Below, one piece after another: positions 1 to 64,000 of a stretch of 64,000 nucleotides of DNA. The stretch spans positions 672,001 to 736,000 of the forward strand of contig JAFATB010000014.1 of the NCBI GenBank assembly GCA_019244185.1. The letters run 5' to 3'. The notes under the pieces were generated by a model. The model was not told where the DNA came from and did no database searches. It saw only the letters and a program-made list of their open reading frames with translations. This DNA comes from Acidobacteriota bacterium. GTDB taxonomy: Bacteria > Acidobacteriota > Thermoanaerobaculia > Gp7-AA8. A program made the translations under genes and the position numbers. Within the stretch, counting starts at the first letter, position 1. Each line of letters opens with the position of its first letter.

Positions 1-524
1 TTCTGGTACTGGTACTCGGTGCGGAACGGCTTCGACAGCGGCACGAAGCCGATGCGGCGCACCACGTCCTCGCGCGTCAGCGGCGTGTTGTCCCACAGCT
101 CGTCGTGGCGCGAGAGGCCGGTGCGGTGCGTGACGAGATCGCGGATCGTCACCTGCGACGACGCGCATTCGTCGGCGAGGCGAAAGTACTCGAGATGCTC
201 GCGCACCGGGTCGTCCCACGAGAGCTTCTTCTCGTCGACGAGCATCGCCAGCGCGGCGGTGGTGAACGCCTTCGACGTCGACGCGATCTGGAACAGCGTG
301 TCGGAGGTGACGAGCGCGTTCGTCGTGAAGTCTTTGACGCCGTAGCCGTTCGCGTAGATCACGCGGTCGTTCTGCACGATCGCGATCGCGGCGCCGGGGA
401 TCTTCCACGCGCGCATCGTGTTCGTGACCGCGCGGTCGAGCGTCTTCGCATCGAGACGCTGCTGCTGCGCGAACGCGCCGGCGGCGAAGACACAAACAAC
501 GACAAAGGCGCGAAGCGGACGCAT
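1..524 (-). CDS. Serine hydrolase, beta-lactamase/AmpC-like family (runs off window start)
   Basis: Not in the ORF track. Manual translation from ATG at 524 (ATGA overlap with the permease stop) gives MRPLRAFVVVCVFAAGAFAQ (signal peptide), WKIPGAAIAIV, FQIASTSKAFT (SxxK) and TIRDLVTHRTG. Confidence 0.85.
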   Translation of the reverse strand, partial: MRPLRAFVVVCVFAAGAFAQQQRLDAKTLDRAVTNTMRAWKIPGAAIAIVQNDRVIYANGYGVKDFTTNALVTSDTLFQIASTSKAFTTAALAMLVDEKKLSWDDPVREHLEYFRLADECASSQVTIRDLVTHRTGLSRHDELWDNTPLTREDVVRRIGFVPLSKPFRTEYQYQ

Positions 525-1870
525 CAGTGCATTGTACGCAACGCCCGCCGCGTCAACGCTTCACGTCCGAAGTAGAAGAGGACGCCCGCGGCCATGACGT
601 ACAGCGCGGCGACGCGGAGGTGTTTGTCCGGCGAGACCACGACGTAGCCCCAGAGGCCGAGCGCAACGATGGCCGGCAGCGGATAGAGCCACATGCGGAA
701 CGGCCGCGGGCGGTCCGGCTGGCGCACGCGCAGCACGACCGCGCCGACGATCTGCGCCATGAACGGGATGATCGCGCGGATCGTGAGGATGCCGGCGATG
801 ATGTGCCGGAGCGGCAGCCAGCAGAAGACCGCCGTGACCGCGCCGAGGAAGAGGATGGCCACGAACGGATACGACCCGGTGGCGTGCAGGCGCGCGAAGA
901 TCGCGAAGAAGTTGCGGTCGCGCGCGGCGGCGTAGAGGATCCGCGAGTAGCCGAGCATCACCGAGAAGATCGACGCGAAGCCGGTCCAGAGAATCATCCC
1001 GGAGACCCACTGCGCGGTGCGCGGTCCGGCGAGCACGCGCATGTAGTCGGCGACGACGGAGGTGGACTTCGACGCAACCTCGTACGGCAGCACGGAGATG
1101 ATGCACGCCTGCATGAGGATGTAGAGCGCGGCGATGGCGAGAATGGAGATCACGATGACGCGCGGAATCGTTTTGTGTGCGTCAATGACCTCGTCGCCGA
1201 TGGAGGCGATGTTGTAGTAGCCGAGGTAGTCGTAGACGGCGAAGATCAGCGCGGCGCCGAGTCCGGTGAAACCGGCTTTGCCGTCGAAGCGCGGCGCGGA
1301 CCAGAACGCGAACGCCGACAGCTTGAGATGCGGCAGTCCGGCGGCGATGACGACGGCCATCGTGCCGAGGACGCCGATCCAGAGGATGATCGAGAAGCGC
1401 CCGATCGCGTCGATGCGGCGCAGGAGCAGCACGACGATGGCCGCGCAGATGAGCGTCGCCGCGACGGGGATATGGCCGCCGACGCGCGGCACGATCGGCT
1501 CGAGGTACTGCGCGAAGCCGATGCAGCCCGACGCCATCGAGAGCGGCGCGCTGACGAGGATCTGGAAGAGGAAGAGAAAGGAGAGGAGGCGTCCCGCGCG
1601 GCCGAACGACTCGCGCAGGAAGACGTACGAGCCGCCCGCGTGCGGCATCTGCGATCCGAGCTCCGCGGTGACGATGCCGTCGCAGATGGCGAGCAGTCCC
1701 GCCAGCAGCCACGCCGCCATGCAGCGCGCGCCGCCCATCTTGGCGAGGATCAGCGGCAGCGTGATGAACGGCCCGATCCCGACCATGTCGATCATGTTCA
1801 GCGCGACGCCGCGCCACAGACCGATCTGGCGGGGAAAGGGAGGGTGGGCGGCGGGCGCGGTGGCGGACAT
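524..1870 (-). CDS. APC-family amino acid permease
   Basis: 448 aa with many hydrophobic segments; MVGIGPFIT, AELGSQMPHAGGSYVFL and RPFRMWLYP motifs. Confidence 0.9.
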   Translation of the reverse strand: MSATAPAAHPPFPRQIGLWRGVALNMIDMVGIGPFITLPLILAKMGGARCMAAWLLAGLLAICDGIVTAELGSQMPHAGGSYVFLRESFGRAGRLLSFLFLFQILVSAPLSMASGCIGFAQYLEPIVPRVGGHIPVAATLICAAIVVLLLRRIDAIGRFSIILWIGVLGTMAVVIAAGLPHLKLSAFAFWSAPRFDGKAGFTGLGAALIFAVYDYLGYYNIASIGDEVIDAHKTIPRVIVISILAIAALYILMQACIISVLPYEVASKSTSVVADYMRVLAGPRTAQWVSGMILWTGFASIFSVMLGYSRILYAAARDRNFFAIFARLHATGSYPFVAILFLGAVTAVFCWLPLRHIIAGILTIRAIIPFMAQIVGAVVLRVRQPDRPRPFRMWLYPLPAIVALGLWGYVVVSPDKHLRVAALYVMAAGVLFYFGREALTRRALRTMH

Positions 1871-1937
1871 CGCGGCGGAGTGTAGCGCGGGAGGGAGGCG
1901 GGAGGGGGGGCGGGGGGAAGGCAGAGGGCAGAAGGCT

Positions 1938-2042
1938 GAATGAAGAATGAAGAACGCAGAATGAAGAATTCAGAATGAAGACGCGCCAGGCGGGGTGGCG
2001 GCGTTTCTCAATTCTTCATTCTGCGTTCTGCATTCTTCATTC
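1938..2042. repeat. 33-bp inverted repeat built from GAATGAA-type heptamers
   Basis: 1938-1970 gaatgaagaatgaagaacgcagaatgaagaatt matches the reverse complement of 2010-2042 at 32/33 positions. Confidence 0.85.
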
Positions 2043-2423
2043 GCCTTCCATCAACAACACCATCTCGAAGAGCCGCAAGAGTTCCTCGAAACGCGCGTGC
2101 GGCTTGCGCAGGACCGGCACATTGACGTCGGCATCCAGTGCATCGCGATCGCTGACGAAAATCACCGGCACCGCGGAGCCGATTTCGTGCGCGATATCCA
2201 ATGCGCGTAGATCGGGTAAATCGAGATCGAGAATCAAAACGTCCGGCTGCAGTCTACGGACCGTGTCACTGGTGTCCGAATTCGCAGGAATTACCGAGCA
2301 TTCGAGCTCCATCAGGCGGAAGAACATGTGCAGCATTTCCGCAGCGTCCCGGTCTCCCTCCACGACGGCTACATGCCGGGTTGTGAACAATTCGAGGCCG
2401 GGACTATCCTTGATCGGCTGCAA
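2037..2423 (-). CDS. Stand-alone response regulator receiver (CheY-like) protein
   Basis: VAVVEGD, PDVLILDLDLPD (phosphoacceptor Asp), PVIFVS and RKP receiver motifs. Confidence 0.75.
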   Translation of the reverse strand: MQPIKDSPGLELFTTRHVAVVEGDRDAAEMLHMFFRLMELECSVIPANSDTSDTVRRLQPDVLILDLDLPDLRALDIAHEIGSAVPVIFVSDRDALDADVNVPVLRKPHARFEELLRLFEMVLLMEGE

Positions 2424-2429
2424 TGGCTG

Positions 2430-2651
2430 CTACTCGTCTTCCCCTTCCAGATCGAACAACTCGAAGGCGCGCACTTCCTCGCCCGACAGCCGCCGGCATG
2501 CCGCCGCAATGGCGGCAATACAGCGCCGCGTCGGTTCCATACGCCCCATCCGAATCCGCAGAAGATGCTGGCGGCTGTATCCCGACTCCCGCGCAAGGTG
2601 CGCCGGCTTGATCCCTCTGCTCTTCAAAAACGATTCGAGGCGTGTGGCCAT
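2430..2651 (-). CDS. Small XRE/Cro-like HTH regulator
   Basis: MATRLESFLKSRGIKPAHLARESGYSRQHLLRIRMGRMEPT fits the HTH_XRE pattern. Confidence 0.8.
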   Translation of the reverse strand: MATRLESFLKSRGIKPAHLARESGYSRQHLLRIRMGRMEPTRRCIAAIAAACRRLSGEEVRAFELFDLEGEDE

Positions 2652-2665
2652 GTGCAATATTCTGC

Positions 2666-2694
2666 ATAGTAGGCAGGTGCAGGATGGATGTCAA
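2666..2694 (-). promoter_or_regulatory. sigma70-type promoter of the Cro-like gene
   Basis: Minus strand TTGACA (2694-2689), 17-nt spacer, TACTAT (2671-2666), 15 nt upstream of ATG 2651. Confidence 0.7.
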
Positions 2695-2995
2695 TCCGCA
2701 AGTGCACAAATCGTCCACTGCGGCGCAACATAGTGCGCAAGCTACAGTAAAGATTTGACTTGCGCATAGTCGCGCAAACGTTCCATTTCGCGCCCACCTC
2801 CAATCCCCCCTTGTTCTACGGGGGGTGGAAATGTGCTCTGGCGTCACACCGTGTGCGAGAGTGTGCGTGCATGAAGTGACCGGCACCCCGAGTTCGCACT
2901 GAGCGGCCGCACTCTCGCTGCCCTCGGATCCGGTTCCTCCACAGTGTTCCTTGGCCGTCGTACGACTCTGGTGAGAAGTAACTTTTAAGTGTCTA

Positions 2996-3820
2996 ATGTC
3001 TGACGCCCTTATGCTCGGCGAAACTGTTCGGCAAGCACGCATTAAAAAGAACCTGACGCAGGCTCGACTGGCGAAGCTTGCCGGCGTCAGCCGCCGCCAT
3101 CTCGCCGCCCTCGAAAAGGGCGCGAATGTCTCCGTCAACATCCTCCAGCGCGTCGCCAACGTCCTGGAACTGACGGAGATCCCGCTCGGCGACCTCTCCT
3201 TGCGTTCGCAGGAAAACGAGCGCAACGTGAACGTCCCGCTCCTCACCGACACGATCCGCGAAGCCCGCGCGGAAGCGGAACGCGCACAGGCGATCCTCTC
3301 GCGCGCGGAATCGCTCCTCGGCCTGCGCGAAGCGTCCAACGGCACGACGCCGCTGATCCAGGTCGCCTTTCCGCGCATGCCCGTGCGCCGCATCACGCCG
3401 CCGCCCGGCATCACCGTCGGCGTCGACATCCTCCGCGAACGCCCCGACTACGCGGAGATCGAGACCGCCGGCGAGATCCGCCACGGCGAGCCGATCGACG
3501 AGACGAAGCGCGAGAAGGTCGCCATCCCGCAGTCGCTGCTCGAAGACGGCGAGATCATCTTCCGCGCGCGCGGCGACGGTCTGCGCGATCAGGGCATCGA
3601 AGACGGCGATCTGCTGGTGGTTGAATTGCGCGCGCGCGGCCGTGCCGCGAACGGCGAGCTCGTCATCGGCCGCATCGGCAAACAGGTGTTCGTCGGCCGC
3701 TGGTGGCAGAAGCACGGACAGAAAGCATTGATGTCCAACGGTCTCTCCGAGGTCACGGTGGGACGCTCGGCGCGCTCGCTGAAAATCGTGGCCGCGATCA
3801 ATCAGATTGTGAGGATGTAG
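2996..3820 (+). CDS. XRE-HTH + S24 (LexA/cI-like) domain regulator, catalytic residues apparently lost
   Basis: N-terminal LTQARLAKLAGVSRRHLAALEKG HTH; C-terminal FRARGDGLRDQGIEDGDLLVV and NGELVIG resemble the LexA S24 domain. Confidence 0.8.
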   Translation: MSDALMLGETVRQARIKKNLTQARLAKLAGVSRRHLAALEKGANVSVNILQRVANVLELTEIPLGDLSLRSQENERNVNVPLLTDTIREARAEAERAQAILSRAESLLGLREASNGTTPLIQVAFPRMPVRRITPPPGITVGVDILRERPDYAEIETAGEIRHGEPIDETKREKVAIPQSLLEDGEIIFRARGDGLRDQGIEDGDLLVVELRARGRAANGELVIGRIGKQVFVGRWWQKHGQKALMSNGLSEVTVGRSARSLKIVAAINQIVRM

Positions 3821-3851
3821 CGCGCGTTCGCCGTTATAGGATTTGCGGGCC

Positions 3852-5918
3852 ATGAAACCGCTCATCCCCGCACTCGCGCTCGTTCTCGCCGTTTCCTGCG
3901 CCACCGCTCCGAAAGCGCCGCCGGTCGTGGAAGCGCCGCGTCCGAAGCCGCTCCTCGGCGAGCACGGCTTCGACCTCACGCAGATCGATCGTTCCGTCAG
4001 CCCGTGCGACAACTTCTATGACTATGCGACCGCGGGCTGGCGCAAGACCAATCCGCTGCCGTCGACGTACTCGCGCTTCGGCCGTTTCGAGGAAGTGGCG
4101 GATCGCAACCGCGCGACGCTGCGCTCGATCCTCGAGGCATCGGCGAAAGAGACGAATGCGGCGCCCGGATCGAACACGCAGAAGATCGGCGACTTCTGGT
4201 CCGCGTGCATGAACGAGACGCTCATCGAGCAGCAGGGCGCCGGACCGATTCAGCCGTCGCTCGACCGCATCAACGCGATCAACTCGCGCACGGATGTCGT
4301 GGCCGAGGTGCGCCGCGAGAAGCTCGCCGGCATCAACTCGCTGTTCCGCTTCGGCGCGCAGAACGACTTCAAGAACAGCCAGCAGATCATCGCCGGCATC
4401 GGCCAGGGCGGACTCGGACTGCCCGACCGCGACTACTACCTGCGCGATGACGGCACGTTCAAGACGACGCGCCAGCAGTACGCGGCGCACATCGCGAAGA
4501 TGTTCGCGCTCGCGGGCGTGTCCGCCGCGCAGGCGCAGACCGACGCCGATCGCGTGGTCTCGCTGGAGACGCAGCTCGCGCAGGCGTCGATGGCGCGCGT
4601 CGAACAGCGCAATCCCGAAAACATCTACCATATCACGCCGGTCGCCGACCTGCAGACGCTCGCGCCGCAGCTCGACCTGCCGTCGCTCTTCACGGCCGCG
4701 GGACTGCAGGACCTGCGCTCGGTCAACGTCGCGCAGCCCGACTACTTTCGCGAAGTGAATCGCCTGCTCGATGAAGCGCCGGTCGAGACGTGGAAGGCGT
4801 ACCTGCGCTGGAAGGTCATCGACGACGCGGCGCCGCTACTGTCGTCGCCGTTCGTGAACGAGGACTTCGCGTTCCGCGGCGTGACGCTCTCCGGCCAGAA
4901 GGAAATCCAGCCGCGCTGGCAGCGCTGCGTGCGCGCCGCCGATGAGAACATCGGCGAGATTCTCGGCCAGGAGTACGTGAAGCGCGCGTTCACTCCCGAA
5001 GCGAAAGCGAAGATGAACGCGCTCATCGACAACCTCGTCTCCGCGCTGCGCGAGGACATCCCGACGCTCACGTGGATGGGACCCGAGACGAAGCGCGCCG
5101 CGCTCGAGAAGCTCGACGCGTTCCGCCGCCGCATCGGCTATCCCGACAAGTGGATCGACTACACGAACCTGCAGATTGGCCACGACTCGTACGCGCAGAA
5201 CGTCTTCGCCGCGAACACGTTCGCCGTGCGCCGCGCGTCGGGCCGCATCGGCAAGCCGGACGATCCGAATGAATGGGGCTTCTTCACGCCGTCGACCGTC
5301 AACGCCGGCTACAACCCGCCGCAGAACAACATCACGTTCCCGGCCGGCATCCTCCAGCCGCCGTTCTACGATCCGAACGCCGACGACGCGTACAACTACG
5401 GCGGCATCGGCGTCGTCATCGGTCACGAGATGACGCACGGCTTCGACGATCAGGGCGCGAAGTTCGATCCGCAGGGCAACCTGCGCAACTGGTGGACCGA
5501 CGCGGACCTCAAGAATTTCCAGCAGCGCGCCGCCTGCATCGCGAACACGTACGGCGCGTTCCCCGTCGAAGCCAACATCAATCTGCAGGGCAAGCTCGTC
5601 ACCGGCGAAGCCATCGCGGACCTCGGCGGCGCGACGATCGCACTGCGCGCGTACGAGAAGTCGCTGCAGGGACACGATCGCCAGGTGATCGACGGCTTCA
5701 CGCCCGAGCAGCGCTTCTTCCTCGGCTTCGCGCAGGTCTGGGCGCAAAACATGGCCCCTGAAGAGGCGCGGCGCCGCGCGCTCACCGACCCGCATGCGCC
5801 CGGTCCCGCGCGCGTGAACCTCACCGTGCAGAACATGCCGGAGTTCGCCGACGCGTGGAACTGCCCGGCCGGCGCGAAGATGACGCGGCCGGCAGGGGAG
5901 CGGTGCTCGATCTGGTGA
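3852..5918 (+). CDS. M13 family (neprilysin/PepO-like) zinc metallopeptidase, lipoprotein
   Basis: Lipobox LAVSC; SPCDNFYDYA, VNAGYNP, FPAGILQPPFY, GHEMTHGFDDQG (HExxH) and GEAIADLGG. Confidence 0.95.
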   Translation: MKPLIPALALVLAVSCATAPKAPPVVEAPRPKPLLGEHGFDLTQIDRSVSPCDNFYDYATAGWRKTNPLPSTYSRFGRFEEVADRNRATLRSILEASAKETNAAPGSNTQKIGDFWSACMNETLIEQQGAGPIQPSLDRINAINSRTDVVAEVRREKLAGINSLFRFGAQNDFKNSQQIIAGIGQGGLGLPDRDYYLRDDGTFKTTRQQYAAHIAKMFALAGVSAAQAQTDADRVVSLETQLAQASMARVEQRNPENIYHITPVADLQTLAPQLDLPSLFTAAGLQDLRSVNVAQPDYFREVNRLLDEAPVETWKAYLRWKVIDDAAPLLSSPFVNEDFAFRGVTLSGQKEIQPRWQRCVRAADENIGEILGQEYVKRAFTPEAKAKMNALIDNLVSALREDIPTLTWMGPETKRAALEKLDAFRRRIGYPDKWIDYTNLQIGHDSYAQNVFAANTFAVRRASGRIGKPDDPNEWGFFTPSTVNAGYNPPQNNITFPAGILQPPFYDPNADDAYNYGGIGVVIGHEMTHGFDDQGAKFDPQGNLRNWWTDADLKNFQQRAACIANTYGAFPVEANINLQGKLVTGEAIADLGGATIALRAYEKSLQGHDRQVIDGFTPEQRFFLGFAQVWAQNMAPEEARRRALTDPHAPGPARVNLTVQNMPEFADAWNCPAGAKMTRPAGERCSIW

Positions 5919-7324
5919 ACGAAGCGCGTCCGCTGGAGCCGTCCGCGGACGAAATGCGCACGCTCGTCGATGCGGCCATGCGCCGCATCGTCGCGCACAT
6001 CGAGTCGCTGCCGTCGCAGCCGGCGATGAACGTCGACGGCGCGACGGACTACGCGCGCACGCTGATCGAGCCGTTGCCGTCGCATGGCAGCGACTACGAA
6101 AAGCTGCTCGACTTCCTCTTCGACGAAGCGATCCCGCGGTCGTTCACGGCCGCCGGTCCCGGCTACCTCGCGTACGTGCCGGGCGGCGGGCTCTTTCACT
6201 CCGCGATCGCGGACCTCATCGCCGACGCGGTGAACCGCTACGTCGGCGTCTGCGCCGCCGCGCCCGCGCTCGTGCAGCTCGAGACGAACGTGATCCGCTG
6301 GTTTGCGGAGATCGCCGGCTATCCGCGCGGCGCGAGCGGCGTGCTCACGAGCGGCGGCTCGCTCGCGAACTTCACCGCCATCGTCACCGCGAGGAAGGCG
6401 TTATTGCCGGACGACTTCCTGCGCGGCACGCTCTATTGCTCGCAGCAGGTCCATCATTCGTTTCAGAAGGCCGCGAATCTGGCCGGCTTTCCATACGGCA
6501 ACATCCGCGAAGTGCCGGTCGATGCGGAGTTCCGGATCCGCATCGATGCGCTCGAAGAGGCGATCGCGCGCGACCGCGCGGCAGGCTGGACGCCGTTCCT
6601 CGTCGCCGGCAGCGCGGGCACGACGCCGACCGGGGCGGTGGACGATCTCGAGGCGCTCGCGCGCGTCGCGAAACGCGAGTCGCTCTGGTTTCACGTCGAC
6701 GGAGCGTACGGCGCGTTCTTCCGCCTCACGGACCGCGGACGTGAGACGTTGCGCGGCCTCGAGCAGTCCGACTCGCTGATCCTCGATCCGCACAAGACGC
6801 TGTTCCTGCCGTTCGGCACCGGCGCGCTGCTCGTGCGCGACGCGCACGCGCTGCGCCGCGCGCATTCATCGCACGCCGATTACCTGCCGGACATGCAGCA
6901 GGAGGACGAACTGGTCGACTTCTGCGAGATCTCGCCGGAGCTCTCGCGCGACTTTCGCGGCCTGCGCGTCTGGCTGCCGCTGAAGCTCTTCGGCATCGAA
7001 GTCTTCCGCGAGCAACTCGATGAGAAGCTCGATCTGACCGCGTATGCGGTGGATGGTCTGCGGGCGATCGACGGCATCGAGATCGTCGCCGAGCCGCAGC
7101 TGACGATCGCCGCGTTTCGCCTCTTGGTCGAAGGCCGCGATCCCGAAGAGCTGAACCGCGAGCTGCTCGCGCGCATCAACGCGAAGAAGCGCGTGATGCT
7201 GACGCCGGCGATTCTCGACGGCCGCTTCGTGATTCGCATCGCGATCGTTTCGCACCGCACGCACCGCGACCGCGTCGACATGCTGCTCGAAGACGTGCGC
7301 GCCGCGGTCGAGTCGCTGCGATGA
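5915..7324 (+). CDS. PLP-dependent group II amino acid decarboxylase
   Basis: GVLTSGGSLAN, WFHVDGAYG and DPHKTLF (PLP lysine); GTG start overlaps the peptidase stop. Confidence 0.9.
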   Translation: MNEARPLEPSADEMRTLVDAAMRRIVAHIESLPSQPAMNVDGATDYARTLIEPLPSHGSDYEKLLDFLFDEAIPRSFTAAGPGYLAYVPGGGLFHSAIADLIADAVNRYVGVCAAAPALVQLETNVIRWFAEIAGYPRGASGVLTSGGSLANFTAIVTARKALLPDDFLRGTLYCSQQVHHSFQKAANLAGFPYGNIREVPVDAEFRIRIDALEEAIARDRAAGWTPFLVAGSAGTTPTGAVDDLEALARVAKRESLWFHVDGAYGAFFRLTDRGRETLRGLEQSDSLILDPHKTLFLPFGTGALLVRDAHALRRAHSSHADYLPDMQQEDELVDFCEISPELSRDFRGLRVWLPLKLFGIEVFREQLDEKLDLTAYAVDGLRAIDGIEIVAEPQLTIAAFRLLVEGRDPEELNRELLARINAKKRVMLTPAILDGRFVIRIAIVSHRTHRDRVDMLLEDVRAAVESLR

Positions 7325-8202
7325 ACCGCGCGGCGATGGCGTCGATCGTCGTCGCGCTCGCGCTCTTCATCTACTTTCGCCCGCTCAGCGTCTACTTCGG
7401 CGCGCGACGCGTGTATCTCTGCGCGATCGGCATGCGCGGTCACGACGCGAACGTCGGCGGCCATCGCATCCACTACCTCGCCGGCGGTGACGGTCCGCCG
7501 CTCGTGCTCGTGCATGGCGTGGCGATGCGCGCCGAGGATTGGGCGCCGCTCGTGCGTCCGCTGCTCCGTTCGCATCGCGTCTACATCCCCGATCTCCTCG
7601 GATACGGCGACTCCGACAAGCCGCCGGCCGCCGACTACGCGATCGCGGCGCAGGCAGAGCGCGTGCGCGGACTGCTCGACGCGCTGCGCCTCGAACGCGC
7701 GGACGTGATGGGCGTGTCGATGGGCGGCTGGGTTTCGCTCGCGCTCGCGGCGTCGCATCCCGAACGCGTGCGGCGGCTCGTCCTGATCTCCAGCGCCGGC
7801 CTGCGCTTCCGGACGTCGCTGCGCGAGACGACGTTCTCGCCGCGGAGCATTGACGAACTGCGCGCGAGCCTCGCGCTGCAGACGGATCGCGCCGGACGGC
7901 TGCCGTCGTTCGTGCTGCGCGACTTTCTGCGCCGCTCGCGCGAGAAGGCGTGGATCGTCACGGCGTCGATGCACGCGATGTTCACCGGACGCGATCTCCT
8001 CGATGGCAAACTGCAGCGCGTGCGCATGCCGGTGCTGCTCGTCTGGGGCACCGCCGATCGCATCGTGCCGTACTCCGTCGCGTTGCAGATGCAGCGCGAG
8101 CTTCCGCAAGCGCGGCTCATCACCGCGCGCGGTTGCGGACATCTCGCGGTGATCGAATGCCGCGCGCAGATCGTGCCGCCGATCCGCGAGTTTCTACGTT
8201 AG
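7321..8202 (+). CDS. Alpha/beta fold hydrolase
   Basis: LVLVHG, PDLLGYGDS, GVSMGG nucleophile elbow, WGTADRIV and CGHL. Confidence 0.9.
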   Translation: MNRAAMASIVVALALFIYFRPLSVYFGARRVYLCAIGMRGHDANVGGHRIHYLAGGDGPPLVLVHGVAMRAEDWAPLVRPLLRSHRVYIPDLLGYGDSDKPPAADYAIAAQAERVRGLLDALRLERADVMGVSMGGWVSLALAASHPERVRRLVLISSAGLRFRTSLRETTFSPRSIDELRASLALQTDRAGRLPSFVLRDFLRRSREKAWIVTASMHAMFTGRDLLDGKLQRVRMPVLLVWGTADRIVPYSVALQMQRELPQARLITARGCGHLAVIECRAQIVPPIREFLR

Positions 8203-9402
8203 ATGCGACGGCAAGCGCGGCGAGGAGAGGAGCTCGGCGAAGACGCTCCAGCGTTTCGCGCGGTCGCCTTCCGCGCGGCGCTCGACGTAGTTGCGGACGA
8301 GATCCTTGCCGAGGTTGTAGTTGATGACGTAGGAGCGATATTGGTCGAAGAACGTCACGCGCTGGCGTGCGCGCGCGGGCGCCATGAGCGCGTACATCGT
8401 CAGCCATTCGGCCGCGGCGCCGGCGTCGATCTCGCCGTCGAGGTAGCGCCGCGCGGCCTCGTTGCCGGCGTAGCCGGTGCGCGCGACCAACTCGTGCACG
8501 CGGTAGTACTGCGCGGCACGCGCGCCGTCGAGTCCCGCGATCGGGAAGAGCGTCTCCGCTTCCATCGCCACGCGCTCGTCGGCGGGAAAGGCGACGTCGA
8601 TGCCGTAGTTCGCGCTCCCTTCGGCGATGAGCGATTGCGGTGAGAACAGCGCGTAGACGGAGAACTCCGGCCAGCCGCGGTCGCGCACGAGCGTCTTCTC
8701 GAGCAGGGCGTTGTAGACGTGATGTCCGGGATAGCCTTCGTGACACGCGAGATCGATGGCGCGGTCGATGAAGATCGGCAGGTCGGTGTTGACCTGGATG
8801 AGGCTGCGGAAGTTGCCCTGGTACCAGTTGTAGCCGCTCCACGCTTTGTCGTTCACGTATTCGACGGTGAACGTCTCGCCGACCGGCAGCGCGATCTCGT
8901 CGGCGGTGCGCGCGCGGCAGACGTCGATCGCGGCGCGGAAGACGTCGTCGAGCTTTTCGCGCGGAATCACGAACTGCATGCGGAACGCTTCGACACGCTC
9001 GACGAGCGCGCCGTCGCCGGGGAGCTCGGCTTCGATCGCCGCATTCAGCGCGCGGAAGTAATCTTCGCCGTGCGTCGGCGCGACGGCGTCGTAGAGAGCG
9101 CGCGACTCGTCATCGAACCGCAGCGTCGCGCCCTGAAGAATTTCCGCGCGCGCGATGAGCGCGTCGGTCTGACGGCGGAGATAATCGAGGCGCAGCGCTT
9201 CGACGTTGTGCTGTGGCCGCGCGATACCTTCGAGCGTTCCGCGCAACGCGCGCGCATCGGCGAGGATCGCGTCGAGCGTGCGCTTCTCCGCACGCACTTC
9301 GTCGCGCCATTCCGCGGGACCGTAGAAGGCGTCGACATAGTCGGAGTCGTGCTCGCCCATGGCCAGGACGAGCTTCACGTAGCGCTGCGCCGCATCGTTC
9401 AT
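8194..9402 (-). CDS. DUF885-like putative zinc-binding protein
   Basis: ACHEGYPGHH and IAEGSANY motifs; probable start MNDAAQRY at 9402. Confidence 0.6.
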   Translation of the reverse strand: MNDAAQRYVKLVLAMGEHDSDYVDAFYGPAEWRDEVRAEKRTLDAILADARALRGTLEGIARPQHNVEALRLDYLRRQTDALIARAEILQGATLRFDDESRALYDAVAPTHGEDYFRALNAAIEAELPGDGALVERVEAFRMQFVIPREKLDDVFRAAIDVCRARTADEIALPVGETFTVEYVNDKAWSGYNWYQGNFRSLIQVNTDLPIFIDRAIDLACHEGYPGHHVYNALLEKTLVRDRGWPEFSVYALFSPQSLIAEGSANYGIDVAFPADERVAMEAETLFPIAGLDGARAAQYYRVHELVARTGYAGNEAARRYLDGEIDAGAAAEWLTMYALMAPARARQRVTFFDQYRSYVINYNLGKDLVRNYVERRAEGDRAKRWSVFAELLSSPRLPSHLT

Positions 9403-9461
9403 GGCGCGGGAATCTAACATCCGCCCGCGCCGAGGGCACGCTTTTCGCGTCGCGTGGCGGC

Positions 9462-10244
9462 ATGATCCATTGCGCAACCTGCGGCGCGCCGCTTCCGCCC
9501 GGCGCACAGTTCTGTCCGCGCTGCGGCGCTGTCGTGGCTGCGCCGCCAGTGACGCCGTCTGCGCCGCCGCCCGTCACGCCCGCGCAGACGCCGCCCGTTC
9601 GCGCCGCGCGCGCGACGTGGTGGATCGTGCCGGCGACGATCGTGGCGCTGCTGCTCATCGCGTGGCTGCTGCTGAAGGGGATGCCGTTCGGCGGCGGCGA
9701 GGATCGCGCGACGACGACGCGCGTCGCGACGGAGACCATCGCCGAAGGCACGGCCACAACGGCGCCGCCGTCATCGACGCCGAGCGACTCCGGCACGGTC
9801 GTCGATCTCACCGAGACGCAATCGGAGACGACGCCGCCGAATGTCGCGACATCGGCGACGACTTCGACGGCAACGTCGACCGTACCGGTCACGCCACCGC
9901 CGCGGACCGCGATGGAGATCACGCCACCGCCTCCTGCACCGCGTGAAACGCCGCCGCCCGCCCCGCGTCCGGTGGAGACGACACCGCCTCCGTCGCCGTC
10001 CTCTTCAGCAGAGATCAGCGAGTCGGAGGCGGTGGCGGTGTTGCGCGGCTACGTCACCTCGCGCGACTACTACGGCATCGGCGCCGCGTGTACGAACATC
10101 ACCAGTCACGGCTACCGCAACGTCGGCTACACGATGGAAGTCTTCGACTCGTGCAGCCATCGCATGCTCGGCCGCTGGCGTGTCGATGCGAAGACGCGCG
10201 AGGTGTTCCGGCAGCAGGACGACGGGCGCTATCTGCGGCCGTAG
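9462..10244 (+). CDS. Zinc-ribbon single-pass membrane protein with Pro/Thr-rich linker
   Basis: CATCG...FCPRCG, one TM segment (WWIVPATIVALLLIAWLLL), low-complexity linker and a small C-terminal domain. Confidence 0.75.
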   Translation: MIHCATCGAPLPPGAQFCPRCGAVVAAPPVTPSAPPPVTPAQTPPVRAARATWWIVPATIVALLLIAWLLLKGMPFGGGEDRATTTRVATETIAEGTATTAPPSSTPSDSGTVVDLTETQSETTPPNVATSATTSTATSTVPVTPPPRTAMEITPPPPAPRETPPPAPRPVETTPPPSPSSSAEISESEAVAVLRGYVTSRDYYGIGAACTNITSHGYRNVGYTMEVFDSCSHRMLGRWRVDAKTREVFRQQDDGRYLRP

Positions 10245-10257
10245 TCGATTCGCGCGA

Positions 10258-10779
10258 TCACTTCTGCCGCTTGCACGTCTCCTGTGACGTCTTGATCCAC
10301 TTGCCGCCCTGCTCGATCGCGCCGGTGTGCATCATCTGCGACTCGCTCTCTTTCACGAACGTGTCGCGGCTCTGCACGGTCGTCCCGTTCATGTGCCACG
10401 GGCCGGTGAACGTGAGCGTGTTGCCCTGCCACGGGCCCGCCTCGATCGAGTAGCCGCCGATGCTGTCGACGCCGCCGAGGACGAACGCCTTCTGCTGCCG
10501 GTCGTAGCCCATGTAGCCGCTGATGGCGAACGGATGCGCGTTCTTCGGCGTGGCCGTTTCCATGTACGAGAACGCGACCCAATGTCCGTTCAGGGCCCAC
10601 GTGCCGTTCACCGTTGCCGCCGTCGCGTGCTCCGGCATGTCCTCCATCGCGAACGCGGTGCCGGTGCACTGCCATTTCCCGACGAAGTATCCGAGGGGAG
10701 CGACCGCTGGATCGGGGGCCGCGAATGCGGCCGTGGCCGCGAGGACGAGAAAAACCACTACCATCGCCTGTTTCATCAT
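10258..10779 (-). CDS. Secreted DUF1579-like beta-barrel protein
   Basis: Signal peptide; LGYFVGKWQCTG and GYMGYD...VDSIGG. Confidence 0.6.
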   Translation of the reverse strand: MMKQAMVVVFLVLAATAAFAAPDPAVAPLGYFVGKWQCTGTAFAMEDMPEHATAATVNGTWALNGHWVAFSYMETATPKNAHPFAISGYMGYDRQQKAFVLGGVDSIGGYSIEAGPWQGNTLTFTGPWHMNGTTVQSRDTFVKESESQMMHTGAIEQGGKWIKTSQETCKRQK

Positions 10780-10868
10780 TCCTCCAAGTCGTTTCGTGTG
10801 ACGCCGACTCTACGGACGGCGAACGCGGCTGGATTCGTGACGCGGAAATGCTCCTCGGCCGGCTACGG

Positions 10869-10897
10869 TTGACAGGAGGTCACCCCATCCGTATGGT
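10869..10897 (+). promoter_or_regulatory. sigma70 promoter of the tRNA pair
   Basis: TTGACA (10869-10874), 17-nt spacer, TATGGT (10892-10897), followed by a GC-rich discriminator. Confidence 0.7.
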
Positions 10898-10941
10898 GAC
10901 GCCTCGCGGGCGAACGCCCGCGCTTTGTTCGTTGAAGTCGC

Positions 10942-11016
10942 GGGCCCGTAGCTCAGTGGTAGAGCAGTTGGCTTTTAACCAATTGGTCGTAGGTTCGATC
11001 CCTACCGGGCTCACCA
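10942..11016 (+). tRNA. tRNA-Lys (UUU)
   Basis: Cloverleaf: GGGCCCG acceptor stem, anticodon loop CTTTTAA, GGTTCGATCC T-arm and encoded CCA. Confidence 0.95.
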
Positions 11017-11042
11017 CCCGGCCCGCCCCCCGCACCCCTCGA

Positions 11043-11118
11043 GTCCCCATCGTCTAGAGGCCTAGGACATCGCCCTTTCACGGCGACAACACGGGTTCGA
11101 ATCCCGTTGGGGACGCCA
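11043..11118 (+). tRNA. tRNA-Glu (UUC)
   Basis: GTCCCCA...TGGGGAC acceptor stem, anticodon loop CTTTCAC, GGTTCGAATCC T-arm and encoded CCA. Confidence 0.95.
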
Positions 11119-11371
11119 TCCCATCTTTCGCGGTTCCCGTTGGGGGACCGGCATGCTTCGCAACGTTTTCTTGTGGCGGAGCTTTGTTCGCTGAGGCTTC
11201 TCCCGTCTCTGCGGCCTCTTGCCGTTTATCCCGACGGGAAGGTGTTGTGATTGGGGCCACACCGATGCTTGCGCCAAACGTCATTTGCGACCCGGCCGTC
11301 ACGTTCATCGGCTGTTTATGTGATCGCGCGCATCTTGGAACTCTTGAAAGAGACACTCTAAAGGAGAGCCG

Positions 11372-11701
11372 ATGAAATACAGGACCATCGCAACACTCGT
11401 AGTGACTTTCGCGACGGCGATGCTGATGTTCGCCGCCGCGGGTGCGAAGCCGAAGATCACCATGAAGCAGGCGCGAGCCATCGCCCTGAAGAAAGCGCCG
11501 GGCAGAGTGCAGAGCGAGGAACTGGAGAACGAGCATGGCAAATTGATCTACTCGTTCGACATCGCAACGTCAGCCAAGCACATCACCGAGGTGAACGTCG
11601 ATGCTCTGAACGGGAGAATCGTCGCCGTACAGCAGGAGAACGCGGCGAAGGAAGCGGCGGAGAAGAAGCAGGAAGAACGAGAGAAAGCCGGCAAGCACTG
11701 A
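11372..11701 (+). CDS. PepSY domain secreted protein
   Basis: AAGGAG RBS and signal peptide; ITMKQARAIALKKAPG...ELENEHGKLIYSFDI...EVNVDALNG. Confidence 0.85.
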   Translation: MKYRTIATLVVTFATAMLMFAAAGAKPKITMKQARAIALKKAPGRVQSEELENEHGKLIYSFDIATSAKHITEVNVDALNGRIVAVQQENAAKEAAEKKQEEREKAGKH

Positions 11702-11806
11702 CGCTCGCACGGAAATCCCAATTGGGAGAAATGGTGATTGGCGTGCGGGCTGTCGCGTCCTCGTTATGACGGTCCCGCACGCCGCGTCGCTCATACGTTC
11801 GAGCGG

Positions 11807-12958
11807 TCAGGGATAGTCGAGAGTTCCTGGAAGCAGACTCAGTCCGTCACCGCCGGAACACGAATAGTTGTTCACGGGCATCCAGATCCACATGCGATTC
11901 GCACTTCCGGAAAGACTGCCGAACCACAACCCCGTACCCCAGGCATAAAGATTCGACGGTAGATTACCGATCGCGGTCGGCGAAGTCCAAACGCCGCTGG
12001 AAAGCGAGGACGAGGTCTGCCAGTAGACCGTTCCGCTCCAGTCCTGAACTCGCACCCACCAGCCCTGATTGTCGTCATGCTTCAGGTCGCCCGACCCAAA
12101 CGCGTAATTGTTCATCGAGTTGTAGATTCCGATGACATGGTCGCCGTTCGCCAGCAGGGTGCCGTCGCTGCCGTATCCGTCGTCCGACCAGACGAACTGG
12201 CCCGAGTTGTTTTCCCAGGTTCCGTTATGAAAGACCTGGCGAACCGATGGCCCAAACCCATACGCATGCGCGCTGCTGTAATCAAAGCGATACACGACCG
12301 GAGAGAGCGTGCCGGAGTTGTAATGGTAGTAACTCATGAAAACGTAGAAGTAGCCGTTCTCGTACGCGAGTTGGACCTGTCCGATTCCATTGGGGTGTTG
12401 TCCGTTCCCCACGCAGTCTCCCGCGTATTTACCGAATAAGACCGGCGTCCACGTCTCGCCCGGAGGCGGATTGACGTTGTACACGGACCAGTTGATGCCG
12501 TCATTGGAGACCGCCCAATAGATCTTTCCGTCAAAGTAGTCGGCGTTTCCCCCGCTGAACGCCATGAAATACCGGCTATCGCCCGGTACCTGTACAACGG
12601 ACGGGCTGGCGATGGGCCCGTGCACGGTGGACGAGTACCCGCACCGCGTGTAGCCGCCCATGAATTCCGGGCAATTGGTTGCGCCCATCGCGCTCCATGC
12701 ACCGCTGCTCTGATTCCGCGTCGTTCCGAAGAACGAGTCGATGTTGGTGCACGAGTTCATCGTGTTCCCTCCCTGCGTCAACAGATGGAGGTCGCCGGAA
12801 GGCAGCTTGTAGAGCGTGGGGTCGTACAGCGTTTGCCAGCTACATCCGCCGCTGCCCTGCGTGAGAGGCGTGTAAGTAGAGCCGACGTGATAGTTCTGAC
12901 CGAATACGGTCAGCGATAGTGTTAGTTCTGCGAGAAGCAACCACTTCTGTACTTTCAT
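11807..12958 (-). CDS. Secreted protein, possible GH43/GH32-like beta-propeller
   Basis: Signal peptide; YDPTLY, ASPSVV...YFMAFSG and IYWAVSNDGINW blade-like motifs. Confidence 0.5.
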   Translation of the reverse strand: MKVQKWLLLAELTLSLTVFGQNYHVGSTYTPLTQGSGGCSWQTLYDPTLYKLPSGDLHLLTQGGNTMNSCTNIDSFFGTTRNQSSGAWSAMGATNCPEFMGGYTRCGYSSTVHGPIASPSVVQVPGDSRYFMAFSGGNADYFDGKIYWAVSNDGINWSVYNVNPPPGETWTPVLFGKYAGDCVGNGQHPNGIGQVQLAYENGYFYVFMSYYHYNSGTLSPVVYRFDYSSAHAYGFGPSVRQVFHNGTWENNSGQFVWSDDGYGSDGTLLANGDHVIGIYNSMNNYAFGSGDLKHDDNQGWWVRVQDWSGTVYWQTSSSLSSGVWTSPTAIGNLPSNLYAWGTGLWFGSLSGSANRMWIWMPVNNYSCSGGDGLSLLPGTLDYP

Positions 12959-13015
12959 CCGGATACCTTTCTTTCCGCAAATGCAGTGCAGTAGGTATGC
13001 CGTCCGTTTTAGTGC

Positions 13016-13054
13016 AAAAACGACAAAGCCCTCCGTCGCCGGAGGGCTTTCGTC
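13016..13054 (-). terminator. Intrinsic terminator of the PKD-protein operon
   Basis: Stem aaagccctccg/cggagggcttt (13025-13050) followed by TTTTT on the minus strand, just past stop 13073. Confidence 0.75.
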
Positions 13055-13072
13055 AATTGCGATCTCTAGTAT

Positions 13073-15799
13073 TTACGGCGCGACGACCACGTTTCGTTCG
13101 CGTTCGATCGATGGCCGGCCCGGCTGTTCGATCTCGACGCGGACCTTGTACGTGCCGGGAGCCGCGAACGTGAACGTGGCGGTCGTGCCGCGCGGTCGCG
13201 AGTCATCCGGCAGGCGCCATTTGAAGGAGGCGCCGGACGGCGGCGGAACGTCGGACGTTGCGGTGAACGTGACCGGTGCGCCCGCGCGCGGCGACGACGG
13301 CGACCACGAGAAATCGACGCTCGTCACCGCCGTGCCGCCGCCCGTGTTCGTGCCGCCGCCGACGTTGATCACGTGCGTCGCGTGCAGCGTCGTGCTGCCT
13401 TCCTTCTCCTGCTCCAACTCCACTTCGAACGAGCCGGCGCTGGCGAACGTGAACGTCACGACGCTGCCGGTCTTGCGCACGCCGCCGGGGAACTGAAAGC
13501 GGAACACGCCACCGTTGCCGCCCGTCGCGGTGAACGTGACTTCCTGACCGGCCGCGGGACTGGCGGGCGACCACGCGAAGTCGACCGCACCGCCGCCGCC
13601 ACCGTTCGGGCTGCCGCCGCCGACGTTGACGGTGTGTCTCGCGTGCAGCGTCGTGCTGCCTTGGTGCTCCTGTTCGAGCTCGACTTCGAACGAGCCGGCG
13701 CCGGCGAACGTGAACGTCACGACGCTGCCGCTCTTGCGCACGCCGCCCGGGAACTCGAAGCGGAACACGCCGCCGTTGCCGCCCGTCGCCGTGAACGTGA
13801 CCGGTTCGCCGGCCGCGGGATTCGCGGGCGACCAGGTGAAGTCGATCGCCGACGGCGTGCCGGTCGACGGCGTGCCGCCGACGCTCACGACGTGCGTCAC
13901 CTCGCCGCCGCCGTTGCCGTCATGCTCGAGCTCGAGCTCGACTTCGAACGAGCCGGTCGACGGGAACGTGAAGGTTGCCACGGAGCCGGTCTTGCGCACG
14001 TTGCCGGGGAACTTCCACTTGAAGGAGCCGCCCGCCGTCGTGCCGGTGGCGGTGAAGGTGACTTCCTGACCGGCGGCCGGTGCGACGGGCGACCAGGTGA
14101 AGTCGATCGGACCCGTGCTCGTGCCGCCGCCGCCGTTCGCGACGACGTGGACGTCTTCCTGATCGCGCACGATCGCGCCGCTCGCGAGCGTCACGACTGC
14201 CGTGACGGCGAACTCGCCCGCGCTCGCGTACGCGTGCGTCGTCGTCGCGCCGCTGCCGGTCGTACCGTCGCCGAACGTCCACTGCACGCTGGTGATGCCG
14301 GCGGCGTCGCCGATCGAGAAGCCGACCTGTGCGCCGATGGCCGCCGTGCGCGGCGTGATGCGAATCTCGAGCTCGTGATGCCGCTCGTTCTCCTGTTCCG
14401 CCTCATGCACCGAGGTGTCGCCGGTGCGGTTGTCGACGCTCGAGGCGACGGCGGTGACGGAGACGCCGTTGTGCGTCTCGACTTCGACTTCGCCCGAATG
14501 CACCTGCGCCGCGCCGCGGCTCAGCGAGATCTGCGTCATCGCCTCGGCCTCGACGTGGAACGGCTCGACCTCCACTTCCTGTCCGTTGTCATCGAAGAGA
14601 CGCACCGTGCCGTCCGCCGCGCCGGAGTGGCCGGAGAGTGCGACGTTGAGGCGGTACGCATCGTCGCGGCGCACGCCCTGAATGCGCACCAGAGAACCGC
14701 GCACCGCGTTGTCCTGCGCGAGCAGCGCCGAGCCGTACGTCGAGCCGTCGGTGAGCGTGTTGAAGACGCGCACGGCGGAGACGACGGGGACGGTGGCGGT
14801 GATGGTCAGCGCTCCCGAGCCGTTGCCCGCGCCGACGAACGTGTTGACGTCTTCGGCCCGCACGGTGCCGCGCGCGGGAAGATCCGCGGTGGTCGTGACG
14901 AGCTGCCCGGTCGTGTTGTCGCGATATGCGAACGTCACCGTTCCGGCGACATCGGCGCGCGAGCTCACCGCGGCCGACGTGCTCCAGAACGTCGACTGCG
15001 CGCCCGGCGTACGGCCGACGACAGGGAAGAAGAGCTCCGTCGCGCCGTTGACGGACGGGATGTTGGTCGGGTCGTTCGAGAGGTTGTCGACGACGCTGGC
15101 GAGCGCGTACAGCGGCGTCGTCGAGATCCATTCGACGAGCCGGCGTGCGTCGTCCGTCGTCGAGGCGACGTCGCGTGCGAGCGCGATCTGCACGGTCGAA
15201 TGCGCCGGCACCGCGAGCTGATCGGTCGCCAGCAGCGCGCCGCTCTCGTCGCGAACGGCATACGTGACGATCGCAAGGTCACCGGTGGCGTTCGCGTACG
15301 CGACGTTCGAGCGATAGCGGCGGCTCTGGATGAGGCCACTCATCGCGCCTTCGTTCGGCAGCACGGAGGGATCGAACGACTCGTACGCGCTGCCGTACGT
15401 GCCGCCCGCGGTCGCGCTCGTGTACGTGTGCGCCGAGGCACTGACGTTGCCGTCCGAGCGGACTTCGAGCTGGCCGCCCCAGCTGGTGGGATTCGCGCCC
15501 TGAAAACTGTCGGGACGCACGGCATCGGCGAGGAGCAGCGAGCCGTTCGCGGGAAGGGTCACGGTGCGCACGACGGCCGCGCGATCGTCCGGATGAAAGA
15601 CGAGGTCGACCGAGCGCGCCACATTGTCGTTGTTCGTCAGGCTGACGTCGGTGGCCCACGACGTGCCGTTGGCGCCCGGCAGATGGCCGGCGATGGGGAT
15701 GACTCGCGTACCGGCCTGCAGCGTGAACGCCGCGGCGAGCAGGACGAGGAACGCAACGATCCAGCTTCTCTTCATGATGATCTCCTGTTTGGCTTCCAT
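13073..15799 (-). CDS. Large secreted protein with duplicated N-terminal domains and tandem PKD-like repeats
   Basis: Signal MKRSWIVAFLV (true start probably ~15775); WTFGDG PKD motif plus four DF(T/A/S)WSP...VTFTAT modules. Confidence 0.8.
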   Translation of the reverse strand: MEAKQEIIMKRSWIVAFLVLLAAAFTLQAGTRVIPIAGHLPGANGTSWATDVSLTNNDNVARSVDLVFHPDDRAAVVRTVTLPANGSLLLADAVRPDSFQGANPTSWGGQLEVRSDGNVSASAHTYTSATAGGTYGSAYESFDPSVLPNEGAMSGLIQSRRYRSNVAYANATGDLAIVTYAVRDESGALLATDQLAVPAHSTVQIALARDVASTTDDARRLVEWISTTPLYALASVVDNLSNDPTNIPSVNGATELFFPVVGRTPGAQSTFWSTSAAVSSRADVAGTVTFAYRDNTTGQLVTTTADLPARGTVRAEDVNTFVGAGNGSGALTITATVPVVSAVRVFNTLTDGSTYGSALLAQDNAVRGSLVRIQGVRRDDAYRLNVALSGHSGAADGTVRLFDDNGQEVEVEPFHVEAEAMTQISLSRGAAQVHSGEVEVETHNGVSVTAVASSVDNRTGDTSVHEAEQENERHHELEIRITPRTAAIGAQVGFSIGDAAGITSVQWTFGDGTTGSGATTTHAYASAGEFAVTAVVTLASGAIVRDQEDVHVVANGGGGTSTGPIDFTWSPVAPAAGQEVTFTATGTTAGGSFKWKFPGNVRKTGSVATFTFPSTGSFEVELELEHDGNGGGEVTHVVSVGGTPSTGTPSAIDFTWSPANPAAGEPVTFTATGGNGGVFRFEFPGGVRKSGSVVTFTFAGAGSFEVELEQEHQGSTTLHARHTVNVGGGSPNGGGGGAVDFAWSPASPAAGQEVTFTATGGNGGVFRFQFPGGVRKTGSVVTFTFASAGSFEVELEQEKEGSTTLHATHVINVGGGTNTGGGTAVTSVDFSWSPSSPRAGAPVTFTATSDVPPPSGASFKWRLPDDSRPRGTTATFTFAAPGTYKVRVEIEQPGRPSIERERNVVVAP

Positions 15800-15859
15800 G
15801 GACAGACCTCCGGCGGACGTGCCCGTGAGGAACGCCGTTCGATTCGGTTTCGGTGGTGG

Positions 15860-17002
15860 TTAGCTTGGTGGCAGCGGCAGAACACTGCCGCCGGATGAGC
15901 GATCGGCCGTGAGGCCGAGGATGTGGAGAGGGGCGGAACTGCGGATGCGGATCCCGTACGGCGCGACGACCAGACCGAACGCCTCGGTGGCCTCGCGCAC
16001 GACGGTTTGGTTGGGCTCGATGGTCAACGTGTTGACTGCATACGGCTGGCCGGCGAAGTCGAGCAGCTCGACCGTCGCCGTGACCGCGGATGCATTGAGG
16101 TTCTGCACGGCGAAGCCGTACGTCTGATGTCCGGAGCCGCGCGCGGGACCGGCGGCCCGGCGTTTCGCCGGCGCGGGGCGCGGGAAGCGCAGCGTTGCGT
16201 CGGTGTACGTCACGGGCGCGAAGAGCGGCACCGCGCGGCGGAGGAGATCGTCGTTGCTCGGCGACGACGCGGTGCGCTGATACGCAAAGTACGTCGACTC
16301 GGCATTGCCGCTGCGCGCGCGGACGCGGATGCCGCGCATGTCGGTGGAGCGCGCGAGCACGACGTCGATGCGGCTGCTGCTGATGTAGCGCGTCTCCGCG
16401 ACCTGCGACTCGGAGAGCTGGATGCGCGTGTCGGGAGTGAAGTTCACGCCGGAGATGTGCACGACGCCGCCCGCGGGGACGACCGTCTCGCCGGGCGAGA
16501 CGTCGCCGATCGTGATGACGTTCGCCACGGTCAGCGTGCCGTTCTTCAGCTCGAGCGGATACTGCACGCCTGCCGGCGTGAGGAACTGCAGCGCGCCCGC
16601 GTCGAGCGTCTGCGGAAACGTCTGTCCGCTGTGCGCGTCGGGATCGACGACGCCGGCGATGGTGAGAATCGGATAGTCGGCCGCGGTGCCGAACAACGCG
16701 GTGGGCGAGTGGATGGCGAACGTCAGCTCGTCACCGTCGACGAGCGCGACCCCGTACGTCTGCGGGTCTTCGCTGCCGAGCGCGATGCCGTGCAGATTGC
16801 TGATGCCTTTGGTTTTCACTTTGCCCTTGCCGGTCGAGATCGGCTTCGGCTCGGTGACGTCGACTTTCACCTGCACGATGCTGCCGGCGGGCGCGGACTC
16901 GTCGCGGATGCGTAGCGAGAGACCGGCGAAGCCGTCGCCGAGTGCGGCGCCTGCGCCGAGGAGCGCGGCGGCGGCAAAGAGGTATCGGATGGAGCGGATC
17001 AT
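15860..17002 (-). CDS. Secreted Ig-fold protein (cohesin-like + IPT/TIG-like domains)
   Basis: Signal peptide; APAGSIVQVKV and DVSPG...GGVVHISGVNFTPDTRI (IPT-like). Confidence 0.6.
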   Translation of the reverse strand: MIRSIRYLFAAAALLGAGAALGDGFAGLSLRIRDESAPAGSIVQVKVDVTEPKPISTGKGKVKTKGISNLHGIALGSEDPQTYGVALVDGDELTFAIHSPTALFGTAADYPILTIAGVVDPDAHSGQTFPQTLDAGALQFLTPAGVQYPLELKNGTLTVANVITIGDVSPGETVVPAGGVVHISGVNFTPDTRIQLSESQVAETRYISSSRIDVVLARSTDMRGIRVRARSGNAESTYFAYQRTASSPSNDDLLRRAVPLFAPVTYTDATLRFPRPAPAKRRAAGPARGSGHQTYGFAVQNLNASAVTATVELLDFAGQPYAVNTLTIEPNQTVVREATEAFGLVVAPYGIRIRSSAPLHILGLTADRSSGGSVLPLPPS

Positions 17003-17007
17003 GGACG

Positions 17008-17694
17008 TTATCTCCCGGGCACCGGAACTGCGACTCGAAACCGCTGGACTCCGGAGGAGGCCAGCTCATCGGAGCCGCGGCGCGCCGCGACGTCCCACAG
17101 CAAGGTCTTGCCGGGCGCACACTGCGCCACGACGTTCGGCGGTAACACGATGCGCGTTGCTGATGTTTCCGAATGCCACAGCAGCGTGCGGTCGACTTCG
17201 GTGATCTCGACGGTGTACGCCGTCGCGCCCGCCACCGCGTTCCAGCGCAGCTCGCGCGGCGCCGCGGCGAGGTCGCCGAGCGGCGCGACCGCGTCGAGGC
17301 GTCCCGTGCGATAGACGTTCGTGACGCCGGCGTCGCCGAGCGACGGCTCGCGCTTTTCCATCCACAAGCCGGCGACGATGACGAACACCGCCGCGGCGGC
17401 CGCTGCCCAGGCAAACCGCGGCGCGCGCCGGCGCGGCTCGAACGCGGTCACGTTCGCCGCGCCGTCGAGCCGCCGGTGCAATTCTGCGGCGACCCATGCG
17501 CCTGCACGCGTCTCTTCCGGCGTCGCCTCATCGCTCGTGAAACTCTGGAAGAGCGCGAGCTCGGACTGGCAGCGCGCACAGGTGTCGAGATGCTCGCGCT
17601 CGGCGGCCGTCAATGGTTCGCCGAGGCGTTCGAGGGCGAGGCAGTCGGGTGTTGCGGCGAGCGCCTCGCGCCACGCATCCCGCGGATCGTTCAT
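17008..17694 (-). CDS. Zinc-binding anti-sigma factor (ZAS), single TM, C-terminal extracytoplasmic domain
   Basis: EREHLDTCARC (HxxxCxxC), TM FAWAAAAAAVFVIVAGLW; ATGA overlap with the sigma stop. Confidence 0.8.
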   Translation of the reverse strand: MNDPRDAWREALAATPDCLALERLGEPLTAAEREHLDTCARCQSELALFQSFTSDEATPEETRAGAWVAAELHRRLDGAANVTAFEPRRRAPRFAWAAAAAAVFVIVAGLWMEKREPSLGDAGVTNVYRTGRLDAVAPLGDLAAAPRELRWNAVAGATAYTVEITEVDRTLLWHSETSATRIVLPPNVVAQCAPGKTLLWDVAARRGSDELASSGVQRFRVAVPVPGR

Positions 17695-18293
17695 GGCCGG
17701 TCTCCCCGCGCGAGGATTCGCTGCGCGGCGCGCGCGAGCTTCCGCTTCGCGCTGACGATGTACGCTTTCGCGCCGCTGCTGTTCTCGAGCCGCAGCAGGC
17801 GCGTGATCGCGTCGAGCGGCAGCTCGTCTCCGTAGTGCAGTGTGAACACGGTCCGCTCCTTCTCGTCGAGCGTCTGCGCGAGAAAGGTCTGCAGCCAGCG
17901 CGCGCGGCTGTTGCGTGCCGCGAGCTGCTCGGGATCCGGCTCCAGCGTCGCCACGTCGAGGAGCGCCTCCTCCGAATCGTCCATCGGCAGCGCGGCTCGT
18001 TTCGAGCGGTTGATCGCCTCGTTGCGCGCGATGCTGTACAGCCAGGTACCGAACTGCGAGTTGCCCTGAAACGAGTCGAGATGGCGATGCGCCTTGAGAA
18101 AGACGTCCTGCGCCAGATCGGCCGCCGATTCGCGCTCGCCCGTCAGCCGGAAGCACCAGCCGCCGACGCGCTCGTAGTAGCGCGCGAAGAGGCGATCCGC
18201 CGCCGCGCGCCTCTGCTCGGGCTTCGCGTGACGCCAGGCTGCGAACAGCTTCTCGTCCGTTTCGGGCGAGGGCGTCTGATCCATCGGTTTCAT
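17691..18293 (-). CDS. ECF RNA polymerase sigma factor
   Basis: AADLAQDVFLKAH, FQGNSQFGTWLYSIARN (region 2) and region 4 ERTVFTLHY; start at 18293 or 18284. Confidence 0.9.
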   Translation of the reverse strand: MKPMDQTPSPETDEKLFAAWRHAKPEQRRAAADRLFARYYERVGGWCFRLTGERESAADLAQDVFLKAHRHLDSFQGNSQFGTWLYSIARNEAINRSKRAALPMDDSEEALLDVATLEPDPEQLAARNSRARWLQTFLAQTLDEKERTVFTLHYGDELPLDAITRLLRLENSSGAKAYIVSAKRKLARAAQRILARGDRP

Positions 18294-18373
18294 TATAGTG
18301 AGCGCTTCGCATGATTCCCGGTCTCGTTCCCTTGAGACAACGCGCAGGTCTCCGGCGGAACAGAAATCTTTCG

Positions 18374-20812
18374 ATGGTCGTGCTGCTCCTCGCGGGCTTC
18401 GCAGTGCGCGCACCGGCCGCGACCGTCGAAGAGACGCTCGCGCGGGCGCAGGCCGCGGTGAATGCGGGCGACACGGACGCGGCGCTGGCGACGTATCGCG
18501 CGCTCCTGCCGTCGCTGCCGCGGAACGCGCGGCAGCGGGCGGAGGTGCTCGATGAGCTCTCCGCGATCGAGACCGACGCGGGTGACTACGACGCCGCGGT
18601 GCGCGATGCGAAAGCGGCCGCCGACGTGTACGCGGCGCTGGGGGACGGACGCGGCCGCGCGTCATCGCTGAATCAGGCCGGGCTCGCGCAGATGTATGCG
18701 GGAAGTTACGCGATCGCGCGCGAGACGCTCGGTCGCGCGCTGCGCATTGCCACGCTCGCGGGCGATGCGGAAGGCCGCGTCGAGGAACTGATGAACCTCG
18801 CCAGCGTCGACTTCTACGTCGGCCGGTACACCGACGCCGCGGCCTCGTACGACCTCGCCGCGCGGATCCTCGACGAGCAGCGCGCCGCGCCGTGGACCGC
18901 GCGCCGCCGCCGCATCCTGCTCGCGAACCGCGCGACGCTCGATCAGCGCCTCGGCCGCTATGACGAAGCGCTCGCGCAGTACCGCCTCGCGCTGGCGGAC
19001 ACCGCGAACCTGCGCCCCGCGGAGCACGCGCAGATGCTGGTGAACCTCGGCGTCGTCTATCGCCGTCTCGGCGATCCTTACAAGGCGCTCGCGGCGTACG
19101 ACGAGGCGCTGCCGCTGTTCGCGCGCGACGAGCAGCTCGATGCGGAGCTGGGCGTGCTGAAGAATCGCGGCATCGTCCTCGCGCTCGACCTCGGCCGTCT
19201 CGTCGAGGCGCGGGCGACGTTCGCCGATGCCTTCGCGCGCGCGACGGCCTCGGGGAACGCGCGCGAAGCATTGCAGGCGCGGCTCTACGGCGCGGAAACC
19301 GAACTGCGTCTCCGCAATCTCACGGCGGCCGCGCGCGAGTTCCGCGCCGCGCTCGACGAAGCGCGGCGGCTGGAGACGGTCGAGGAACAGTGGAAGGCGC
19401 TGTACGGCCTCGCGCGGTGCGAGCTCGCGCTGCGCGACGTCGATGCGGCCGAACAGCATCTGCGTGCCGCGCTCGACGTCATCGAAACGATTCGCGAGGG
19501 CATCCGCGTTCCGTCGCTCAAGTCGGACTTTTTCAACGACAAGCGCGAGGTCTTCGACGCGTTCATCGCGCTGCGTCTGCAACGGAAGGCCGGCGCGCGC
19601 GAGTTGTTCGAGCTGATCGAGCGCGGGCGCTCGCGCGGCTGGCGCGATCGCCTCCGCCTTCCCGCGCACGTGGAGCTCGCGGCCGTGCAGCGCGCGCTGC
19701 CGGACGACGCGCTGCTCCTCGACTTCTGGACGTCGTCGTCAGGCTCCGCCGTCATCGCGATCGGCAGAACGAGCGCCGCGGTTCGCGCGATCTCCGTCGA
19801 CACCGCCGCGGTCCGCGCGCTCGCCGATGCCTTGCCGCGCGGCGCGGCGTCCGCGTGGCGTGCGCCCGCGTCGACGATCGCGCGCGGACTGCTCCCGCCG
19901 CTGCCGGCCGCGGCGACGCATCTCGCAATCGTCACCGATGGCGCGCTCGCGTCGATTCCGTTCGAGCTCCTGCCGGAAGGTGAGCGCCTCCTGATCGAGC
20001 GCCACGACGTCACGTATCTGCCGACCGCCGCGCTGCTGCTCCGCGGCGCGACGCGCATTCGTCGTTTCGCCGCGCCGTGGTCGGTGCAGTTTCGCGGTTT
20101 CGCCGACCCGCTCTTCCGCTCGGCCGCGCTCGACGATCCGCGCGATGTGCGCGCGCGCCTGGCCGGCTCCGCGCGCGAGGTGCGCGACGTCGCGTCGGAG
20201 CTCGGCGGCGCCTCGCGCCTCTACCTCGGCGCGAACGATCGGAAGGCGTATCTCGACGAGCAGGACGCGCCGCCGCTCCTGCACATCGCCAGTCACGCCT
20301 TCGTCGATTCCGGCGCGATCGAGCAGTCGCGCATCCTCTTCTCACCGGCGAACGCCGCCGGTGCCGCCGATTACCTCTTCCTCAAGGAAGCGTACGACCT
20401 GCCGTTCGCGCAACTGGAGCTCGCGGTGCTCAGCGCCTGCGACACCGAGCGCGGTCGGGTGTTGGCAGGGGAGGGGATCGAGAGTTTCAGCCGTGCGTTC
20501 CTCGCGGCGGGCGCGAAGAGCACGGTCACGACGCTGTGGCGCGTTCCGGACGAGAGCACGGCCGCGTTCATGCGCGTCTTCTATCACCACCTGCAGCTCG
20601 GTGCGACGCGTGCGGAGGCGCTGCGCCGTGCGAAGTTGCGTTTCGCGCACAGCAACACCGCGCTCGCCGACCCGCACTATTGGGCCGCGTTCGTGCTGAC
20701 GGGCGACGGCTTGCGTCCGGTGTCGACCGCGCTGCGCTGGCGGACGCTCGCGATCGCGCTGCTGCTGGTTGCCGCGGCGGCCGTCGCCGCGTGGATCGCG
20801 CGGCGCGGGTGA
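18374..20812 (+). CDS. TPR + CHAT (caspase HetF-associated) protease, signal peptide and C-terminal TM
   Basis: TPR-like repeats; LHIASHA (His), VLSACDT (Cys), TLWRVPD, HYWAAFVLTG; hydrophobic tail followed by RRG. Confidence 0.9.
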   Translation: MVVLLLAGFAVRAPAATVEETLARAQAAVNAGDTDAALATYRALLPSLPRNARQRAEVLDELSAIETDAGDYDAAVRDAKAAADVYAALGDGRGRASSLNQAGLAQMYAGSYAIARETLGRALRIATLAGDAEGRVEELMNLASVDFYVGRYTDAAASYDLAARILDEQRAAPWTARRRRILLANRATLDQRLGRYDEALAQYRLALADTANLRPAEHAQMLVNLGVVYRRLGDPYKALAAYDEALPLFARDEQLDAELGVLKNRGIVLALDLGRLVEARATFADAFARATASGNAREALQARLYGAETELRLRNLTAAAREFRAALDEARRLETVEEQWKALYGLARCELALRDVDAAEQHLRAALDVIETIREGIRVPSLKSDFFNDKREVFDAFIALRLQRKAGARELFELIERGRSRGWRDRLRLPAHVELAAVQRALPDDALLLDFWTSSSGSAVIAIGRTSAAVRAISVDTAAVRALADALPRGAASAWRAPASTIARGLLPPLPAAATHLAIVTDGALASIPFELLPEGERLLIERHDVTYLPTAALLLRGATRIRRFAAPWSVQFRGFADPLFRSAALDDPRDVRARLAGSAREVRDVASELGGASRLYLGANDRKAYLDEQDAPPLLHIASHAFVDSGAIEQSRILFSPANAAGAADYLFLKEAYDLPFAQLELAVLSACDTERGRVLAGEGIESFSRAFLAAGAKSTVTTLWRVPDESTAAFMRVFYHHLQLGATRAEALRRAKLRFAHSNTALADPHYWAAFVLTGDGLRPVSTALRWRTLAIALLLVAAAAVAAWIARRG

Positions 20813-20939
20813 CGTAGCGGTGGTCCCGCATCGGAGTGTCGTCGCTCGGCCGCGTGCGCCGGTCAGTAGTGGCTTGTCGCGCGCGTCGTGAGTGGCCCTC
20901 GCGGCGCGCGAGCCACGCGGCATCATCGCGGGCGATCGT

Positions 20940-22196
20940 ATGGACATCGTTCGCGTCGACGTTGCGCAGCGCAAACGGCAGAAGATTGCGCTGCAGGTTG
21001 CCTTCGTCTGCATTGCCGTCTCCGTCGCGGCGGTGGCGTGGTCGCGATTGCGGCCGGCGTCGCCGAAACTCAGCCGCTCGCAGGCGTGGATCGACACCGT
21101 GCGCCGCGGGCCGCTCGCCATTCAGGTGCATGCCTCCGGCGTTCTCGCGCCGGAAGACGTGCAGTGGATCGCGGCGGCGACGGACGGCCGCGTCGAGCGC
21201 GTGCTCGTGCTCGCGGGCACGGTGGTGCAGCCGGAGACCGTGCTCGTCGAGATCCAGAATCCCGAGCTGCAGCAGGCCGCGACCGACGCGCAGTTGCAGT
21301 TGCGCGCCGCGGAAGCGGAACTGCAGAACCGCAGGAGCCAGGTGCAGAGTGCGCTCCTCGCGCAGCAGGCTGCCGCGGCGGCGGCGCGGGCCGACCACGA
21401 AGAGTCGCGTCTGCGCGCGGCGGCGGACGAGGACCTCGCGAAAGCGGGATTGATCTCGCCGCTGACGCTGCAGTTCTCGCGCGGGCGTGAAAAGCAGCTC
21501 GCCGTGCGCGCCGACGTGGAGGATCAGCGGTTGCGTCTCGCGCGCGCGAATGCCGGCGCCGACGTCGCGGCCGCCGTCGCGCGCGTCGACCAGATCCGCG
21601 CGCTGGTCGCGCTCAAGCGCCAGCAGTGCGATGCGCTTCGTGTTCGCGCGGGCCGCGCGGGCGTCGTGCAGGAAGTGCCGCTCGAAGCGGGACAGCGCGT
21701 CGCCGCGGGCGCGGTGCTCGCGCGCGTCGCCGCGCCCGAGCCGCTGAAAGCCGTCATTCAGGTTTCGGAAGTGCAGGCGTCGCAGATTGCGACGGGGCAG
21801 CAGGCGGAGATCGACACGCACAACGGCATCGTCACGGGCCGCGTCGTGCGCATCGATCCGGCGGTGCGCAACGGCAGCGTCACGATCGACGTCGCGCTGC
21901 CGCAATCGTTGCCGCCCGGCGCTCGTCCCGATCTGTCCGTCGACGCGACGATCGACGTCGCGCGCATCGCCGATGCGATCTATGTCGGACGGCCCGTGCA
22001 GGCCGCGCCGAACAGCAGCGTGGCGCTGTTCAAGTTGCTCCCCGACGGCGTGACCGCCGTCCGCACGAACGTCCGCGTCGGCCGCGCGTCGTTCAACGCG
22101 ATCGAGATCACGGGAGGCCTCGCGCCCGGCGACCGCGTGGTGCTTTCGGACACGAGTGCCTTCGACCGCTTCGACCGCCTCACCATCGCCGATTAA
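20940..22196 (+). CDS. Efflux periplasmic adaptor (HlyD/MacA-like)
   Basis: N-terminal TM, GRVERVLV..G lipoyl half-motifs, coiled coil, GRVVRIDPAV and GLAPGDRVVLSD. Confidence 0.9.
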   Translation: MDIVRVDVAQRKRQKIALQVAFVCIAVSVAAVAWSRLRPASPKLSRSQAWIDTVRRGPLAIQVHASGVLAPEDVQWIAAATDGRVERVLVLAGTVVQPETVLVEIQNPELQQAATDAQLQLRAAEAELQNRRSQVQSALLAQQAAAAAARADHEESRLRAAADEDLAKAGLISPLTLQFSRGREKQLAVRADVEDQRLRLARANAGADVAAAVARVDQIRALVALKRQQCDALRVRAGRAGVVQEVPLEAGQRVAAGAVLARVAAPEPLKAVIQVSEVQASQIATGQQAEIDTHNGIVTGRVVRIDPAVRNGSVTIDVALPQSLPPGARPDLSVDATIDVARIADAIYVGRPVQAAPNSSVALFKLLPDGVTAVRTNVRVGRASFNAIEITGGLAPGDRVVLSDTSAFDRFDRLTIAD

Positions 22197-22205
22197 GGAG
22201 ACCGC

Positions 22206-22906
<701 letters not shown>

Positions 22907-22910
<4 letters not shown>

Positions 22911-25309
22911 AAGCGCTCCTTCTTCACGAGCTCCGCAGCGTGCTCGCCGCGTTCCGCCGGAGGCCGCTGGTGCCGTTCATCGCGACGTCGATGCTCGCCC
23001 TCGGCTTCGCCGCGAATGTCGCGGTGTTCACCGTCATCAGCCGCACGCTGCTCCGGCCGCTGCCGTATGCGCGCGCCGAACGCATCGTGGTGCCGACGCT
23101 GACGTTCATCGGTCCCGGCCAGGCGGAAGATCCGGGGCCGGCCGGAAGCGTCGAGCTCGTGCAGTGGAAGTTGCGCAGCCGCGTGTTCACGGCCATCGAA
23201 GGCGTGCGCGACGTGTACATGACGCTGCGCGACCGCGGCGAACCCCAGGGCATCGCGGGGTCGACCGTGACCGGCGGCATCTTTCGCCTCTTCGGCGTAC
23301 GGCCGATCGTCGGCCGCGACTTCGCGCCGGAGGATGACGTGCCGAACGCGCGCGTCGTGATCCTCAGTCACGGCTGCTGGCAGCGACGGTTCGGAGGCGA
23401 CGCGAACGCGATCGGCCGCACGATCTTTCTCGACGGCAAACCGATGGAGATCATCGGCGTCATGCCGCGCGGGTTCGAGATCGCCACCGTCGACCGGCAG
23501 CCGGAGATCTTCGTACCGGCGGGCTTCAGTCTGGCGAACATGCCGACGCCGACCTCGCGCGGCTATCACGTCTTCGGCCGTCTTCGCGACGGGGCGACGC
23601 TGCAGCAGGGTCGCGGCGAGCTTCGCCGCATCACAGCGGATCTCGGCCGCGAGTATCCGGCGACCGAGCAGCGGCTGAGCGCCGACGTGCAGGACCTGCG
23701 CGAGGCCGGATTCGGCAAGCAGCGGCACGCGCTTCTCGTGCTGTGGCTGATGGTCGCGGTCGTGTACGTGCTGGCGTGCGTCAACGTCGCGAGCCTCCTC
23801 TCCGCGCAGATCGCCGACGAGCGCGGCATCACCGCGTTGCGCCTCGTGTTCGGCGCGGGACGATGGGAGATCGTCCGCTATCGACTGCTGCAAACGCTGA
23901 TCACCACGCTCGCGGGCGCGGTCGCGGGGTATGCGCTTGGCCGGCTCGTGCTGCGGGTCGTGCTCGCGAACGTCGCCGATCCGAAGCTCACCAATCCGGT
24001 CGAGCATGTCTGGGTCATGCCGCTCTTCCTCCTCGCGGTTTCGCTCGTCACCGGCATCGCGGTCGGTCTCGTTCCGGCGCTGCGCGAGACGCGCACGCGT
24101 CTCACGAGCGCGCTGAGCGAACAGAGCACGCGCATGTCGTCGAGCGTCCGCGCGACGCGGCTGCGCGAAGCGTTCATCGTCACGGAGGTCGCGCTCGCGG
24201 TGCCGCTGCTCCTCGCCACCGCGGCCACGATCCATCAGTTCCGGGCGCTGCAGCAGACGCCCCTCGGGTTCGACACGCGGAACGTGCTCATCTCGCAGAT
24301 CGTCGTCTCGCCGAAATACGACAAGGTCGCACGCGCGCGTTTCGCGCGCGAGCTGATCCGGCGGATCGAGGCGATGCCCGGCGTCGAGACGGCATCGACC
24401 ACGACCTGCTTTTTCACTCCCGGCAACACGATGACGACGTCGGTGGGAAGCGATCGCCTGCCGGAGCCGATGTCGGTGAACCTGCGCCGCATCACGCCGC
24501 ACTACTTCCGCGCGATGCGCATGCCGCTCGTCGCCGGACGCGCGTTCACGGACGGCGACGGCGTCGACGCACCGCCGGTGGTCATCATCAGCGCGTCGCT
24601 GGCGAAGCGCCTGTACCCGAACGAGAACGCGTTGGGCAAGCGCGTCCTGCGCGCGCCGCCCGCGGCGCCGGCGACGATCGTCGGCATCGCGCCGGACGTG
24701 TACGACGAAGGGGCGAGCGTCGAACTGCAGCCGACGTACTACTCGCCGTACCTGCAGACGAACAACATCTACATCACGATCGTCGTGAAGACGAAGGTCG
24801 ATCCGCTGACGCTGCGCGAGCCGGTCCGGCGCGCGGTCTGGTCGCTCGACCGCGACGTGACGCCGTCGAACGAGGCCGCGCTCGCGGATCTGATGCACGA
24901 CGCGATCGGCAATGAGCGGCTGCAGATGCAGATGCTCACCGGCTTCGGGCTCGTGGCTCTGCTCCTCGCGACGGTCGGGATCTACGGCATGACGTCGTAT
25001 GCGGTCGCGAGCCGCACGCGCGAGATCGGCGTGCGCCTCGCGTTCGGCGCGACGCCGCGGGACGTCATCCGCGAAATCGTCGGCCGCGCCGTGCGCTCGG
25101 TGTCGATCGGCCTCCTCGCGGGAGCGCTGCTGTCGTTGGTCGTGCAACGTGTCGCGTCGGCGCTGATCTACGCGGGCGCGAAGCTCGAATGGCAGTCAGT
25201 CGTGGCGATCGGCGCGGTTCTCTTCGCCGCGGCGCTCGTCGCCGCCGCCGTTCCGTCGATGCGCACGCGCGCGGTGCAGCCGGTGTGGCTACTGCGGGAA
25301 GGCAACTGA
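22907..25309 (+). CDS. ADOP-type duplicated MacB/FtsX ABC permease
   Basis: Two MacB_PCD/FtsX halves; LLRPLPY, GRDFAPEDD and GIYGMTSYAVASRTREIGVRLAFGA. Confidence 0.9.
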
Positions 25310-26200
25310 GCCGGCCGGTGCGAGCCGGCTGCTTCTGCGGAACTCCGCGGGCGTCATGCCGGTCTCGCGGCGGAAGACGCTGGTGAAGTGGCTCTGATCG
25401 TAAAAGCCCAGCGCGAGCGAGATGTCGGCGATCGGCTCGGAGGAGGCGAGGCGCCGCCTGGCCTCCTCGATGCGTCGCGCGCGCAACCACTGCACCGGCG
25501 AGCAGCCGGCATGCGCGCGGAACAGCTTGCGCAGATACGGCGCGTGCACTCCGGTGAGCGCGGCGAGCTCCGACATCGCGGGCGGCGTGGCGAGGTTGGC
25601 GCTGAGGAACTCGCACGCCATGCGGAACGCGCGCGCGTCGTGGGACGCGACGTGCGTGCGGCGTGAGGCGGTGGCGACGATCTCCAGCGCGAGACCCTCG
25701 AGCGCGAAACGCGACACGCGGTCGGCCGTGCGCAGCTCGCTCATGATGCCCGCGATGAGCGGCGTGAGCAGCGGCGTCGACTTCGCCCCGTCGAAAAGGG
25801 AGGACTCACTCGTCACCATCTCCAGCGCGGAGTCGTGCACGTCGATCGTGAGACAGACCGTCTCCGCGGCATAACGATCGGTGTGGCTGATGTCCGGCGG
25901 CTTGATGAGGAGCGTGCGGCCCGTGCACTCGAACGCTTTGTTCGTGAACGTCTCGGTGTAGGCGCCGCGAAGAACGGTGGACATCTTCGCGCGCTGATGA
26001 CGATGGGCCGGGAGGGCCACGCCGCCGAAATACTCCGTGACGCGGAACTCGAAGGCGCCCGCCGCGGCGACGAAGATGTCATGGCCTTGCGTGGATCCGA
26101 CGAGGGGAGCGACCACGTCAGCAGGGTACCACGCGGCCCTGCGCGGTTTGTTTCTTCCCACGAATCGCCCTGTTTTCCAAGAACGGGCGCGCTCCTGCAC
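25289..26200 (-). CDS. AraC-family transcriptional regulator (true start may be GTG 26116)
   Basis: Cupin HRH motif; C-terminal IADISLALGFYDQSHFTSVFRRETGMTPAEFR. Confidence 0.9.
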   Translation of the reverse strand: MQERARSWKTGRFVGRNKPRRAAWYPADVVAPLVGSTQGHDIFVAAAGAFEFRVTEYFGGVALPAHRHQRAKMSTVLRGAYTETFTNKAFECTGRTLLIKPPDISHTDRYAAETVCLTIDVHDSALEMVTSESSLFDGAKSTPLLTPLIAGIMSELRTADRVSRFALEGLALEIVATASRRTHVASHDARAFRMACEFLSANLATPPAMSELAALTGVHAPYLRKLFRAHAGCSPVQWLRARRIEEARRRLASSEPIADISLALGFYDQSHFTSVFRRETGMTPAEFRRSSRLAPAGSVAFPQ

Positions 26201-26214
26201 GCGACACTGCGTGC

Positions 26215-27384
26215 ATGCGGCGTGGCGCTCTCCTGTCGAGCATCGCGGCGTTGCGGTGGAGCGGAAACGTACGCACCACGCTCTACCGCGAGCTGCGCTG
26301 TCTGATCACCGGCGGTCATCTGCGCGCCGGCTCGCGCCTTCCGTCCACGCGCATGCTGGCCCGCGACCTCGGCATCTCGCGCAATTCCGTGCTCGCCGCC
26401 TTCGAGCGCCTGACCGCGGAGGGCCTCATCGTGTCGCGGCACGGAAGCGGTTCGTTCGTGAGCCGCTTCGCCGCCGGAAAGAAACCGCATCGCGCCGCGA
26501 TCGAACACGATCCGCACCTGCGCGTCGCGCGCCGCAGAGAGACGTCCGAGCCGCGCGACGTCCGTCCGGCAGCCGAGCACTTCCCGCTCGACGCGTGGCA
26601 GCGATGCATGCGAGCCGTCGCCAACAGCCTCGTCGCCGGCGATCTGCACCACGACGTCGCGCCGGCGCTGCAATGCGCGATCGCCGAGCATCTCGCCGCG
26701 ACGCGCGGCGTGCGCTGCGATGCGCGACAGGTCGCGGTCTTCAACACGAAGCGCGAGGCGATCGAATTCGCGATGCGCGTCGCGACTGATCGCGGCGACG
26801 CGGTCGCGTCGACCGATCCCGACGACCTCGTCGAACTCGCGACCGTCCTCGGCGTGCGTGTCGTCGATCGCGACGCGACGCCTCAGCTGATGCATTGCAC
26901 CTCGTTCGCGGAGTCGAGGCGCGACGTCCTCGCGATCGCGTCGCGCGCACACGCGTGGGTGCTCGAGGACGATGCGTACGGTCATTTCGCCACCGACCCG
27001 ACGCTGTACTCCGGCGACCGGCACGGCCGCGTGCTTTACCTCGGCACGTTCGCCGACGTCCTGCATCCCGTCGAGATCGCGTTCCTCGTGCTGCCGGAGC
27101 GCCTCGCGACGAGCGTGCGTAGCGGCGTATCCGTCTTCGACCAGCACGTGCTCGCGGCGTTCATCGCCGGCGGATATCTCGCCGCCCACATGCGCCGCCT
27201 TCGCGCGATGATCGCCGCGCGCCGGGAAGCCTTGCTGCGCGATCTATGTGCGACCGGCTGCGAGATCATCGTGCGGCCCCTCCACATCGAATTGCGCGGT
27301 GACCGCGACACGACGCGCATCCCTCTCGCCGATCTCTTCCCGCCGAACGCGGACGCGATCACCGGCAGCCGGCGCATCGCGTGA
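26215..27384 (+). CDS. GntR/MocR-family regulator with degenerate aminotransferase-like domain
   Basis: GSRLPSTRMLARDLGISRNSVLAAFERLTAEG wHTH; WVLEDD and VLYLGTF remnants of the AAT domain. Confidence 0.8.
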   Translation: MRRGALLSSIAALRWSGNVRTTLYRELRCLITGGHLRAGSRLPSTRMLARDLGISRNSVLAAFERLTAEGLIVSRHGSGSFVSRFAAGKKPHRAAIEHDPHLRVARRRETSEPRDVRPAAEHFPLDAWQRCMRAVANSLVAGDLHHDVAPALQCAIAEHLAATRGVRCDARQVAVFNTKREAIEFAMRVATDRGDAVASTDPDDLVELATVLGVRVVDRDATPQLMHCTSFAESRRDVLAIASRAHAWVLEDDAYGHFATDPTLYSGDRHGRVLYLGTFADVLHPVEIAFLVLPERLATSVRSGVSVFDQHVLAAFIAGGYLAAHMRRLRAMIAARREALLRDLCATGCEIIVRPLHIELRGDRDTTRIPLADLFPPNADAITGSRRIA

Positions 27385-27415
27385 GCGTGATCATCCGTGT
27401 GGCCGGTGGATCGCG

Positions 27416-28159
27416 TCACCGCGCCCATTGGCTGGTACTGCGGAAGCGGCCGTGTTCTTTCGCGAAGACGAGATAGCGGTGAGCGAGTGCGTTGTCGTAC
27501 GGTCGATTGCGTCCGTCGACGACGTCGTAGACGACGTAGGTCCGCGCCTTCATGAAGGTCACGACGTCATGGAAGTCGGGGAATCCTGGCCGGAAGTGGA
27601 AGAAGGATGTCTCGATGATCACGATTTCACACGATGCGAGCAGCTCGCGCGCGCCTTCCAGTACATCGAGCTCGGCACCTTGTGCGTTGATTTTCAGCAG
27701 CACGTCTCCCCGTATGTCGAGCTCGCGCGCGACATCGTCGAGGCGGACGACGGGAACCTGGCGGATTTCGCCCTGCACCTCACCCGCGAGAAATGAGCTG
27801 CCGCCCGGATCTTCATCGACGTAGAGAGGGAACGTGCCTGCAATTCTGCCGGCGCCCGCGATGACGCACGCGCCGCCGCGTCGTCCGGTCCGCTCACGTA
27901 GTGCCTGCTCGTGTTCCCTCAACGGCTCGATGCACAGCAGCCGGCTACGATCGAAGACGTCGAGCGCGGGCGTGCCCTGCGCCGCGCCGACATCGACCAC
28001 CCACGATGGCGCGTAGCCCAGCCTCGCGAGATGCGAGAGCGCGTCGTGCATCGATTGGCGAACCGGCGTGACGGCGTCCGGGTCGAGGCGCGGAATCCGT
28101 CGGACTTCGACCCCGAGCAGGGCGAGCCCGCGTCGTACCCAGGACTTGATCGTTCTCAT
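27416..28159 (-). CDS. FkbM-family methyltransferase
   Basis: VVDVGAAQG, IEP, VPVVRLDD and LLKINAQGAELDVLEGA. Confidence 0.85.
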   Translation of the reverse strand: MRTIKSWVRRGLALLGVEVRRIPRLDPDAVTPVRQSMHDALSHLARLGYAPSWVVDVGAAQGTPALDVFDRSRLLCIEPLREHEQALRERTGRRGGACVIAGAGRIAGTFPLYVDEDPGGSSFLAGEVQGEIRQVPVVRLDDVARELDIRGDVLLKINAQGAELDVLEGARELLASCEIVIIETSFFHFRPGFPDFHDVVTFMKARTYVVYDVVDGRNRPYDNALAHRYLVFAKEHGRFRSTSQWAR

Positions 28160-28293
28160 CGTTTCCGTGACTCGCGCGAGCCGAGTTCGTTTGCGAGAGG
28201 GCTGGAACGCTCGATGTTAACGTACGTCTCCCTTCGCGAGACGCCGCTCTGCGATGGCGGCTGCGCGGCGCCGCTTCACGTGCAATCCACGGA

Positions 28294-28337
28294 CGCAAGG
28301 ATGCGGGGCCCGTGTCCGCGGGCCCCGCATCCTTGCG
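28294..28337 (-). terminator. Perfect 19-bp hairpin directly after the SBBP gene stop
   Basis: cgcaaggatgcggggcccg - tgtccg - cgggccccgcatccttgcg; no clear U tract. Confidence 0.6.
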
Positions 28338-28338
28338 C

Positions 28339-30426
28339 TCAGGGGTTCGTGATCTTCGTGACGAACGCGTCGACGTCGCCGCCGCCGTACGTGTTCTGGA
28401 TGGAACTGCCGGAGGTGCCGGGGAAGCTCGTGGAGCTCGTCCAGCCGGTGAGATACGCGGCGCCGGAGCCGTCGACCGCGATGCGCACACCGAAGTCGTC
28501 GCCCGTGTCGCCGAGGAACGTCGACTGCACGATCGCCGAGCCAGCGGCATTGAGCTCGGTGAAGAACGCGTCGATGCCTCCCGCGTTGGCGGACTGGATC
28601 GAACCGCCGCTCACGCCGGGAAACGACGTGGAGAGCGTCGAGCCGACGATGTAGACGTTGCCCGAGCCATCGACGCCGACGCAGCCGACGAACGTCGCGT
28701 CGATGTCGGCGTCGCCGAGGAACGTCGACCAGGAGATCGCCGAGCCGGCCGCATTCAGCTTCGTGACGAAGATGTCGAGCGAGCCTGCGTTGGCCGGTTG
28801 CAGCGAGCCGCCGCTCACGCCCGGGAACGACGTGGAGTCCGTGTTGCCGACGACGACGGCGTTGCCGGAGCCGTCCACGGCGATGCCGTTGCCGACGTCC
28901 ATGCCGCTGTCGCCGAGGAAAGTGGAGTAGACGATGGAGGAGCCGGCGGCGTTGATCTTCGTGACGAATGCGTCGAGCCCGCCGCCGTTTGCGCTCTGGA
29001 TCGAGCCGCCGCTGACGCCGGGAAAGCTCGTGGAATCCGTCTGTCCGGTGACGTACGCATTGCCCGAGCCGTCGACGGCGACCATGTTGGCGACTTCGTC
29101 GCCGCTGTCGCCGAGGTAGGTCGCCCAGGCGACGGTGCCGGTGGAGCCGACTCTCGCCACGAACGCGTCGCCGTTGCCGCCGATGCTCGACTGCACGGCA
29201 TTGAGCACGGGGAAGTCGCTCGAGGCTGTCGAGCCGGCGACGTACGCATCGCCGCTGCTCGTCACGGCCAGCTCCTGCGCGACGTCGTCCGCGCTGCCGC
29301 CGAGGTACGTCGACCAGAGGATGGACGAGCCGGTGGAGTCGAGCGCGGTGAGGAACGCGTCGCGCGTGCCGCCGCCGTACGACGGCTGATAGGAGCCGCC
29401 GCTGACGCCGGGGAACGAACCGGTCGTGCCGCCCGCGACGTACGCGTTGCCGGAGCCGTCGACACCGATGCCCTGGCCATAGTCGGTGCCGCTGCCGCCG
29501 AGGAACGTCGAGTAGACGATGGCGGTGCCCGCGGCGTTGATCTTGGTCACGAACGCGTCGTAGTCGCCGCCGTTCGCCGGCTGGAGCGAGCCGCCGCTCA
29601 CACCGGTGAACGACGTCGATTCGACGAGGCCGGTCAGGTACGCGTTGCCGTCTCCATCGACGGCGATGGACAGGCCTTCGTCCGCGGCGCTGTCGCCGAG
29701 GTACGTCGAGTACGCGATCGTCGGATCGATGACGAGCGGCTGGTTGCGATCATGACGTCCGATGGCGAAGCCGACCTGCCGATGAGCGTCGAGCGTGTAG
29801 CGCCCATCGATCCGCCGCCGATGGCCGTCGATGTCCTGATAGACGTCCGGCCGCGGCTGCACGAGATCGCCGGCCGCGGTCTGCAGCACGAGATCGCCGT
29901 TGGGCGCGAGGTGGAGGGCCCGCGCGCCGTCGAACGCCATGCGGATCTGCCGCGCGTTCGCGCCCGGCGCGAGAACGAAGTCGTACTCAAGGCGCTGCCG
30001 GTTGCCGTGATAGAGGAGATCGATGCCGGGATAGACACTCTCGTAGCGCACCCTCCCGTAATTCGGGACGCCTGTATGCCACTGCGAGGCGTCGTTGCCG
30101 TGGAAGTAGTTCGTTTTCGTCGCGAGCGGCTCTTCGCCCGCAATCCGCGGCGTCGCGTTCGCGCCGCTGAGACGCCAGCGGACGGCCGCGCCGTCGAGCT
30201 TCACGATCGCTTCGCGCTGCGTGAAGAAGACGCTGTAACCCTGGCCGCGGCTGAGGAAGCGGACCTCCGGATCCGCCTGCCCGCGATTCGCCTCGAAGAC
30301 GAGCGGCAATTTTCCGTACGCACCCGCGATCCGGGCGTGCTCCACCGCGCGCGGCGCGCCCAGGGCGGCCGTGGCGAGCAACGCGCTCGCCGTCAGTACC
30401 GAGAGTGACTGCAGAGAAAGACGCAT
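28339..30426 (-). CDS. Secreted SBBP-repeat (beta-propeller) protein
   Basis: LPLVFEANRGQ and YPGIDLLY...LEYDFVLAPGA N-terminal domain; repeated YSTFLG...IAVDGSGNAYVTG...DAFVTKIN blades. Confidence 0.9.
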   Translation of the reverse strand: MRLSLQSLSVLTASALLATAALGAPRAVEHARIAGAYGKLPLVFEANRGQADPEVRFLSRGQGYSVFFTQREAIVKLDGAAVRWRLSGANATPRIAGEEPLATKTNYFHGNDASQWHTGVPNYGRVRYESVYPGIDLLYHGNRQRLEYDFVLAPGANARQIRMAFDGARALHLAPNGDLVLQTAAGDLVQPRPDVYQDIDGHRRRIDGRYTLDAHRQVGFAIGRHDRNQPLVIDPTIAYSTYLGDSAADEGLSIAVDGDGNAYLTGLVESTSFTGVSGGSLQPANGGDYDAFVTKINAAGTAIVYSTFLGGSGTDYGQGIGVDGSGNAYVAGGTTGSFPGVSGGSYQPSYGGGTRDAFLTALDSTGSSILWSTYLGGSADDVAQELAVTSSGDAYVAGSTASSDFPVLNAVQSSIGGNGDAFVARVGSTGTVAWATYLGDSGDEVANMVAVDGSGNAYVTGQTDSTSFPGVSGGSIQSANGGGLDAFVTKINAAGSSIVYSTFLGDSGMDVGNGIAVDGSGNAVVVGNTDSTSFPGVSGGSLQPANAGSLDIFVTKLNAAGSAISWSTFLGDADIDATFVGCVGVDGSGNVYIVGSTLSTSFPGVSGGSIQSANAGGIDAFFTELNAAGSAIVQSTFLGDTGDDFGVRIAVDGSGAAYLTGWTSSTSFPGTSGSSIQNTYGGGDVDAFVTKITNP

Positions 30427-30607
30427 GAACCCTCCTTTTTTAGAACCGATGGAAGGGCCAACGGTGTATGGCCATGCGTCATTCCGGCCTTATTTCTTTT
30501 TGTGATGCGGTGGCTCGATGCTGCCTCGCGCGTTCCCATTCGACCCGCGCCGCATCCAACGTCGTGGCGCAGACGCCGAACAGCGTCTGCGCCACGGTTC
30601 AATCACA

Positions 30608-32320
30608 TCAGGGGAAGCAGTCGCCTTCGTCGCCGGCGTCGTTGGCCCAGATCGAGAAGTCGCTGAAGCTCGTGCCGAGCGACGACCGGCCGAACCAGCG
30701 GACCAGCGTGAGGTCGGGGGTGGCGGTGAGGCTGGCCATGCCGAGCGGCCGTCCGTACAGCAGGTCGAGCTTTCCGTCGCCGGTCGTGTCGCCGAGGCGG
30801 AACAGGTCGCCGGCGTCACCGGCGTCGTTGGCCCACGTCGTCACGTTGCCGAACGACGAGCCGGTCGACGGGCGGAAGAACCACGTCACGCCGAAGCTCG
30901 AGTTCACGCGGCCGTAGACCAGGTCGGCCTTGCCGTCGCCGTTCGCATCGCCGACGTACAGCAGGTCGCCGTCGTTGCCGGCGTCGGTGTTCCACGTCTC
31001 GAGCTTGCCGAACTTGGTGCCGTCGGAGCGGCGGACGAACCACGTCACTTCCGTCGGCGAGACCGCGCGCGCGTACACGAGGTCGGCTTTCTTGTCTTTG
31101 TCGACGTCGGCGACGAAGAACAGATCGCCGACGTCGCCCGCATCCTCGGCCCACGTGGTGAAGTTGCCGAAGCTGCTGCCGTTCGACTTGCGCACGAACC
31201 AGCGCACCGTGTTCTCGTCGAGCGGACGTCCGTAGACGAGATCCGCGCGGCCGTCGTTGTTGACGTCGGCGAGGCGGAAGATGTCGCCCGAGTCGCCGGC
31301 GTCTTCGGCCCACGTGGTGAAGTCGCCGAAGCCGCTGCCGTTCGAGAGGCGCACGAACCACGTCACCTGATTCGTCGCTTCGATGCGGCCGTAGACGAGG
31401 TCCGCGCGGCCGTCGTTGTTGACGTCGCCGGTGAGGAAGATGTCGCCCGCGTTTCCGGCGTCAGGGGCCCAGGTGGTGAAGTTGCCGAACGCCGAGCCGC
31501 TCGAGTTGCGCTCGAACCACTGCATGACGTTCGGCGACGAGAGGCGGCCGTACGTGAGATCGGCTTTCTTCCCGGCGTCTCCGTCGAGATTGGCGAGCGG
31601 CGCGAAGTGATTGCGCAGCTGCACGGCGCTCTCGAGAACGCGCCGTTCCGAGTGCACGCTGAAGAAACGGTCGCGCGTGGCGCGCTGAGGCATGGTGAGA
31701 CCCCACGACGCGCCGCTGGACATCGTGTGGAAGTTCACGTTCATGTCTTTGGTGTCGGTGAAGGCGTCGTCGCAGCCGATCGTGATCGCGTCGTCCGCGG
31801 CGTTGCAGTGGTCGAGGCCGAGGACGTGTCCGAGCTCGTGGCTGGCGGTGTGCGAGATGCCGTTGGCGATGCGCGCCGTGGTCGCATTCGAACCGGTGAA
31901 GTTCCCGTCGTCGGCGAAGCTGCCGGAGTACACCTCCAGCGCGCTCTCCATCATCTCGTTGAAGCTGCCGATGCCGGTGCAATCACCTTTCTCGCAGCAG
32001 CTTCCGCCCGCGCATCCGAAGGAGTTGCCGCCGTCGGAGTCCATGCTGAGGACTTTGACGCGCGTGAACCGCCCGTTCGCGGGCTTCGCGGTCGTGATGA
32101 CGACGTCGAACGTCGCGTAGTCCTCGGTCATGTTGGCGATGACCTGCCGTTTGATCGCCGCGAGATCCGAGGCCTGCGGCGGCTTGTTGCCGTTCACCGA
32201 GGACCACTTGTTGAGGTTGAAGCCGGAGAAGTCGACCCAGACGACGTGTCCCGCCCACGCATGGGCCGTGGACAGCATGCAGATCAGGAAAGACAGAATG
32301 AGAAATCGTTTGTTTTTCAT
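30608..32320 (-). CDS. Secreted metzincin-type metalloprotease with FG-GAP/VCBS repeats
   Basis: HELGHVLGLDH (HExxHxxGxxH) and downstream HTMS Met-turn candidate; five DVNNDGRADLVYGR-type repeats. Confidence 0.85.
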   Translation of the reverse strand: MKNKRFLILSFLICMLSTAHAWAGHVVWVDFSGFNLNKWSSVNGNKPPQASDLAAIKRQVIANMTEDYATFDVVITTAKPANGRFTRVKVLSMDSDGGNSFGCAGGSCCEKGDCTGIGSFNEMMESALEVYSGSFADDGNFTGSNATTARIANGISHTASHELGHVLGLDHCNAADDAITIGCDDAFTDTKDMNVNFHTMSSGASWGLTMPQRATRDRFFSVHSERRVLESAVQLRNHFAPLANLDGDAGKKADLTYGRLSSPNVMQWFERNSSGSAFGNFTTWAPDAGNAGDIFLTGDVNNDGRADLVYGRIEATNQVTWFVRLSNGSGFGDFTTWAEDAGDSGDIFRLADVNNDGRADLVYGRPLDENTVRWFVRKSNGSSFGNFTTWAEDAGDVGDLFFVADVDKDKKADLVYARAVSPTEVTWFVRRSDGTKFGKLETWNTDAGNDGDLLYVGDANGDGKADLVYGRVNSSFGVTWFFRPSTGSSFGNVTTWANDAGDAGDLFRLGDTTGDGKLDLLYGRPLGMASLTATPDLTLVRWFGRSSLGTSFSDFSIWANDAGDEGDCFP

Positions 32321-32335
32321 GGCGTTCTCTCTTGC

Positions 32336-33550
32336 TTAGCGGTTCGCCTGCAGGCGCGCGAGCGTCTGGCTGGCCAGCTCGCGAACGAGCTCGTTCGGAT
32401 GCGTTCTGCTGATGGAGGACAACGGATCGACGACCGAGTCGCCGCCGATCATTCCGAGCGCGACGACGACGGTCGAGTGGAGCGAGAGGTCGTCGCCTTC
32501 GCTGGCGACGCGGAACAGATCGCGCACGGCCGCGGGATCTCCGATCTTCCCGAGCGCGAGCACCGCGGCGTCGGAAAGGCCGGCATCGGATCGACGGCTC
32601 TGCGCGTCGTCGGTCGGAACGCTATCCGGCTCGACGTCGCCGTCGGGAAGAGTGGACGGCGTGCCCGGACGCTCGTCGTCGACGGTTGCCTGGCCACCGC
32701 GCTCGTCGGGATCGGCGACCGGCGACGAATCGTCTTCCGGATCGCTGGCGGGACGGACTTCGGGCAGATCCTCATCGCCCCGCGCGCTGATCTGCTGACC
32801 GGGCAGCGGCGCGATGAGCGTCAGCAGCACGGGCACGCTTTCGGACATCCGCAGATCGCCGAGGGCGGTCGTGGCCGCGATGCGCGTCGCGCGGTTCGAC
32901 GGGTCTTTGACGAGCGATTCGAGACACGGACGCGCGGCGGCGACCTGCAGCTGCCCCGACTCTCCGATGGCCCAGAGCTGCACGGCCGGCATGACGCTGC
33001 CGTCGCACGCGAAGCGCGCCAGTTGCTCGCCGTCGGCGGACGGCGTCACGTGCGCGCTCAGCTCTTCGAGGAGCGATGCGAGCAGCACCGGCGGCGTTTC
33101 GCGCGCCGTGAAATACGGCGTCACGTCGCGGAGCTGCAGGTCGGCGCCCTTCGCGAGCTCCGTTCGCACGATCGCGCTCACGACGCGAACCGCGTCGTCG
33201 CCGGAGAGGGTCTGCACGCCGTGCTCGCCCGCCACCGGCTGGAGCGTGCGCGCGTCGAGAAACGTGAGGATCCGCATTCCCGCGGACAGCGGGCGGACGT
33301 CCGTCGGATCGACGGAACTGGCGACGATCTGGACGCTTTCCTGCGGCGTCCCTTTGAGCGTCTGCTCGACCGCGACGGACATCAGGTACGTGCCGCCGTC
33401 GACCTGCCGCGTCGCGGTGACGTGTCCGATCAGAATCGTCCCCGCGCGCGCCGCCAGCTGTCCGAGCGGGATGATTCCCTGGTCCGCATGCAGCGGAACG
33501 TTGATGAGTAGCGCGAGAGCCGCGCCGGCCAACCACTTCATTCTCTTCAT
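32336..33550 (-). CDS. Secreted HEAT-repeat protein
   Basis: Signal peptide; RIAATTALGDL, AVLALGKIGD, VVALGMIGG and VRELASQTL; acidic insert. Confidence 0.7.
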   Translation of the reverse strand: MKRMKWLAGAALALLINVPLHADQGIIPLGQLAARAGTILIGHVTATRQVDGGTYLMSVAVEQTLKGTPQESVQIVASSVDPTDVRPLSAGMRILTFLDARTLQPVAGEHGVQTLSGDDAVRVVSAIVRTELAKGADLQLRDVTPYFTARETPPVLLASLLEELSAHVTPSADGEQLARFACDGSVMPAVQLWAIGESGQLQVAAARPCLESLVKDPSNRATRIAATTALGDLRMSESVPVLLTLIAPLPGQQISARGDEDLPEVRPASDPEDDSSPVADPDERGGQATVDDERPGTPSTLPDGDVEPDSVPTDDAQSRRSDAGLSDAAVLALGKIGDPAAVRDLFRVASEGDDLSLHSTVVVALGMIGGDSVVDPLSSISRTHPNELVRELASQTLARLQANR

Positions 33551-33743
33551 GAATCCCTCCTTGTTTGGATGCGGAGGAATCTAAGAATTCGGCGCGTGCC
33601 GGTCGGGACGGACTGGTCACGGTTTGGTGACCCGGCGGAACTGCTTTTGTGACGGCCGGTGGCGCGGTGCGCGCCTGCGGATCTAATTAAAGATAGAAAT
33701 TAATCTGAATTTGCCCTACGATGCTCCGCGAGAGGAGTCAGCG

Positions 33744-34400
33744 ATGACCGTGATGGAGTCCATTTTCACGCTCCCCGGATGCACCTTTTCCGAGCCGGAC
33801 GACCAGTGGTGTCCGCCGCTCGCGGAGAACCTCGGCGATTCCGTTGGAGAGCCGCGGCCCGGCCACTTCGGCACGCCCGAACGATTCTTTCAATGGTTGA
33901 AGACGATCTGGGCGTTCCCGGTCGACGCGGACGCGAGCTTTCCGCCCACCGACTTCACGCGGAACTGCCTGCTCATGGATTCGTTCGCCACCGTCTGCGG
34001 CGCGCTGCACGGATCGCTCTACTTCCGGCTGATCTTCGCGTTCTTCCCGAACCTCAGCGGTCCTCACTTCGACTTCGCCGCCAACGAAAGGATCTTCATC
34101 ACCAACTGGGCGTTCGAGACCACCAACGGAAAGCAGGACATTCTCGTCCCGGCGATCGACATCTTCGGCTTCCGCAAAGGCTACGTGAACTACCGGCTGG
34201 CGACGTTCGACGTGCCGACGCTCGTGCGCGCGTTGCTCATCGCGTATGGCGGCACGCTGCATCCGAACTTCGAGGGCAACATGGAAGAACGCATCAAGCG
34301 GTGGGCGACCGATTTCGAGTTTGCGGAGCGGGAGTATGCCGCGGTGAAGGCGATGGGTCCGGTCGCCGCCAGCGCGGTGCCTGCCCGTATCGTCTCGTAA
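33744..34400 (+). CDS. Hypothetical protein, possible NTF2/SnoaL-like fold
   Basis: GAGGAG RBS; C-terminal W..ETTNG...VPAIDIFGFRKGYV...FD resembles SnoaL-like strands. Confidence 0.45.
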   Translation: MTVMESIFTLPGCTFSEPDDQWCPPLAENLGDSVGEPRPGHFGTPERFFQWLKTIWAFPVDADASFPPTDFTRNCLLMDSFATVCGALHGSLYFRLIFAFFPNLSGPHFDFAANERIFITNWAFETTNGKQDILVPAIDIFGFRKGYVNYRLATFDVPTLVRALLIAYGGTLHPNFEGNMEERIKRWATDFEFAEREYAAVKAMGPVAASAVPARIVS

Positions 34401-34476
34401 CGCCGCGCCACGGACGGCGTCGAGGGAGATGCCGTCTTGACACGCCCTGCGCGCGCAACCACCATACGCGCCGTCC

Positions 34477-35514
34477 GTGGTCGAGTCCGTTCGCAGGGTT
34501 TTGCTCGGTGTTGGCGTCGTCGTCGCGGCGTCGATGATCCTGTTGCTTTCCGATCTGCAGCACCGCGAGCGCGGTGCGCGGAAGGCGCTCGCGCAGAAGC
34601 ACGCGTGGAAAATCTGCTTCGTGCAGTACAACGACGTCGTCGACGTGAAGGACGCGGAGCGCGGCGTCCTGGACGGCCTGCGCGAATCGGGACTCGAGGA
34701 CGGCCGCGACTTCGAGGTGAAGATCCTCAACGCGCAGGGCGACATGGCCACGGTGTCGGCGCTGATCGACACGGCCGTCACCGGCGGCGCGGATCTGCTG
34801 ATCACGTTCTCGACGCCGACGCTGCAGGCCGCGCTGCGGCGCGCGCAGAACGTGCCCGTCGTCTACAACTACGTCGCCTCGGGGCTGAAGGCGGGAGCGG
34901 GGAAGTCGAACACCGATCACGCGCCGAACGTCACCGGCGTCAGTCTCCTGCCCGCGAACGATGAAGCGCTGACGCTGCTGCGCACGTACTTTCCGTCGAT
35001 CCACCGCATCGGCGCGCTGTACTGTCCCGCGGAGACGAACATGGTCTACGCGAAAGCGTCGCTCGATGACGCGGCGAAGCGCGCCGGCTTCGAGGTCGTC
35101 TACGTTCCCGCCGAGACCGCGACGGACGTGCCGGACGCCGCGGCAGCGCTGATGTCGCGCGACATCGACGCGGTGCTGCAGATCCCGGGAAACCTCACCG
35201 CGTCGGCCTTCGGCAGCATCGGCGAGGCCGCGCGACGCGCGCACGTGCCGGTGTTCGCGTTCCAGAAATCGCAGGCCGTCGGCGGCGCGATGGTGGTCGT
35301 GGCGCGCGACTACGAAGACAGCGGCCGCCACGCCGCGCGTCTCGCCGTGCGCATCATGCGCGGCGAGAATCCGAAGAAGATTCCGCTCGAGGATTTCAGC
35401 AAGACGAATCTCATCGTGAACCTCGACGCCGCGCGCGCCCTCGGCATCCCCATGCCTCCGGCGCTCGTGCGCTCGGCGAAAGAAGTCCTCGGAGACGCGC
35501 ATGGAAATCGTTAA
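34477..35514 (+). CDS. ABC transporter substrate-binding protein (ABC_sub_bind / TrpX-like)
   Basis: NAQGD, DLLITFSTPTLQAA, NVTGV, IGALYCPAETN and LIVNLDAARALGI. Confidence 0.85.
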   Translation: MVESVRRVLLGVGVVVAASMILLLSDLQHRERGARKALAQKHAWKICFVQYNDVVDVKDAERGVLDGLRESGLEDGRDFEVKILNAQGDMATVSALIDTAVTGGADLLITFSTPTLQAALRRAQNVPVVYNYVASGLKAGAGKSNTDHAPNVTGVSLLPANDEALTLLRTYFPSIHRIGALYCPAETNMVYAKASLDDAAKRAGFEVVYVPAETATDVPDAAAALMSRDIDAVLQIPGNLTASAFGSIGEAARRAHVPVFAFQKSQAVGGAMVVVARDYEDSGRHAARLAVRIMRGENPKKIPLEDFSKTNLIVNLDAARALGIPMPPALVRSAKEVLGDAHGNR

Positions 35515-36703
35515 GGAACGCGCCGGCAACGCCGTGCACCTGCGCCTCTCCGGACGCCTCGACAACCATTGGTCGCAGTCGCTCGACGAGGCGCTGCACG
35601 AGGTCGCACGCGAAGGCGCGCGCCACGTGCGCCTCGATTGCTCCGGCGTCACGTATCTCAGCTCTGCCGCCGCGGCGGTGCTGCTGAAGCATCATCGCGA
35701 CGCGGCGGCGCTCCACGGCTCGCTCGAGATCTCCGCGGCATCCGAACGCGCGCGCAACACGCTGCGGCTCATGGGATTCGTCGAGCTGCTGCTGGCGGGA
35801 TCGGGGAGCGGTGCGGCGCGGCGCAAAACGCTGTCGATTCCGCTGCCGCTCGAGTCGGAGCGCGCGACGTACGAGAGCCGCATCCTCGACGGACGCAAAT
35901 CGGAGCTGTCGGTGATCGGCGATCCCGAGCTGAAGTCGTCGTCGTCCGCGCTCTCGATCTACCGCGACGTCTTCGCCCTCGGCGTCGGCGCGCTCGGCGC
36001 GAACCACGACGACTGCCGCGAGCGTTTCGGCGAGTTCGTGGCCGCCGCCGGCGGCGCCGCGTTCATGCCGACGGACGGCACCGCCACTCCCGATTACATG
36101 GTCAGCGCGGTCGGACTCGTACCGACGGTGCACGCGCTGTCCGCGATCACGTTTCGCGGCGCGCCGAGCCATCAGCTGCGCTTCGAATCGAACACCGCGG
36201 ATGCGGGCGTGCCGCTGAGCGACGTCGTCCGCGCGAGCGCGTCGCTCGCGGCCACGCCTACGTTCGGCATCGTCATGGCGGCCGACATCGCCGGCCTCGT
36301 TTGCACGCGCCTCCGCCGCTCGCCCGCGCGCGAAGGCATTCAGTTCGATTTTCCCGCCGTGCGCGACTGGCTCTCGTTCACGAGCGAGCGCGAGTTCGCG
36401 CGCTTCAGCTGTCTCGTCGTCGGCGTCGCCTCCGCGTCGCCGTCCGCCGCGCTCGCGCCCTTCGTGCGACCGATGAGCGACGAGCATCACGGTCACTTCC
36501 ACGCGGTCGTGTCGGCCTTCCGCTCGCTGCCGCGCGGCAAGCTGCAGGTCGGGGACATCGTCACCGCGTGGCTGCAGCCGCGCAGTCTCGTCTCGGTCGT
36601 GCACCTGCTGCGCGACGCACGGACGCCGGAAGGCGGTAGCGAGAGCGAGTTCCAGCGCGGCGCATGCTGGGTCTTCCCGATCGCGGAGGGGAGCGCGTCA
36701 TGA
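35501..36703 (+). CDS. STAS (anti-anti-sigma-like) domain fused to an unknown ~290-aa domain
   Basis: LRLSGRLD...RLDCSGVTYLSSAA...LMG STAS pattern. Confidence 0.75.
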   Translation: MEIVKERAGNAVHLRLSGRLDNHWSQSLDEALHEVAREGARHVRLDCSGVTYLSSAAAAVLLKHHRDAAALHGSLEISAASERARNTLRLMGFVELLLAGSGSGAARRKTLSIPLPLESERATYESRILDGRKSELSVIGDPELKSSSSALSIYRDVFALGVGALGANHDDCRERFGEFVAAAGGAAFMPTDGTATPDYMVSAVGLVPTVHALSAITFRGAPSHQLRFESNTADAGVPLSDVVRASASLAATPTFGIVMAADIAGLVCTRLRRSPAREGIQFDFPAVRDWLSFTSEREFARFSCLVVGVASASPSAALAPFVRPMSDEHHGHFHAVVSAFRSLPRGKLQVGDIVTAWLQPRSLVSVVHLLRDARTPEGGSESEFQRGACWVFPIAEGSAS

Positions 36704-37626
36704 CGCTGCTGCTCTCCGCATGGACGATCGGCTTGATTCTGTCGCTGCTGGCGCTCGGCATCTACATCAGCTACCGCGTCTTCAAGTTCGCCGACATCAC
36801 GGCCGACGGCTCGATCACGTTCGGCGCGGCGGTGGCGGCGGCGATGCTGACGCGCGGCGTGCATCCGGTCACCGCGAGCGTGACCGCATTCTTCGCCGGA
36901 TGTCTCGCCGGACTCTGCACCGGCGTGCTGCACACGCGCTTCAAGATCAATCAACTGCTGTCCGGCATCCTGGTGATGACCGCGCTCTATTCGATCAACC
37001 TGCATGTGATGGGCTCGAGCAACATCCCGCTGCTCTCTGTCACGACCATTACCACGTACGCGCAGAGCCTCGGCCGCTGGATCACCGGCCACGACTCGGC
37101 GACACTCCTCGGCTGGCCGGTGAATGCGCGCGACGTCGGCTCGCTGCTGCTCGTCGGCGCGATCGTGTTCGTCATCGCCCTCCTCGCCTGGCTGTTCTTC
37201 CGCACGAACCTCGGCAGCGCCATGCGCGCGTCCGGCGACAACGAGCAGATGATCCGCGCGCTCGGCGTGAGCGTGGAGAACATGATCGTCCTCGGCCTCT
37301 GCGTCGCGAACGGCCTGGTCGCATTCGCCGGGGCGCTGCTCGCGCAGTACCAGGGCTTCGCGGACGTGCAGATGGGCATCGGCATGATCGTCTGGGGCCT
37401 CGCGAGCGTGATCATCGGACGCGCGCTGATCGGCACCGACAGCGTCGGCGCCGCGCTCATCGGCACGATCATGGGCTCGGTGTTGTTTCGTCTGATCGTC
37501 GCGCTCGCGCTGCGCTGGGGCCTCAATCCGAACGACCTCAAGCTCGTCACCGCGCTGTTCGTGTTCGGCGCGCTCGTGCTGCCCACGCTCATGCAGAGAG
37601 TGAAACGCCATGCTCCAGCTACGTGA
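36700..37626 (+). CDS. ABC transporter permease (BPD_transp_2)
   Basis: ALGIYISYRV...ADITADGS, LLSGILVMTALYSINL and GFADVQMGIGMIVWGLASVIIG. Confidence 0.9.
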   Translation: MTLLLSAWTIGLILSLLALGIYISYRVFKFADITADGSITFGAAVAAAMLTRGVHPVTASVTAFFAGCLAGLCTGVLHTRFKINQLLSGILVMTALYSINLHVMGSSNIPLLSVTTITTYAQSLGRWITGHDSATLLGWPVNARDVGSLLLVGAIVFVIALLAWLFFRTNLGSAMRASGDNEQMIRALGVSVENMIVLGLCVANGLVAFAGALLAQYQGFADVQMGIGMIVWGLASVIIGRALIGTDSVGAALIGTIMGSVLFRLIVALALRWGLNPNDLKLVTALFVFGALVLPTLMQRVKRHAPAT

Positions 37627-38422
37627 GTTGCAGAAGACGTTCTTCGCGGGCACGCCGAACGAAGTGCGTGCGTTGCGCGGCGTGTCGCTGCAGATCGAGG
37701 ACGGCTCGTTCGTCATCGTCATCGGCACGAACGGCTCGGGGAAGTCGACGCTGCTGAACGCGGTCGCGGGCAGTTTCTTCGTCGATCGCGGCGCGATTCA
37801 GATCGCGGGGAAGGACGTCACGCGCTGGCCGGAGCATCGCCGCGCGTCGATGATCGGACGCGTCTTTCAGAATCCCTTCAGCGGCACCGCGCCGACGATG
37901 ACGGTCGCCGAGAACCTCGCGCTCGCGGCGCGGCGCGGTCAGCCGCGCGGGCTGGGGCGGCTGCTGCCGGCGCGGATCCAGAAAGAGCTGCGCGACCGCG
38001 TGGCCTCGCTGAACATGCAGCTCGAGACGCGCATGCACAATCCGATCGGCACGCTCTCCGGCGGCCAGCGCCAGGCGCTGACGCTGCTGATGGCGACGTG
38101 GCGGCGCCCCGATCTGCTGCTGCTCGACGAGCACACCGCGGCGCTCGATCCGAAGAGCGCCGATCAGATCGTGCGGCTCACCGAGGAGATCGTGTCCGAG
38201 CATCGGCTGACGACGCTGATGGTGACGCACTCGATGCAGCAGGCGGCGACGCTCGGCGACCGCATCGTGATGATGAATCAGGGCAACGTGCACGCCGACT
38301 ACGCCGGCGCGCACCGCCGCCACCTCCGCGCCGACGATCTCGTCCGCCGCTTCGACGAGATCCGCCGCGAGGAACGCCTCGACGCCTCCGCGGCGCAGCT
38401 GTTGCGCGAGACCTACGTCTGA
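37610..38422 (+). CDS. ABC transporter ATP-binding protein
   Basis: GTNGSGKST, LSGGQRQAL, LLLLDEHTAALDP and MVTH. Confidence 0.95.
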   Translation: MLQLRELQKTFFAGTPNEVRALRGVSLQIEDGSFVIVIGTNGSGKSTLLNAVAGSFFVDRGAIQIAGKDVTRWPEHRRASMIGRVFQNPFSGTAPTMTVAENLALAARRGQPRGLGRLLPARIQKELRDRVASLNMQLETRMHNPIGTLSGGQRQALTLLMATWRRPDLLLLDEHTAALDPKSADQIVRLTEEIVSEHRLTTLMVTHSMQQAATLGDRIVMMNQGNVHADYAGAHRRHLRADDLVRRFDEIRREERLDASAAQLLRETYV

Positions 38423-38472
38423 CGCGCGGCCCGTCCTGTACGACCCATATCGTGTTTGTTGTTGAACGGCGC

Positions 38473-39276
38473 TCATTCGCGCACGATCTGGTACGCGATG
38501 AGAATGACACCGACGACAAACAATGCACATGCCGCGGCGACTGAGGGGATCTCCGGCGGCCGATGGCCTTTGACAATTTCGTACAAGCTCGAAAAGGCCC
38601 CGCTCAGGAATGCGCCGCCGAGCATGCCGCAGAGGGCGTGCAACTTACGGCGTCGTTGCCGCGCGATGTTCTTCACCGCCATCGTTACGTAAAAACCCGA
38701 GATCGCAGGCGCGTCGTGCCGACGCATCACGCCGACGCATTCCATGAGGAGGTCGTGAATGTACCGGTCGACAGAATCATGAAAGGCGCTGAGGCCGTCC
38801 GGTGCAAACGGCGAAACCGGAAGATTGCGCAGCTGCTTACGCGCCGCTTCGGTGATCGTGGGATTCGTGATGCCAAGAGTCATGTCCCTGCTTCCTTCCT
38901 GTGCGAGACCCGCCGCTCCGATTGCGCGCCGGTAGACGTCTTTCGTCTGCCGCTCCAGTGCTTTCAGCATGGTCGAAGCGCTTCGTCCAGGCGTGTTCGC
39001 GAGCAACCGCGCGACCGCCGTGATGAAGCCGGCGAGAATGGCGATGAGGCTCACGGTGAGCTCGCGTTCGAATGTGAGGGCGAACATGCCAGCGACCGAG
39101 ACCGCCCCGGTAAGTGCGGTGGCGATGGTGACCGTTACGCTCAGGACGAACCGTGACGCCGACGAATCACTCTCAATCATTTTCTCGACGCGGCGATAGA
39201 CCTCAGCAGCACTGAGATTGTTCGCGCGCAGACGACGAAGCTGCTCCAGGAGCTCTTCCAGCGTTTTTCTGTTCAC
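38473..39276 (-). CDS. Four-TM membrane protein with a central histone-fold-like segment
   Basis: GTG 39276 overlaps the upstream stop; two hydrophobic pairs flank FAPDGLSAFHDSVDRYIHDLLMECVGVMRRHDAPAISGFYVTMAVKNI. Confidence 0.55.
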   Translation of the reverse strand: MNRKTLEELLEQLRRLRANNLSAAEVYRRVEKMIESDSSASRFVLSVTVTIATALTGAVSVAGMFALTFERELTVSLIAILAGFITAVARLLANTPGRSASTMLKALERQTKDVYRRAIGAAGLAQEGSRDMTLGITNPTITEAARKQLRNLPVSPFAPDGLSAFHDSVDRYIHDLLMECVGVMRRHDAPAISGFYVTMAVKNIARQRRRKLHALCGMLGGAFLSGAFSSLYEIVKGHRPPEIPSVAAACALFVVGVILIAYQIVRE

Positions 39277-40124
39277 ACGCGTCCCTCGAGAGATTCCTGG
39301 TCGGCCTTGTAGTCGAGCAGCCGCTGCGGGACCGTGGTTCCGAAGCGATAGTTGGACGGGTTGTCGCCGCAACGATCGAGTACGGCACGCCAGAAGGTCT
39401 TCAATTCATGGACAGGTGGACGAGCCACGCGCTGTCCCGACGTCGGCACTGTCGGCAGAATCGCAGTGACACTTGCACCGTTTAGTTGCAGCAACGATAC
39501 GGGCGGGAGCGCGCGGGCCGCGGCGATTTCGCGTTCGATGGAGGTCTTCTGCAACTTCACCGGCTTGTGCAGCAGCGAATCGCCGCAGTCTTCGAGCATG
39601 TCGCTGACCACCACGATCTCGGCAGCGGTGCCTGGTTCCGTAATTTCTTCCGCTTTGCGGAATGCGCCTGAGACGCATGTGTGATTCCGGCCGTCGGCCG
39701 GCCCGGCAAGTAATGTTCTCAGTTTGTCCGCGACGTCCCGGCTCCATTTCGCGCGCGCCATATCGACGGCTACGGCATCGCTCGTAGTCTGAATCTGCGG
39801 CAGTTGGTCATTGAAGACGGCTCCGGCGCGCTGCACGTCTTCAAGCAGGGGAAACACGTACAAGTGAGCGCCTGTCGGTAGGAGACCGATGATCGTTTGT
39901 ACGTTGGCAATGACCGACGCCTGTTCCTGCGGCGTAAGACTGCGGGTGACGTCTGCAAAGACGATGAACAGACGCGGTGATGCCGGTGTTTCGACCGATC
40001 CGGCCGAGGAGGACGCGGACGGTGCCATCGCTGCGTTGCTGCCGGTTGATGTCGTCGGCTGCTTACCGCCGCAAGCGATGACGACGGCGACGACGACGAG
40101 GCTCAGCGCGGATCGCCGAATCAC
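39273..40124 (-). CDS. Lipoprotein with vWA-like domain
   Basis: Lipobox VVIAC; FIVFADVTRS (DxTxS), HTC and IVVVSDMLE MIDAS-like elements. Confidence 0.65.
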   Translation of the reverse strand: MIRRSALSLVVVAVVIACGGKQPTTSTGSNAAMAPSASSSAGSVETPASPRLFIVFADVTRSLTPQEQASVIANVQTIIGLLPTGAHLYVFPLLEDVQRAGAVFNDQLPQIQTTSDAVAVDMARAKWSRDVADKLRTLLAGPADGRNHTCVSGAFRKAEEITEPGTAAEIVVVSDMLEDCGDSLLHKPVKLQKTSIEREIAAARALPPVSLLQLNGASVTAILPTVPTSGQRVARPPVHELKTFWRAVLDRCGDNPSNYRFGTTVPQRLLDYKADQESLEGRV

Positions 40125-41344
40125 GATGACGTTCTCTCCTGGACTGGTGCTGCAGTTTCGCTGAAGTGACGTTCGGCGACGCCGAGCCTACGTTTCAATG
40201 CGACCTGAATGCGCTCGTGCAACCGTCGCCCGTCATGCAACGTCTCCGGGACGAGAACGCCTCTCAGGAATCCTTGTTCGTAAAGGCTCATGGCTACGGC
40301 CTCAACGCGTCCTGCGTCGAGTTGAGCTGCCGCGGCAGCCTCGTTTTCGGCGCTTTTCACGAGGGCCTCGGTCTTCCGCGCTTCGGCCATCAGCTCGTCC
40401 GCAGCGGATCGCGTCTCTCGACAGCTCTTTCTCAGGACGCGATACCGATTGATGTTCTGAATGCGACTCCAGCCGACGGACGCACAGATGCCGCCGATGA
40501 TCGGCAGCGTCAGCGTCAGCAGCACGAACGACATTCCGGCGTCTCTCTGCATCTTTGCGGTAAGGCCGACGACGTCGGCGGCCATGCCGTTCGTATCGGT
40601 TGCCGTCGCGCGCCGCGCTTCCTGCAGCGATTTAACGCCGGTGCGCAGTTCCGCGAGGTAGTAGAGATTCCACGTGACGAGCGTAATGAGCCCGACGACC
40701 ATGACGCCGGACACGATGCGCATCCAGAGCTTGTGCTGTAACGCCGGCTTGAAGAAGAAGTCCGCGACGAATTTGAAGAAGAGACCCAGCGCCGCGATGC
40801 CGATCGCGAAGGCGAGCGGTTCCCACATGGATCTCCAGTCCAGCCGGATCGAGTCGAGGTTTGCGAGTTTCGCGTAGTTCGTTTTGATCTCGAGACCATC
40901 GGCGGCGAGAAGCGAAAGCGGCAGATCTGCAATCCAAAGGATTGCCGCTACGACGCAGTAAACGACACCCAGAGGCCAGGAAAAACTTGCCGGACTGTCG
41001 AGACGGTGGCGCTCGAGCGCGATGAATCCCTCTTCGATCCGTACGGCGTCGCCGCGCGCCCGGTCGGCACGCTCGACGGCCGTGTGCATATCGGCTTTCG
41101 CCAGTTCGACGCGATGCGTCGTCGCTGCGCGTACTGCAGCGCACCACTGCTCGGCGCGATGACGGTAGACCGCTGAAATCTGCGGTGCGCGAACGCCGAG
41201 GCGACCGTCCGTCCAGCCCCGACGGTACTCCGCTTCACCGTACGAAGTCGGTAGCGGTTCACCCGAACTGTCATCGAAGCGTTCGTTGGTGTCGTTGCCT
41301 GCCAGTGGCCATGCGGAAACTTCATGTACTGTGTTGTCCGTCAT
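40121..41344 (-). CDS. Multi-pass membrane protein with flanking coiled coils
   Basis: About 4 hydrophobic segments between helical Ala/Glu/Arg-rich regions; ATGA/GTGA overlaps on both sides. Confidence 0.7.
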   Translation of the reverse strand: MTDNTVHEVSAWPLAGNDTNERFDDSSGEPLPTSYGEAEYRRGWTDGRLGVRAPQISAVYRHRAEQWCAAVRAATTHRVELAKADMHTAVERADRARGDAVRIEEGFIALERHRLDSPASFSWPLGVVYCVVAAILWIADLPLSLLAADGLEIKTNYAKLANLDSIRLDWRSMWEPLAFAIGIAALGLFFKFVADFFFKPALQHKLWMRIVSGVMVVGLITLVTWNLYYLAELRTGVKSLQEARRATATDTNGMAADVVGLTAKMQRDAGMSFVLLTLTLPIIGGICASVGWSRIQNINRYRVLRKSCRETRSAADELMAEARKTEALVKSAENEAAAAAQLDAGRVEAVAMSLYEQGFLRGVLVPETLHDGRRLHERIQVALKRRLGVAERHFSETAAPVQERTSS

Positions 41345-43356
41345 TTTTTCGTCCCTTCTGGGAGCGGAGGGGGAAGGGGTATCGCAAACCGGAGCGAGCG
41401 TGTGGCCGCCTCCTGAGAGAGAATCAGGAGCCGCAGTTCGTTCGCTCCTTTTCCCGCCCGCGCGATCAGTTCGGCGTCCTCGGCGGTGGACTCATCGACC
41501 CGTCCTTGCGTCTCTGCCAGTTCGCGGCGAAGTTCCTTTCGCCGTTCGAGTGAGGTCTCCCGTTCGATCTCTTCGATCTTGTTCGCGATTCGTTGTTTGC
41601 TCTCCTCCAGGCGCGAAATTTGACGTGACAGCTTCGTGATGGCCTCGAACAATTCGGGCGGCAAACCAGCGTCGAACGCCGCGAACTCGAAAGACGCAGT
41701 GAGCTGGGAAGTCTTCTTCCGCGATAACGGCCATAGGCTCACGGTGTACCAGTGTTTCTTTCCTGAGTTGCCGTTCGACATGCCATACCCGTTGCCGAGG
41801 CTTAGCGCGCGTTGAAACTTTTCAATACGCAAACGCTCGCGCGCGTAATCGGCGTCGATCTGGATCTGCCGTTGCAGCGCACGGCGGGAAAGCTGTGGTT
41901 GCTCGGGGCCGTACGTGTAGAAGCGGGTGTCAGCTTCAATTTCGCGCAAGCGCTCCTGCGTTTTGTCCACGTCCTTGTAAACACCTTTGTAGACGAGACC
42001 GTAGGCCAGCGACAGAGAGCCGAGAAGCATGAAAAGCATCCAGAGACCCCACCGCGCATCGCGCGCGAGGTACGCTGCCAACGTCACTGCGGCGATCAGG
42101 GCCAGCGGCGCGACCGCGAATTCCCATGAACTGCTGAAACTGCGGCCATCGTTCCGCGGCTCGATGATTTTGATCGCATACATCATTGTGACCGCGGCGG
42201 TGAGCATTGCGATCGTGCTTCCGATCGCCGTGTTGGTGAGGGTCGACAGTAAGTGACGGAAAACGCCCTGCTCCGTGCGGCCTGCGGCAACGAATGCTAC
42301 GATCATGCATCCCGCGAGAACGTAGGGTAGCGACGCGATCAGCCTGATGTATGAATGGCGCGTGATGTCGGCCTGGCCGAAATGCAGGCCTGGAATGGAC
42401 GTCGAGCGCCGTTCGAGTTTTTTCCATGAGTCGTAGAAACGGTGCATCAGCCAGTCGACACCGATCGTTGCGAATAGGAGTAAAAGGACGCATGCGAAAA
42501 GCAGCGTGAAAGGCGTCTCAAATCGTGACAGCGACTGGTTCGGTAAGTCCGCGAATGATCGGGCTGTCGTCAGCACCCAGTCGATGGTGAAGTCGTCATC
42601 GATCAATTGAGCAAATACTGCTCCGATTGCCGGAACGGAGGCGTATCCGACCCACGCCAGGAATCCTGCGAGAGTGCGGGTGATGAGGGCCGCGCTCAAG
42701 CGAGACGATCGCTGCTCGACTTCCTCTGCTAGTGTGCGCAGTTTCTCCGTCCGCGCTTTGAGCTCTTCGAGCTTTCGGGCACGACTCTCCGCCGCTGCCT
42801 CCCACGACTTTTTCCGCTCCTGAAATTCTCTGAGCGCGTCGCCATGGAGCCTGTCGCGAGCTTCCTGGCGCTGAATGTCGAGCTGCTGGATTTGAGCTGC
42901 AACTAGGGCCTGTGCGTTGGCCAACCGTTTCTCGTTGAGCTCTCGTTGGGCCCCGTCGAGTTGCGCCTGAAGGCCATCGAGCTCGCTGTCAATCCGCGCC
43001 GCCTCCGCGGAGTGCTCGCGGAGTTCCTCGGCGAGCGGCGTATGGACGGCCAGTTCTTCGTGAATGCGAGCCGCGTTTTGTAGAAGTTGTGAGCGTTCCC
43101 GATCCCCTCGAGCGATAATTGCAGCGCGTACGTTTCCCTCGATCGTCCTGACCCATACATCCATTTCGCGTCCATCCGACCCGCCATCGGGGAATGCCGC
43201 GCGGACGGTCGCTGCGTCGAGGACATCGTCGACCGTTACGAGGCCGGACGCCGGCCGTAGCAAGAGCACGGGCGTGCTTGCCGCGTCTTCTTTTGCGTCA
43301 TCGTCAATGTCCATCCTCTCCTCCGCCGGACGGCACTCTCTGCCTGCTACGGACAC
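41341..43356 (-). CDS. Coiled-coil multi-pass membrane protein
   Basis: Long N- and C-terminal heptad-rich regions around about 6 TM segments; start at 43356 or 43314. Confidence 0.7.
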   Translation of the reverse strand: MSVAGRECRPAEERMDIDDDAKEDAASTPVLLLRPASGLVTVDDVLDAATVRAAFPDGGSDGREMDVWVRTIEGNVRAAIIARGDRERSQLLQNAARIHEELAVHTPLAEELREHSAEAARIDSELDGLQAQLDGAQRELNEKRLANAQALVAAQIQQLDIQRQEARDRLHGDALREFQERKKSWEAAAESRARKLEELKARTEKLRTLAEEVEQRSSRLSAALITRTLAGFLAWVGYASVPAIGAVFAQLIDDDFTIDWVLTTARSFADLPNQSLSRFETPFTLLFACVLLLLFATIGVDWLMHRFYDSWKKLERRSTSIPGLHFGQADITRHSYIRLIASLPYVLAGCMIVAFVAAGRTEQGVFRHLLSTLTNTAIGSTIAMLTAAVTMMYAIKIIEPRNDGRSFSSSWEFAVAPLALIAAVTLAAYLARDARWGLWMLFMLLGSLSLAYGLVYKGVYKDVDKTQERLREIEADTRFYTYGPEQPQLSRRALQRQIQIDADYARERLRIEKFQRALSLGNGYGMSNGNSGKKHWYTVSLWPLSRKKTSQLTASFEFAAFDAGLPPELFEAITKLSRQISRLEESKQRIANKIEEIERETSLERRKELRRELAETQGRVDESTAEDAELIARAGKGANELRLLILSQEAATRSLRFAIPLPPPLPEGTKK

Positions 43357-43389
43357 CAGCCATTTCGCGAATGTGAGATGAACGCTGAC

Positions 43390-45138
43390 TCATGTTCGTG
43401 GACGGCGCGTGAGTCCTCGCACGAGCAGGCAGGCAGCGGCCGCGGATATGAAGATCGCAATCGCGATCCACGTCACTGGCGGCGTTTGTTCGAATGCGAC
43501 ATCCGCCGGCGTAAAGCAGACGTTGTAGGTCTCAGGGAGCAATGCGCGCTCCGCCGAGAGATGTAGGCGATAGCGTCCGGGTGCCGCCGCGCCCTCGATG
43601 TGCGCCTCCAACACGCCGTTGCGCACATGGAACGCGGCGCGGTTCGGAGTCAGGTGATCCTCACGATAGACCGCAAGACGGAGCCACTGCGGCGCCGGTC
43701 CCGTATCCAGTGAGTACCAGTCCACGCGGCGGCGCGCTTCGTCACGGCAATCGATCGCGATCCGCGTGGGCCATGTCCACATGCCCATGGCGACGGTGCT
43801 GGTGCGGAAGGCACGGACGCGACAGTCGATCCGCTCGGCAGGTGTAACGGTAAAGCCCGACCAGTGGTCGTGAAAGATCGCTAGTTCGCGGCCGTTGATA
43901 TTCCGCGTGGTGATCCGGACATCGGTCCAGTAGCGGCCGGCGCGATGACAGGCGATGGAATGTGCAACGATGAACGTAGCCGGTGCGGACGCACGCACTC
44001 GCACCATGGCCGTGGGAACATGCGCGCCTGCTGGCGTCACCAGCATTAGCGACAGAGAAAGAGGGTATTCCGGCAGCTCGAGCATCGGCGTGCCATTGCT
44101 GTCGACGAGTCGGTACGCGATACCGACCTCGTCATGCTGCCGCGGAGCGGTGCCGACGGACGGATACAGAAGCATCCCGCGCGCGAAGAACTGTTGAGAG
44201 AAGATCTTCACGTGCAGGCGCCCGGCGGGTACGCGGAACAACCATTGGCCCGGCGCCGGACGATGGACGGTCACCGCGACGAGTGTGTCTCCCAGATGTA
44301 CGCGTTCGACGCCCGCACTACTGTCGTTCAGCGGCCACAACGTGTCGGGCGCGTAGATGTCGACCCGTCCCGTGGGCTTGGATCGCGAGACGATGTCGAA
44401 CACAACCACATCAAGATAGGGCGCTACAACCAGCACCTCGGCCGATTCCGATGCGGCAGTCGTCGTATCGCTTTCGCGCGACGGAGCGCCGAGGATCGTT
44501 GTGAAGACGGAGTGGATTGCCCGCACCGCGGTGATGCGGTTGCGCTGTAAGGCGTGTACACGGTTGTGAGAAACGGATTGCCATAAACCTCGAGGCACAC
44601 CGCCATGGATGCCATTGAGCAAGAAAACATCGATCGTCGCCGGCCCGAGATCGGCGGCCGTCATGCGCAGCAACTCACATGAGACACATCGTCCGCCGGC
44701 GGGACGACCGTTGGGAATGCCATCTGTCACCAGTACAACTGCGCGGCGCCTTAGCGGGTCGTCCGGCAATGACGCCAGCAAGTCGCGTGACGTTTCGAAC
44801 GCGCCGACGAGGTTTGTCCGTCCGAGGTGCGTTCGAGCGGTCGCATCAATGACGCGCCGGATCCCTTCGTGGTCTCGAGCGACGACCGTGAAGGGGAGGT
44901 CGATGCGTACGGTCGTACCGAAACTGACCAATGCGAGCCGGTGCATGAGGTGCGATGTCGTCGCGCTGTGTGCGAGCAACTCGGCGGCGACGATGCTGAC
45001 CGTGGAGGAAATACCTGCAGAGTCCCTCGTGCTCGCTGACCGATCGATGAGCACGAGCAGATCGACACCGGCATCCGCGTACACGGCCCGACTGACCAGG
45101 ATCAGCGCGAGCAGTGTCGGGACGACGAACCTGGACAC
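43390..45138 (-). CDS. Exported vWA domain protein with C-terminal membrane anchor
   Basis: Signal peptide; DLLVLIDRSAS (DxSxS), GRTNL, VLVTDG; C-terminal WIAIAIFISAAAACLLV followed by basic residues. Confidence 0.8.
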   Translation of the reverse strand: MSRFVVPTLLALILVSRAVYADAGVDLLVLIDRSASTRDSAGISSTVSIVAAELLAHSATTSHLMHRLALVSFGTTVRIDLPFTVVARDHEGIRRVIDATARTHLGRTNLVGAFETSRDLLASLPDDPLRRRAVVLVTDGIPNGRPAGGRCVSCELLRMTAADLGPATIDVFLLNGIHGGVPRGLWQSVSHNRVHALQRNRITAVRAIHSVFTTILGAPSRESDTTTAASESAEVLVVAPYLDVVVFDIVSRSKPTGRVDIYAPDTLWPLNDSSAGVERVHLGDTLVAVTVHRPAPGQWLFRVPAGRLHVKIFSQQFFARGMLLYPSVGTAPRQHDEVGIAYRLVDSNGTPMLELPEYPLSLSLMLVTPAGAHVPTAMVRVRASAPATFIVAHSIACHRAGRYWTDVRITTRNINGRELAIFHDHWSGFTVTPAERIDCRVRAFRTSTVAMGMWTWPTRIAIDCRDEARRRVDWYSLDTGPAPQWLRLAVYREDHLTPNRAAFHVRNGVLEAHIEGAAAPGRYRLHLSAERALLPETYNVCFTPADVAFEQTPPVTWIAIAIFISAAAACLLVRGLTRRPRT

Positions 45139-45147
45139 GCTGAGTCC

Positions 45148-48120
45148 TCACGACTGCCGGGGATTTTCGTCTGGCGCTGGTTCGTTCTGATTGCGATAGC
45201 GCCGGCGGTCGTACAGACGTGCGAGTGCCCGATATCTGCCGTTCGCGAAGAGCGCTTCCGCTTTGTCCGGCTGGCGCAGGAGATACCGCAACAACAGCTC
45301 GATCAACTCGATCTGGCAGTTTGTGTTCGGCGACGCCGTTTCATTCCAAGGCCGGATACGTAGCCGGATGCCGCCGTGCGCGTCCCATACCTGGTGTGCC
45401 GCGTCGACGACTTCCGTGACGAGCGTTTGGTGCGTTTGCGTATCGAGTGGCGAATGGGGCTCGTCGAACTTTTCGGGCGCCTCACGAAAGATGTGCATCG
45501 GGTAACGGTCAGGCGCTTTGTTGCGTTCCTGATCGCCGATGTGCGCCGCGTATTGCGCGAACAGTTCGTGCATGCCGTCCAGCGCGTTCGGAGGAATGCC
45601 GTAAATAAAGCTGACCACCCCCAGTTGCAGAGGGTCCGTTGAAACGAGCCGGTTCATTCGGCCGAGGGTTCGGCCGAACACGTCCGGCAGGATCAGGGAT
45701 GGCGGGGCGAGGAGGTAACTCTGCAACTGCTGGCCGACCGCGGCGCGCGAAAAGCTGACGAGCGGTTCGGCGCCCTCGTCGAGCGCTTCGGCTGCCGACC
45801 CGTGCAACTCTCGGGCGACTTGCGGCAGCATCCAGCCGTTGTCGAGAAACGTGAGTGCACCGGCGGTCATCGCCTTTACGTGCTGAAAGAGGATTTCAAT
45901 CGTCGTAGAACGATCGAGCGATGACAGCGTTTTCGAAGTCAGGCGATGGCAGTCCCGCGCAAGGCCGTTGCCGTGCAGCGGCGTGAGCACCACGTCCTCG
46001 GCGCTCACCTTCGCGACGTGTTCACCGAGCTCTTTGAGGAGCGTGTCGCTTGCAATGAGCCGTGTCGTGTACGCTTCCCACCGGCCGCGTGCATTGCTGC
46101 CTCGATATTTGCGCAACGCGACGCGGGCCAGGCGCCAATTATTATTCGCGAGAGTAGACGCGTTTTCCGCAGCCGTGATGGCGGGAGCAAGCACCTCATC
46201 GCGCCACCTCTTCAATTCGGTTGCAGCGATGACCCAGGCCCGTGGCGCCAGCGCATTGGCGACGTATGCGGTGCGGTGCGCGATCAATTGCTTGCGCAAG
46301 CTCTCCAGATCGCGTGCGATGCCGCTGAGTGTCTGGGTGAAAGCGCCACTGTGCGGAGATGGTGCGATCTTGAGATGAACGAGCAGACTGCGCCCCATCG
46401 CACGCCAGCCACGCTGTTCCAGTCGTTGTTTCTGCATCAACCCGCCGAGCCGGCTCTCGGCCGCATTGACCGCGTCTGCCAGGCTCGTCATCGAGGGGCG
46501 TTTGCTCGTTGCCGCCGCCTGATCCTCGAGTACTCTGGCGGCACGACTGAGAAGATCGTTCAGGAAGTGAAGGCCACGGCCCGTAGCCGGCTCCCAGGCC
46601 AAATCCCATAGACGTGCCGCGATCGCGCCGCCGTCGCGCAGGCCTTCATCCCAAACCGATTGCCAGCCCGGAAGCGCGTTGGCGAGCAATGTGGCAGCCG
46701 AGACGATGGTTCCGCTGTCTGCTGCCCGCGGTGCGACCAGAGAGGCGTCACGTTTCAAATCATCAATCGTGGCACGCGCCGCCTCCAAAAACTTCTTCGC
46801 GAGATCCACGGCGCGGTCGGGAAGCGTGGATGGGCCAGGCGCGGGCGGAAGACCTTTGCCCGGATCAGCGTCAGACTGCACGCGCGAGAGAAGGTCATCC
46901 CGCACGAGACCAAGTTCCGCCAGCAGACCATCCGGCTGAATGGCGCCATCCGAGAAGCCGAGGATCGTGTCGAATTCGTCGACCGGCTGTTGCTCGCGCC
47001 GGCGTGGCTTTCCATTGAGGGCGTGTTCAAGGGCCTCGCGAACCCAACCCCACCGGAACCAGTCTTTGATTTCTTCCGCCGGAAAACGGACGTTTCGAAC
47101 TCCGAAGCTGGCGAGAAACGTTTTACGCGAGCCGGTCTCCAGGCGTTTGCGCGTGTCCTCGGACAGGAGATCTTTGTTGTCGGCGTGAATGAATTCGGAA
47201 GCGTAACCGCGAACGCGCTCTTCGCGCTGGTTCGGCAGTAATTCGGAAATTTTCCTTCCCACTTCCGTCACGCAGAGATGCAGTTGTGCCTCGGCGATCG
47301 TCCACGCGACTTCGGCGAGGCTCCGCGTGGAGCCGCCCGCGGATTCCGGCCGGCCATCGATGTAGTAAACCCAATCGAAGAGCCGGTCGTCATCGCGCGT
47401 GTTGCCGATCGAGATGACCTGGTCGCGCAGGCGATAGGCGCTTCGAAACTCGTGGTCCGCCGCGAAATGGTGTAATTCCTTCACCAGCGCATACGTCGAT
47501 GCGCGCATCCGGTCGCGCTGGTCCTGACGCAGCGGCACCGATGGATCGTCGAGATAGACCGTCGGTCCGACGAGAAAGAAGAAAATCCGCGGACTCTCGC
47601 CTCGTTCGCGAAAGTAATGGCGCAGCAGCGCGGCCGCATCGAGAATCATCCCGGCGCCCGTACCACCGCACGCGCTCGCCGTCAGGAATACTTGGAGCGG
47701 CTGGGTCGGCGACGTGCGCCGTTCGCGCAGACGCGCGCAGGCCTGCTCGACGAGGCTGGAAAAATCATCGCGACAATTTACGAGGCTGGCGGCGCCGAAA
47801 ATCCGGGTGATGCCGCAGCCCTGGGACGAGTCGACCACCGGATGGTCGCCAATGTTCTCCGGGAAGCGGTGTTCGTGGAACTCTTTGAAGATGGGTTGTT
47901 CGAACTGATAAACATTGCGATAGCAATAATGGCGCGCGCGTTCGTGATCCTCGACGGCCGGTTCCTGGGAATCGATGAAAAACGGCTCGATCAGCTGTCG
48001 TTCGTCGGGTTTTAAGTTCTCTATGAGCGTCAGCAGAGATTTACCGGCGGCGATTCCGCTACCGCCGAGATACAGCGACAGCGTCGGTTGAAGCGTGGAG
48101 ATCTCAGTCCTGGTCAGCAT
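45148..48120 (-). CDS. Tubulin/FtsZ-like GTPase (Tubulin_2 / FtsZl1-type) with long helical C-terminus
   Basis: LYLGGSG, FIDS, QGCGITRIFG, SACGGTGAGMILD (tubulin signature variant), ASTYALVKEL, LFDWVYYID and FLASFG. Confidence 0.85.
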   Translation of the reverse strand: MLTRTEISTLQPTLSLYLGGSGIAAGKSLLTLIENLKPDERQLIEPFFIDSQEPAVEDHERARHYCYRNVYQFEQPIFKEFHEHRFPENIGDHPVVDSSQGCGITRIFGAASLVNCRDDFSSLVEQACARLRERRTSPTQPLQVFLTASACGGTGAGMILDAAALLRHYFRERGESPRIFFFLVGPTVYLDDPSVPLRQDQRDRMRASTYALVKELHHFAADHEFRSAYRLRDQVISIGNTRDDDRLFDWVYYIDGRPESAGGSTRSLAEVAWTIAEAQLHLCVTEVGRKISELLPNQREERVRGYASEFIHADNKDLLSEDTRKRLETGSRKTFLASFGVRNVRFPAEEIKDWFRWGWVREALEHALNGKPRRREQQPVDEFDTILGFSDGAIQPDGLLAELGLVRDDLLSRVQSDADPGKGLPPAPGPSTLPDRAVDLAKKFLEAARATIDDLKRDASLVAPRAADSGTIVSAATLLANALPGWQSVWDEGLRDGGAIAARLWDLAWEPATGRGLHFLNDLLSRAARVLEDQAAATSKRPSMTSLADAVNAAESRLGGLMQKQRLEQRGWRAMGRSLLVHLKIAPSPHSGAFTQTLSGIARDLESLRKQLIAHRTAYVANALAPRAWVIAATELKRWRDEVLAPAITAAENASTLANNNWRLARVALRKYRGSNARGRWEAYTTRLIASDTLLKELGEHVAKVSAEDVVLTPLHGNGLARDCHRLTSKTLSSLDRSTTIEILFQHVKAMTAGALTFLDNGWMLPQVARELHGSAAEALDEGAEPLVSFSRAAVGQQLQSYLLAPPSLILPDVFGRTLGRMNRLVSTDPLQLGVVSFIYGIPPNALDGMHELFAQYAAHIGDQERNKAPDRYPMHIFREAPEKFDEPHSPLDTQTHQTLVTEVVDAAHQVWDAHGGIRLRIRPWNETASPNTNCQIELIELLLRYLLRQPDKAEALFANGRYRALARLYDRRRYRNQNEPAPDENPRQS

Positions 48121-48125
48121 TCAGA

Positions 48126-50753
48126 TCATCTCGTGTAAAGCCAATCGAACGGCATGTAGTACGCGAGGTGCGACGCGAAATCCGTGTGCAATGCGGCATG
48201 CAACGCCCAAAGAATCAGCGCGCTGACGGCGAGGTTCTTGAGCAGGCGTCCGAGGGACCAGCCGGGGCTCGTTTGCACGACCACCTCACCGCTGGTGGCG
48301 GGGTCGTACTGAACGTATTCGAACTCCCAGACACTCCTGTCGATGTCGGCGGGATCGAGGATGCGGATTACGTCGCCTGGCGCGAGTTTCGATTGCGGCG
48401 GCGTAAGATAGCCGGAGGTGTCGTTCAAGTACTGTTGATGACCGGCGCGAGTTACCGTGCCCACGGTCGTGTCATCGAGTTCGGATCCGTGCTTCGGCAA
48501 CAGCAGCGCGCCGGCGGCGTCGCCGTCCCCGATCGCGATGGGGCCGAAACCGAGCGGCACGAAACGGCCTGTCTGGAATCGCCAGAAGCGTTTCACGAGA
48601 TTGGACTGCCCCCAAGTCCGGAGCGCGACGACCAACGACCCGAGAAGCAGAAACATCGCACTGGCGACGATGACGCCGTGCAAGGTGAGCTTTCCCAGAA
48701 GCGGCAGCGTCAGCGGTCTGGGATTGTGGAACACCGGTTTCGGCTCGAGGGTCATACCGAGGTCCGACGCGATGTGAATCTGCAACTCGCGCCGGATCGG
48801 ATGGGTCGACCAGCCGCTGTTCGGGTCCGGCGTAACGACGAGGTCGAGATGCGCGCCTCCTCCAGGGGGGAGATCGACTGGGCCGTAACGAAGTTTTCCA
48901 GACTCGAACGGTTCTCCTTCCAGGGATTCGCCATTCACGTTCAGCGCGAGGTCGGCAATCTTTCCCGTCAAAGGATCGGTGATCGCCTCGGGGATCGTGA
49001 CGGTGAACTGGCTCGCAGCGCTGAGATTCGTCTGCAGAGTACCCAAACGGACTGACCGCGTTTTGGATGGGTCCCACCACAGTGCGAACGATTTTCGCTC
49101 GTGTGCGAGGACGAACTTCGGAACGCTGACTTCGACGGTGAAGGGGATGGTGAGGCTCGGCGCGTCGTTCGTGCTGACGATGATGGACCCTGGGTATTTC
49201 CCTGGCTTCGGCAGCGGCCGTGATGGATCCATCGTCAGGCGGAGATGCAGTTCGAGCCCGCCCGGTGGAATCGTGTATCGCGCGGGTGCCGGCCGGATCT
49301 CGCTGCCGTTTGCCGTGAGTTTGCCGATCCCCGCTGGCACGCTCCAGGTGAACGAGGCTGCCTCCGGTCGGGAAGGCGTACCTTGGGCAAACTCTGCGAA
49401 GACTTTGAAAGACTCTTCAACGTCGGGATGCGCAGCGCTCAACGGGGGATCGAAGGCGAAGTTTTCCGGCGACGCGCGGAGGATCGGAGGTGGCTCTTGC
49501 ACGGCCAGATACTCGATGCGCGCCTCGGCGCGGTTCATCAACGCCGGCAGTTCGACGTGCACGATGACTTTGTGCTTACCCGGAGTAGCAGGGACATTAA
49601 ACGTGCCGCGGAAATTGTTGAATGCGATTGCCGTCGACCCACCTGCCGCGGTTTGTACCTCGCCGCTGACCTTCGCATCCGTAGCCGCAACCGGTCCGCT
49701 CGCCGTGACGGCGACGACGTCGATCGCGACTTGCTGATTGAAGAGATATTGCGGTTGCTCCGGCGCTGCTTTGATCGCCACGCGGAGATTCGACAGTGCC
49801 TCCATGAAAAATCGCAGCCCGAGGTGCCCTTGCGCGCCCGGCCTGGTGACACGAATCTGCAGCCGATAGTGGCCGGGTGCGCTAAAAAATGCCGTCCACG
49901 CCGCGATGCGCGGTACTCCTTCCGGCTCGACCGTGTACCGCTGCTCGCTGAACGTGGAACCGGTGAGCGAAAAGTCGATCTCTCCAGGCGCGAACTCCGT
50001 CGGATGATCGAGGATGAGCGTCAATCGCGCGCGATCGACGCCCGGCGGCACGGTGAACTCATGTTCCGTGACGTTTGACGCGAGCGTCCCGCCATCCAGA
50101 GGATAGATATTGTCGAGATTACCGACCAGTTCTTTCGCCTTTTGCAGCAATTCTTGATGCTGTTTGGCGATGAGCGTCCTGCCGCCGGTCGGAAGCGTGA
50201 GAGTGTCGAGGAATCTCTGATCGATATTGGTCGTCACGCCCAGGGCGAAGATCTGAATACCGGCCGCTACAGCGTGAGGGACGATTGCCGAAGTGATCGG
50301 CGTCGAAGTCGTCGGCATGCCGTCTGAGATCAGCACGATGCGACGTAGCGATGCCTTCGAGGTCGCAAGAATCGTGAGTGCATCGTCAAGCCCGGCCGCC
50401 ATGTTCGTACCGCCCGCTGCGACCGGCAAACGTCCGGCCTGAAGTCTTCTACGGATTTCGTCTGGCGGGTGCAGTCGGCCGTCGGTTGTCGTGCCGTCAG
50501 AAAAAAACACGACACCTGCCTGCACATCCGACGCGAGCTCCACGGCGTCGAGGATCAGACTGGCGGCGACTCCGCGCAGCGACAGTGGATCGGAGCCGGT
50601 CGGCCCGCCCATGGAACTCGAATTGTCGATGACGAACACGATGTCCTGCTTCGACAGCGGCGGCAGCGCCGACTGCGCGAACGCCGTCGCAGTCATCATC
50701 GGAAGTACGCACAGGACGGCGAACAGCGTCACGCAACGTGCTGGAGTAGGCAT
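48126..50753 (-). CDS. Exported vWA + Ig-like domain membrane protein with possible degenerate FHA tail
   Basis: Signal peptide from MPTPARC; DIVFVIDNSSSM, GGTNM, VLISDG; TM, then YLNDTSG...KLAPGDVIRI; final hydrophobic segment. Confidence 0.8.
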   Translation of the reverse strand: MPTPARCVTLFAVLCVLPMMTATAFAQSALPPLSKQDIVFVIDNSSSMGGPTGSDPLSLRGVAASLILDAVELASDVQAGVVFFSDGTTTDGRLHPPDEIRRRLQAGRLPVAAGGTNMAAGLDDALTILATSKASLRRIVLISDGMPTTSTPITSAIVPHAVAAGIQIFALGVTTNIDQRFLDTLTLPTGGRTLIAKQHQELLQKAKELVGNLDNIYPLDGGTLASNVTEHEFTVPPGVDRARLTLILDHPTEFAPGEIDFSLTGSTFSEQRYTVEPEGVPRIAAWTAFFSAPGHYRLQIRVTRPGAQGHLGLRFFMEALSNLRVAIKAAPEQPQYLFNQQVAIDVVAVTASGPVAATDAKVSGEVQTAAGGSTAIAFNNFRGTFNVPATPGKHKVIVHVELPALMNRAEARIEYLAVQEPPPILRASPENFAFDPPLSAAHPDVEESFKVFAEFAQGTPSRPEAASFTWSVPAGIGKLTANGSEIRPAPARYTIPPGGLELHLRLTMDPSRPLPKPGKYPGSIIVSTNDAPSLTIPFTVEVSVPKFVLAHERKSFALWWDPSKTRSVRLGTLQTNLSAASQFTVTIPEAITDPLTGKIADLALNVNGESLEGEPFESGKLRYGPVDLPPGGGAHLDLVVTPDPNSGWSTHPIRRELQIHIASDLGMTLEPKPVFHNPRPLTLPLLGKLTLHGVIVASAMFLLLGSLVVALRTWGQSNLVKRFWRFQTGRFVPLGFGPIAIGDGDAAGALLLPKHGSELDDTTVGTVTRAGHQQYLNDTSGYLTPPQSKLAPGDVIRILDPADIDRSVWEFEYVQYDPATSGEVVVQTSPGWSLGRLLKNLAVSALILWALHAALHTDFASHLAYYMPFDWLYTR

Positions 50754-50809
50754 GGTCGATTGGCTCCCGTGCATCTTGGACACGTCGGACCAGACAGATG
50801 TGAGACGCG

Positions 50810-53800
50810 TCAGTGCGCCGTCCAACGGCCTTGCGGATCGCCGGTCAGGGTGAAGGCTGCCCAGGCGGCCGGGCTGCGGAAGCGTGGATTCTTCAGCATC
50901 TCGCACTGTGCATCACGCAATGCCTCCGCGGCAGTGGCTCCGTGCAGGAGATGCTCGTAGAAGATCTTCATCAACGCTTCGGCGGCGTCATCGCCGATGT
51001 CCCACAGCGACGCGATGACTCCGGGTGTACCGCCATAGAGGAACGCTCGGGTAAGGCCGGTGATCTCATCGCCGCCGCTGCGGACGCCTGCCCCGGTGCT
51101 GCACGCAGACAGGACGACCAGATTGACGCCCGTGAGATCGACGTCAGAGAGGATCTCGTGAACTTCGAGATTCCCGTCCCGCGTCTTTGTCGGTGCGAGG
51201 GCGATACGGCTGAAGAGCGGATTTCGTGCGTCGTATTCACCGTGGGCGGCGATGTGTACCAGATCGTATTTGCCGGCCAATCCGTAGAGAAGTTCCTCAG
51301 TGGCCTCTTTGCCGAGGACCGGCTTCACGCCGAGAGCGCGAGCGATGTCTTCCGCTTCACGCTCTGCGCCCGGTAGCCGCTGCCGCTCCGATCCCGCGTC
51401 CGGATCTCCGAGGACGAGCGCGTGGCCCGTGACGGGGGACTCCTTCTGGCGAAGGAAGGCAATCGCGCTCGCGCTCGGCGCGTAAGTCAGGGTGTAATCC
51501 TGAACGAGATAGCGTTCGTTCTGAGGATTCTGGAGCGCGCCAAACGGCACATAATGCAAGACGCCGTGCGGGACGATCCAGACGCGTGTCGTACGGATGT
51601 ACGGCCGCACCGGCGCAAAGATCTTTGTGTAAAGTTCTCGAGCGTCAGCAGGCGGCGCGCATGGTGATAGCGGTGTTCCGCTGCGGCTTGCGGCCAGCAC
51701 ATTTGACCAGCAAAGCGCGCGCTGCTGATCGTTCCGATCGAACGGCAGTTTCACGTGCGTTACGTGGTCGCGATCGACGATCCATGCGTACGAGCCGAAC
51801 GGCGAGAGGAAATAGCTGACCAGCGTCGTGCCGGGGTCGAGCTGGTGCTGAACGTCACGTGTCGTCAGCGGTTCTACTTTAACCGTGGACGTGTACTCGG
51901 GATTTGCGGCTTTGAGACGGGTGAGCAATGCGCGATACCTGTCGCGGCCTTCCTGCAGATCCTTGTCGAGTTTGACGCTCGGCTGGCTGGCCCGCTGCTG
52001 TTCCCAGCGAGCGATGTTCAGGCGCAACGCTTCGGCCTCGGCAGCGAGAGGATCACGGCCGTGAGCCGGCTGGATTCGCGTATTGCCGATGACCTGCAGA
52101 AACGCACGGGCGCGAGCTCGCTCGGAGTACGCAAATGCCTCGTCTGAACGGCCGGCGCGGAGTAGTTGCTCGATGATCAGGTCAAAGTAAATTCCGCGGC
52201 CGCTGCCGAGATATCCGGCGAGCAATTCCTCGACCCGTACGTCATAAATTGTGCCTTCAATGGCCTTCGCGGCACGCTCGAGGTGTTCAATCGCGCCGCC
52301 TGCGTCTTGCTCCTTCCAATACGTGACGCCAAGGAGCGCCTCGTAGGAGGCCAGCAGATCGCCGTTCCCGCTTGCCTGGATTGCCTTTTGTAGCAGCTCT
52401 CGCGCAGCTTTCGTCTGATTTGTTTCCAGCAACACCTTGACGCGCGCCACGTAGGAGAGCGATGCGACGTTGGGAAGGGGAGCGGAACTGTCGAGTGGGC
52501 CGCTGGAACCCGGCATGCCACCGCGCATCCCGATGATGGCGAGCATCGCTTGCTCGGTATTCGTATCGAACATCAAGCCCTCGGCTTCCGCGGTGCGGAA
52601 AGCGTTGGCGAGTGTCTGCTCGGCGGCTGCCGCGCTTCCTTTGCCGGCCATGAAGGCCTTCACGGCCGCGATCGATTCGAGTACATCGCACGCGAGCGTG
52701 AAGCCGCTGCGATTCGCCAGTTCAATCCCGCGCGCCAACGCCTCGTTCGCGCTGTCGTCAGCGTCCATCAGCATGTAAACGTCGGCCAATATGCTCCAGG
52801 CAGAGGCCTCGAGATAAGGCAGCTTCGAGTTTTGAAACAGCCGGATGGACGTTTCCAGTTGGTTGGCGGCGGTGCCATAGTGGCCGCGCATCATGTTCAA
52901 GGAACCGAGATCCACGTAGACTGTTGCCTGGTCGCTGAGATTGTTCGCGGTGGTGGCCAGTTGCAGCGCTTCCTCCAGCGTCGTTTCCGTGTCCGTAAAA
53001 CGGCTGAAACGCAGGTATAGGTCTGCTCGGTCGGTCAGAACGTCGACCACGCGGTGGGCGTCGTTCGATGGCCGAACGATTTCCAGTGCCTTGTCGTTCC
53101 AGGCCAGCGCGTCATCGAGGTGCCCCCCCAGCACTTCCAACTCGGCGAGTTTGCCGTAGATGTGGACACGGGTGAGTTCATCGAGATTTCCGATACGCGG
53201 TAAGCCCGGCACGGCGTTCAGCGCCTTCTTGTATTCCGTCCGGGCATCGTCGAATCGCCACTGCCTCCTGCGGAGATCGCCAAAATGCTGTGCGATCGAA
53301 CTGTCGAGAACCCCGCCGAACATCTGCTGTAACGTCGTGGCCTTCGTCAATTCGCGTTCCGCTTCATCCAACTTGCCGCACTCGAGCAAAGCGGAGCCGT
53401 ATGCGTCCCGGGTCACCGCTTCGGCAAACATGAGCAAAATCGGTTTGAAGACTTCTGTAGATTCGTCGCCGAGTGAAGACAGCATGTTGGCCTGCTGACC
53501 GAACGCCGCGGCCAGTGCCTGAAGTGACGTCGTGGAGAATGGCTTGTCGGGCGCCGCGGCATCGGCCAGGTGCTTCAGCGCCCGCTCGGCTGCTGACGCG
53601 GCAGCGTCGTAACGACCTTCGTGGCTTTCGAGCGACGCGCGCATCCAAAGGGCGACCCAGGCGCCGAACGAATCGCCGATGGTATCGAAGGTCGTGATCG
53701 CTTCTTCCAGGTTCAGCCGTGCTGATGGCGCGTCGTTCATCGCCATGTCGGTGATGGCGAGCATGAGCGAAGCGACAGCTTCGTTGGGTCGATCGGCCTG

Positions 53801-53950
53801 CGCTCGATAAGCCTGCTGCGCGGCGATGATTTTGTCGCGCGCGGCGGCGGTTTGCCCGGCCACGATCATCGGGCCAATATTCGCGAGCCTGTCGTCGTTG
53901 GCCGCCGCAGGCGATGCCAGTAGCATGAAAACCACGAGGAGTCGTTTCAT
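50810..53950 (-). CDS. Exported TPR + CHAT protease
   Basis: Signal MKRLLVVFMLLASPAAA; ERARARAF, PHGVLHYVPF, VHIAAHG, VLSACSTG, ASLWDIGD and AWAAFTLTG. Confidence 0.92.
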   Translation of the reverse strand: MKRLLVVFMLLASPAAANDDRLANIGPMIVAGQTAAARDKIIAAQQAYRAQADRPNEAVASLMLAITDMAMNDAPSARLNLEEAITTFDTIGDSFGAWVALWMRASLESHEGRYDAAASAAERALKHLADAAAPDKPFSTTSLQALAAAFGQQANMLSSLGDESTEVFKPILLMFAEAVTRDAYGSALLECGKLDEAERELTKATTLQQMFGGVLDSSIAQHFGDLRRRQWRFDDARTEYKKALNAVPGLPRIGNLDELTRVHIYGKLAELEVLGGHLDDALAWNDKALEIVRPSNDAHRVVDVLTDRADLYLRFSRFTDTETTLEEALQLATTANNLSDQATVYVDLGSLNMMRGHYGTAANQLETSIRLFQNSKLPYLEASAWSILADVYMLMDADDSANEALARGIELANRSGFTLACDVLESIAAVKAFMAGKGSAAAAEQTLANAFRTAEAEGLMFDTNTEQAMLAIIGMRGGMPGSSGPLDSSAPLPNVASLSYVARVKVLLETNQTKAARELLQKAIQASGNGDLLASYEALLGVTYWKEQDAGGAIEHLERAAKAIEGTIYDVRVEELLAGYLGSGRGIYFDLIIEQLLRAGRSDEAFAYSERARARAFLQVIGNTRIQPAHGRDPLAAEAEALRLNIARWEQQRASQPSVKLDKDLQEGRDRYRALLTRLKAANPEYTSTVKVEPLTTRDVQHQLDPGTTLVSYFLSPFGSYAWIVDRDHVTHVKLPFDRNDQQRALCWSNVLAASRSGTPLSPCAPPADARELYTKIFAPVRPYIRTTRVWIVPHGVLHYVPFGALQNPQNERYLVQDYTLTYAPSASAIAFLRQKESPVTGHALVLGDPDAGSERQRLPGAEREAEDIARALGVKPVLGKEATEELLYGLAGKYDLVHIAAHGEYDARNPLFSRIALAPTKTRDGNLEVHEILSDVDLTGVNLVVLSACSTGAGVRSGGDEITGLTRAFLYGGTPGVIASLWDIGDDAAEALMKIFYEHLLHGATAAEALRDAQCEMLKNPRFRSPAAWAAFTLTGDPQGRWTAH

Positions 53951-53964
53951 AATCGCGCCTCACC

Positions 53965-56226
53965 TCAGTGGGACGGCAGCGACTCGACGATGAGCCGGTC
54001 GAGCGACCAGCCGCGCGTCTTGATGCGTTGACCGGAGCGTTTCTGCCCCACCGACGACAGCAATGTCTCGAGCGGTGACGCCGTGTCCCGCGTGCGCGTC
54101 TGAACGCCGTTCCATTCCAGCACCCAGGGATTTGGCAACGGTTCATCCGTCGACAGGAGAAAGTAGGTGTCCACTCCCCACGGCGGGGAAGCGACGAACG
54201 ATGCTGGCAGCGCGATTTCAGAAGGCGGTGCGGCAGCGTCCAACGGAAAGCGGTTTTCGACAGAGCTGGCCGGGTAGAGCAAAATACCGCGGCCCCAGCT
54301 ATCGATCAGAAAGGCATAAACGTAGCGGCGCGCGACAGTGGGCGATGGCGTCGCGCGTGCGCGCAGGCACAGACGATAATTCTCCCCTTCATGCAATAAA
54401 CTGTCTTCGACCCATGCACCATCGCGCAAACGGCGTACTGCCATGACGTACGGAAATGCAGAGTCCGGCGGTGCGTCCATCGTTTGCCATCCGTGGATGC
54501 GTGCGAGACGCAGCAGGTCGTCGTAAAAGAGGGCACCGGAATCTTCAGCCGCGGTTTTCCACGTGGTCCGTAGCGGCAAAACGCTGCGCCGCGCGTCATC
54601 AACGGCCAGCCCGGGCCGCACCCACGCGTATTCGACGGAATCCTCGGCGAATCGACCGGCGAGCACGTAATCGGCGACATCGGGATCGCTGACGAAAGTG
54701 ATATTGCCGCCGCTCTCCTCGTGCTCGTGTTCGATCTCGCTCACCGTCGTGCCTGAAAGGGGCACCTGCACGAACAATCTCGCATTTCGTGGCAGCGCTG
54801 CGATGATCGTTGCGGCATCCGTCTCTTTGGAGAATCTCGAACGCTGTCGGTCATCCGTCACGAGTTCCCATCCGGCATCGCGATAGCGCAACAGATGCGT
54901 GGGAGAGACGGAGGTTGGATCCTCCGTCCATCGCACGCCAGTGCGCACGGCGATCTCCTTCAACTGGCGGACGAACGGTTCGAGCGCCGTTGCCGTGGCC
55001 GGTAGCGCCACACGCAGAGGTGGTGACGGTGGGGCTGCCCATGTACGCATTTCGAAGAGATCGCCGGAGTGGACGGCCTTCGACGCAAGCCGCTCCGGGT
55101 TTCCATTCAGCCGCGCTTCGCAGGCTCCGTAGCCGATCAGCGCGGTTACGATCAGCTCCAAAGAGGGATCGGAAGCCGATCGTAGTTCGCTGCCTTCGGT
55201 GATGCCGTTGATCCAGCCTCCTTGCAAGACGATGCGATCGCCATCGACAGCGCGGACGGCGACGGCATTGTGGTGCGGCGCCGCGTCGTTGTTGCCAGCA
55301 AGGAACGGCCGGACGCGATCATTCGGTGCGGCGGCGAGGACTGGATCCTGGTCGGCGCGCTCCGCGCGCAAGCGAGCTTGCGCGCGGAGAAATGTGTCGA
55401 TTGTGGTCTCGTTCGGCGTCGCATCGCGCATGGCCCGGGCGAGCGCCCATGAAAATGCGCCATGCATCTTTCCTTCGGCGTCCAGCGTTTCCCACGCGAG
55501 ATCGAAATCCTGTGCCGCCGCCAGAATCACCGCGCCGCGATCCTCCGGCCGCGGGCCGGCGCCCGCGCCGTCAATCACGGCGCGCGAATCCGGCCTGACG
55601 CCGCGTACGGGCAGGCCACTCGGCATCCCTCGGCCGGCGGAGCCGCTGTGGCAACTGTCGAGAACGACCGTTAGCTGGGCTCCGCGATCGAGAATGGCAT
55701 TGAAAAGCCGGCGCAGTTCCTTGTCACGGATGTCTGCCGCTCCAAGAATCGCGTCGGCCGGCACGATCGTCTCATCGCGTCGATCGGGCTCTGTTGATTG
55801 GGGATTGAAAACCTGGGAGCCGTGGCCGGAGTAGTAAAAGAGAATGACGTCGTGCGCGGTGGCCTTCGACGCGAGCGCGCCCAAGGCCTGGAGAATGGCT
55901 GTGCGCGTGGCCTGCTGATCCTTCAATGTGATGATGTTCGATGCCGTGAACCCGTATCGGCCGGCGAGGAGCGTTGCCGCGGTTTCGACATCCATGACGG
56001 CACCGCGAAGATTGTTAATGCCGCGCGGATTGCGGATCGCGCTCCGTGCGATCGTCGACGCGCTGTAGTCGTTGATCCCCACGAGTAGCGCCCGCTTCAC
56101 CACCGCTGGGCGTGTGGCTGCTGCCGGTCCGGCTTGGATGCCGAACGAAGTTGCGGCCGTGGCTTGATGAACGAGACACAGAACGACACACGACGCCCAG
56201 CAGGCGTTCCAATACGGACTCCTCAA
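53965..56226 (-). CDS. Exported caspase-family (C14) protease with C-terminal DUF4384-like domain
   Basis: TTG start after a GGAGGT RBS; KRALLVGINDY, LRGAVMD, FYYSGHGSQ (His), LDSCHSG (Cys), HGAFSWAL and QDPVL. Confidence 0.9.
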   Translation of the reverse strand: MRSPYWNACWASCVVLCLVHQATAATSFGIQAGPAAATRPAVVKRALLVGINDYSASTIARSAIRNPRGINNLRGAVMDVETAATLLAGRYGFTASNIITLKDQQATRTAILQALGALASKATAHDVILFYYSGHGSQVFNPQSTEPDRRDETIVPADAILGAADIRDKELRRLFNAILDRGAQLTVVLDSCHSGSAGRGMPSGLPVRGVRPDSRAVIDGAGAGPRPEDRGAVILAAAQDFDLAWETLDAEGKMHGAFSWALARAMRDATPNETTIDTFLRAQARLRAERADQDPVLAAAPNDRVRPFLAGNNDAAPHHNAVAVRAVDGDRIVLQGGWINGITEGSELRSASDPSLELIVTALIGYGACEARLNGNPERLASKAVHSGDLFEMRTWAAPPSPPLRVALPATATALEPFVRQLKEIAVRTGVRWTEDPTSVSPTHLLRYRDAGWELVTDDRQRSRFSKETDAATIIAALPRNARLFVQVPLSGTTVSEIEHEHEESGGNITFVSDPDVADYVLAGRFAEDSVEYAWVRPGLAVDDARRSVLPLRTTWKTAAEDSGALFYDDLLRLARIHGWQTMDAPPDSAFPYVMAVRRLRDGAWVEDSLLHEGENYRLCLRARATPSPTVARRYVYAFLIDSWGRGILLYPASSVENRFPLDAAAPPSEIALPASFVASPPWGVDTYFLLSTDEPLPNPWVLEWNGVQTRTRDTASPLETLLSSVGQKRSGQRIKTRGWSLDRLIVESLPSH

Positions 56227-56284
56227 GAGACACCTCCGTCAGGCGGAAGAGCGGATTGTTGGGGAAAGTGGCGGGTAGGCGCGC

Positions 56285-57334
56285 CTAATACTGGATCATC
56301 GGGCAGAGCGTGCGGTCGTAGATGCCGCGGCCCGGCTCGATGCGCAGCCGCGTCAGTAATTCCGACCGCAGCGTTCCATCGGGATCCAGCGTTCGCCACT
56401 CGACTGCCGGCTCGTCGCTGCTCGTTCCGGCGTGCGGAATAGGACGCGTCGCCGGAGGTGTCTGCGCGAGCTGGTAATACTCCTCGAAATGCGTCCCGGG
56501 CCCGGGCGTCGGCGGAATCTCGCCAGCGGTTGCGACCTCGAACGATGGAATGTTCAACACTGCCACTTCCACGACGCCATCGAGGGGTGTCAGGTGCATG
56601 GTGCGCGTCGCGCCGCCGGCGAAGTCCTTGGATATCAGTTCCACCGCGTCGCCGGGGACGCGGATCTCCGCCATCACCCAGTTGGCGCCCGCCTGCGCGT
56701 AAGGGCCGTTTTCCGTAGCGCCGAGGGCGCGGAAGTACAGCGGCTTCACTTTGCCGTCGATCCGCACGAGCGAATACGTGGAGATCTTTCCGCGATCGAG
56801 TTTCAGACGTGCGGCCACGATGCTCGGAGGCTGCGCGGAAAGCACGGAGGCATTCAGAGGACCGAGCGTAGGCGATACTTGGTCGAGCGATGTGACCCAG
56901 CTGAAATCGGACAATTCGCGCCCGTTCGATGGAACCGGTCGCAGCCCATTTGCGTCCGCGCCACGCGTTCCGCTCTGCAGCCAGAGCGGCGGATGCAGGC
57001 AGCCGTCGCTGGCATCGGGTTTGTGAACCGAGATGTCGCTGCCGGCGAGTTGCCATGCGGCGCCGCCGGCGAGCGCCTCCTCCAGCGCGTCGAGCGCCTG
57101 AGATTCCGATTTGTCGCTGTAGAAAAACGTTGCGACGGCAGGATCGCGGCGTTCACAACTCCCGGTGCAGCTTTGCGCGCGCGCCAGCAGGAACGGTTGG
57201 TGATGCGGAAGAGTCGTGCCGTCCGACGTTTGATATCCATGCGTATTCAATAGAACGACATTGAGCTCTTTCTGGTCGGCGCTCGGAATGAACGCGATCA
57301 TCCCACTAAAGAGAATGCGGAGAACGAAATCCAT
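56285..57334 (-). CDS. Hypothetical protein translationally coupled to the CHAT gene
   Basis: ATG 57334 overlaps the CHAT stop (ATGA) after GGAGAA; begins MDFVLRILFSGMIAFIP; about 349 aa. Confidence 0.7.
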   Translation of the reverse strand: MDFVLRILFSGMIAFIPSADQKELNVVLLNTHGYQTSDGTTLPHHQPFLLARAQSCTGSCERRDPAVATFFYSDKSESQALDALEEALAGGAAWQLAGSDISVHKPDASDGCLHPPLWLQSGTRGADANGLRPVPSNGRELSDFSWVTSLDQVSPTLGPLNASVLSAQPPSIVAARLKLDRGKISTYSLVRIDGKVKPLYFRALGATENGPYAQAGANWVMAEIRVPGDAVELISKDFAGGATRTMHLTPLDGVVEVAVLNIPSFEVATAGEIPPTPGPGTHFEEYYQLAQTPPATRPIPHAGTSSDEPAVEWRTLDPDGTLRSELLTRLRIEPGRGIYDRTLCPMIQY

Positions 57335-60300
57335 CAGTTTTCTCCTGTATGGTTGGGCCGAAACGGAGATGAAGCCTGCCCCACGATTTGGTATGGAGCC
57401 CACGCGAACACCCAGTGAAATCCGGCGTCGTCGTGCTTTCGTATCTGGATCTGCGCCAGCCGCAGCGCATCGTCGGCGTCGAGTCCGTCTCGGTAATATT
57501 GATGGAAGGCGACGAGCAACTCCTCGGACGGAGCATCGCCGACGTCCCACAGACTGCCGACGACGGCTGGGACGCCGGCGGTAATGAACGGTCGCACCAA
57601 CGGCGCGAGGCCTTCCGGGCCGATCGGTACACCTCCCGTGCTGCTGCATGCGGACAGCACGACAAGGCGTGTATGACCGGTCCGGAACCGGGTGAGTAAT
57701 TCCTGCGCGTCGATCGTGCTGAGGTGATCGTGCGAAGGCGCCAGCAGCATCAGCGAACGGAACGGCATTTCGGGCCGAGCGACCGCGTGAGCTGCGACGT
57801 GAACGATGGCCGCGTCGGGTGCCAGGTCGAAGAAACGTGGTGCGGTCGCGTCCTTGTCGACCAGGACTTGAACCGCGGGGGCATACAAAGGAGCGATACG
57901 GCGGACCTCACTACGGCCGCGCGGCAGCCGATCAAGACCGCGCGTGGCGTTGGACGGCACGAAAGCTGGGTCACCGATGAGTATCGCGGAACGGCGCCCG
58001 TCAACGGCGAGCTCACGGTCCCGTAATATCGAATAGATGTAAAGCGTTCCGCTTGCCGCGATCGAGAGCCGATGATTTTCAATCAGGTACGGGCTGTCGC
58101 CGTCGGATCGCAGGGCGGCGAACGGCAGCCCATGCATCGGGCCATCGGGACTGAACACGAGGCGGGCGTCAGCGGTGTGGGGAATGCTGGCCAACACTTC
58201 CAGCGGGCCGCTGACCAAGGCGTGGTGTACATCGCAGAGTGTCGTTTCGAAACCGTCGATGTTCTGTTCGCGGGCGTCCGCGCGCAGCTTGTCGTTCCAC
58301 GATTCGATCGCCTTTTTGTGCACCGGCAGCGTCAGCATCTCGAAGGTGCGCCGGGAGACGATCCATACATAGGTGCGATCGTCGAGAACGGAGTACTCCA
58401 ACAGGAACGTATCTGCTGGAAGGCTCGATTGGATTTCTTCGAGCGCCAGCGACCGGCCGTCGTGTGTCCAACGACGAAATGCCTGCGTGGTCAGGGTGTC
58501 GAGTTGCAGAACGAGATGGAGCGGCTCGTAAGCGCGCGCCTGTTCGGCGAACGTGAATGCTTCCTGTTTCCGGTTGTCATCCGCGAGAAGACGGATCAGT
58601 CGTTGATACGTTTCTTGGGAACGGGAGAAGTACGCGCTCCAGAATTCTTCGCTGCTTCCTCGCCGGCGGCGATCCAGCAGGCCATCCTCTTCGGCACGCA
58701 ATTCGGCAATCGCGGCTCGGAGATCGCGTTCGGAGTCGGCGCGACGATTCTCGTGACGAAATGCTTCCGCCCGTCCCATCAGCAGTTCCGCGCGAAACGT
58801 CCGAAAGGGCGTTTCGGACGCCAGCCGGAACGCATCGGTGAATGCGGTGACGGCCTGTCCGAACCTCTCTTCGCCGAGTGCCGCGTCCCCCTCGACTCCT
58901 TTGATGCGCGCCAGTAGCGCCTGGCGGACGCCCTGGTCGTCCTTCGCCGTGCCTTCGCTGATGAAACGGAACGCTTCGGACAGATCGCGGTCCGCTTGGC
59001 GGTAATCATTCAACCGGATGTGAACGGCTGCCATACCTCGCAGCGCGATGCCGAGATTGCGGTGCAAGGCGACGATGCGGTCGGAGTCGGTGGAAGGCGT
59101 TTCTGCGAGCCGATCCTGAAAAAGCTGAACTGCTGCTGTCTGGTAGAGCAGGGCGATCTTCGGACAGTCCAGAGCCGTTGCAGCTTCCGCGGTTTCGCCG
59201 AGGAATTCATGACGCGATGGCGCTTCGACGAAACGCGCCTGATCGCGGCTTGCGAGAAACGACTCGGTCCATGCTTGTTCGGGATCGCCGAGAGTTCGAA
59301 GGATGCCGATCTTTCGCGTGTGCGCATTCGCCACGTTTTCGGCGTCGCCCATCCGGGCGAAGGCTTCGATCGCCGCGTCATACCGATCGAGTGCCTCGAT
59401 GAAGCGGCTTTGGTAGGTATAGAGATACGCCTGATTGGAACGCGCGCGACCGAGGACGTACCAATAGTCGTTCGCATGTGCATGCGCTTCCACGGGCTCG
59501 AGTAAAGCCATCGCCTCGGCGAACTGGTTCCGAAACGAGAGCGCAATCGCACGGGCCATCGTGGCGCTGCACGCCAGTTCGCTTTTCGCGTCTGTGAGGA
59601 GTTGCTGCGCTCGCGCGAACGTACGTTCCGCTCGCTCCGCACCGATTGCGCGTTCGGTTCGTCTCGCATCCCCGTACGCCGCGTGACCGCGCCGGAGTCG
59701 ACCGAGCATCACTTCGTCCTTTGCGCGCTCGACCTCGTGAATGCGCTCGACGATCCTCAACAGATAACGGTCGCCCGTCCCGATAGTGAGGGTCTGCGCA
59801 ATCGCGTCTGCGATCGCCAGTTGACGTTGCGCGGTACCAGCATCACCGGACGCGGCTGCCGCCGCCCACGCCGGCAAAACCTCTTCCTCGACGTAACGGT
59901 GCGCCGCGCCGCGGAAGGGGTCGATGAGACTTGCGAGCGCCTTGCGGTCTCCCGCCGCGACGACGGCTTCGATGCGCTCTTGATTGCGCGGCCACTGCGA
60001 GGCTGCGGCTCTCGATGCATCTCGTCTCAGCGCGCTCCAGTGCTCGTCTGCCTCACGCGTCCAACCGGACCGAGAGCCGCGGCGCAACTGGTCCCATTGC
60101 TCCTCTGCTTCCTTCGGTAGACCGACTTGTTCGAGGGCGAGCGCACGGTTGAATCGCGCTTCGGTCAGTTGCGGGTCCCGCGCAATCGCCGCCTCTGCCG
60201 CATCGAGCGAGCGAAGAAGATCCGACGGCCGGTCGTCGCGTTCCGCGCGCAGTGCATAAGCGGCAGCGAGGTCGCTCCAGAGGCGTCCGGCCTGTGGCTG

Positions 60301-60666
60301 TTGTTCGGCGAGCGTTCGTAGCCGCCGGATTGCTGCATCGGTGCAACGTGGTGCAGCAACGAGTGTGCGAAGTGTTTCCTCGTGATTGCCGATCATGTCG
60401 TCGCAGTCTTTGCCGCCAACAGACACGGGTGCATTGGCAATGTGAGACGCGCAGGCCGCTTCCTGGACGATATGCCCGGGCCGGAGCGAAACAGTGCAGG
60501 GCGACCATTCCGGCGCATCGGTCAGCCGTGCCAGAGTGCGCCGCGCAGCGACCGGACGCCGTGGCGCGTTGGACGATACGTTCGTCTCGCGGCCGCACGA
60601 AGCGGCGACACACAGAACGAAGACGGTGGCGACTCTCGCCACGGTGGAACGCGACTTTTCGAGCAT
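57334..60666 (-). CDS. Lipoprotein TPR + CHAT protease
   Basis: Lipobox VAASC; EARFNRALALE TPR; PDGPMHGLPFAAL, VHVAAHA, VLSACSS, GSLWDVGD and WAPYQIVG. Confidence 0.92.
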   Translation of the reverse strand: MLEKSRSTVARVATVFVLCVAASCGRETNVSSNAPRRPVAARRTLARLTDAPEWSPCTVSLRPGHIVQEAACASHIANAPVSVGGKDCDDMIGNHEETLRTLVAAPRCTDAAIRRLRTLAEQQPQAGRLWSDLAAAYALRAERDDRPSDLLRSLDAAEAAIARDPQLTEARFNRALALEQVGLPKEAEEQWDQLRRGSRSGWTREADEHWSALRRDASRAAASQWPRNQERIEAVVAAGDRKALASLIDPFRGAAHRYVEEEVLPAWAAAAASGDAGTAQRQLAIADAIAQTLTIGTGDRYLLRIVERIHEVERAKDEVMLGRLRRGHAAYGDARRTERAIGAERAERTFARAQQLLTDAKSELACSATMARAIALSFRNQFAEAMALLEPVEAHAHANDYWYVLGRARSNQAYLYTYQSRFIEALDRYDAAIEAFARMGDAENVANAHTRKIGILRTLGDPEQAWTESFLASRDQARFVEAPSRHEFLGETAEAATALDCPKIALLYQTAAVQLFQDRLAETPSTDSDRIVALHRNLGIALRGMAAVHIRLNDYRQADRDLSEAFRFISEGTAKDDQGVRQALLARIKGVEGDAALGEERFGQAVTAFTDAFRLASETPFRTFRAELLMGRAEAFRHENRRADSERDLRAAIAELRAEEDGLLDRRRRGSSEEFWSAYFSRSQETYQRLIRLLADDNRKQEAFTFAEQARAYEPLHLVLQLDTLTTQAFRRWTHDGRSLALEEIQSSLPADTFLLEYSVLDDRTYVWIVSRRTFEMLTLPVHKKAIESWNDKLRADAREQNIDGFETTLCDVHHALVSGPLEVLASIPHTADARLVFSPDGPMHGLPFAALRSDGDSPYLIENHRLSIAASGTLYIYSILRDRELAVDGRRSAILIGDPAFVPSNATRGLDRLPRGRSEVRRIAPLYAPAVQVLVDKDATAPRFFDLAPDAAIVHVAAHAVARPEMPFRSLMLLAPSHDHLSTIDAQELLTRFRTGHTRLVVLSACSSTGGVPIGPEGLAPLVRPFITAGVPAVVGSLWDVGDAPSEELLVAFHQYYRDGLDADDALRLAQIQIRKHDDAGFHWVFAWAPYQIVGQASSPFRPNHTGEN

Positions 60667-60743
60667 CAGAACTCCCTGCGGATGGACCCTTGCCTCACGG
60701 CCGTCTTTACTGAGAGAAGGAGTTCGCTAATGATATTCGACGA

Positions 60744-61316
60744 ATGCACATCGGCGGCTGGAGTGCGGGCGGACGGATCCCTTCCTTCGAGGACTTGTAT
60801 CAGCGGTACTACCGTCGCGTCGTGTCGTACGTGATGAACTGCAGATTCTCACGCGACGATGCGCAGGAACTCACACAAGAGATCTTCATCCGTGTCTTAA
60901 CCCACATGGATACGTATCGGGGCGACTCCGAGTGGAACTTCATCCAGACCACGGCCCGCCGCCACGTATCCAACGAGATCCGGCGCCTCCACGCGAAGAA
61001 GCGCGAAGCCGTCATGTCTGCGGTTCACGAGCTGGCCCACGACCTCGAAGACAAGGCGCTTCCCGCGGATTTGAAGATCGAGCGGCATGAAGCGATGGCG
61101 GATCGGCAACGGAAGTTGCGAGCAGCGATCGCGCAGCTACCGCCAGGGAGCAGACATGCGTTTATCCTGCGGATGAAGGGGAAAACCTATAAAGAGATCG
61201 CGCACATTTGCGGGATCACGGACGTTGCGGCTCGGGCACGTTTCCACGAGGCTCGCGTCCGACTGAAGGCACAAGTCGGCGAGGACCCGCCGGGAGGCGA
61301 CGATGACAAAGAATGA
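60744..61316 (+). CDS. ECF RNA polymerase sigma factor
   Basis: FEDLYQRYY, DAQELTQEIFIRV, AIAQLPPGSRHAFILR..GKTYKEIA. Confidence 0.9.
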   Translation: MHIGGWSAGGRIPSFEDLYQRYYRRVVSYVMNCRFSRDDAQELTQEIFIRVLTHMDTYRGDSEWNFIQTTARRHVSNEIRRLHAKKREAVMSAVHELAHDLEDKALPADLKIERHEAMADRQRKLRAAIAQLPPGSRHAFILRMKGKTYKEIAHICGITDVAARARFHEARVRLKAQVGEDPPGGDDDKE

Positions 61317-62049
61317 TTGGCACGAGGCGGTGCAGGCGGTCTCGGATGCAGAACTGGCGTCCCTGGGTGAGCCGCCAACCGATGAGGAGGTGCTCGCCTT
61401 TTCGCGCGGAGAACTGACCGGTGTAGCGGAGGCGCGCGTTCGCGAGTACCTCGTCCATGTTCCTGAACTACTCGACGCGTTGACGGCGCCGTTCCCTCCC
61501 GAGGATGCTCCGTCTGTCCTAACGGACGCGGAGGTTGCAGGGGATTGGAAGCGGATACGTGCGCCGATCAAGCCGGCCCGCCCGTGGTACATCCGAAAAG
61601 GATGGGCGATCGCAGCATCCGTGACGGCACTCGCTCTGGGAGGCTTGCTCATGGAATCGCATCAGACGAATCGCAGACTCGAGCACGAGTTGGCGGAACC
61701 TCGCACGAATCTGGACAACCGTCTGCTCCTGCCCGATGGTGAGCGCGGCCTCGGCGAAGACCGAGCGGCGACGCTGCCGGGCGGCAACGCCGATTTCGTG
61801 TTTGCCGCAGCTCTCATCAACGCGCCACGGTACGACGCCTATGCCGTCGCGTTGCTGGATCTCGCGACCACGCCGTCACGGCTGCTGTACAGCGCCAATG
61901 GGTTGCGGCGCCATACGGACAACACCTTGACCATCTTCGTTCCGCGTGCCTTTCTCCCGGCCGGCCGCTATAGACTCGTGATTTACGGCCTCCAAGAGTC
62001 GCGCCGCGACGTCCTCGCTACCTACACGCTGCGAGTACCGCGCAACTGA
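61303..62049 (+). CDS. Putative anti-sigma factor (degenerate ZAS, single TM, C-terminal beta domain)
   Basis: PTDEEVLAFSRGEL...VREYLVHVPEL resembles ZAS without the Cys residues; TM WAIAASVTALALGGLL; overlaps the sigma stop. Confidence 0.7.
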   Translation: MTKNDWHEAVQAVSDAELASLGEPPTDEEVLAFSRGELTGVAEARVREYLVHVPELLDALTAPFPPEDAPSVLTDAEVAGDWKRIRAPIKPARPWYIRKGWAIAASVTALALGGLLMESHQTNRRLEHELAEPRTNLDNRLLLPDGERGLGEDRAATLPGGNADFVFAAALINAPRYDAYAVALLDLATTPSRLLYSANGLRRHTDNTLTIFVPRAFLPAGRYRLVIYGLQESRRDVLATYTLRVPRN

Positions 62050-62090
62050 GGCGGCGCCGGGTCGCCGAGTGACGGCGCCCGGCGCATCGG

Positions 62091-62792
62091 TCAGTTGAAG
62101 AAGCGGATGAATGGATCGTCGCTCAAAAGCCACCCACCTACCACGCGTGTCGCCCAGATTGCTGCGAGCAGCATGACGGCGATGACCGTTGGGGCGAAAC
62201 GCTGCGGAATGTGCGCGAGCTGCGTGCAGCCCGTGAACAGAATCGACAGCATGTACGTCCATGCGAAGAGGCTCACCAGCGCCACCGTCTGGAAGTTCGC
62301 AATGCCCAGCAGCGCCGCGATGATGAACACGATACTGAATGGTTGAAGGGCCACCCCGCACGACAGCAGATCTGCTCCGAACGCGCCGTCGGCGCGGAAC
62401 GCCTTTCGAGCTCCGGCGCTGACGCCCGCCATCGCGGCAAACGGCACGAGTCCGACGACCGTCATGCCGAGCAGCAGCTTGGCGATGCCGTTGAACCCGA
62501 TGTGCGACGCGGTGATCGCGCTCGCGATCCCGACGGCTAGCGCAAATGCGACGCCGAGAGCGATGCCCGCCGCGCGGGCCCGCTCCTCGCCGAGCGTCGC
62601 GTACGACCTCGTCAAGCCGCCGATCGGATCCGAGGTGATCTGGCGAATCGCCGTGAATGCATCACCGGACGCCGACTGAATGATTCGCCGCGCATCGGCC
62701 GCTGAAAACACCGGCTGATTGGATTTGCCACAGTGCACGCATGCGGCCAGTGTGCTGCCTTCGTTCGCCATCCCACAATTTACACAGAACAT
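62091..62792 (-). CDS. Zinc-ribbon multi-pass (Yip1-like) membrane protein
   Basis: MFCVNCG...CVHCG followed by about 5 TM segments; GAGGAGG RBS. Confidence 0.7.
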   Translation of the reverse strand: MFCVNCGMANEGSTLAACVHCGKSNQPVFSAADARRIIQSASGDAFTAIRQITSDPIGGLTRSYATLGEERARAAGIALGVAFALAVGIASAITASHIGFNGIAKLLLGMTVVGLVPFAAMAGVSAGARKAFRADGAFGADLLSCGVALQPFSIVFIIAALLGIANFQTVALVSLFAWTYMLSILFTGCTQLAHIPQRFAPTVIAVMLLAAIWATRVVGGWLLSDDPFIRFFN

Positions 62793-62802
62793 TGTTTCCT
62801 CC

Positions 62803-63498
62803 TCAGATTTGTGCCGCGGGTGCCCCTGTGCCACAATCCGCACAGAATCGGGCACCACGGACGAGTGGTGCATGACAGGTTGCGCAGGCGGGCCGTGAAT
62901 CGGCTCCATGCTTCCGGCGCGCGATCAGAAGCGCCAATCCGGCGATCGTCGCCACGATGATCAGAGTGCTTGCCGCGCGTGAAAACGGAATGGCGTAGCC
63001 CCCTGCGGTGATATGGATTGAGCCGCCGGTCGTCGCATCCCAGCGCACTCGTGAGCCGTCGATCTCGCCGTGGTCGCTGGCGCTGATCTTTCCCGGCATC
63101 GTCACGGCAATATGCCGTTTGAACGAGCCGTAGCCGACCGGCTGCAGCGTTGCATCCAGCCGGTATTCGCGTCTCAGCCATCCCATTTTGGTGATCGTCA
63201 GTGCAAATCGGCTATTGCTGTCGTTGAGAGCCGTGACGTCGGTAAAGTCTTTGCGGAGAATGGCGAAGCGATCTTTCCCTGCTCGTCCTTCTTCCACGAC
63301 CGTAAAGCCTTCTTTTGCGGCATCCGTCCGGACGGTTCCCAAGTCGCTGGCGAGATCCTCCGGGATCGTGATCTTCAATCGGTAGGTGCCGGAGCCGTCG
63401 GCATTGATACGCAGGTCCTCATCGATCGCGCACGCGAAGAAGAGGAGAGAAAGCAAAGCGGCGAATGCTGCGACGCGTGACGGTCTCGCATGGTTCAT
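62803..63498 (-). CDS. LppM-like lipoprotein with TM and C-terminal zinc ribbon
   Basis: Lipobox LFFAC; LRINADGSG and VTMPGKI; TM, then CATC...FCADCG. Confidence 0.65.
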   Translation of the reverse strand: MNHARPSRVAAFAALLSLLFFACAIDEDLRINADGSGTYRLKITIPEDLASDLGTVRTDAAKEGFTVVEEGRAGKDRFAILRKDFTDVTALNDSNSRFALTITKMGWLRREYRLDATLQPVGYGSFKRHIAVTMPGKISASDHGEIDGSRVRWDATTGGSIHITAGGYAIPFSRAASTLIIVATIAGLALLIARRKHGADSRPACATCHAPLVRGARFCADCGTGAPAAQI

Positions 63499-63648
63499 TT
63501 GCGTCTCCGAATTGAGGTGTTCGTCCGCTACAGACACGGTCTTCCGTCACTTGTTAGGGAACTGAATCCAACATTCGCGATCGAGGTGTGTCTATCGCCT
63601 CCAAAGCCCGGAAATCACAGGGAAACGCCTCAACGGGTCGGAGGAGGC

Positions 63649-64000
63649 ATGCTCGGTCGCCGTATCGGTAGTTGGATTCTCGAAAAGGAGATTGGCCGCG
63701 GCGGAATGGGCGCGGTCTACAAGGCCCGGCACTTCTCGTTGAGCACGGAAGCCGCGGTGAAAGTGTTGTCGCCGGGGTTGGAATCCGCCGAAGGATTCCG
63801 GCAGCGCTTCCGGCGGGAAGCCGAACTGCAATCGCAACTCCGCCATCCGAACATCGCGCGAGTGCTCGATTACCTCGAGCAAGACGGTCATTGGTACCTG
63901 GTGATCGAGTATCTGGAGCGAGGCAGCTTGTCGGATCGGCTGGCCGACGGGGAGGTCATCCCGCGAGCCCAAGCTATCGCTTGGATGCGAGAAGCGCTGG
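63649..64000 (+). CDS. Hanks-type Ser/Thr protein kinase (runs off window end)
   Basis: Not in the ORF track. GGAGGAGG RBS; manual translation MLGRRIGSWILEKEIGRGGMGAVYKA...AAVKVL...RFRREAE...LRHPNIARVLD...YLVIEYLERGSL. Confidence 0.92.
   Translation, partial: MLGRRIGSWILEKEIGRGGMGAVYKARHFSLSTEAAVKVLSPGLESAEGFRQRFRREAELQSQLRHPNIARVLDYLEQDGHWYLVIEYLERGSLSDRLADGEVIPRAQAIAWMREAL

Follow-up and report, generated by a model that had tools for sequence, protein, structure and literature searches.

Our analysis of the window, by which we mean the whole 64,000-nucleotide stretch of acidobacterial DNA that was analysed, indicates that eleven co-oriented open reading frames occupy 38473-60666 on the minus strand, where the initial annotation had placed them, and that the locus is a composite of three parts: a regulatory cassette, a tubulin/vWA part and a variable tail (Table 1). 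Among its products are two CHAT proteases, one caspase, one Tubulin_2/FtsZl1 protein and two that are clearly vWA proteins; the other five have no Pfam family. Genes overlap by 1 nt at 57334 and by 4 nt each at 41341-41344, 40121-40124 and 39273-39276, and the gaps measure 58, 14, 56, 5, 9 and 33 bp. The ORF coordinates thus agree with the tight, overlapping same-strand arrangement first described, and equally with the ECF/anti-sigma pair on the opposite strand, which starts at 60744, 77 bp from the CHAT1 start at 60666. A transcript break had been considered for the gap 50753-50810; a terminator scan found none there, terminator-like sites being at chance level overall (18 seen, 16.7 expected).

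Table 1. Genes and features of the locus, with the evidence for each.
Feature	Coordinates	Strand	Evidence
g11, 3-TM protein, last in run	38473..39276	-	hydropathy; family searches without match
g10, lipoprotein	39273..40124	-	Pfam, NCBIfam and PADLOC without family
g09, 4-TM protein	40121..41344	-	hydropathy; family searches without match
g08, coiled-coil / ~6 TM / coiled-coil	41341..43356	-	hydropathy; weak coiled-coil-type matches only
g07, vWA_B	43390..45138	-	Pfam VWA_2 1.3e-9
g06, FtsZl1/Tubulin_2-type GTPase, predicted cytoplasmic, 990 aa	45148..48120	-	Pfam PF13809
g05, vWA_A	48126..50753	-	Pfam VWA 5.6e-12
g04, TPR-CHAT2, predicted exported protease	50810..53950	-	Pfam CHAT 1.6e-71, TPR_12 1.5e-22
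g03, predicted exported caspase (Peptidase_C14)	53965..56226	-	Pfam 9.9e-23
g02, 349 aa, beta-rich family without annotation	56285..57334	-	579 clusters match
g01, CHAT1, predicted exported lipoprotein, helical/TPR scaffold + CHAT	57334..60666	-	Pfam CHAT 1.8e-51
Presumed promoter region, 77 bp, CHAT1/ECF divergent intergenic	60667..60743	.	tight divergence recurs
ECF-type sigma factor, 190 aa	60744..61316	+	Pfam Sigma70_r2 2.3e-11, r4_2 1.6e-12
Putative single-pass anti-sigma factor, 248 aa	61303..62049	+	14-nt overlap with ECF gene
Zinc-ribbon multi-TM protein, adjoins anti-sigma gene	62091..62909	-	ORF; Pfam without family
Ser/Thr kinase gene start, cut by window end	63490..64000	+	Pkinase 2.6e-51

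In CHAT1 the dyad H960/C1007 is kept in 3 of 3 orthologues, and these also carry a lipobox. A profile of the CHAT1 family (A5) matches the DdvA structure 8ROT (8rot_B) with E 2.5e-16 in two stretches: one is the scaffold that follows the membrane segment (query 48-236, DdvA 108-291), the other the CHAT domain. On this profile evidence CHAT1 and the periplasmic part of the anti-sigma factor DdvA are homologous. The next gene, g02, belongs to a family whose cluster matches were counted at E <= 1e-3 and in which Pfam matches 0 of 71 members; its AF2 model (pLDDT 95, pTM 0.94) gave no match in a PDB fold search. A CHAT1-family gene lies upstream of the g02-family gene in 14 of 14 matches, from 13 loci. 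The caspase extends C-terminally for about 450 aa beyond the caspase domain; among aligned orthologues and paralogues its His is kept in 6/6 and its Cys in 5/6, and the orthologues show weak DUF4384 matches. The initial annotation had described the proteases as an exported set. Export is indeed predicted for CHAT1, the caspase and CHAT2, from N-termini judged by eye, a hydropathy script and lipoboxes kept in orthologues. However g02, which stands among them, apparently has no signal peptide, its N-terminus being a beta-strand within the fold of the model, and this disagreement in compartment with its constant neighbour CHAT1 counts against the working model given below.

The ECF protein scores 82.6 bits against the NCBIfam sigma70-ECF model (cut-off 42.9), and its orthologues adjoin CHAT1 in four loci (L182-L185). 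That its partner is an anti-sigma factor is weakly suggested by position, topology and an NCBIfam anti-sigma match below cut-off (E 3.3e-4). Hydropathy gives this putative anti-sigma factor a TM-like segment at about 100-118, with some 130 C-terminal residues forming a domain outside the membrane, and since the protein has no Cys it would not be of the zinc (ZAS) type. Orthologues occur in the genomes of 4 of 4 relatives (E 1.5e-25 to 2.8e-43), a conservation that makes the pair, first described as a neighbour of the run, part of the conserved gene set. An equally tight divergent CHAT1/ECF layout recurs in six loci (L182, L183, L184, L201, L202 and L203), and the stretches upstream of the CHAT1 and caspase operons yielded no ECF-type promoter motif in common.

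The tubulin/vWA part begins with TPR-CHAT2, whose dyad H903/C950 is kept in 5/5 sequences. By hydropathy, the signal peptide of vWA_A is followed by a periplasmic vWA domain and a beta-rich stalk, after which two TM segments enclose a cytoplasmic domain of some 125 aa; the start codon of the gene may lie at 50753, 50774 or 50906. The MIDAS motif is intact (DxSxS in 8/8), and the C-terminal architecture is kept even in the distant loci L006 and L007. Similarly, vWA_B is predicted to begin with a signal peptide and to end in a TM anchor, and between them lie a periplasmic vWA domain, whose MIDAS is kept in 6/7 (the other being a DxTxS variant), and a beta-rich region. Between the two lies g06, which scores 85.3 bits against PF13809 (cut-off 27; Tubulin_2 E 6.3e-24) and carries an inserted helical stretch of about 300 aa; its T4 loop CGGTGAG is unchanged in 20 of 20 sequences. 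Its AF2 model (pLDDT 73.9) matches CetZ, TubZ and tubulin alike (Z 19-23), the match to CetZ 3zid_B having Z 23.4 (299 aligned residues, spread over positions 10-868 of the model).

The tail has a different character. None of g08-g11 was found in the four acidobacterial relatives, so that the claim of their membership in a conserved set does not hold; a search of G430-G433 did not find g08, and tblastn of the relatives' loci gave no match to g09. Twelve homologues of g08 were found, and in the phylum sample it occurs in 2 of 401 genomes, the source genome and one weak match. Where the window has g08-g11, loci L003 and L004 have a small C14 protein and a 156-aa protein, and a 3' tail that varies in this way agrees with the criterion of effector displacement given for conflict systems in the passages of PMC7159879 cited here. 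Two of the initial labels have to be given up: g11 as histone-fold-like (no match in Pfam, NCBIfam or PADLOC), and g10 as a vWA lipoprotein, for which the same searches leave, as a lead only, a possibly divergent vWA-like fold (VWA_2 is present in 10% of the proteins of one matching Atlas cluster, at feature score 0.93 and TM 0.58/0.69). On the other side of the locus, small opposite-strand TM genes (199-232 aa) occupy the position of the zinc-ribbon gene in L003, L004, L184 and L185, and tblastn gave no similarity between these and the window protein. The sequence past the window end (L171, G000:C4:734001-744636) continues with genes for an FHA-ABC transporter and a CsgG-like lipoprotein and with a third TPR-CHAT gene (Pfam for the region: Pkinase 2.6e-51, FHA + ABC, CsgG 3.8e-19, CHAT 2.2e-49).

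Do the protease cassette and the tubulin/vWA part belong together? That they co-occur elsewhere, as the initial annotation required, is seen in every relative with contigs of sufficient reach (4 of 4): the two parts stand together, rearranged, in four other acidobacterial genomes (G430-G433) at 40-57% identity. The order in G431 and G432 is g02 and CHAT1 leftward, ECF and anti-sigma rightward, the small TM gene leftward, and then caspase, TPR-CHAT2, vWA_A, tubulin and vWA_B rightward; G430 and G433 have the same genes, split over two contigs each. Among 148 more distant Tubulin_2 loci, by tblastn, none has similarity to the CHAT or caspase proteins of the window, and the association thus appears to be limited to a clade. 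Moreover, the G+C content of the island is 61-63%, while most of the remaining window has about 66-72% (~62% vs ~68%), and a tubulin orthologue is found in 0 of 24 congeners, a count that takes in the unpublished genome G024. The locus is probably a rare, imported gene island.

How could these parts work together? We read the locus, tentatively and at somewhat less than an even chance, as an island gained by horizontal transfer, whose split DdvS/DdvA-type sigma switch controls a vWA/tubulin-like machine that spans the membrane. From the gene content, the homologies, the intact catalytic and metal-binding motifs, the hydropathy topology and the conserved co-occurrence we infer signalling steps, protease substrates, a vWA-tubulin contact and an output as follows. 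The switch would comprise the ECF factor, the short single-pass anti-sigma factor, the exported CHAT1 lipoprotein, its invariable partner g02 and the exported caspase. A periplasmic cue would activate the His-Cys site of CHAT1, and CHAT1 (or the caspase) would clip the anti-sigma ectodomain, the site-1 cut, freeing the sigma factor for transcription of the divergent 11-gene operon. The inner-membrane-anchored vWA pair would then couple to the FtsZl1-type GTPase via the cytoplasmic domain of vWA_A, while the caspase and TPR-CHAT2, predicted in the compartment of the vWA domains, may process these domains or their ligands. As a result the inner membrane would be reshaped or breached in a GTP-dependent manner, for defence (abortive infection) or for envelope repair; protease-triggered membrane remodelling or defence had been suggested at the outset as a possible role.

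The adjacency could instead reflect island clustering, since the cassette and the vWA_A + tubulin pair exist apart. The cassette stands without tubulin/vWA_A in L201, a second copy within the source genome, and in L202 and L203, and the vWA_A + tubulin pair stands without proteases in two proteobacterial loci (L006 and L007). Of the proposal of a single undescribed system, the absence of a named match and the co-occurrence of the blocks have stood, and these solitary occurrences tell against it. Two or three independent systems would then be mere neighbours within a variable island: an ECF-protease cassette with its own regulon, a self-sufficient vWA_A + tubulin (+ vWA_B) module and an unrelated g08-g11 set. 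The window and its relatives do differ in gene order, and by size the contigs of the g08 homologues match no listed tubulin-homologue contig except one of 40683 bases. However, the same ten genes are neighbours in five genomes despite inversion and reshuffling, the window genes form one tight run with stop/start overlaps, and proteases and vWA domains are both predicted to be periplasmic, and we regard independence as rather unlikely.

A different view of the output is that the locus serves envelope biogenesis or a surface structure, with an adhesive or matrix-binding vWA structure matured by periplasmic proteases, positioned by a tubulin-like filament and induced through the ECF factor under envelope stress. 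The intact, outward-facing MIDAS domains, the nearby CsgG-like lipoprotein and FHA-ABC exporter and the remodelling role favoured for FtsZl1-vWA operons (in the passages of PMC2875224 cited here) would suit such a function, as would the result that PADLOC matched no defence model, in line with the initial view of the system as undescribed. Against it stand the patchy, island-like distribution, the variable 3' tail and the homology of the cassette to a module reported to control a phage-defence island in Myxococcus, which together make it unlikely. One might also see a degenerate GAP1-N2 GTPase-centric conflict system that has lost its GTPases. In the account of Kaur et al. 2020 (passages of PMC7159879 cited here) the tubulin theme of these systems comprises a tubulin-like protein that carries a helical or coiled-coil region at its C-terminus and two vWA proteins, of which one is multi-TM and has its vWA domain facing outward, and like the locus it combines these near the membrane with mobile, variable neighbourhoods. 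But that theme has double GTPases, GAP1 and an FNIII-repeat protein, none of which was found here, and is given there as restricted to Firmicutes and Actinobacteria. Pfam matched no FNIII family, and Pfam, NCBIfam and a Walker A scan (0 of 11 operon proteins) found no GTPase family match and no P-loop/TRAFAC GTPase, confirming that such a partner is missing; we consider this origin highly improbable.

Returning to the reading as a sigma switch joined to a membrane machine, we compare its parts with known systems. FtsZl1-vWA operons, for which Makarova and Koonin 2010 favoured membrane remodelling, resemble the locus, as far as the cited passages of PMC2875224 go, in that a Tubulin_2/FtsZl1 protein, extended by a helical part, is encoded next to vWA proteins that keep their MIDAS and have signal or TM segments, and in a kinase gene nearby; they have an OmpA-like or GTPase partner, and neither is present here. 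The words caspase and CHAT have no occurrence in the main text of that paper.

CHAT2 matches the CHAT protease Csx29 of the type III-E Craspase far below threshold (NCBIfam E 6.6e-12, 45 bits against a cut-off of 300), and Craspase CHAT proteins in the PDB (7x8a_D, 8d9f_A) match it at E ~3e-6. Craspase acts on a partner that is tied to an ECF sigma factor. Unlike the Craspase protease, CHAT2 is predicted to be exported, and no Cas family match was found among 15 proteins scanned (Pfam, PADLOC, NCBIfam). The EACC-type caspase model NF047832 matches the window caspase weakly (57.5 bits, cut-off 140), and no TRADD-N or EACC domain was detected in the window proteins. Signalling by autoproteolysis has been proposed for the system of PMC8195603 (2021), in the passages cited here.

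The closest parallel lies in Myxococcus. Judged by sequence and gene order, the cassette of ECF factor, anti-sigma factor, CHAT1, g02 and caspase is a split relative of the DdvS/DdvA module. The M. xanthus operon, as presented in the cited passages of PMC11506125, runs DdvS, DdvA, an unknown protein and a C25-type peptidase, an order paralleled here by ECF, anti-sigma + CHAT1, g02 and caspase. In both, the ECF gene adjoins a DdvA-type scaffold + CHAT with a His-Cys dyad, an unknown protein and a clan-CD peptidase come next, and the context is island-like. Cleavage of DdvA by its CHAT domain is a proposal of the DdvA authors in the cited passages, not a demonstrated step. The neighbours differ, vWA and tubulin-like genes here as against CBASS or CRISPR for DdvS/DdvA, and the census in that paper covers Myxococcota and one Comamonas only, its table S7 listing no acidobacterial entry. 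Moreover, DdvA is fused, whereas the 248-aa anti-sigma factor (without a zinc motif) and the TPR-CHAT lipoprotein are separate genes here. A fused form is present in the phylum of the window, the Acidobacteriota: locus L209 encodes a zf-HC2 + TM + TPR-CHAT anti-sigma factor, followed by a g02-family gene.

The association of the tubulin/vWA genes with the protease genes is limited to an acidobacterial clade. The tubulin subfamily is small (39 proteins returned, 35 of them with at least 90% query coverage, down to 36% identity), and when relatives were sampled at one genome per species (108 relatives, 80 kept), close tubulin loci were found among the 80 only at the fetched loci L002-L005, with L006-L007 matching over their full length; L082-L087 come in addition from a metagenome scan. 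Our gene prediction reproduced the window's genes, and tblastn served to place tubulin in L003, L004 and L007. Two acidobacterial relatives (G431 and G432) carry a first block in which g02-like and CHAT1-like genes point away from an ECF sigma and anti-sigma pair, with a small TM gene beyond the pair on the strand of the first two, and a second block that reads, in one direction, caspase, TPR-CHAT2, vWA_A, tubulin, vWA_B, a small C14 protein and a 156-aa protein. Another two (G430 and G433) have the identical gene set, split over two contigs each. The co-occurrence on which the initial annotation had staked its proposal, protease block with tubulin/vWA block, was found together with the ECF pair in each of the four genomes with contigs long enough to show it, the genes being 40-57% identical to those of the window and differently ordered. 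Two proteobacterial loci have vWA_A and tubulin and nothing else of the conserved set, and the CHAT and caspase proteins of the window gave no tblastn match in any of 148 Tubulin_2 loci that are more distant. In five genomes one FtsZl1 (Tubulin_2) subfamily is thereby linked to a cassette related to a Myxococcus module that turns on phage-defence genes. We know of no function assigned to FtsZl1 proteins since their description in 2010.

An ORF check placed 11 minus-strand ORFs where the initial annotation had read them, and Pfam bore out most of its labels: CHAT for g01 (CHAT1) and g04 (TPR-CHAT2), Peptidase_C14 for g03, vWA for g05 and g07 (vWA_A and vWA_B), Tubulin_2 for g06, and an ECF sigma factor on the opposite strand, 77 bp from the run. 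Two labels fared less well: the vWA assignment of g10 has no backing in the family libraries, a weak vWA-like lead from an Atlas search aside, and the histone-fold assignment of g11 likewise has none in those libraries. In PHROGs the match of g04 is confined to its TPR region, and PHROGs was otherwise empty. Successive genes overlap by 1 nt at 57334 and, across the final three junctions, by 4 nt each, and are elsewhere separated by 58, 14, 56, 5, 9 and 33 bp; a terminator scan found no terminator-like site in the gap at 50753-50810. In the promoter and terminator scan as a whole both kinds of site occur at chance level, with 18 terminator-like sites against 16.7 expected and 4 promoter-like sites against 3.6. 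Because the divergent gap between CHAT1 and the ECF gene, over the cassettes of the window, L182, L183, L184, L201, L202 and L203, is just some 35-120 bp, each promoter must extend into the opposite gene. Of 10 sequences taken from upstream of CHAT1 or caspase operons, no more than three have any one dyad in common; candidate GAC(C/A)C-N17-GTCTTT boxes can be picked out by eye in L003 and L184, and their spacing differs in the window.

The last four genes, g08-g11, lie outside the conserved set and fill a slot at the operon's 3' end whose content varies. A tblastn search with g08-g11 gave no match in the relatives' loci; g08 was not found in G430-G433, and among the 401 genomes of the phylum sample it matched the window's own genome and, weakly, one other. 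The slot is filled in relatives by a small C14-like protein of 344-434 aa, followed in L003 and L004 by the 156-aa protein. Homologues of g08 (59% identical), tubulin (72%) and g02 (74%) each lie on a contig of 40683 bases, and the closest relative probably has all three together.

Coordinates of features in the window and in fetched loci (L-handles), with retention of active-site residues among orthologues
Feature	Location	Strand	Observation
Gene run g01-g11	window 60666-38473	minus	
ECF sigma gene	window 60744-61316	plus	
Putative anti-sigma gene	window 61303-62049	plus	
g02 gene	window 56285-57334	minus	appears to lack a signal peptide, although the partner CHAT1 is predicted to be exported
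A/T-rich TAnnAT-like box	window 60700-60743		just 5' of the ECF start; also in L182, L183, L184, L201, L202, L203
tRNA genes Ser-CGA, Lys-TTT, Glu-TTC	window 7657-7748, 10942-11118		far from the island
Rightward continuation of low G+C	window 62803-64000 and L171:1490-9147		
Second cassette copy	L201 = G000:C4:103000-121000		in the window's own genome
Fused anti-sigma/TPR-CHAT gene with its neighbours	L209:4271-9310		
Small C14-like protein in tail slot, with the 156-aa protein in L003 and L004	L003:14768-16476; L004:14743-16514; L002:9893-10927		
Caspase paralogue, one of two in tandem	L005:4836-7073		Tyr replaces catalytic Cys, so probably inactive
Tubulin homologue on short contig	L086:377-3994		
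CHAT1 dyad	H960/C1007		kept in 3/3 orthologues
CHAT2 dyad	H903/C950		kept in 5/5 orthologues
Caspase H135 / C192			kept in 6/6 / 5/6 orthologues
MIDAS, vWA_A			kept in 8/8 orthologues
MIDAS, vWA_B			kept in 6/7 orthologues

The tubulin-like protein itself belongs clearly to its family. It matches PF13809, which PMC9871819 equates with Makarova and Koonin's FtsZ-like group, at 85.3 bits (cut-off 27, E 6.3e-24), and all 20 aligned homologues keep both the T4 loop C151-G157 (CGGTGAG) and G19/G20/G22 unchanged. Its AF2 model (pLDDT 73.9, pTM 0.64) returned almost exclusively FtsZ, tubulin or CetZ in the top rows of a Foldseek search; in VIA the model aligned with CetZ 3zid_B at Z 23.4 (299 residues, rmsd 4.2), and against CetZ, TubZ and tubulin Z was 19-23, with about 300 of some 340 residues aligned. 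Since the structural alignment spans model residues 10 to about 870, both tubulin/FtsZ domains seem present in g06, and in the model a helical insertion of about 300 residues (roughly 400-670) seems to lie between them. FtsZl1 proteins have been described, in PMC9871819 and in PMC2875224, as having no recognisable C-terminal tubulin/FtsZ domain; an FtsZl1 protein that keeps two tubulin domains, as the model suggests, would bear on the capacity of the family to polymerise. Residues 841-896 are invariant across the 20 homologues, are modelled at pLDDT under 50, and may form a binding site. In Pfam terms g06 is flanked by the vWA genes g05 and g07, and a vWA_A gene lies upstream of tubulin in L002-L007, L082, L084 and L085. 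A complex prediction with fragments of the tubulin-like protein (660-990) and of the cytoplasmic part of vWA_A (712-836) scored 0.00, with a mark of 0.32, values that speak neither for nor against a contact. On the short contigs L086 and L087, a tubulin homologue of 46-47% identity has an apparent N-terminal extension of about 270 aa, and the 1.2-1.5 kb upstream of it hold no vWA_A match.

Where would these proteins sit? Judging from hydropathy and from a reading of N-termini, g01 is a predicted lipoprotein, signal peptides are predicted on g03, g04, g05 and g07, g05 has two TM segments with a cytoplasmic domain of about 125 aa between them, g07 is held by a single C-terminal anchor, and g06 lacks any hydrophobic stretch. 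On this prediction the periplasm would hold the two vWA domains together with the three clan-CD proteases, and the tubulin-like protein would be cytoplasmic.

The cassette, by which we mean the ECF, anti-sigma, CHAT1, g02 and caspase genes, extends well beyond the tubulin-bearing loci. A three-sequence g02 profile reaches 579 clusters (50% identity) at E <= 1e-3 and 72 at E <= 1e-30, and the family, present in 10 of the 401 phylum genomes sampled, has a Pfam family in none of 71 scanned members. We fetched and HMM-scanned 13 g02 loci (L201-L213) with 14 matches: a full-length CHAT1-family gene lies 5' of g02 on the same strand in all 14, directly adjacent in 13 and at 2.9 kb in one, and 9 of the 14 have an ECF gene right beside that CHAT1 gene. 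The AF2 model of g02 is confident (pLDDT 95, pTM 0.94), and no solved structure was matched: the best Foldseek match had E 3.8e-3 and probability 0.04, a wide VIA search over 48161 chains yielded none at Z >= 2, an unusually empty outcome, a second look reached Z 2.3 at best, and an Atlas search gave no usable match. In the second cassette copy the caspase, a 148-aa protein, g02 and CHAT1 (45%, 45% and 37% identity to the window for caspase, g02 and CHAT1) lie divergent from ECF and anti-sigma genes, followed by an 863-aa protein with thioredoxin-like and vWA domains and a Ser/Thr kinase. Another arrangement is found in L209 (genome G393, same phylum), where a 1138-aa protein fuses an anti-sigma with an HxxxCxxC (zf-HC2) motif, one TM helix and a TPR-CHAT; an ECF gene precedes it, and behind it come a member of the g02 family and an M48-TPR peptidase.

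The operon lies in a region of distinct composition. G+C is 60-65% over a stretch that starts near 38.4 kb and runs on into L171, to 71 kb or more in window coordinates, compared with about 66-72% in most of the remaining window. None of 24 congeners, a count that includes the unpublished G024, has an orthologue of the tubulin gene; eight of them (G003, G008, G013, G016, G019, G021, G023 and G024; loci L163-L170) give weak matches, E 1e-7 to 7e-5, to a different Tubulin_2-type gene in frames of 828-1334 aa. Searches for tRNA genes and repeats found no tRNA and no flanking repeat at the borders of this island. The right-hand genes encode an LppM/zinc-ribbon protein, a Ser/Thr kinase, an FHA-ABC transporter, a CsgG-like lipoprotein and a third exported TPR-CHAT protein (930 aa), about 1.5 kb past which the contig ends.

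How might the cassette and the vWA/tubulin genes act together? A mechanism linking them we infer from sequence. A DdvA-like periplasmic CHAT protease would sense an invader or a breach of the envelope, its action would free the ECF sigma factor, and the vWA/tubulin machine, thereby induced and matured by the caspase, would remodel or rupture the inner membrane. That the FtsZl1-type GTPase and its vWA partners act as the effectors of an immune system that keeps watch over the envelope is, in our estimate, an unlikely though conceivable reading. If true, it would give the FtsZl1 family its first function, and would provide a bacterial parallel to the coupling of an outside receptor, a protease and the cytoskeleton.

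Several known systems share parts with the operon. The GAP1-N2 GTPase-centric system (Kaur 2020) needs one or two TRAFAC (double) GTPases, whereas the operon has none: Walker A is absent from all 11 operon proteins and no GTPase family was found in Pfam or NCBIfam, so the initial annotation's reading that a TRAFAC GTPase is lacking holds. The theme of a tubulin with two vWA genes is known from such systems (Kaur et al. 2020, PMC7159879), and the FtsZl1-vWA pairing from Makarova and Koonin 2010 (PMC2875224). At sequence level Pfam gave no fn3 match at E <= 0.01 in the run, in which g05 and g07 have beta-rich stalks. For a Type III-E Craspase, the Csx29 model NF041237 scores 45 bits, far below its cut-off of 300, and the 15 proteins scanned match no Cas family, with no adjacent Cas7-11 found. 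The candidate had been put forward as undescribed, and no PADLOC-DB v2 system matched it as a set; PADLOC gave single generic matches (caspase 6.2e-22, TPR, BovA 8.9e-6, a coiled-coil LmuB/JetC-like one) and none for the tubulin or vWA genes, and neither NCBIfam nor PADLOC names a system for the run.

The cassette is related to the Myxococcus ECF sigma factor DdvS and its anti-sigma DdvA, reportedly described in 2018 and 2024. An ECF gene adjoins CHAT1 in the window, in L182-L185 and in L201-L203. Our CHAT1-family profile matches DdvA chain 8rot_B, from the cryo-EM structure 8ROT, at E 2.5e-16, and its two stretches (i-E 3.2e-8 and 2.1e-7) span the juxtamembrane outside region and the CHAT domain; a PDB search with the single CHAT1 sequence gave 0 matches, DdvA being reached by the family profile only. 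According to PMC11506125, which reports that Myxococcus structure, DdvA is the anti-sigma of DdvS and controls a CBASS-CRISPR island, its CHAT-mediated self-cleavage is the proposed first step, and the ddv operon runs DdvS, DdvA, an unknown protein and a C25-type peptidase. DdvA is, however, one polypeptide (zinc anti-sigma domain, one TM helix, TPR-CHAT), the fused form seen also in L209, whereas in the window the putative anti-sigma is a 248-aa protein with 0 Cys and CHAT1 a separate lipoprotein gene. Since CHAT1 is homologous to DdvA and the anti-sigma is separate and zinc-free, the window carries a split version of the DdvS/DdvA module.

The DdvA-like proteins listed in that same paper (PMC11506125) come from Myxococcota and one Comamonas only, with no acidobacterial entry. 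We found no paper joining FtsZl1-vWA, GTPase-centric tubulin and DdvS/DdvA, in a search that stopped short of the neighbourhood tables of Kaur 2020; in Makarova and Koonin 2010 (PMC2875224) the words 'caspase' and 'CHAT' are absent from the main text, and 'caspase', 'CHAT' and 'sigma' from the supplements. Our comparison suggests that DdvA-type sensing is wider than reported: it can be split, it occurs in another phylum as a fusion, and it has a constant partner in g02, whose family has a confident model and no match among solved structures. FtsZl1-vWA and DdvS/DdvA are each of a known kind, and their combination is, as far as the literature searched shows, new.

Follow-up and report, generated by a model that had tools for sequence, protein, structure and literature searches.

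Prokaryotic histone-fold proteins are actively studied, and among them the "transmembrane histones" are a catalogue entry. They form a minor category for which, in the available part of the source, a possible role outside genome organisation is mentioned (Schwab et al. 2024, Nat Commun 15:7950, PMC11390915). The supplementary category list of that study contains 152 occurrences of the phrase "Transmembrane histone"; neither a partner gene nor an operon context nor a fused form is described in the available part of its text, and its Supplementary Fig. 7 may bear on these points. A literature search turned up no paper that describes a partner gene or an operon of transmembrane histones, and no other paper on such proteins.

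Two further groups of systems are relevant to the locus described here. Operons that combine FtsZl1 (Tubulin_2) and vWA genes with lineage-specific transmembrane (TM) genes were described by Makarova and Koonin 2010 (PMC2875224), who name no histone-fold component in the portion of the paper available. Tubulin-vWA conflict systems are treated in the accessible part of Kaur et al. 2020 (PMC7159879), a text in which the word "histone" has 0 occurrences. Finally, an evolutionary link between the lid of AAA+ proteins and the histone fold has been proposed (Alva et al. 2007, PMC1847821, as given in the part available).

We analysed a window of 64,000 nucleotides (the whole stretch of acidobacterial DNA considered, to which all positions refer), in which the gene g11 closes a long co-directional array. 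Among known kinds, g11 comes closest to the transmembrane histones of Schwab et al.; it is placed there by described features, the published list being one of accession numbers only. As in the description available for that category, the g11 family combines a histone fold with TM helices and is devoid of conventional DNA-binding residues (PMC11390915). Unlike the usual transmembrane histones, g11 is fused to a partner and is about twice their usual 130-145 aa. The kind itself was already known and is uncharacterised; the partner pairing and the natural fusion are what this locus adds.

Start codon and membrane layout of g11

The longest reading of the g11 ORF starts at a TTG and extends over 38473-39372 (minus strand, 299 aa). 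We nevertheless take the product to be 267 aa, because the GTG at 39276 and the stop of the upstream g10 overlap by 4 bases (GTGTGA), and because the N-terminus read from this GTG aligns with the first residues of P0003, the closest split homologue. The features of g11 and of its surroundings are collected in Table 1. The peptide quoted at 38883-38665 in the first-pass annotation was read correctly and corresponds to residues 132-204 of g11.

Two TM segments had been proposed before and two after a central domain, an arrangement borne out by hydropathy and by the AlphaFold2 model. TM1 (residues ~43-69) and TM2 (~71-95) precede the domain in the hydropathy profile, and a clear hydrophobic stretch follows it at ~246-265. 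Residues 214-236 are more weakly hydrophobic, Gly/Ser-rich and below the hydropathy threshold used; we call them a putative TM3 because the structure model predicts there a helix continuous with the preceding domain. Lys and Arg are distributed unevenly, with 9 in residues 1-42, 19 in residues 94-213 and 1 in each of the two short loops, and the N-terminus and the central domain are therefore placed in the cytoplasm. The domain closes with a basic juxtamembrane run, RQRRRK. In the TM hairpin that follows, the family conserves a G-x-x-G-G motif in TM3 and Gly256 in TM4, which is consistent with tight helix packing. An AlphaFold2 model of full-length g11 built on 13 sequences has a pLDDT of 64, with 33-60 in the N-terminal half; since this half is modelled poorly, the full-length model lends no support to a packing of the hairpins.

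Table 1. Positions in the window of g11, its parts and the neighbouring genes (residue numbers are those of the 267-aa product).
Feature	Positions	Strand	Description
g11	38473..39276	-	267 aa, four-pass membrane protein; partner and transmembrane histone fused in frame; Logan contigs agree
N-terminal half (partner module), residues 1-131	38884..39276	-	N-terminal helices, TM1, TM2, amphipathic helix
TM1	39070-39150	-	
TM2	38992-39066	-	
Amphipathic helix, residues 99-121	38914-38982	-	
Shine-Dalgarno-like purine-rich run AGGAAGGAAG	38891..38900	-	Ends 7 bases before the internal ATG
Internal ATG, Met132	38881..38883	-	Matches the start codon of the unfused histone-fold gene of relatives
Cytoplasmic histone-fold domain, residues ~139-212	38641..38862	-	alpha1 141-150, L1, alpha2 159-186 (28 residues), L2, alpha3 from 194
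C-terminal TM hairpin	38479..38637	-	Putative TM3 ~214-236, continuous with alpha3 in the model; TM4 ~243-266
g10	39273..40124	-	Predicted lipoprotein, signal peptide ending ..ACGG; conserved DVT.S motif; tail cassette
g09	40121..41344	-	407-aa multi-pass membrane protein, no known family; tail cassette
g08	41341..43356	-	671 aa; TM block between two coiled coils; opens the tail cassette
Upstream array	43390..60666	-	VWA 582 aa, Tubulin_2 990, VWA 926, TPR-CHAT 1046, caspase C14 753, unknown ORF, CHAT 1110

Two genes joined at Met132

g11 is an in-frame fusion of two genes that are separate and translationally coupled in relatives. An exhaustive HMMER search of 1.84 billion representatives recovered 98 proteins matching g11 at E<=0.001. 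The great majority (92) cover only residues from 114 onward and are mostly 100-165 aa long, while 4 (124-131 aa) cover the N-terminal half only; the two that span both halves are the g11 protein itself and P0006 (252 aa). In relatives the counterpart of the N-terminal half is thus a separate gene product of 124-131 aa. Among the closest database relatives, P0003 (131 aa) is 55% identical to the N-terminal half, and P0002 (134 aa), 58% identical to the C-terminal half, starts at the position of Met132.

The first-pass annotation had taken the internal ATG as a hint of a fusion or of a second start, and in relatives there are indeed two genes that divide exactly at Met132. The homologue in G023 consists of two genes (131 and 129 aa) with an ATGA overlap, that in G026 of two genes overlapping as TGATG and that in G514 also of two genes; in G503 both halves stand in one frame with a single stop between them. 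In g11 the ATGA signature persists at the internal ATG, and the N-terminal half now reads in the same frame. The purine-rich run noticed before this ATG is present (AGGAAGGAAG) and probably remains from the ancestral second gene; Met132 may still serve as an internal start. Fusions also occur in P0006 and in P0066, the N-terminus of the latter being unrelated.

Logan contigs from three runs of three studies were compared with the window over 38300-39500. They agree with it in every letter and without gaps, at word depths of 34, 78 and 93; all three runs are flagged as possible sources of the DNA and are separate assemblies. The identity of these independent contigs indicates that the fusion is no assembly slip.

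The histone-fold gene and its partner

In 13 of 13 loci the histone-fold gene is immediately preceded by a gene whose product ends in two TM helices and an amphipathic helix, or is fused to it. These loci are the window, ten genomes (G023, G026, G514, G012, G466, G521, G503, G513, G047 and G051) and two metagenome contigs (L022 and L023), and they are not independent, G503, G513 and G521 being syntenic in one genus and G047 and G051 belonging to one family. The partner is most often a small protein of ~120-150 aa. In G012 it is a 247-aa four-TM protein; in L023 it forms the C-terminus of a 668-aa product that matches fn3, and in G047 and G051 that of an HMGL-like enzyme, with a carboxyltransferase gene adjoining in G051. 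When an HMM of the N-terminal half was run against the distant partners, P0006 alone was clearly found; L022 followed at 0.014 and the rest were not significant. Homology among the distant partners is therefore not demonstrable by sequence. Since fused forms exist (Rosetta-stone evidence), the partner and the histone halves would act together.

Besides G023, G026 and L021, nine loci have the pair in other surroundings. Where it stands alone, the pair adjoins ordinary chromosomal genes, encoding metallo-beta-lactamase fold proteins, GGDEF proteins, glutamine synthetase and HMGL-like enzymes. Judged from gene order, the conserved unit is the pair of histone-fold gene and partner, not the tubulin operon. 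The family is thinly spread: it is found in 9 of the 121 genomes of the taxonomic family, and a survey of the phylum (401 genomes) gave 3 clear cases and 3 weak matches within long ORFs; a single-protein query matched 5 of 61 relatives.

Two observations concern the neighbourhood of individual pairs. Convergent with the pair of G012 lies a 364-aa ORF (L004, 331-1425, plus strand) whose N-terminus, judged by eye, may be TIR-like. L022 (3079-5408, minus strand) is a low-GC contig on which genes for IS21-type IstB and transposase lie at a distance of ~1 kb from the pair.

Array and tail cassette

Eleven ORFs follow one another closely in the same direction from 60666 to 38473, with g11 in last place; their order is CHAT, unknown ORF, caspase, TPR-CHAT, VWA, Tubulin_2, VWA, g08, g09, g10 and g11. 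The array is flanked downstream by a convergent ABC transporter and upstream by a divergent ECF sigma factor gene. It resembles the FtsZl1-vWA operons in having a Tubulin_2 gene between two vWA genes, together with several lineage-specific TM proteins, and differs from them in that g08-g11 form a separable cassette that occurs without tubulin or vWA genes in relatives. Indeed, the g08-g09-g10 block recurs in G023, G026, L019 and L021 and is partly seen in G514. A split g11 pair follows the block in G023, G026 and G514; nothing follows it in L019, where g11 is absent, and L021 retains only a disrupted remnant of g11. Thus the cassette can exist without g11.

The surroundings of the block vary. 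In G023 and L021 it is flanked by a divergent gene for an AI-2E transporter and by a gene for a beta-helix protein; an ABC-F ATPase gene precedes it in L019, and in G026 genes for a TPR-CHAT protein and an S8 peptidase are close by. Within at least 8 kb upstream of the block in each of G023, G026 and L021 there is no tubulin or vWA match at E<=1e-3, i.e. the conserved linkage to Tubulin_2 expected of a component of FtsZl1-vWA operons is not seen in these three. Because the block recurs without tubulin or vWA genes, and the pair stands in ordinary contexts, the link to tubulin is not a conserved association. The earlier statement that the gene "terminates the tubulin operon" is accurate for the window, where g11 is the last gene of an array containing Tubulin_2, and does not extend to the relatives examined. 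The description of the protein as an "effector" of this operon does not stand as worded, the cassette or the pair occurring in relatives without tubulin or vWA genes.

These data bear on a reading that we regard as unlikely, in which g11 is the membrane-permeabilising effector of a CHAT/caspase/vWA/tubulin conflict system and forms a four-TM pore upon activation of the proteases or the tubulin-like protein. It closes a compact array, read in one direction, that also encodes CHAT, caspase and VWA proteins, a position that would suit such a role, arrays of this type being described as conflict systems in the part of the source available (PMC7159879); the GC content of the array region is lower than that of its flank, and the cassette of G026 adjoins TPR-CHAT and S8 peptidase genes. 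However, no PADLOC model matches g08-g11 beyond coiled-coil noise, and the cassettes of G023, L021 and L019 lie beside the AI-2E transporter, beta-helix protein or ABC-F ATPase genes without a protease, tubulin or vWA gene. The pair alone, moreover, is found in the ordinary contexts listed above.

Several features of the array and cassette were recorded in addition. The product of g10 displays an invariant F.ADVT.SL and a VSDMLEDC pattern, reminiscent of a vWA MIDAS site; it has no Pfam match, and its profile against the PDB gave nothing below E 0.29. For g09, the ESM Atlas returned unnamed clusters only. In L021 (12072-13040, plus strand) the remnant of the N-terminal half is followed by several hundred bases of Phe/Ser/Leu-rich low-complexity sequence, and the g08-g10 matches of this contig are fragmented, owing to decay of the cassette or to poor assembly.

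The Tubulin_2 match at 45148-48120 (minus strand) covers only profile positions 112-354 of 356. A regular expression for the GGGTGSG-type loop found nothing in the 990-aa product. This GTPase may have diverged or be inactive.

The ECF sigma factor gene (Sigma70_r2/r4) and a 248-aa ORF without family, at 60744-62049 (plus strand), point away from the first CHAT gene and are a possible regulator pair for the array. GC content drops from 0.66-0.72 at 14-38 kb of the window to 0.61-0.635 at 38-64 kb. The Logan contigs of the three runs all end within ~90 bases of 38300, near 38209, within the convergent ABC ATPase gene at its 3' end. Possibly the array as a whole is a variable island.

A probable histone fold in the C-terminal half

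The C-terminal half was aligned over 79 sequences (g11 and 78 relatives) and has a strongly conserved core, consisting of Phe157, Tyr172-Ile173, Asp175-Leu176, Glu179-Ser180, Arg186, Asp190, Ser193 and Val197, with Ala200 invariant. The number of database matches and this conservation show the domain to be no chance feature. AlphaFold2 modelling of residues 132-267 on these sequences reached a pLDDT of 92.8. The helix-long helix-helix pattern proposed in the first-pass annotation is reproduced by the model, with helices at 141-150, 159-186 and from 194 onward, their lengths of 10, 28 and 43 residues following the order of a histone fold. The third extends into a TM helix, after which comes the fourth TM helix. 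The modelled domain thus has the short-long-short succession that characterises the fold, in which two short loops flank a middle helix of ~28 residues.

Comparisons with known structures point in the same direction. Foldseek against the PDB listed 45 matches, of which 44 are histone-fold entries by title (NF-Y, nucleosomes, TAF, CHRAC, NC2 and Pol epsilon; E 0.11-0.65), the lone exception among the matches listed being TolQRA. VIA-align applied to the Foldseek candidates aligned H4 and TAF chains at Z 6.2-6.7 (rmsd 2.2-3.2 A over 60-76 residues), a Z of ~6 being commonly seen for helical models. Histone-fold chains make up 42 of the 50 rows listed; the other 8, which include the five best, align the TM hairpin only or are other helical proteins. 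A wider VIA comparison with the PDB aligned the TM hairpin only in 50 of 50 listed rows (model residues 70-136, Z 7.4-8.9) and so says nothing about the histone fold. The family profile searched against PDB sequences gave histone-fold proteins in 58 of the 60 rows listed, the best being H2B (E 0.002), H3 (0.0036), NF-YB (0.007) and HPhA (0.0087). TAF, TFIID-31kDa and CBFD_NFYB_HMF clusters appear in the ESM Atlas structure search, with TM-scores by query all below 0.5, and one family member is labelled "histone H3/H4" by its source.

The g11 domain resembles H2B, NF-YB, NC2-beta and archaeal histones in its alpha1-L1-alpha2-L2-alpha3 order, the profile similarity extending over alpha2-L2-alpha3. 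The domain first described as histone-fold-like thus draws support from AlphaFold2, Foldseek, VIA-align and the comparison of the family profile with the PDB, with weak statistics (best E 0.002). We consider the assignment to be very probable, although each statistic is weak alone.

The g11 protein reached the gathering score of 0 Pfam families, PADLOC and NCBIfam searches gave no match for g09-g11, and a PF00808 search of the whole genome gave nothing at E<=0.01. A word-index homologue search with g11 recovered the protein itself alone, and one with the family profile 12 proteins; restricting the profile search to longer proteins found none, which is weak evidence. P0109 used as a query against the metagenome contigs had no match. 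Scanned singly, 14 of the 79 family members match CBFD_NFYB_HMF at E<=1 (best 4.8e-4).

In the same scan the models of AAA+ lids are more numerous, LonB_AAA-LID matching 41 of 79 members (best E 2.1e-5), Cdc6_lid 15 and TIP49_C 3, and the AAA protease AFG3L2 is among the PDB matches of the family profile. The domain could accordingly be a monomeric bundle of the AAA+-lid type whose ATPase was lost, serving as a small interaction domain in the cytoplasm and forming no handshake dimer. We consider this improbable. The two LonB-lid matches with coordinates cover only profile positions 30-61 of 65, i.e. the end of alpha2, L2 and alpha3; what the g11 domain has in common with the LonB/Cdc6 lids is their second helix-strand-helix unit, and such a unit is common to AAA+ lids and histones according to the part of Alva et al. 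2007 available (PMC1847821). Nearly all the structural and PDB-sequence matches listed are histone folds. Moreover, an AAA+ lid is a compact bundle that follows a P-loop ATPase core, whereas g11 is without P-loop or ATPase domain and has a membrane anchor. The central helix of the model is long, single and unbroken over its 28 residues, and for this reason the histone fold is favoured over the AAA+ lid.

Charge of the domain and DNA binding

In contrast to H2B, NF-YB, NC2-beta and archaeal histones, the g11 family has a near-neutral domain with an acidic loop 2, and its third helix extends into the membrane as a TM helix. An acidic residue, Asp or Glu, occupies position 190 of loop 2 in 84% of the 79 members, and the net charge of the domain has a median of +1 (range -5 to +5). 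The domain of g11 itself is at the basic end, at +5, much of which is due to the juxtamembrane RQRRRK. The contact pattern of nucleosomal and archaeal-type histones (basic L1/L2, positive surface) is absent from the family as a group. The conserved residues and the near-neutral charge thus argue against DNA binding, which is unlikely for the transmembrane-histone domain as far as sequence can tell, and the "DNA-contact module" of the first-pass annotation is not supported.

That g11 uses a basic histone fold to hold DNA at the inner membrane is hence a very doubtful proposition: DNA binding is common among histone folds and g11 has both its charge of +5 and RQRRRK next to the membrane, but charges elsewhere in the family descend to -5 around a median of +1 with the acidic residue of loop 2 conserved, RQRRRK at the membrane interface fits the positive-inside rule, and the transmembrane category is described as devoid of conventional DNA-binding residues in the available part of Schwab et al. 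(PMC11390915).

A proposed membrane-embedded anchor or scaffold

The reading that we prefer, with a probability of about 0.55, is that g11 is a membrane-embedded dimerising anchor or scaffold, made of a partner and a transmembrane histone fused together, that does not bind DNA. In its second half, a histone fold similar to that of H2B, NF-YB and archaeal histones would lie in the cytoplasm, and the alpha3 of this fold would run into the TM hairpin. The two TM hairpins of one g11 would pack as a four-helix membrane bundle, and the histone folds of two units would pair by handshake under the membrane. The resulting module would act as an anchor or scaffold that dimerises the cargo of the partner; for g11 it would organise g08-g10, i.e. 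the coiled-coil membrane proteins and the lipoprotein. Histone folds usually pair as handshake dimers, and the dimerisation proposed in the first-pass annotation would follow from the fold. A two-copy prediction of the C-terminal half as a homodimer scored 0.02 (mark 0.42), the fold of the partner being itself uncertain.

We tentatively extend this proposal, at somewhat less than even odds, to the family: the histone-fold/two-TM protein and its two-TM-helix partner would be a widespread two-component module, in which the handshake clamps two four-helix bundles and which is reused for varied cargo. A carboxyltransferase-type enzyme, a large fn3 surface protein and a coiled-coil membrane cassette are possible cargoes. 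The pair itself is independent of the tubulin/vWA/caspase array that precedes g11.

If the anchor reading is true, it gives the bacterial histone fold a defined non-chromatin job, and a handshake clamp, if true, would be a compact natural device for the dimerisation of membrane proteins. The natural fusion and the pairs conserved in 13 of 13 loci provide transmembrane histones with a candidate physical partner.

HMGL-like enzymes are encoded on two contigs, L016 (16579-18075, plus strand) and L017 (1904-3292, minus strand). They are 462-498 aa long and end in a two-TM anchor, and the gene after each encodes a transmembrane histone; the enzyme gene of L017 has a carboxyltransferase gene as its neighbour. 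These enzymes may form a membrane-anchored decarboxylase or carboxylase complex.
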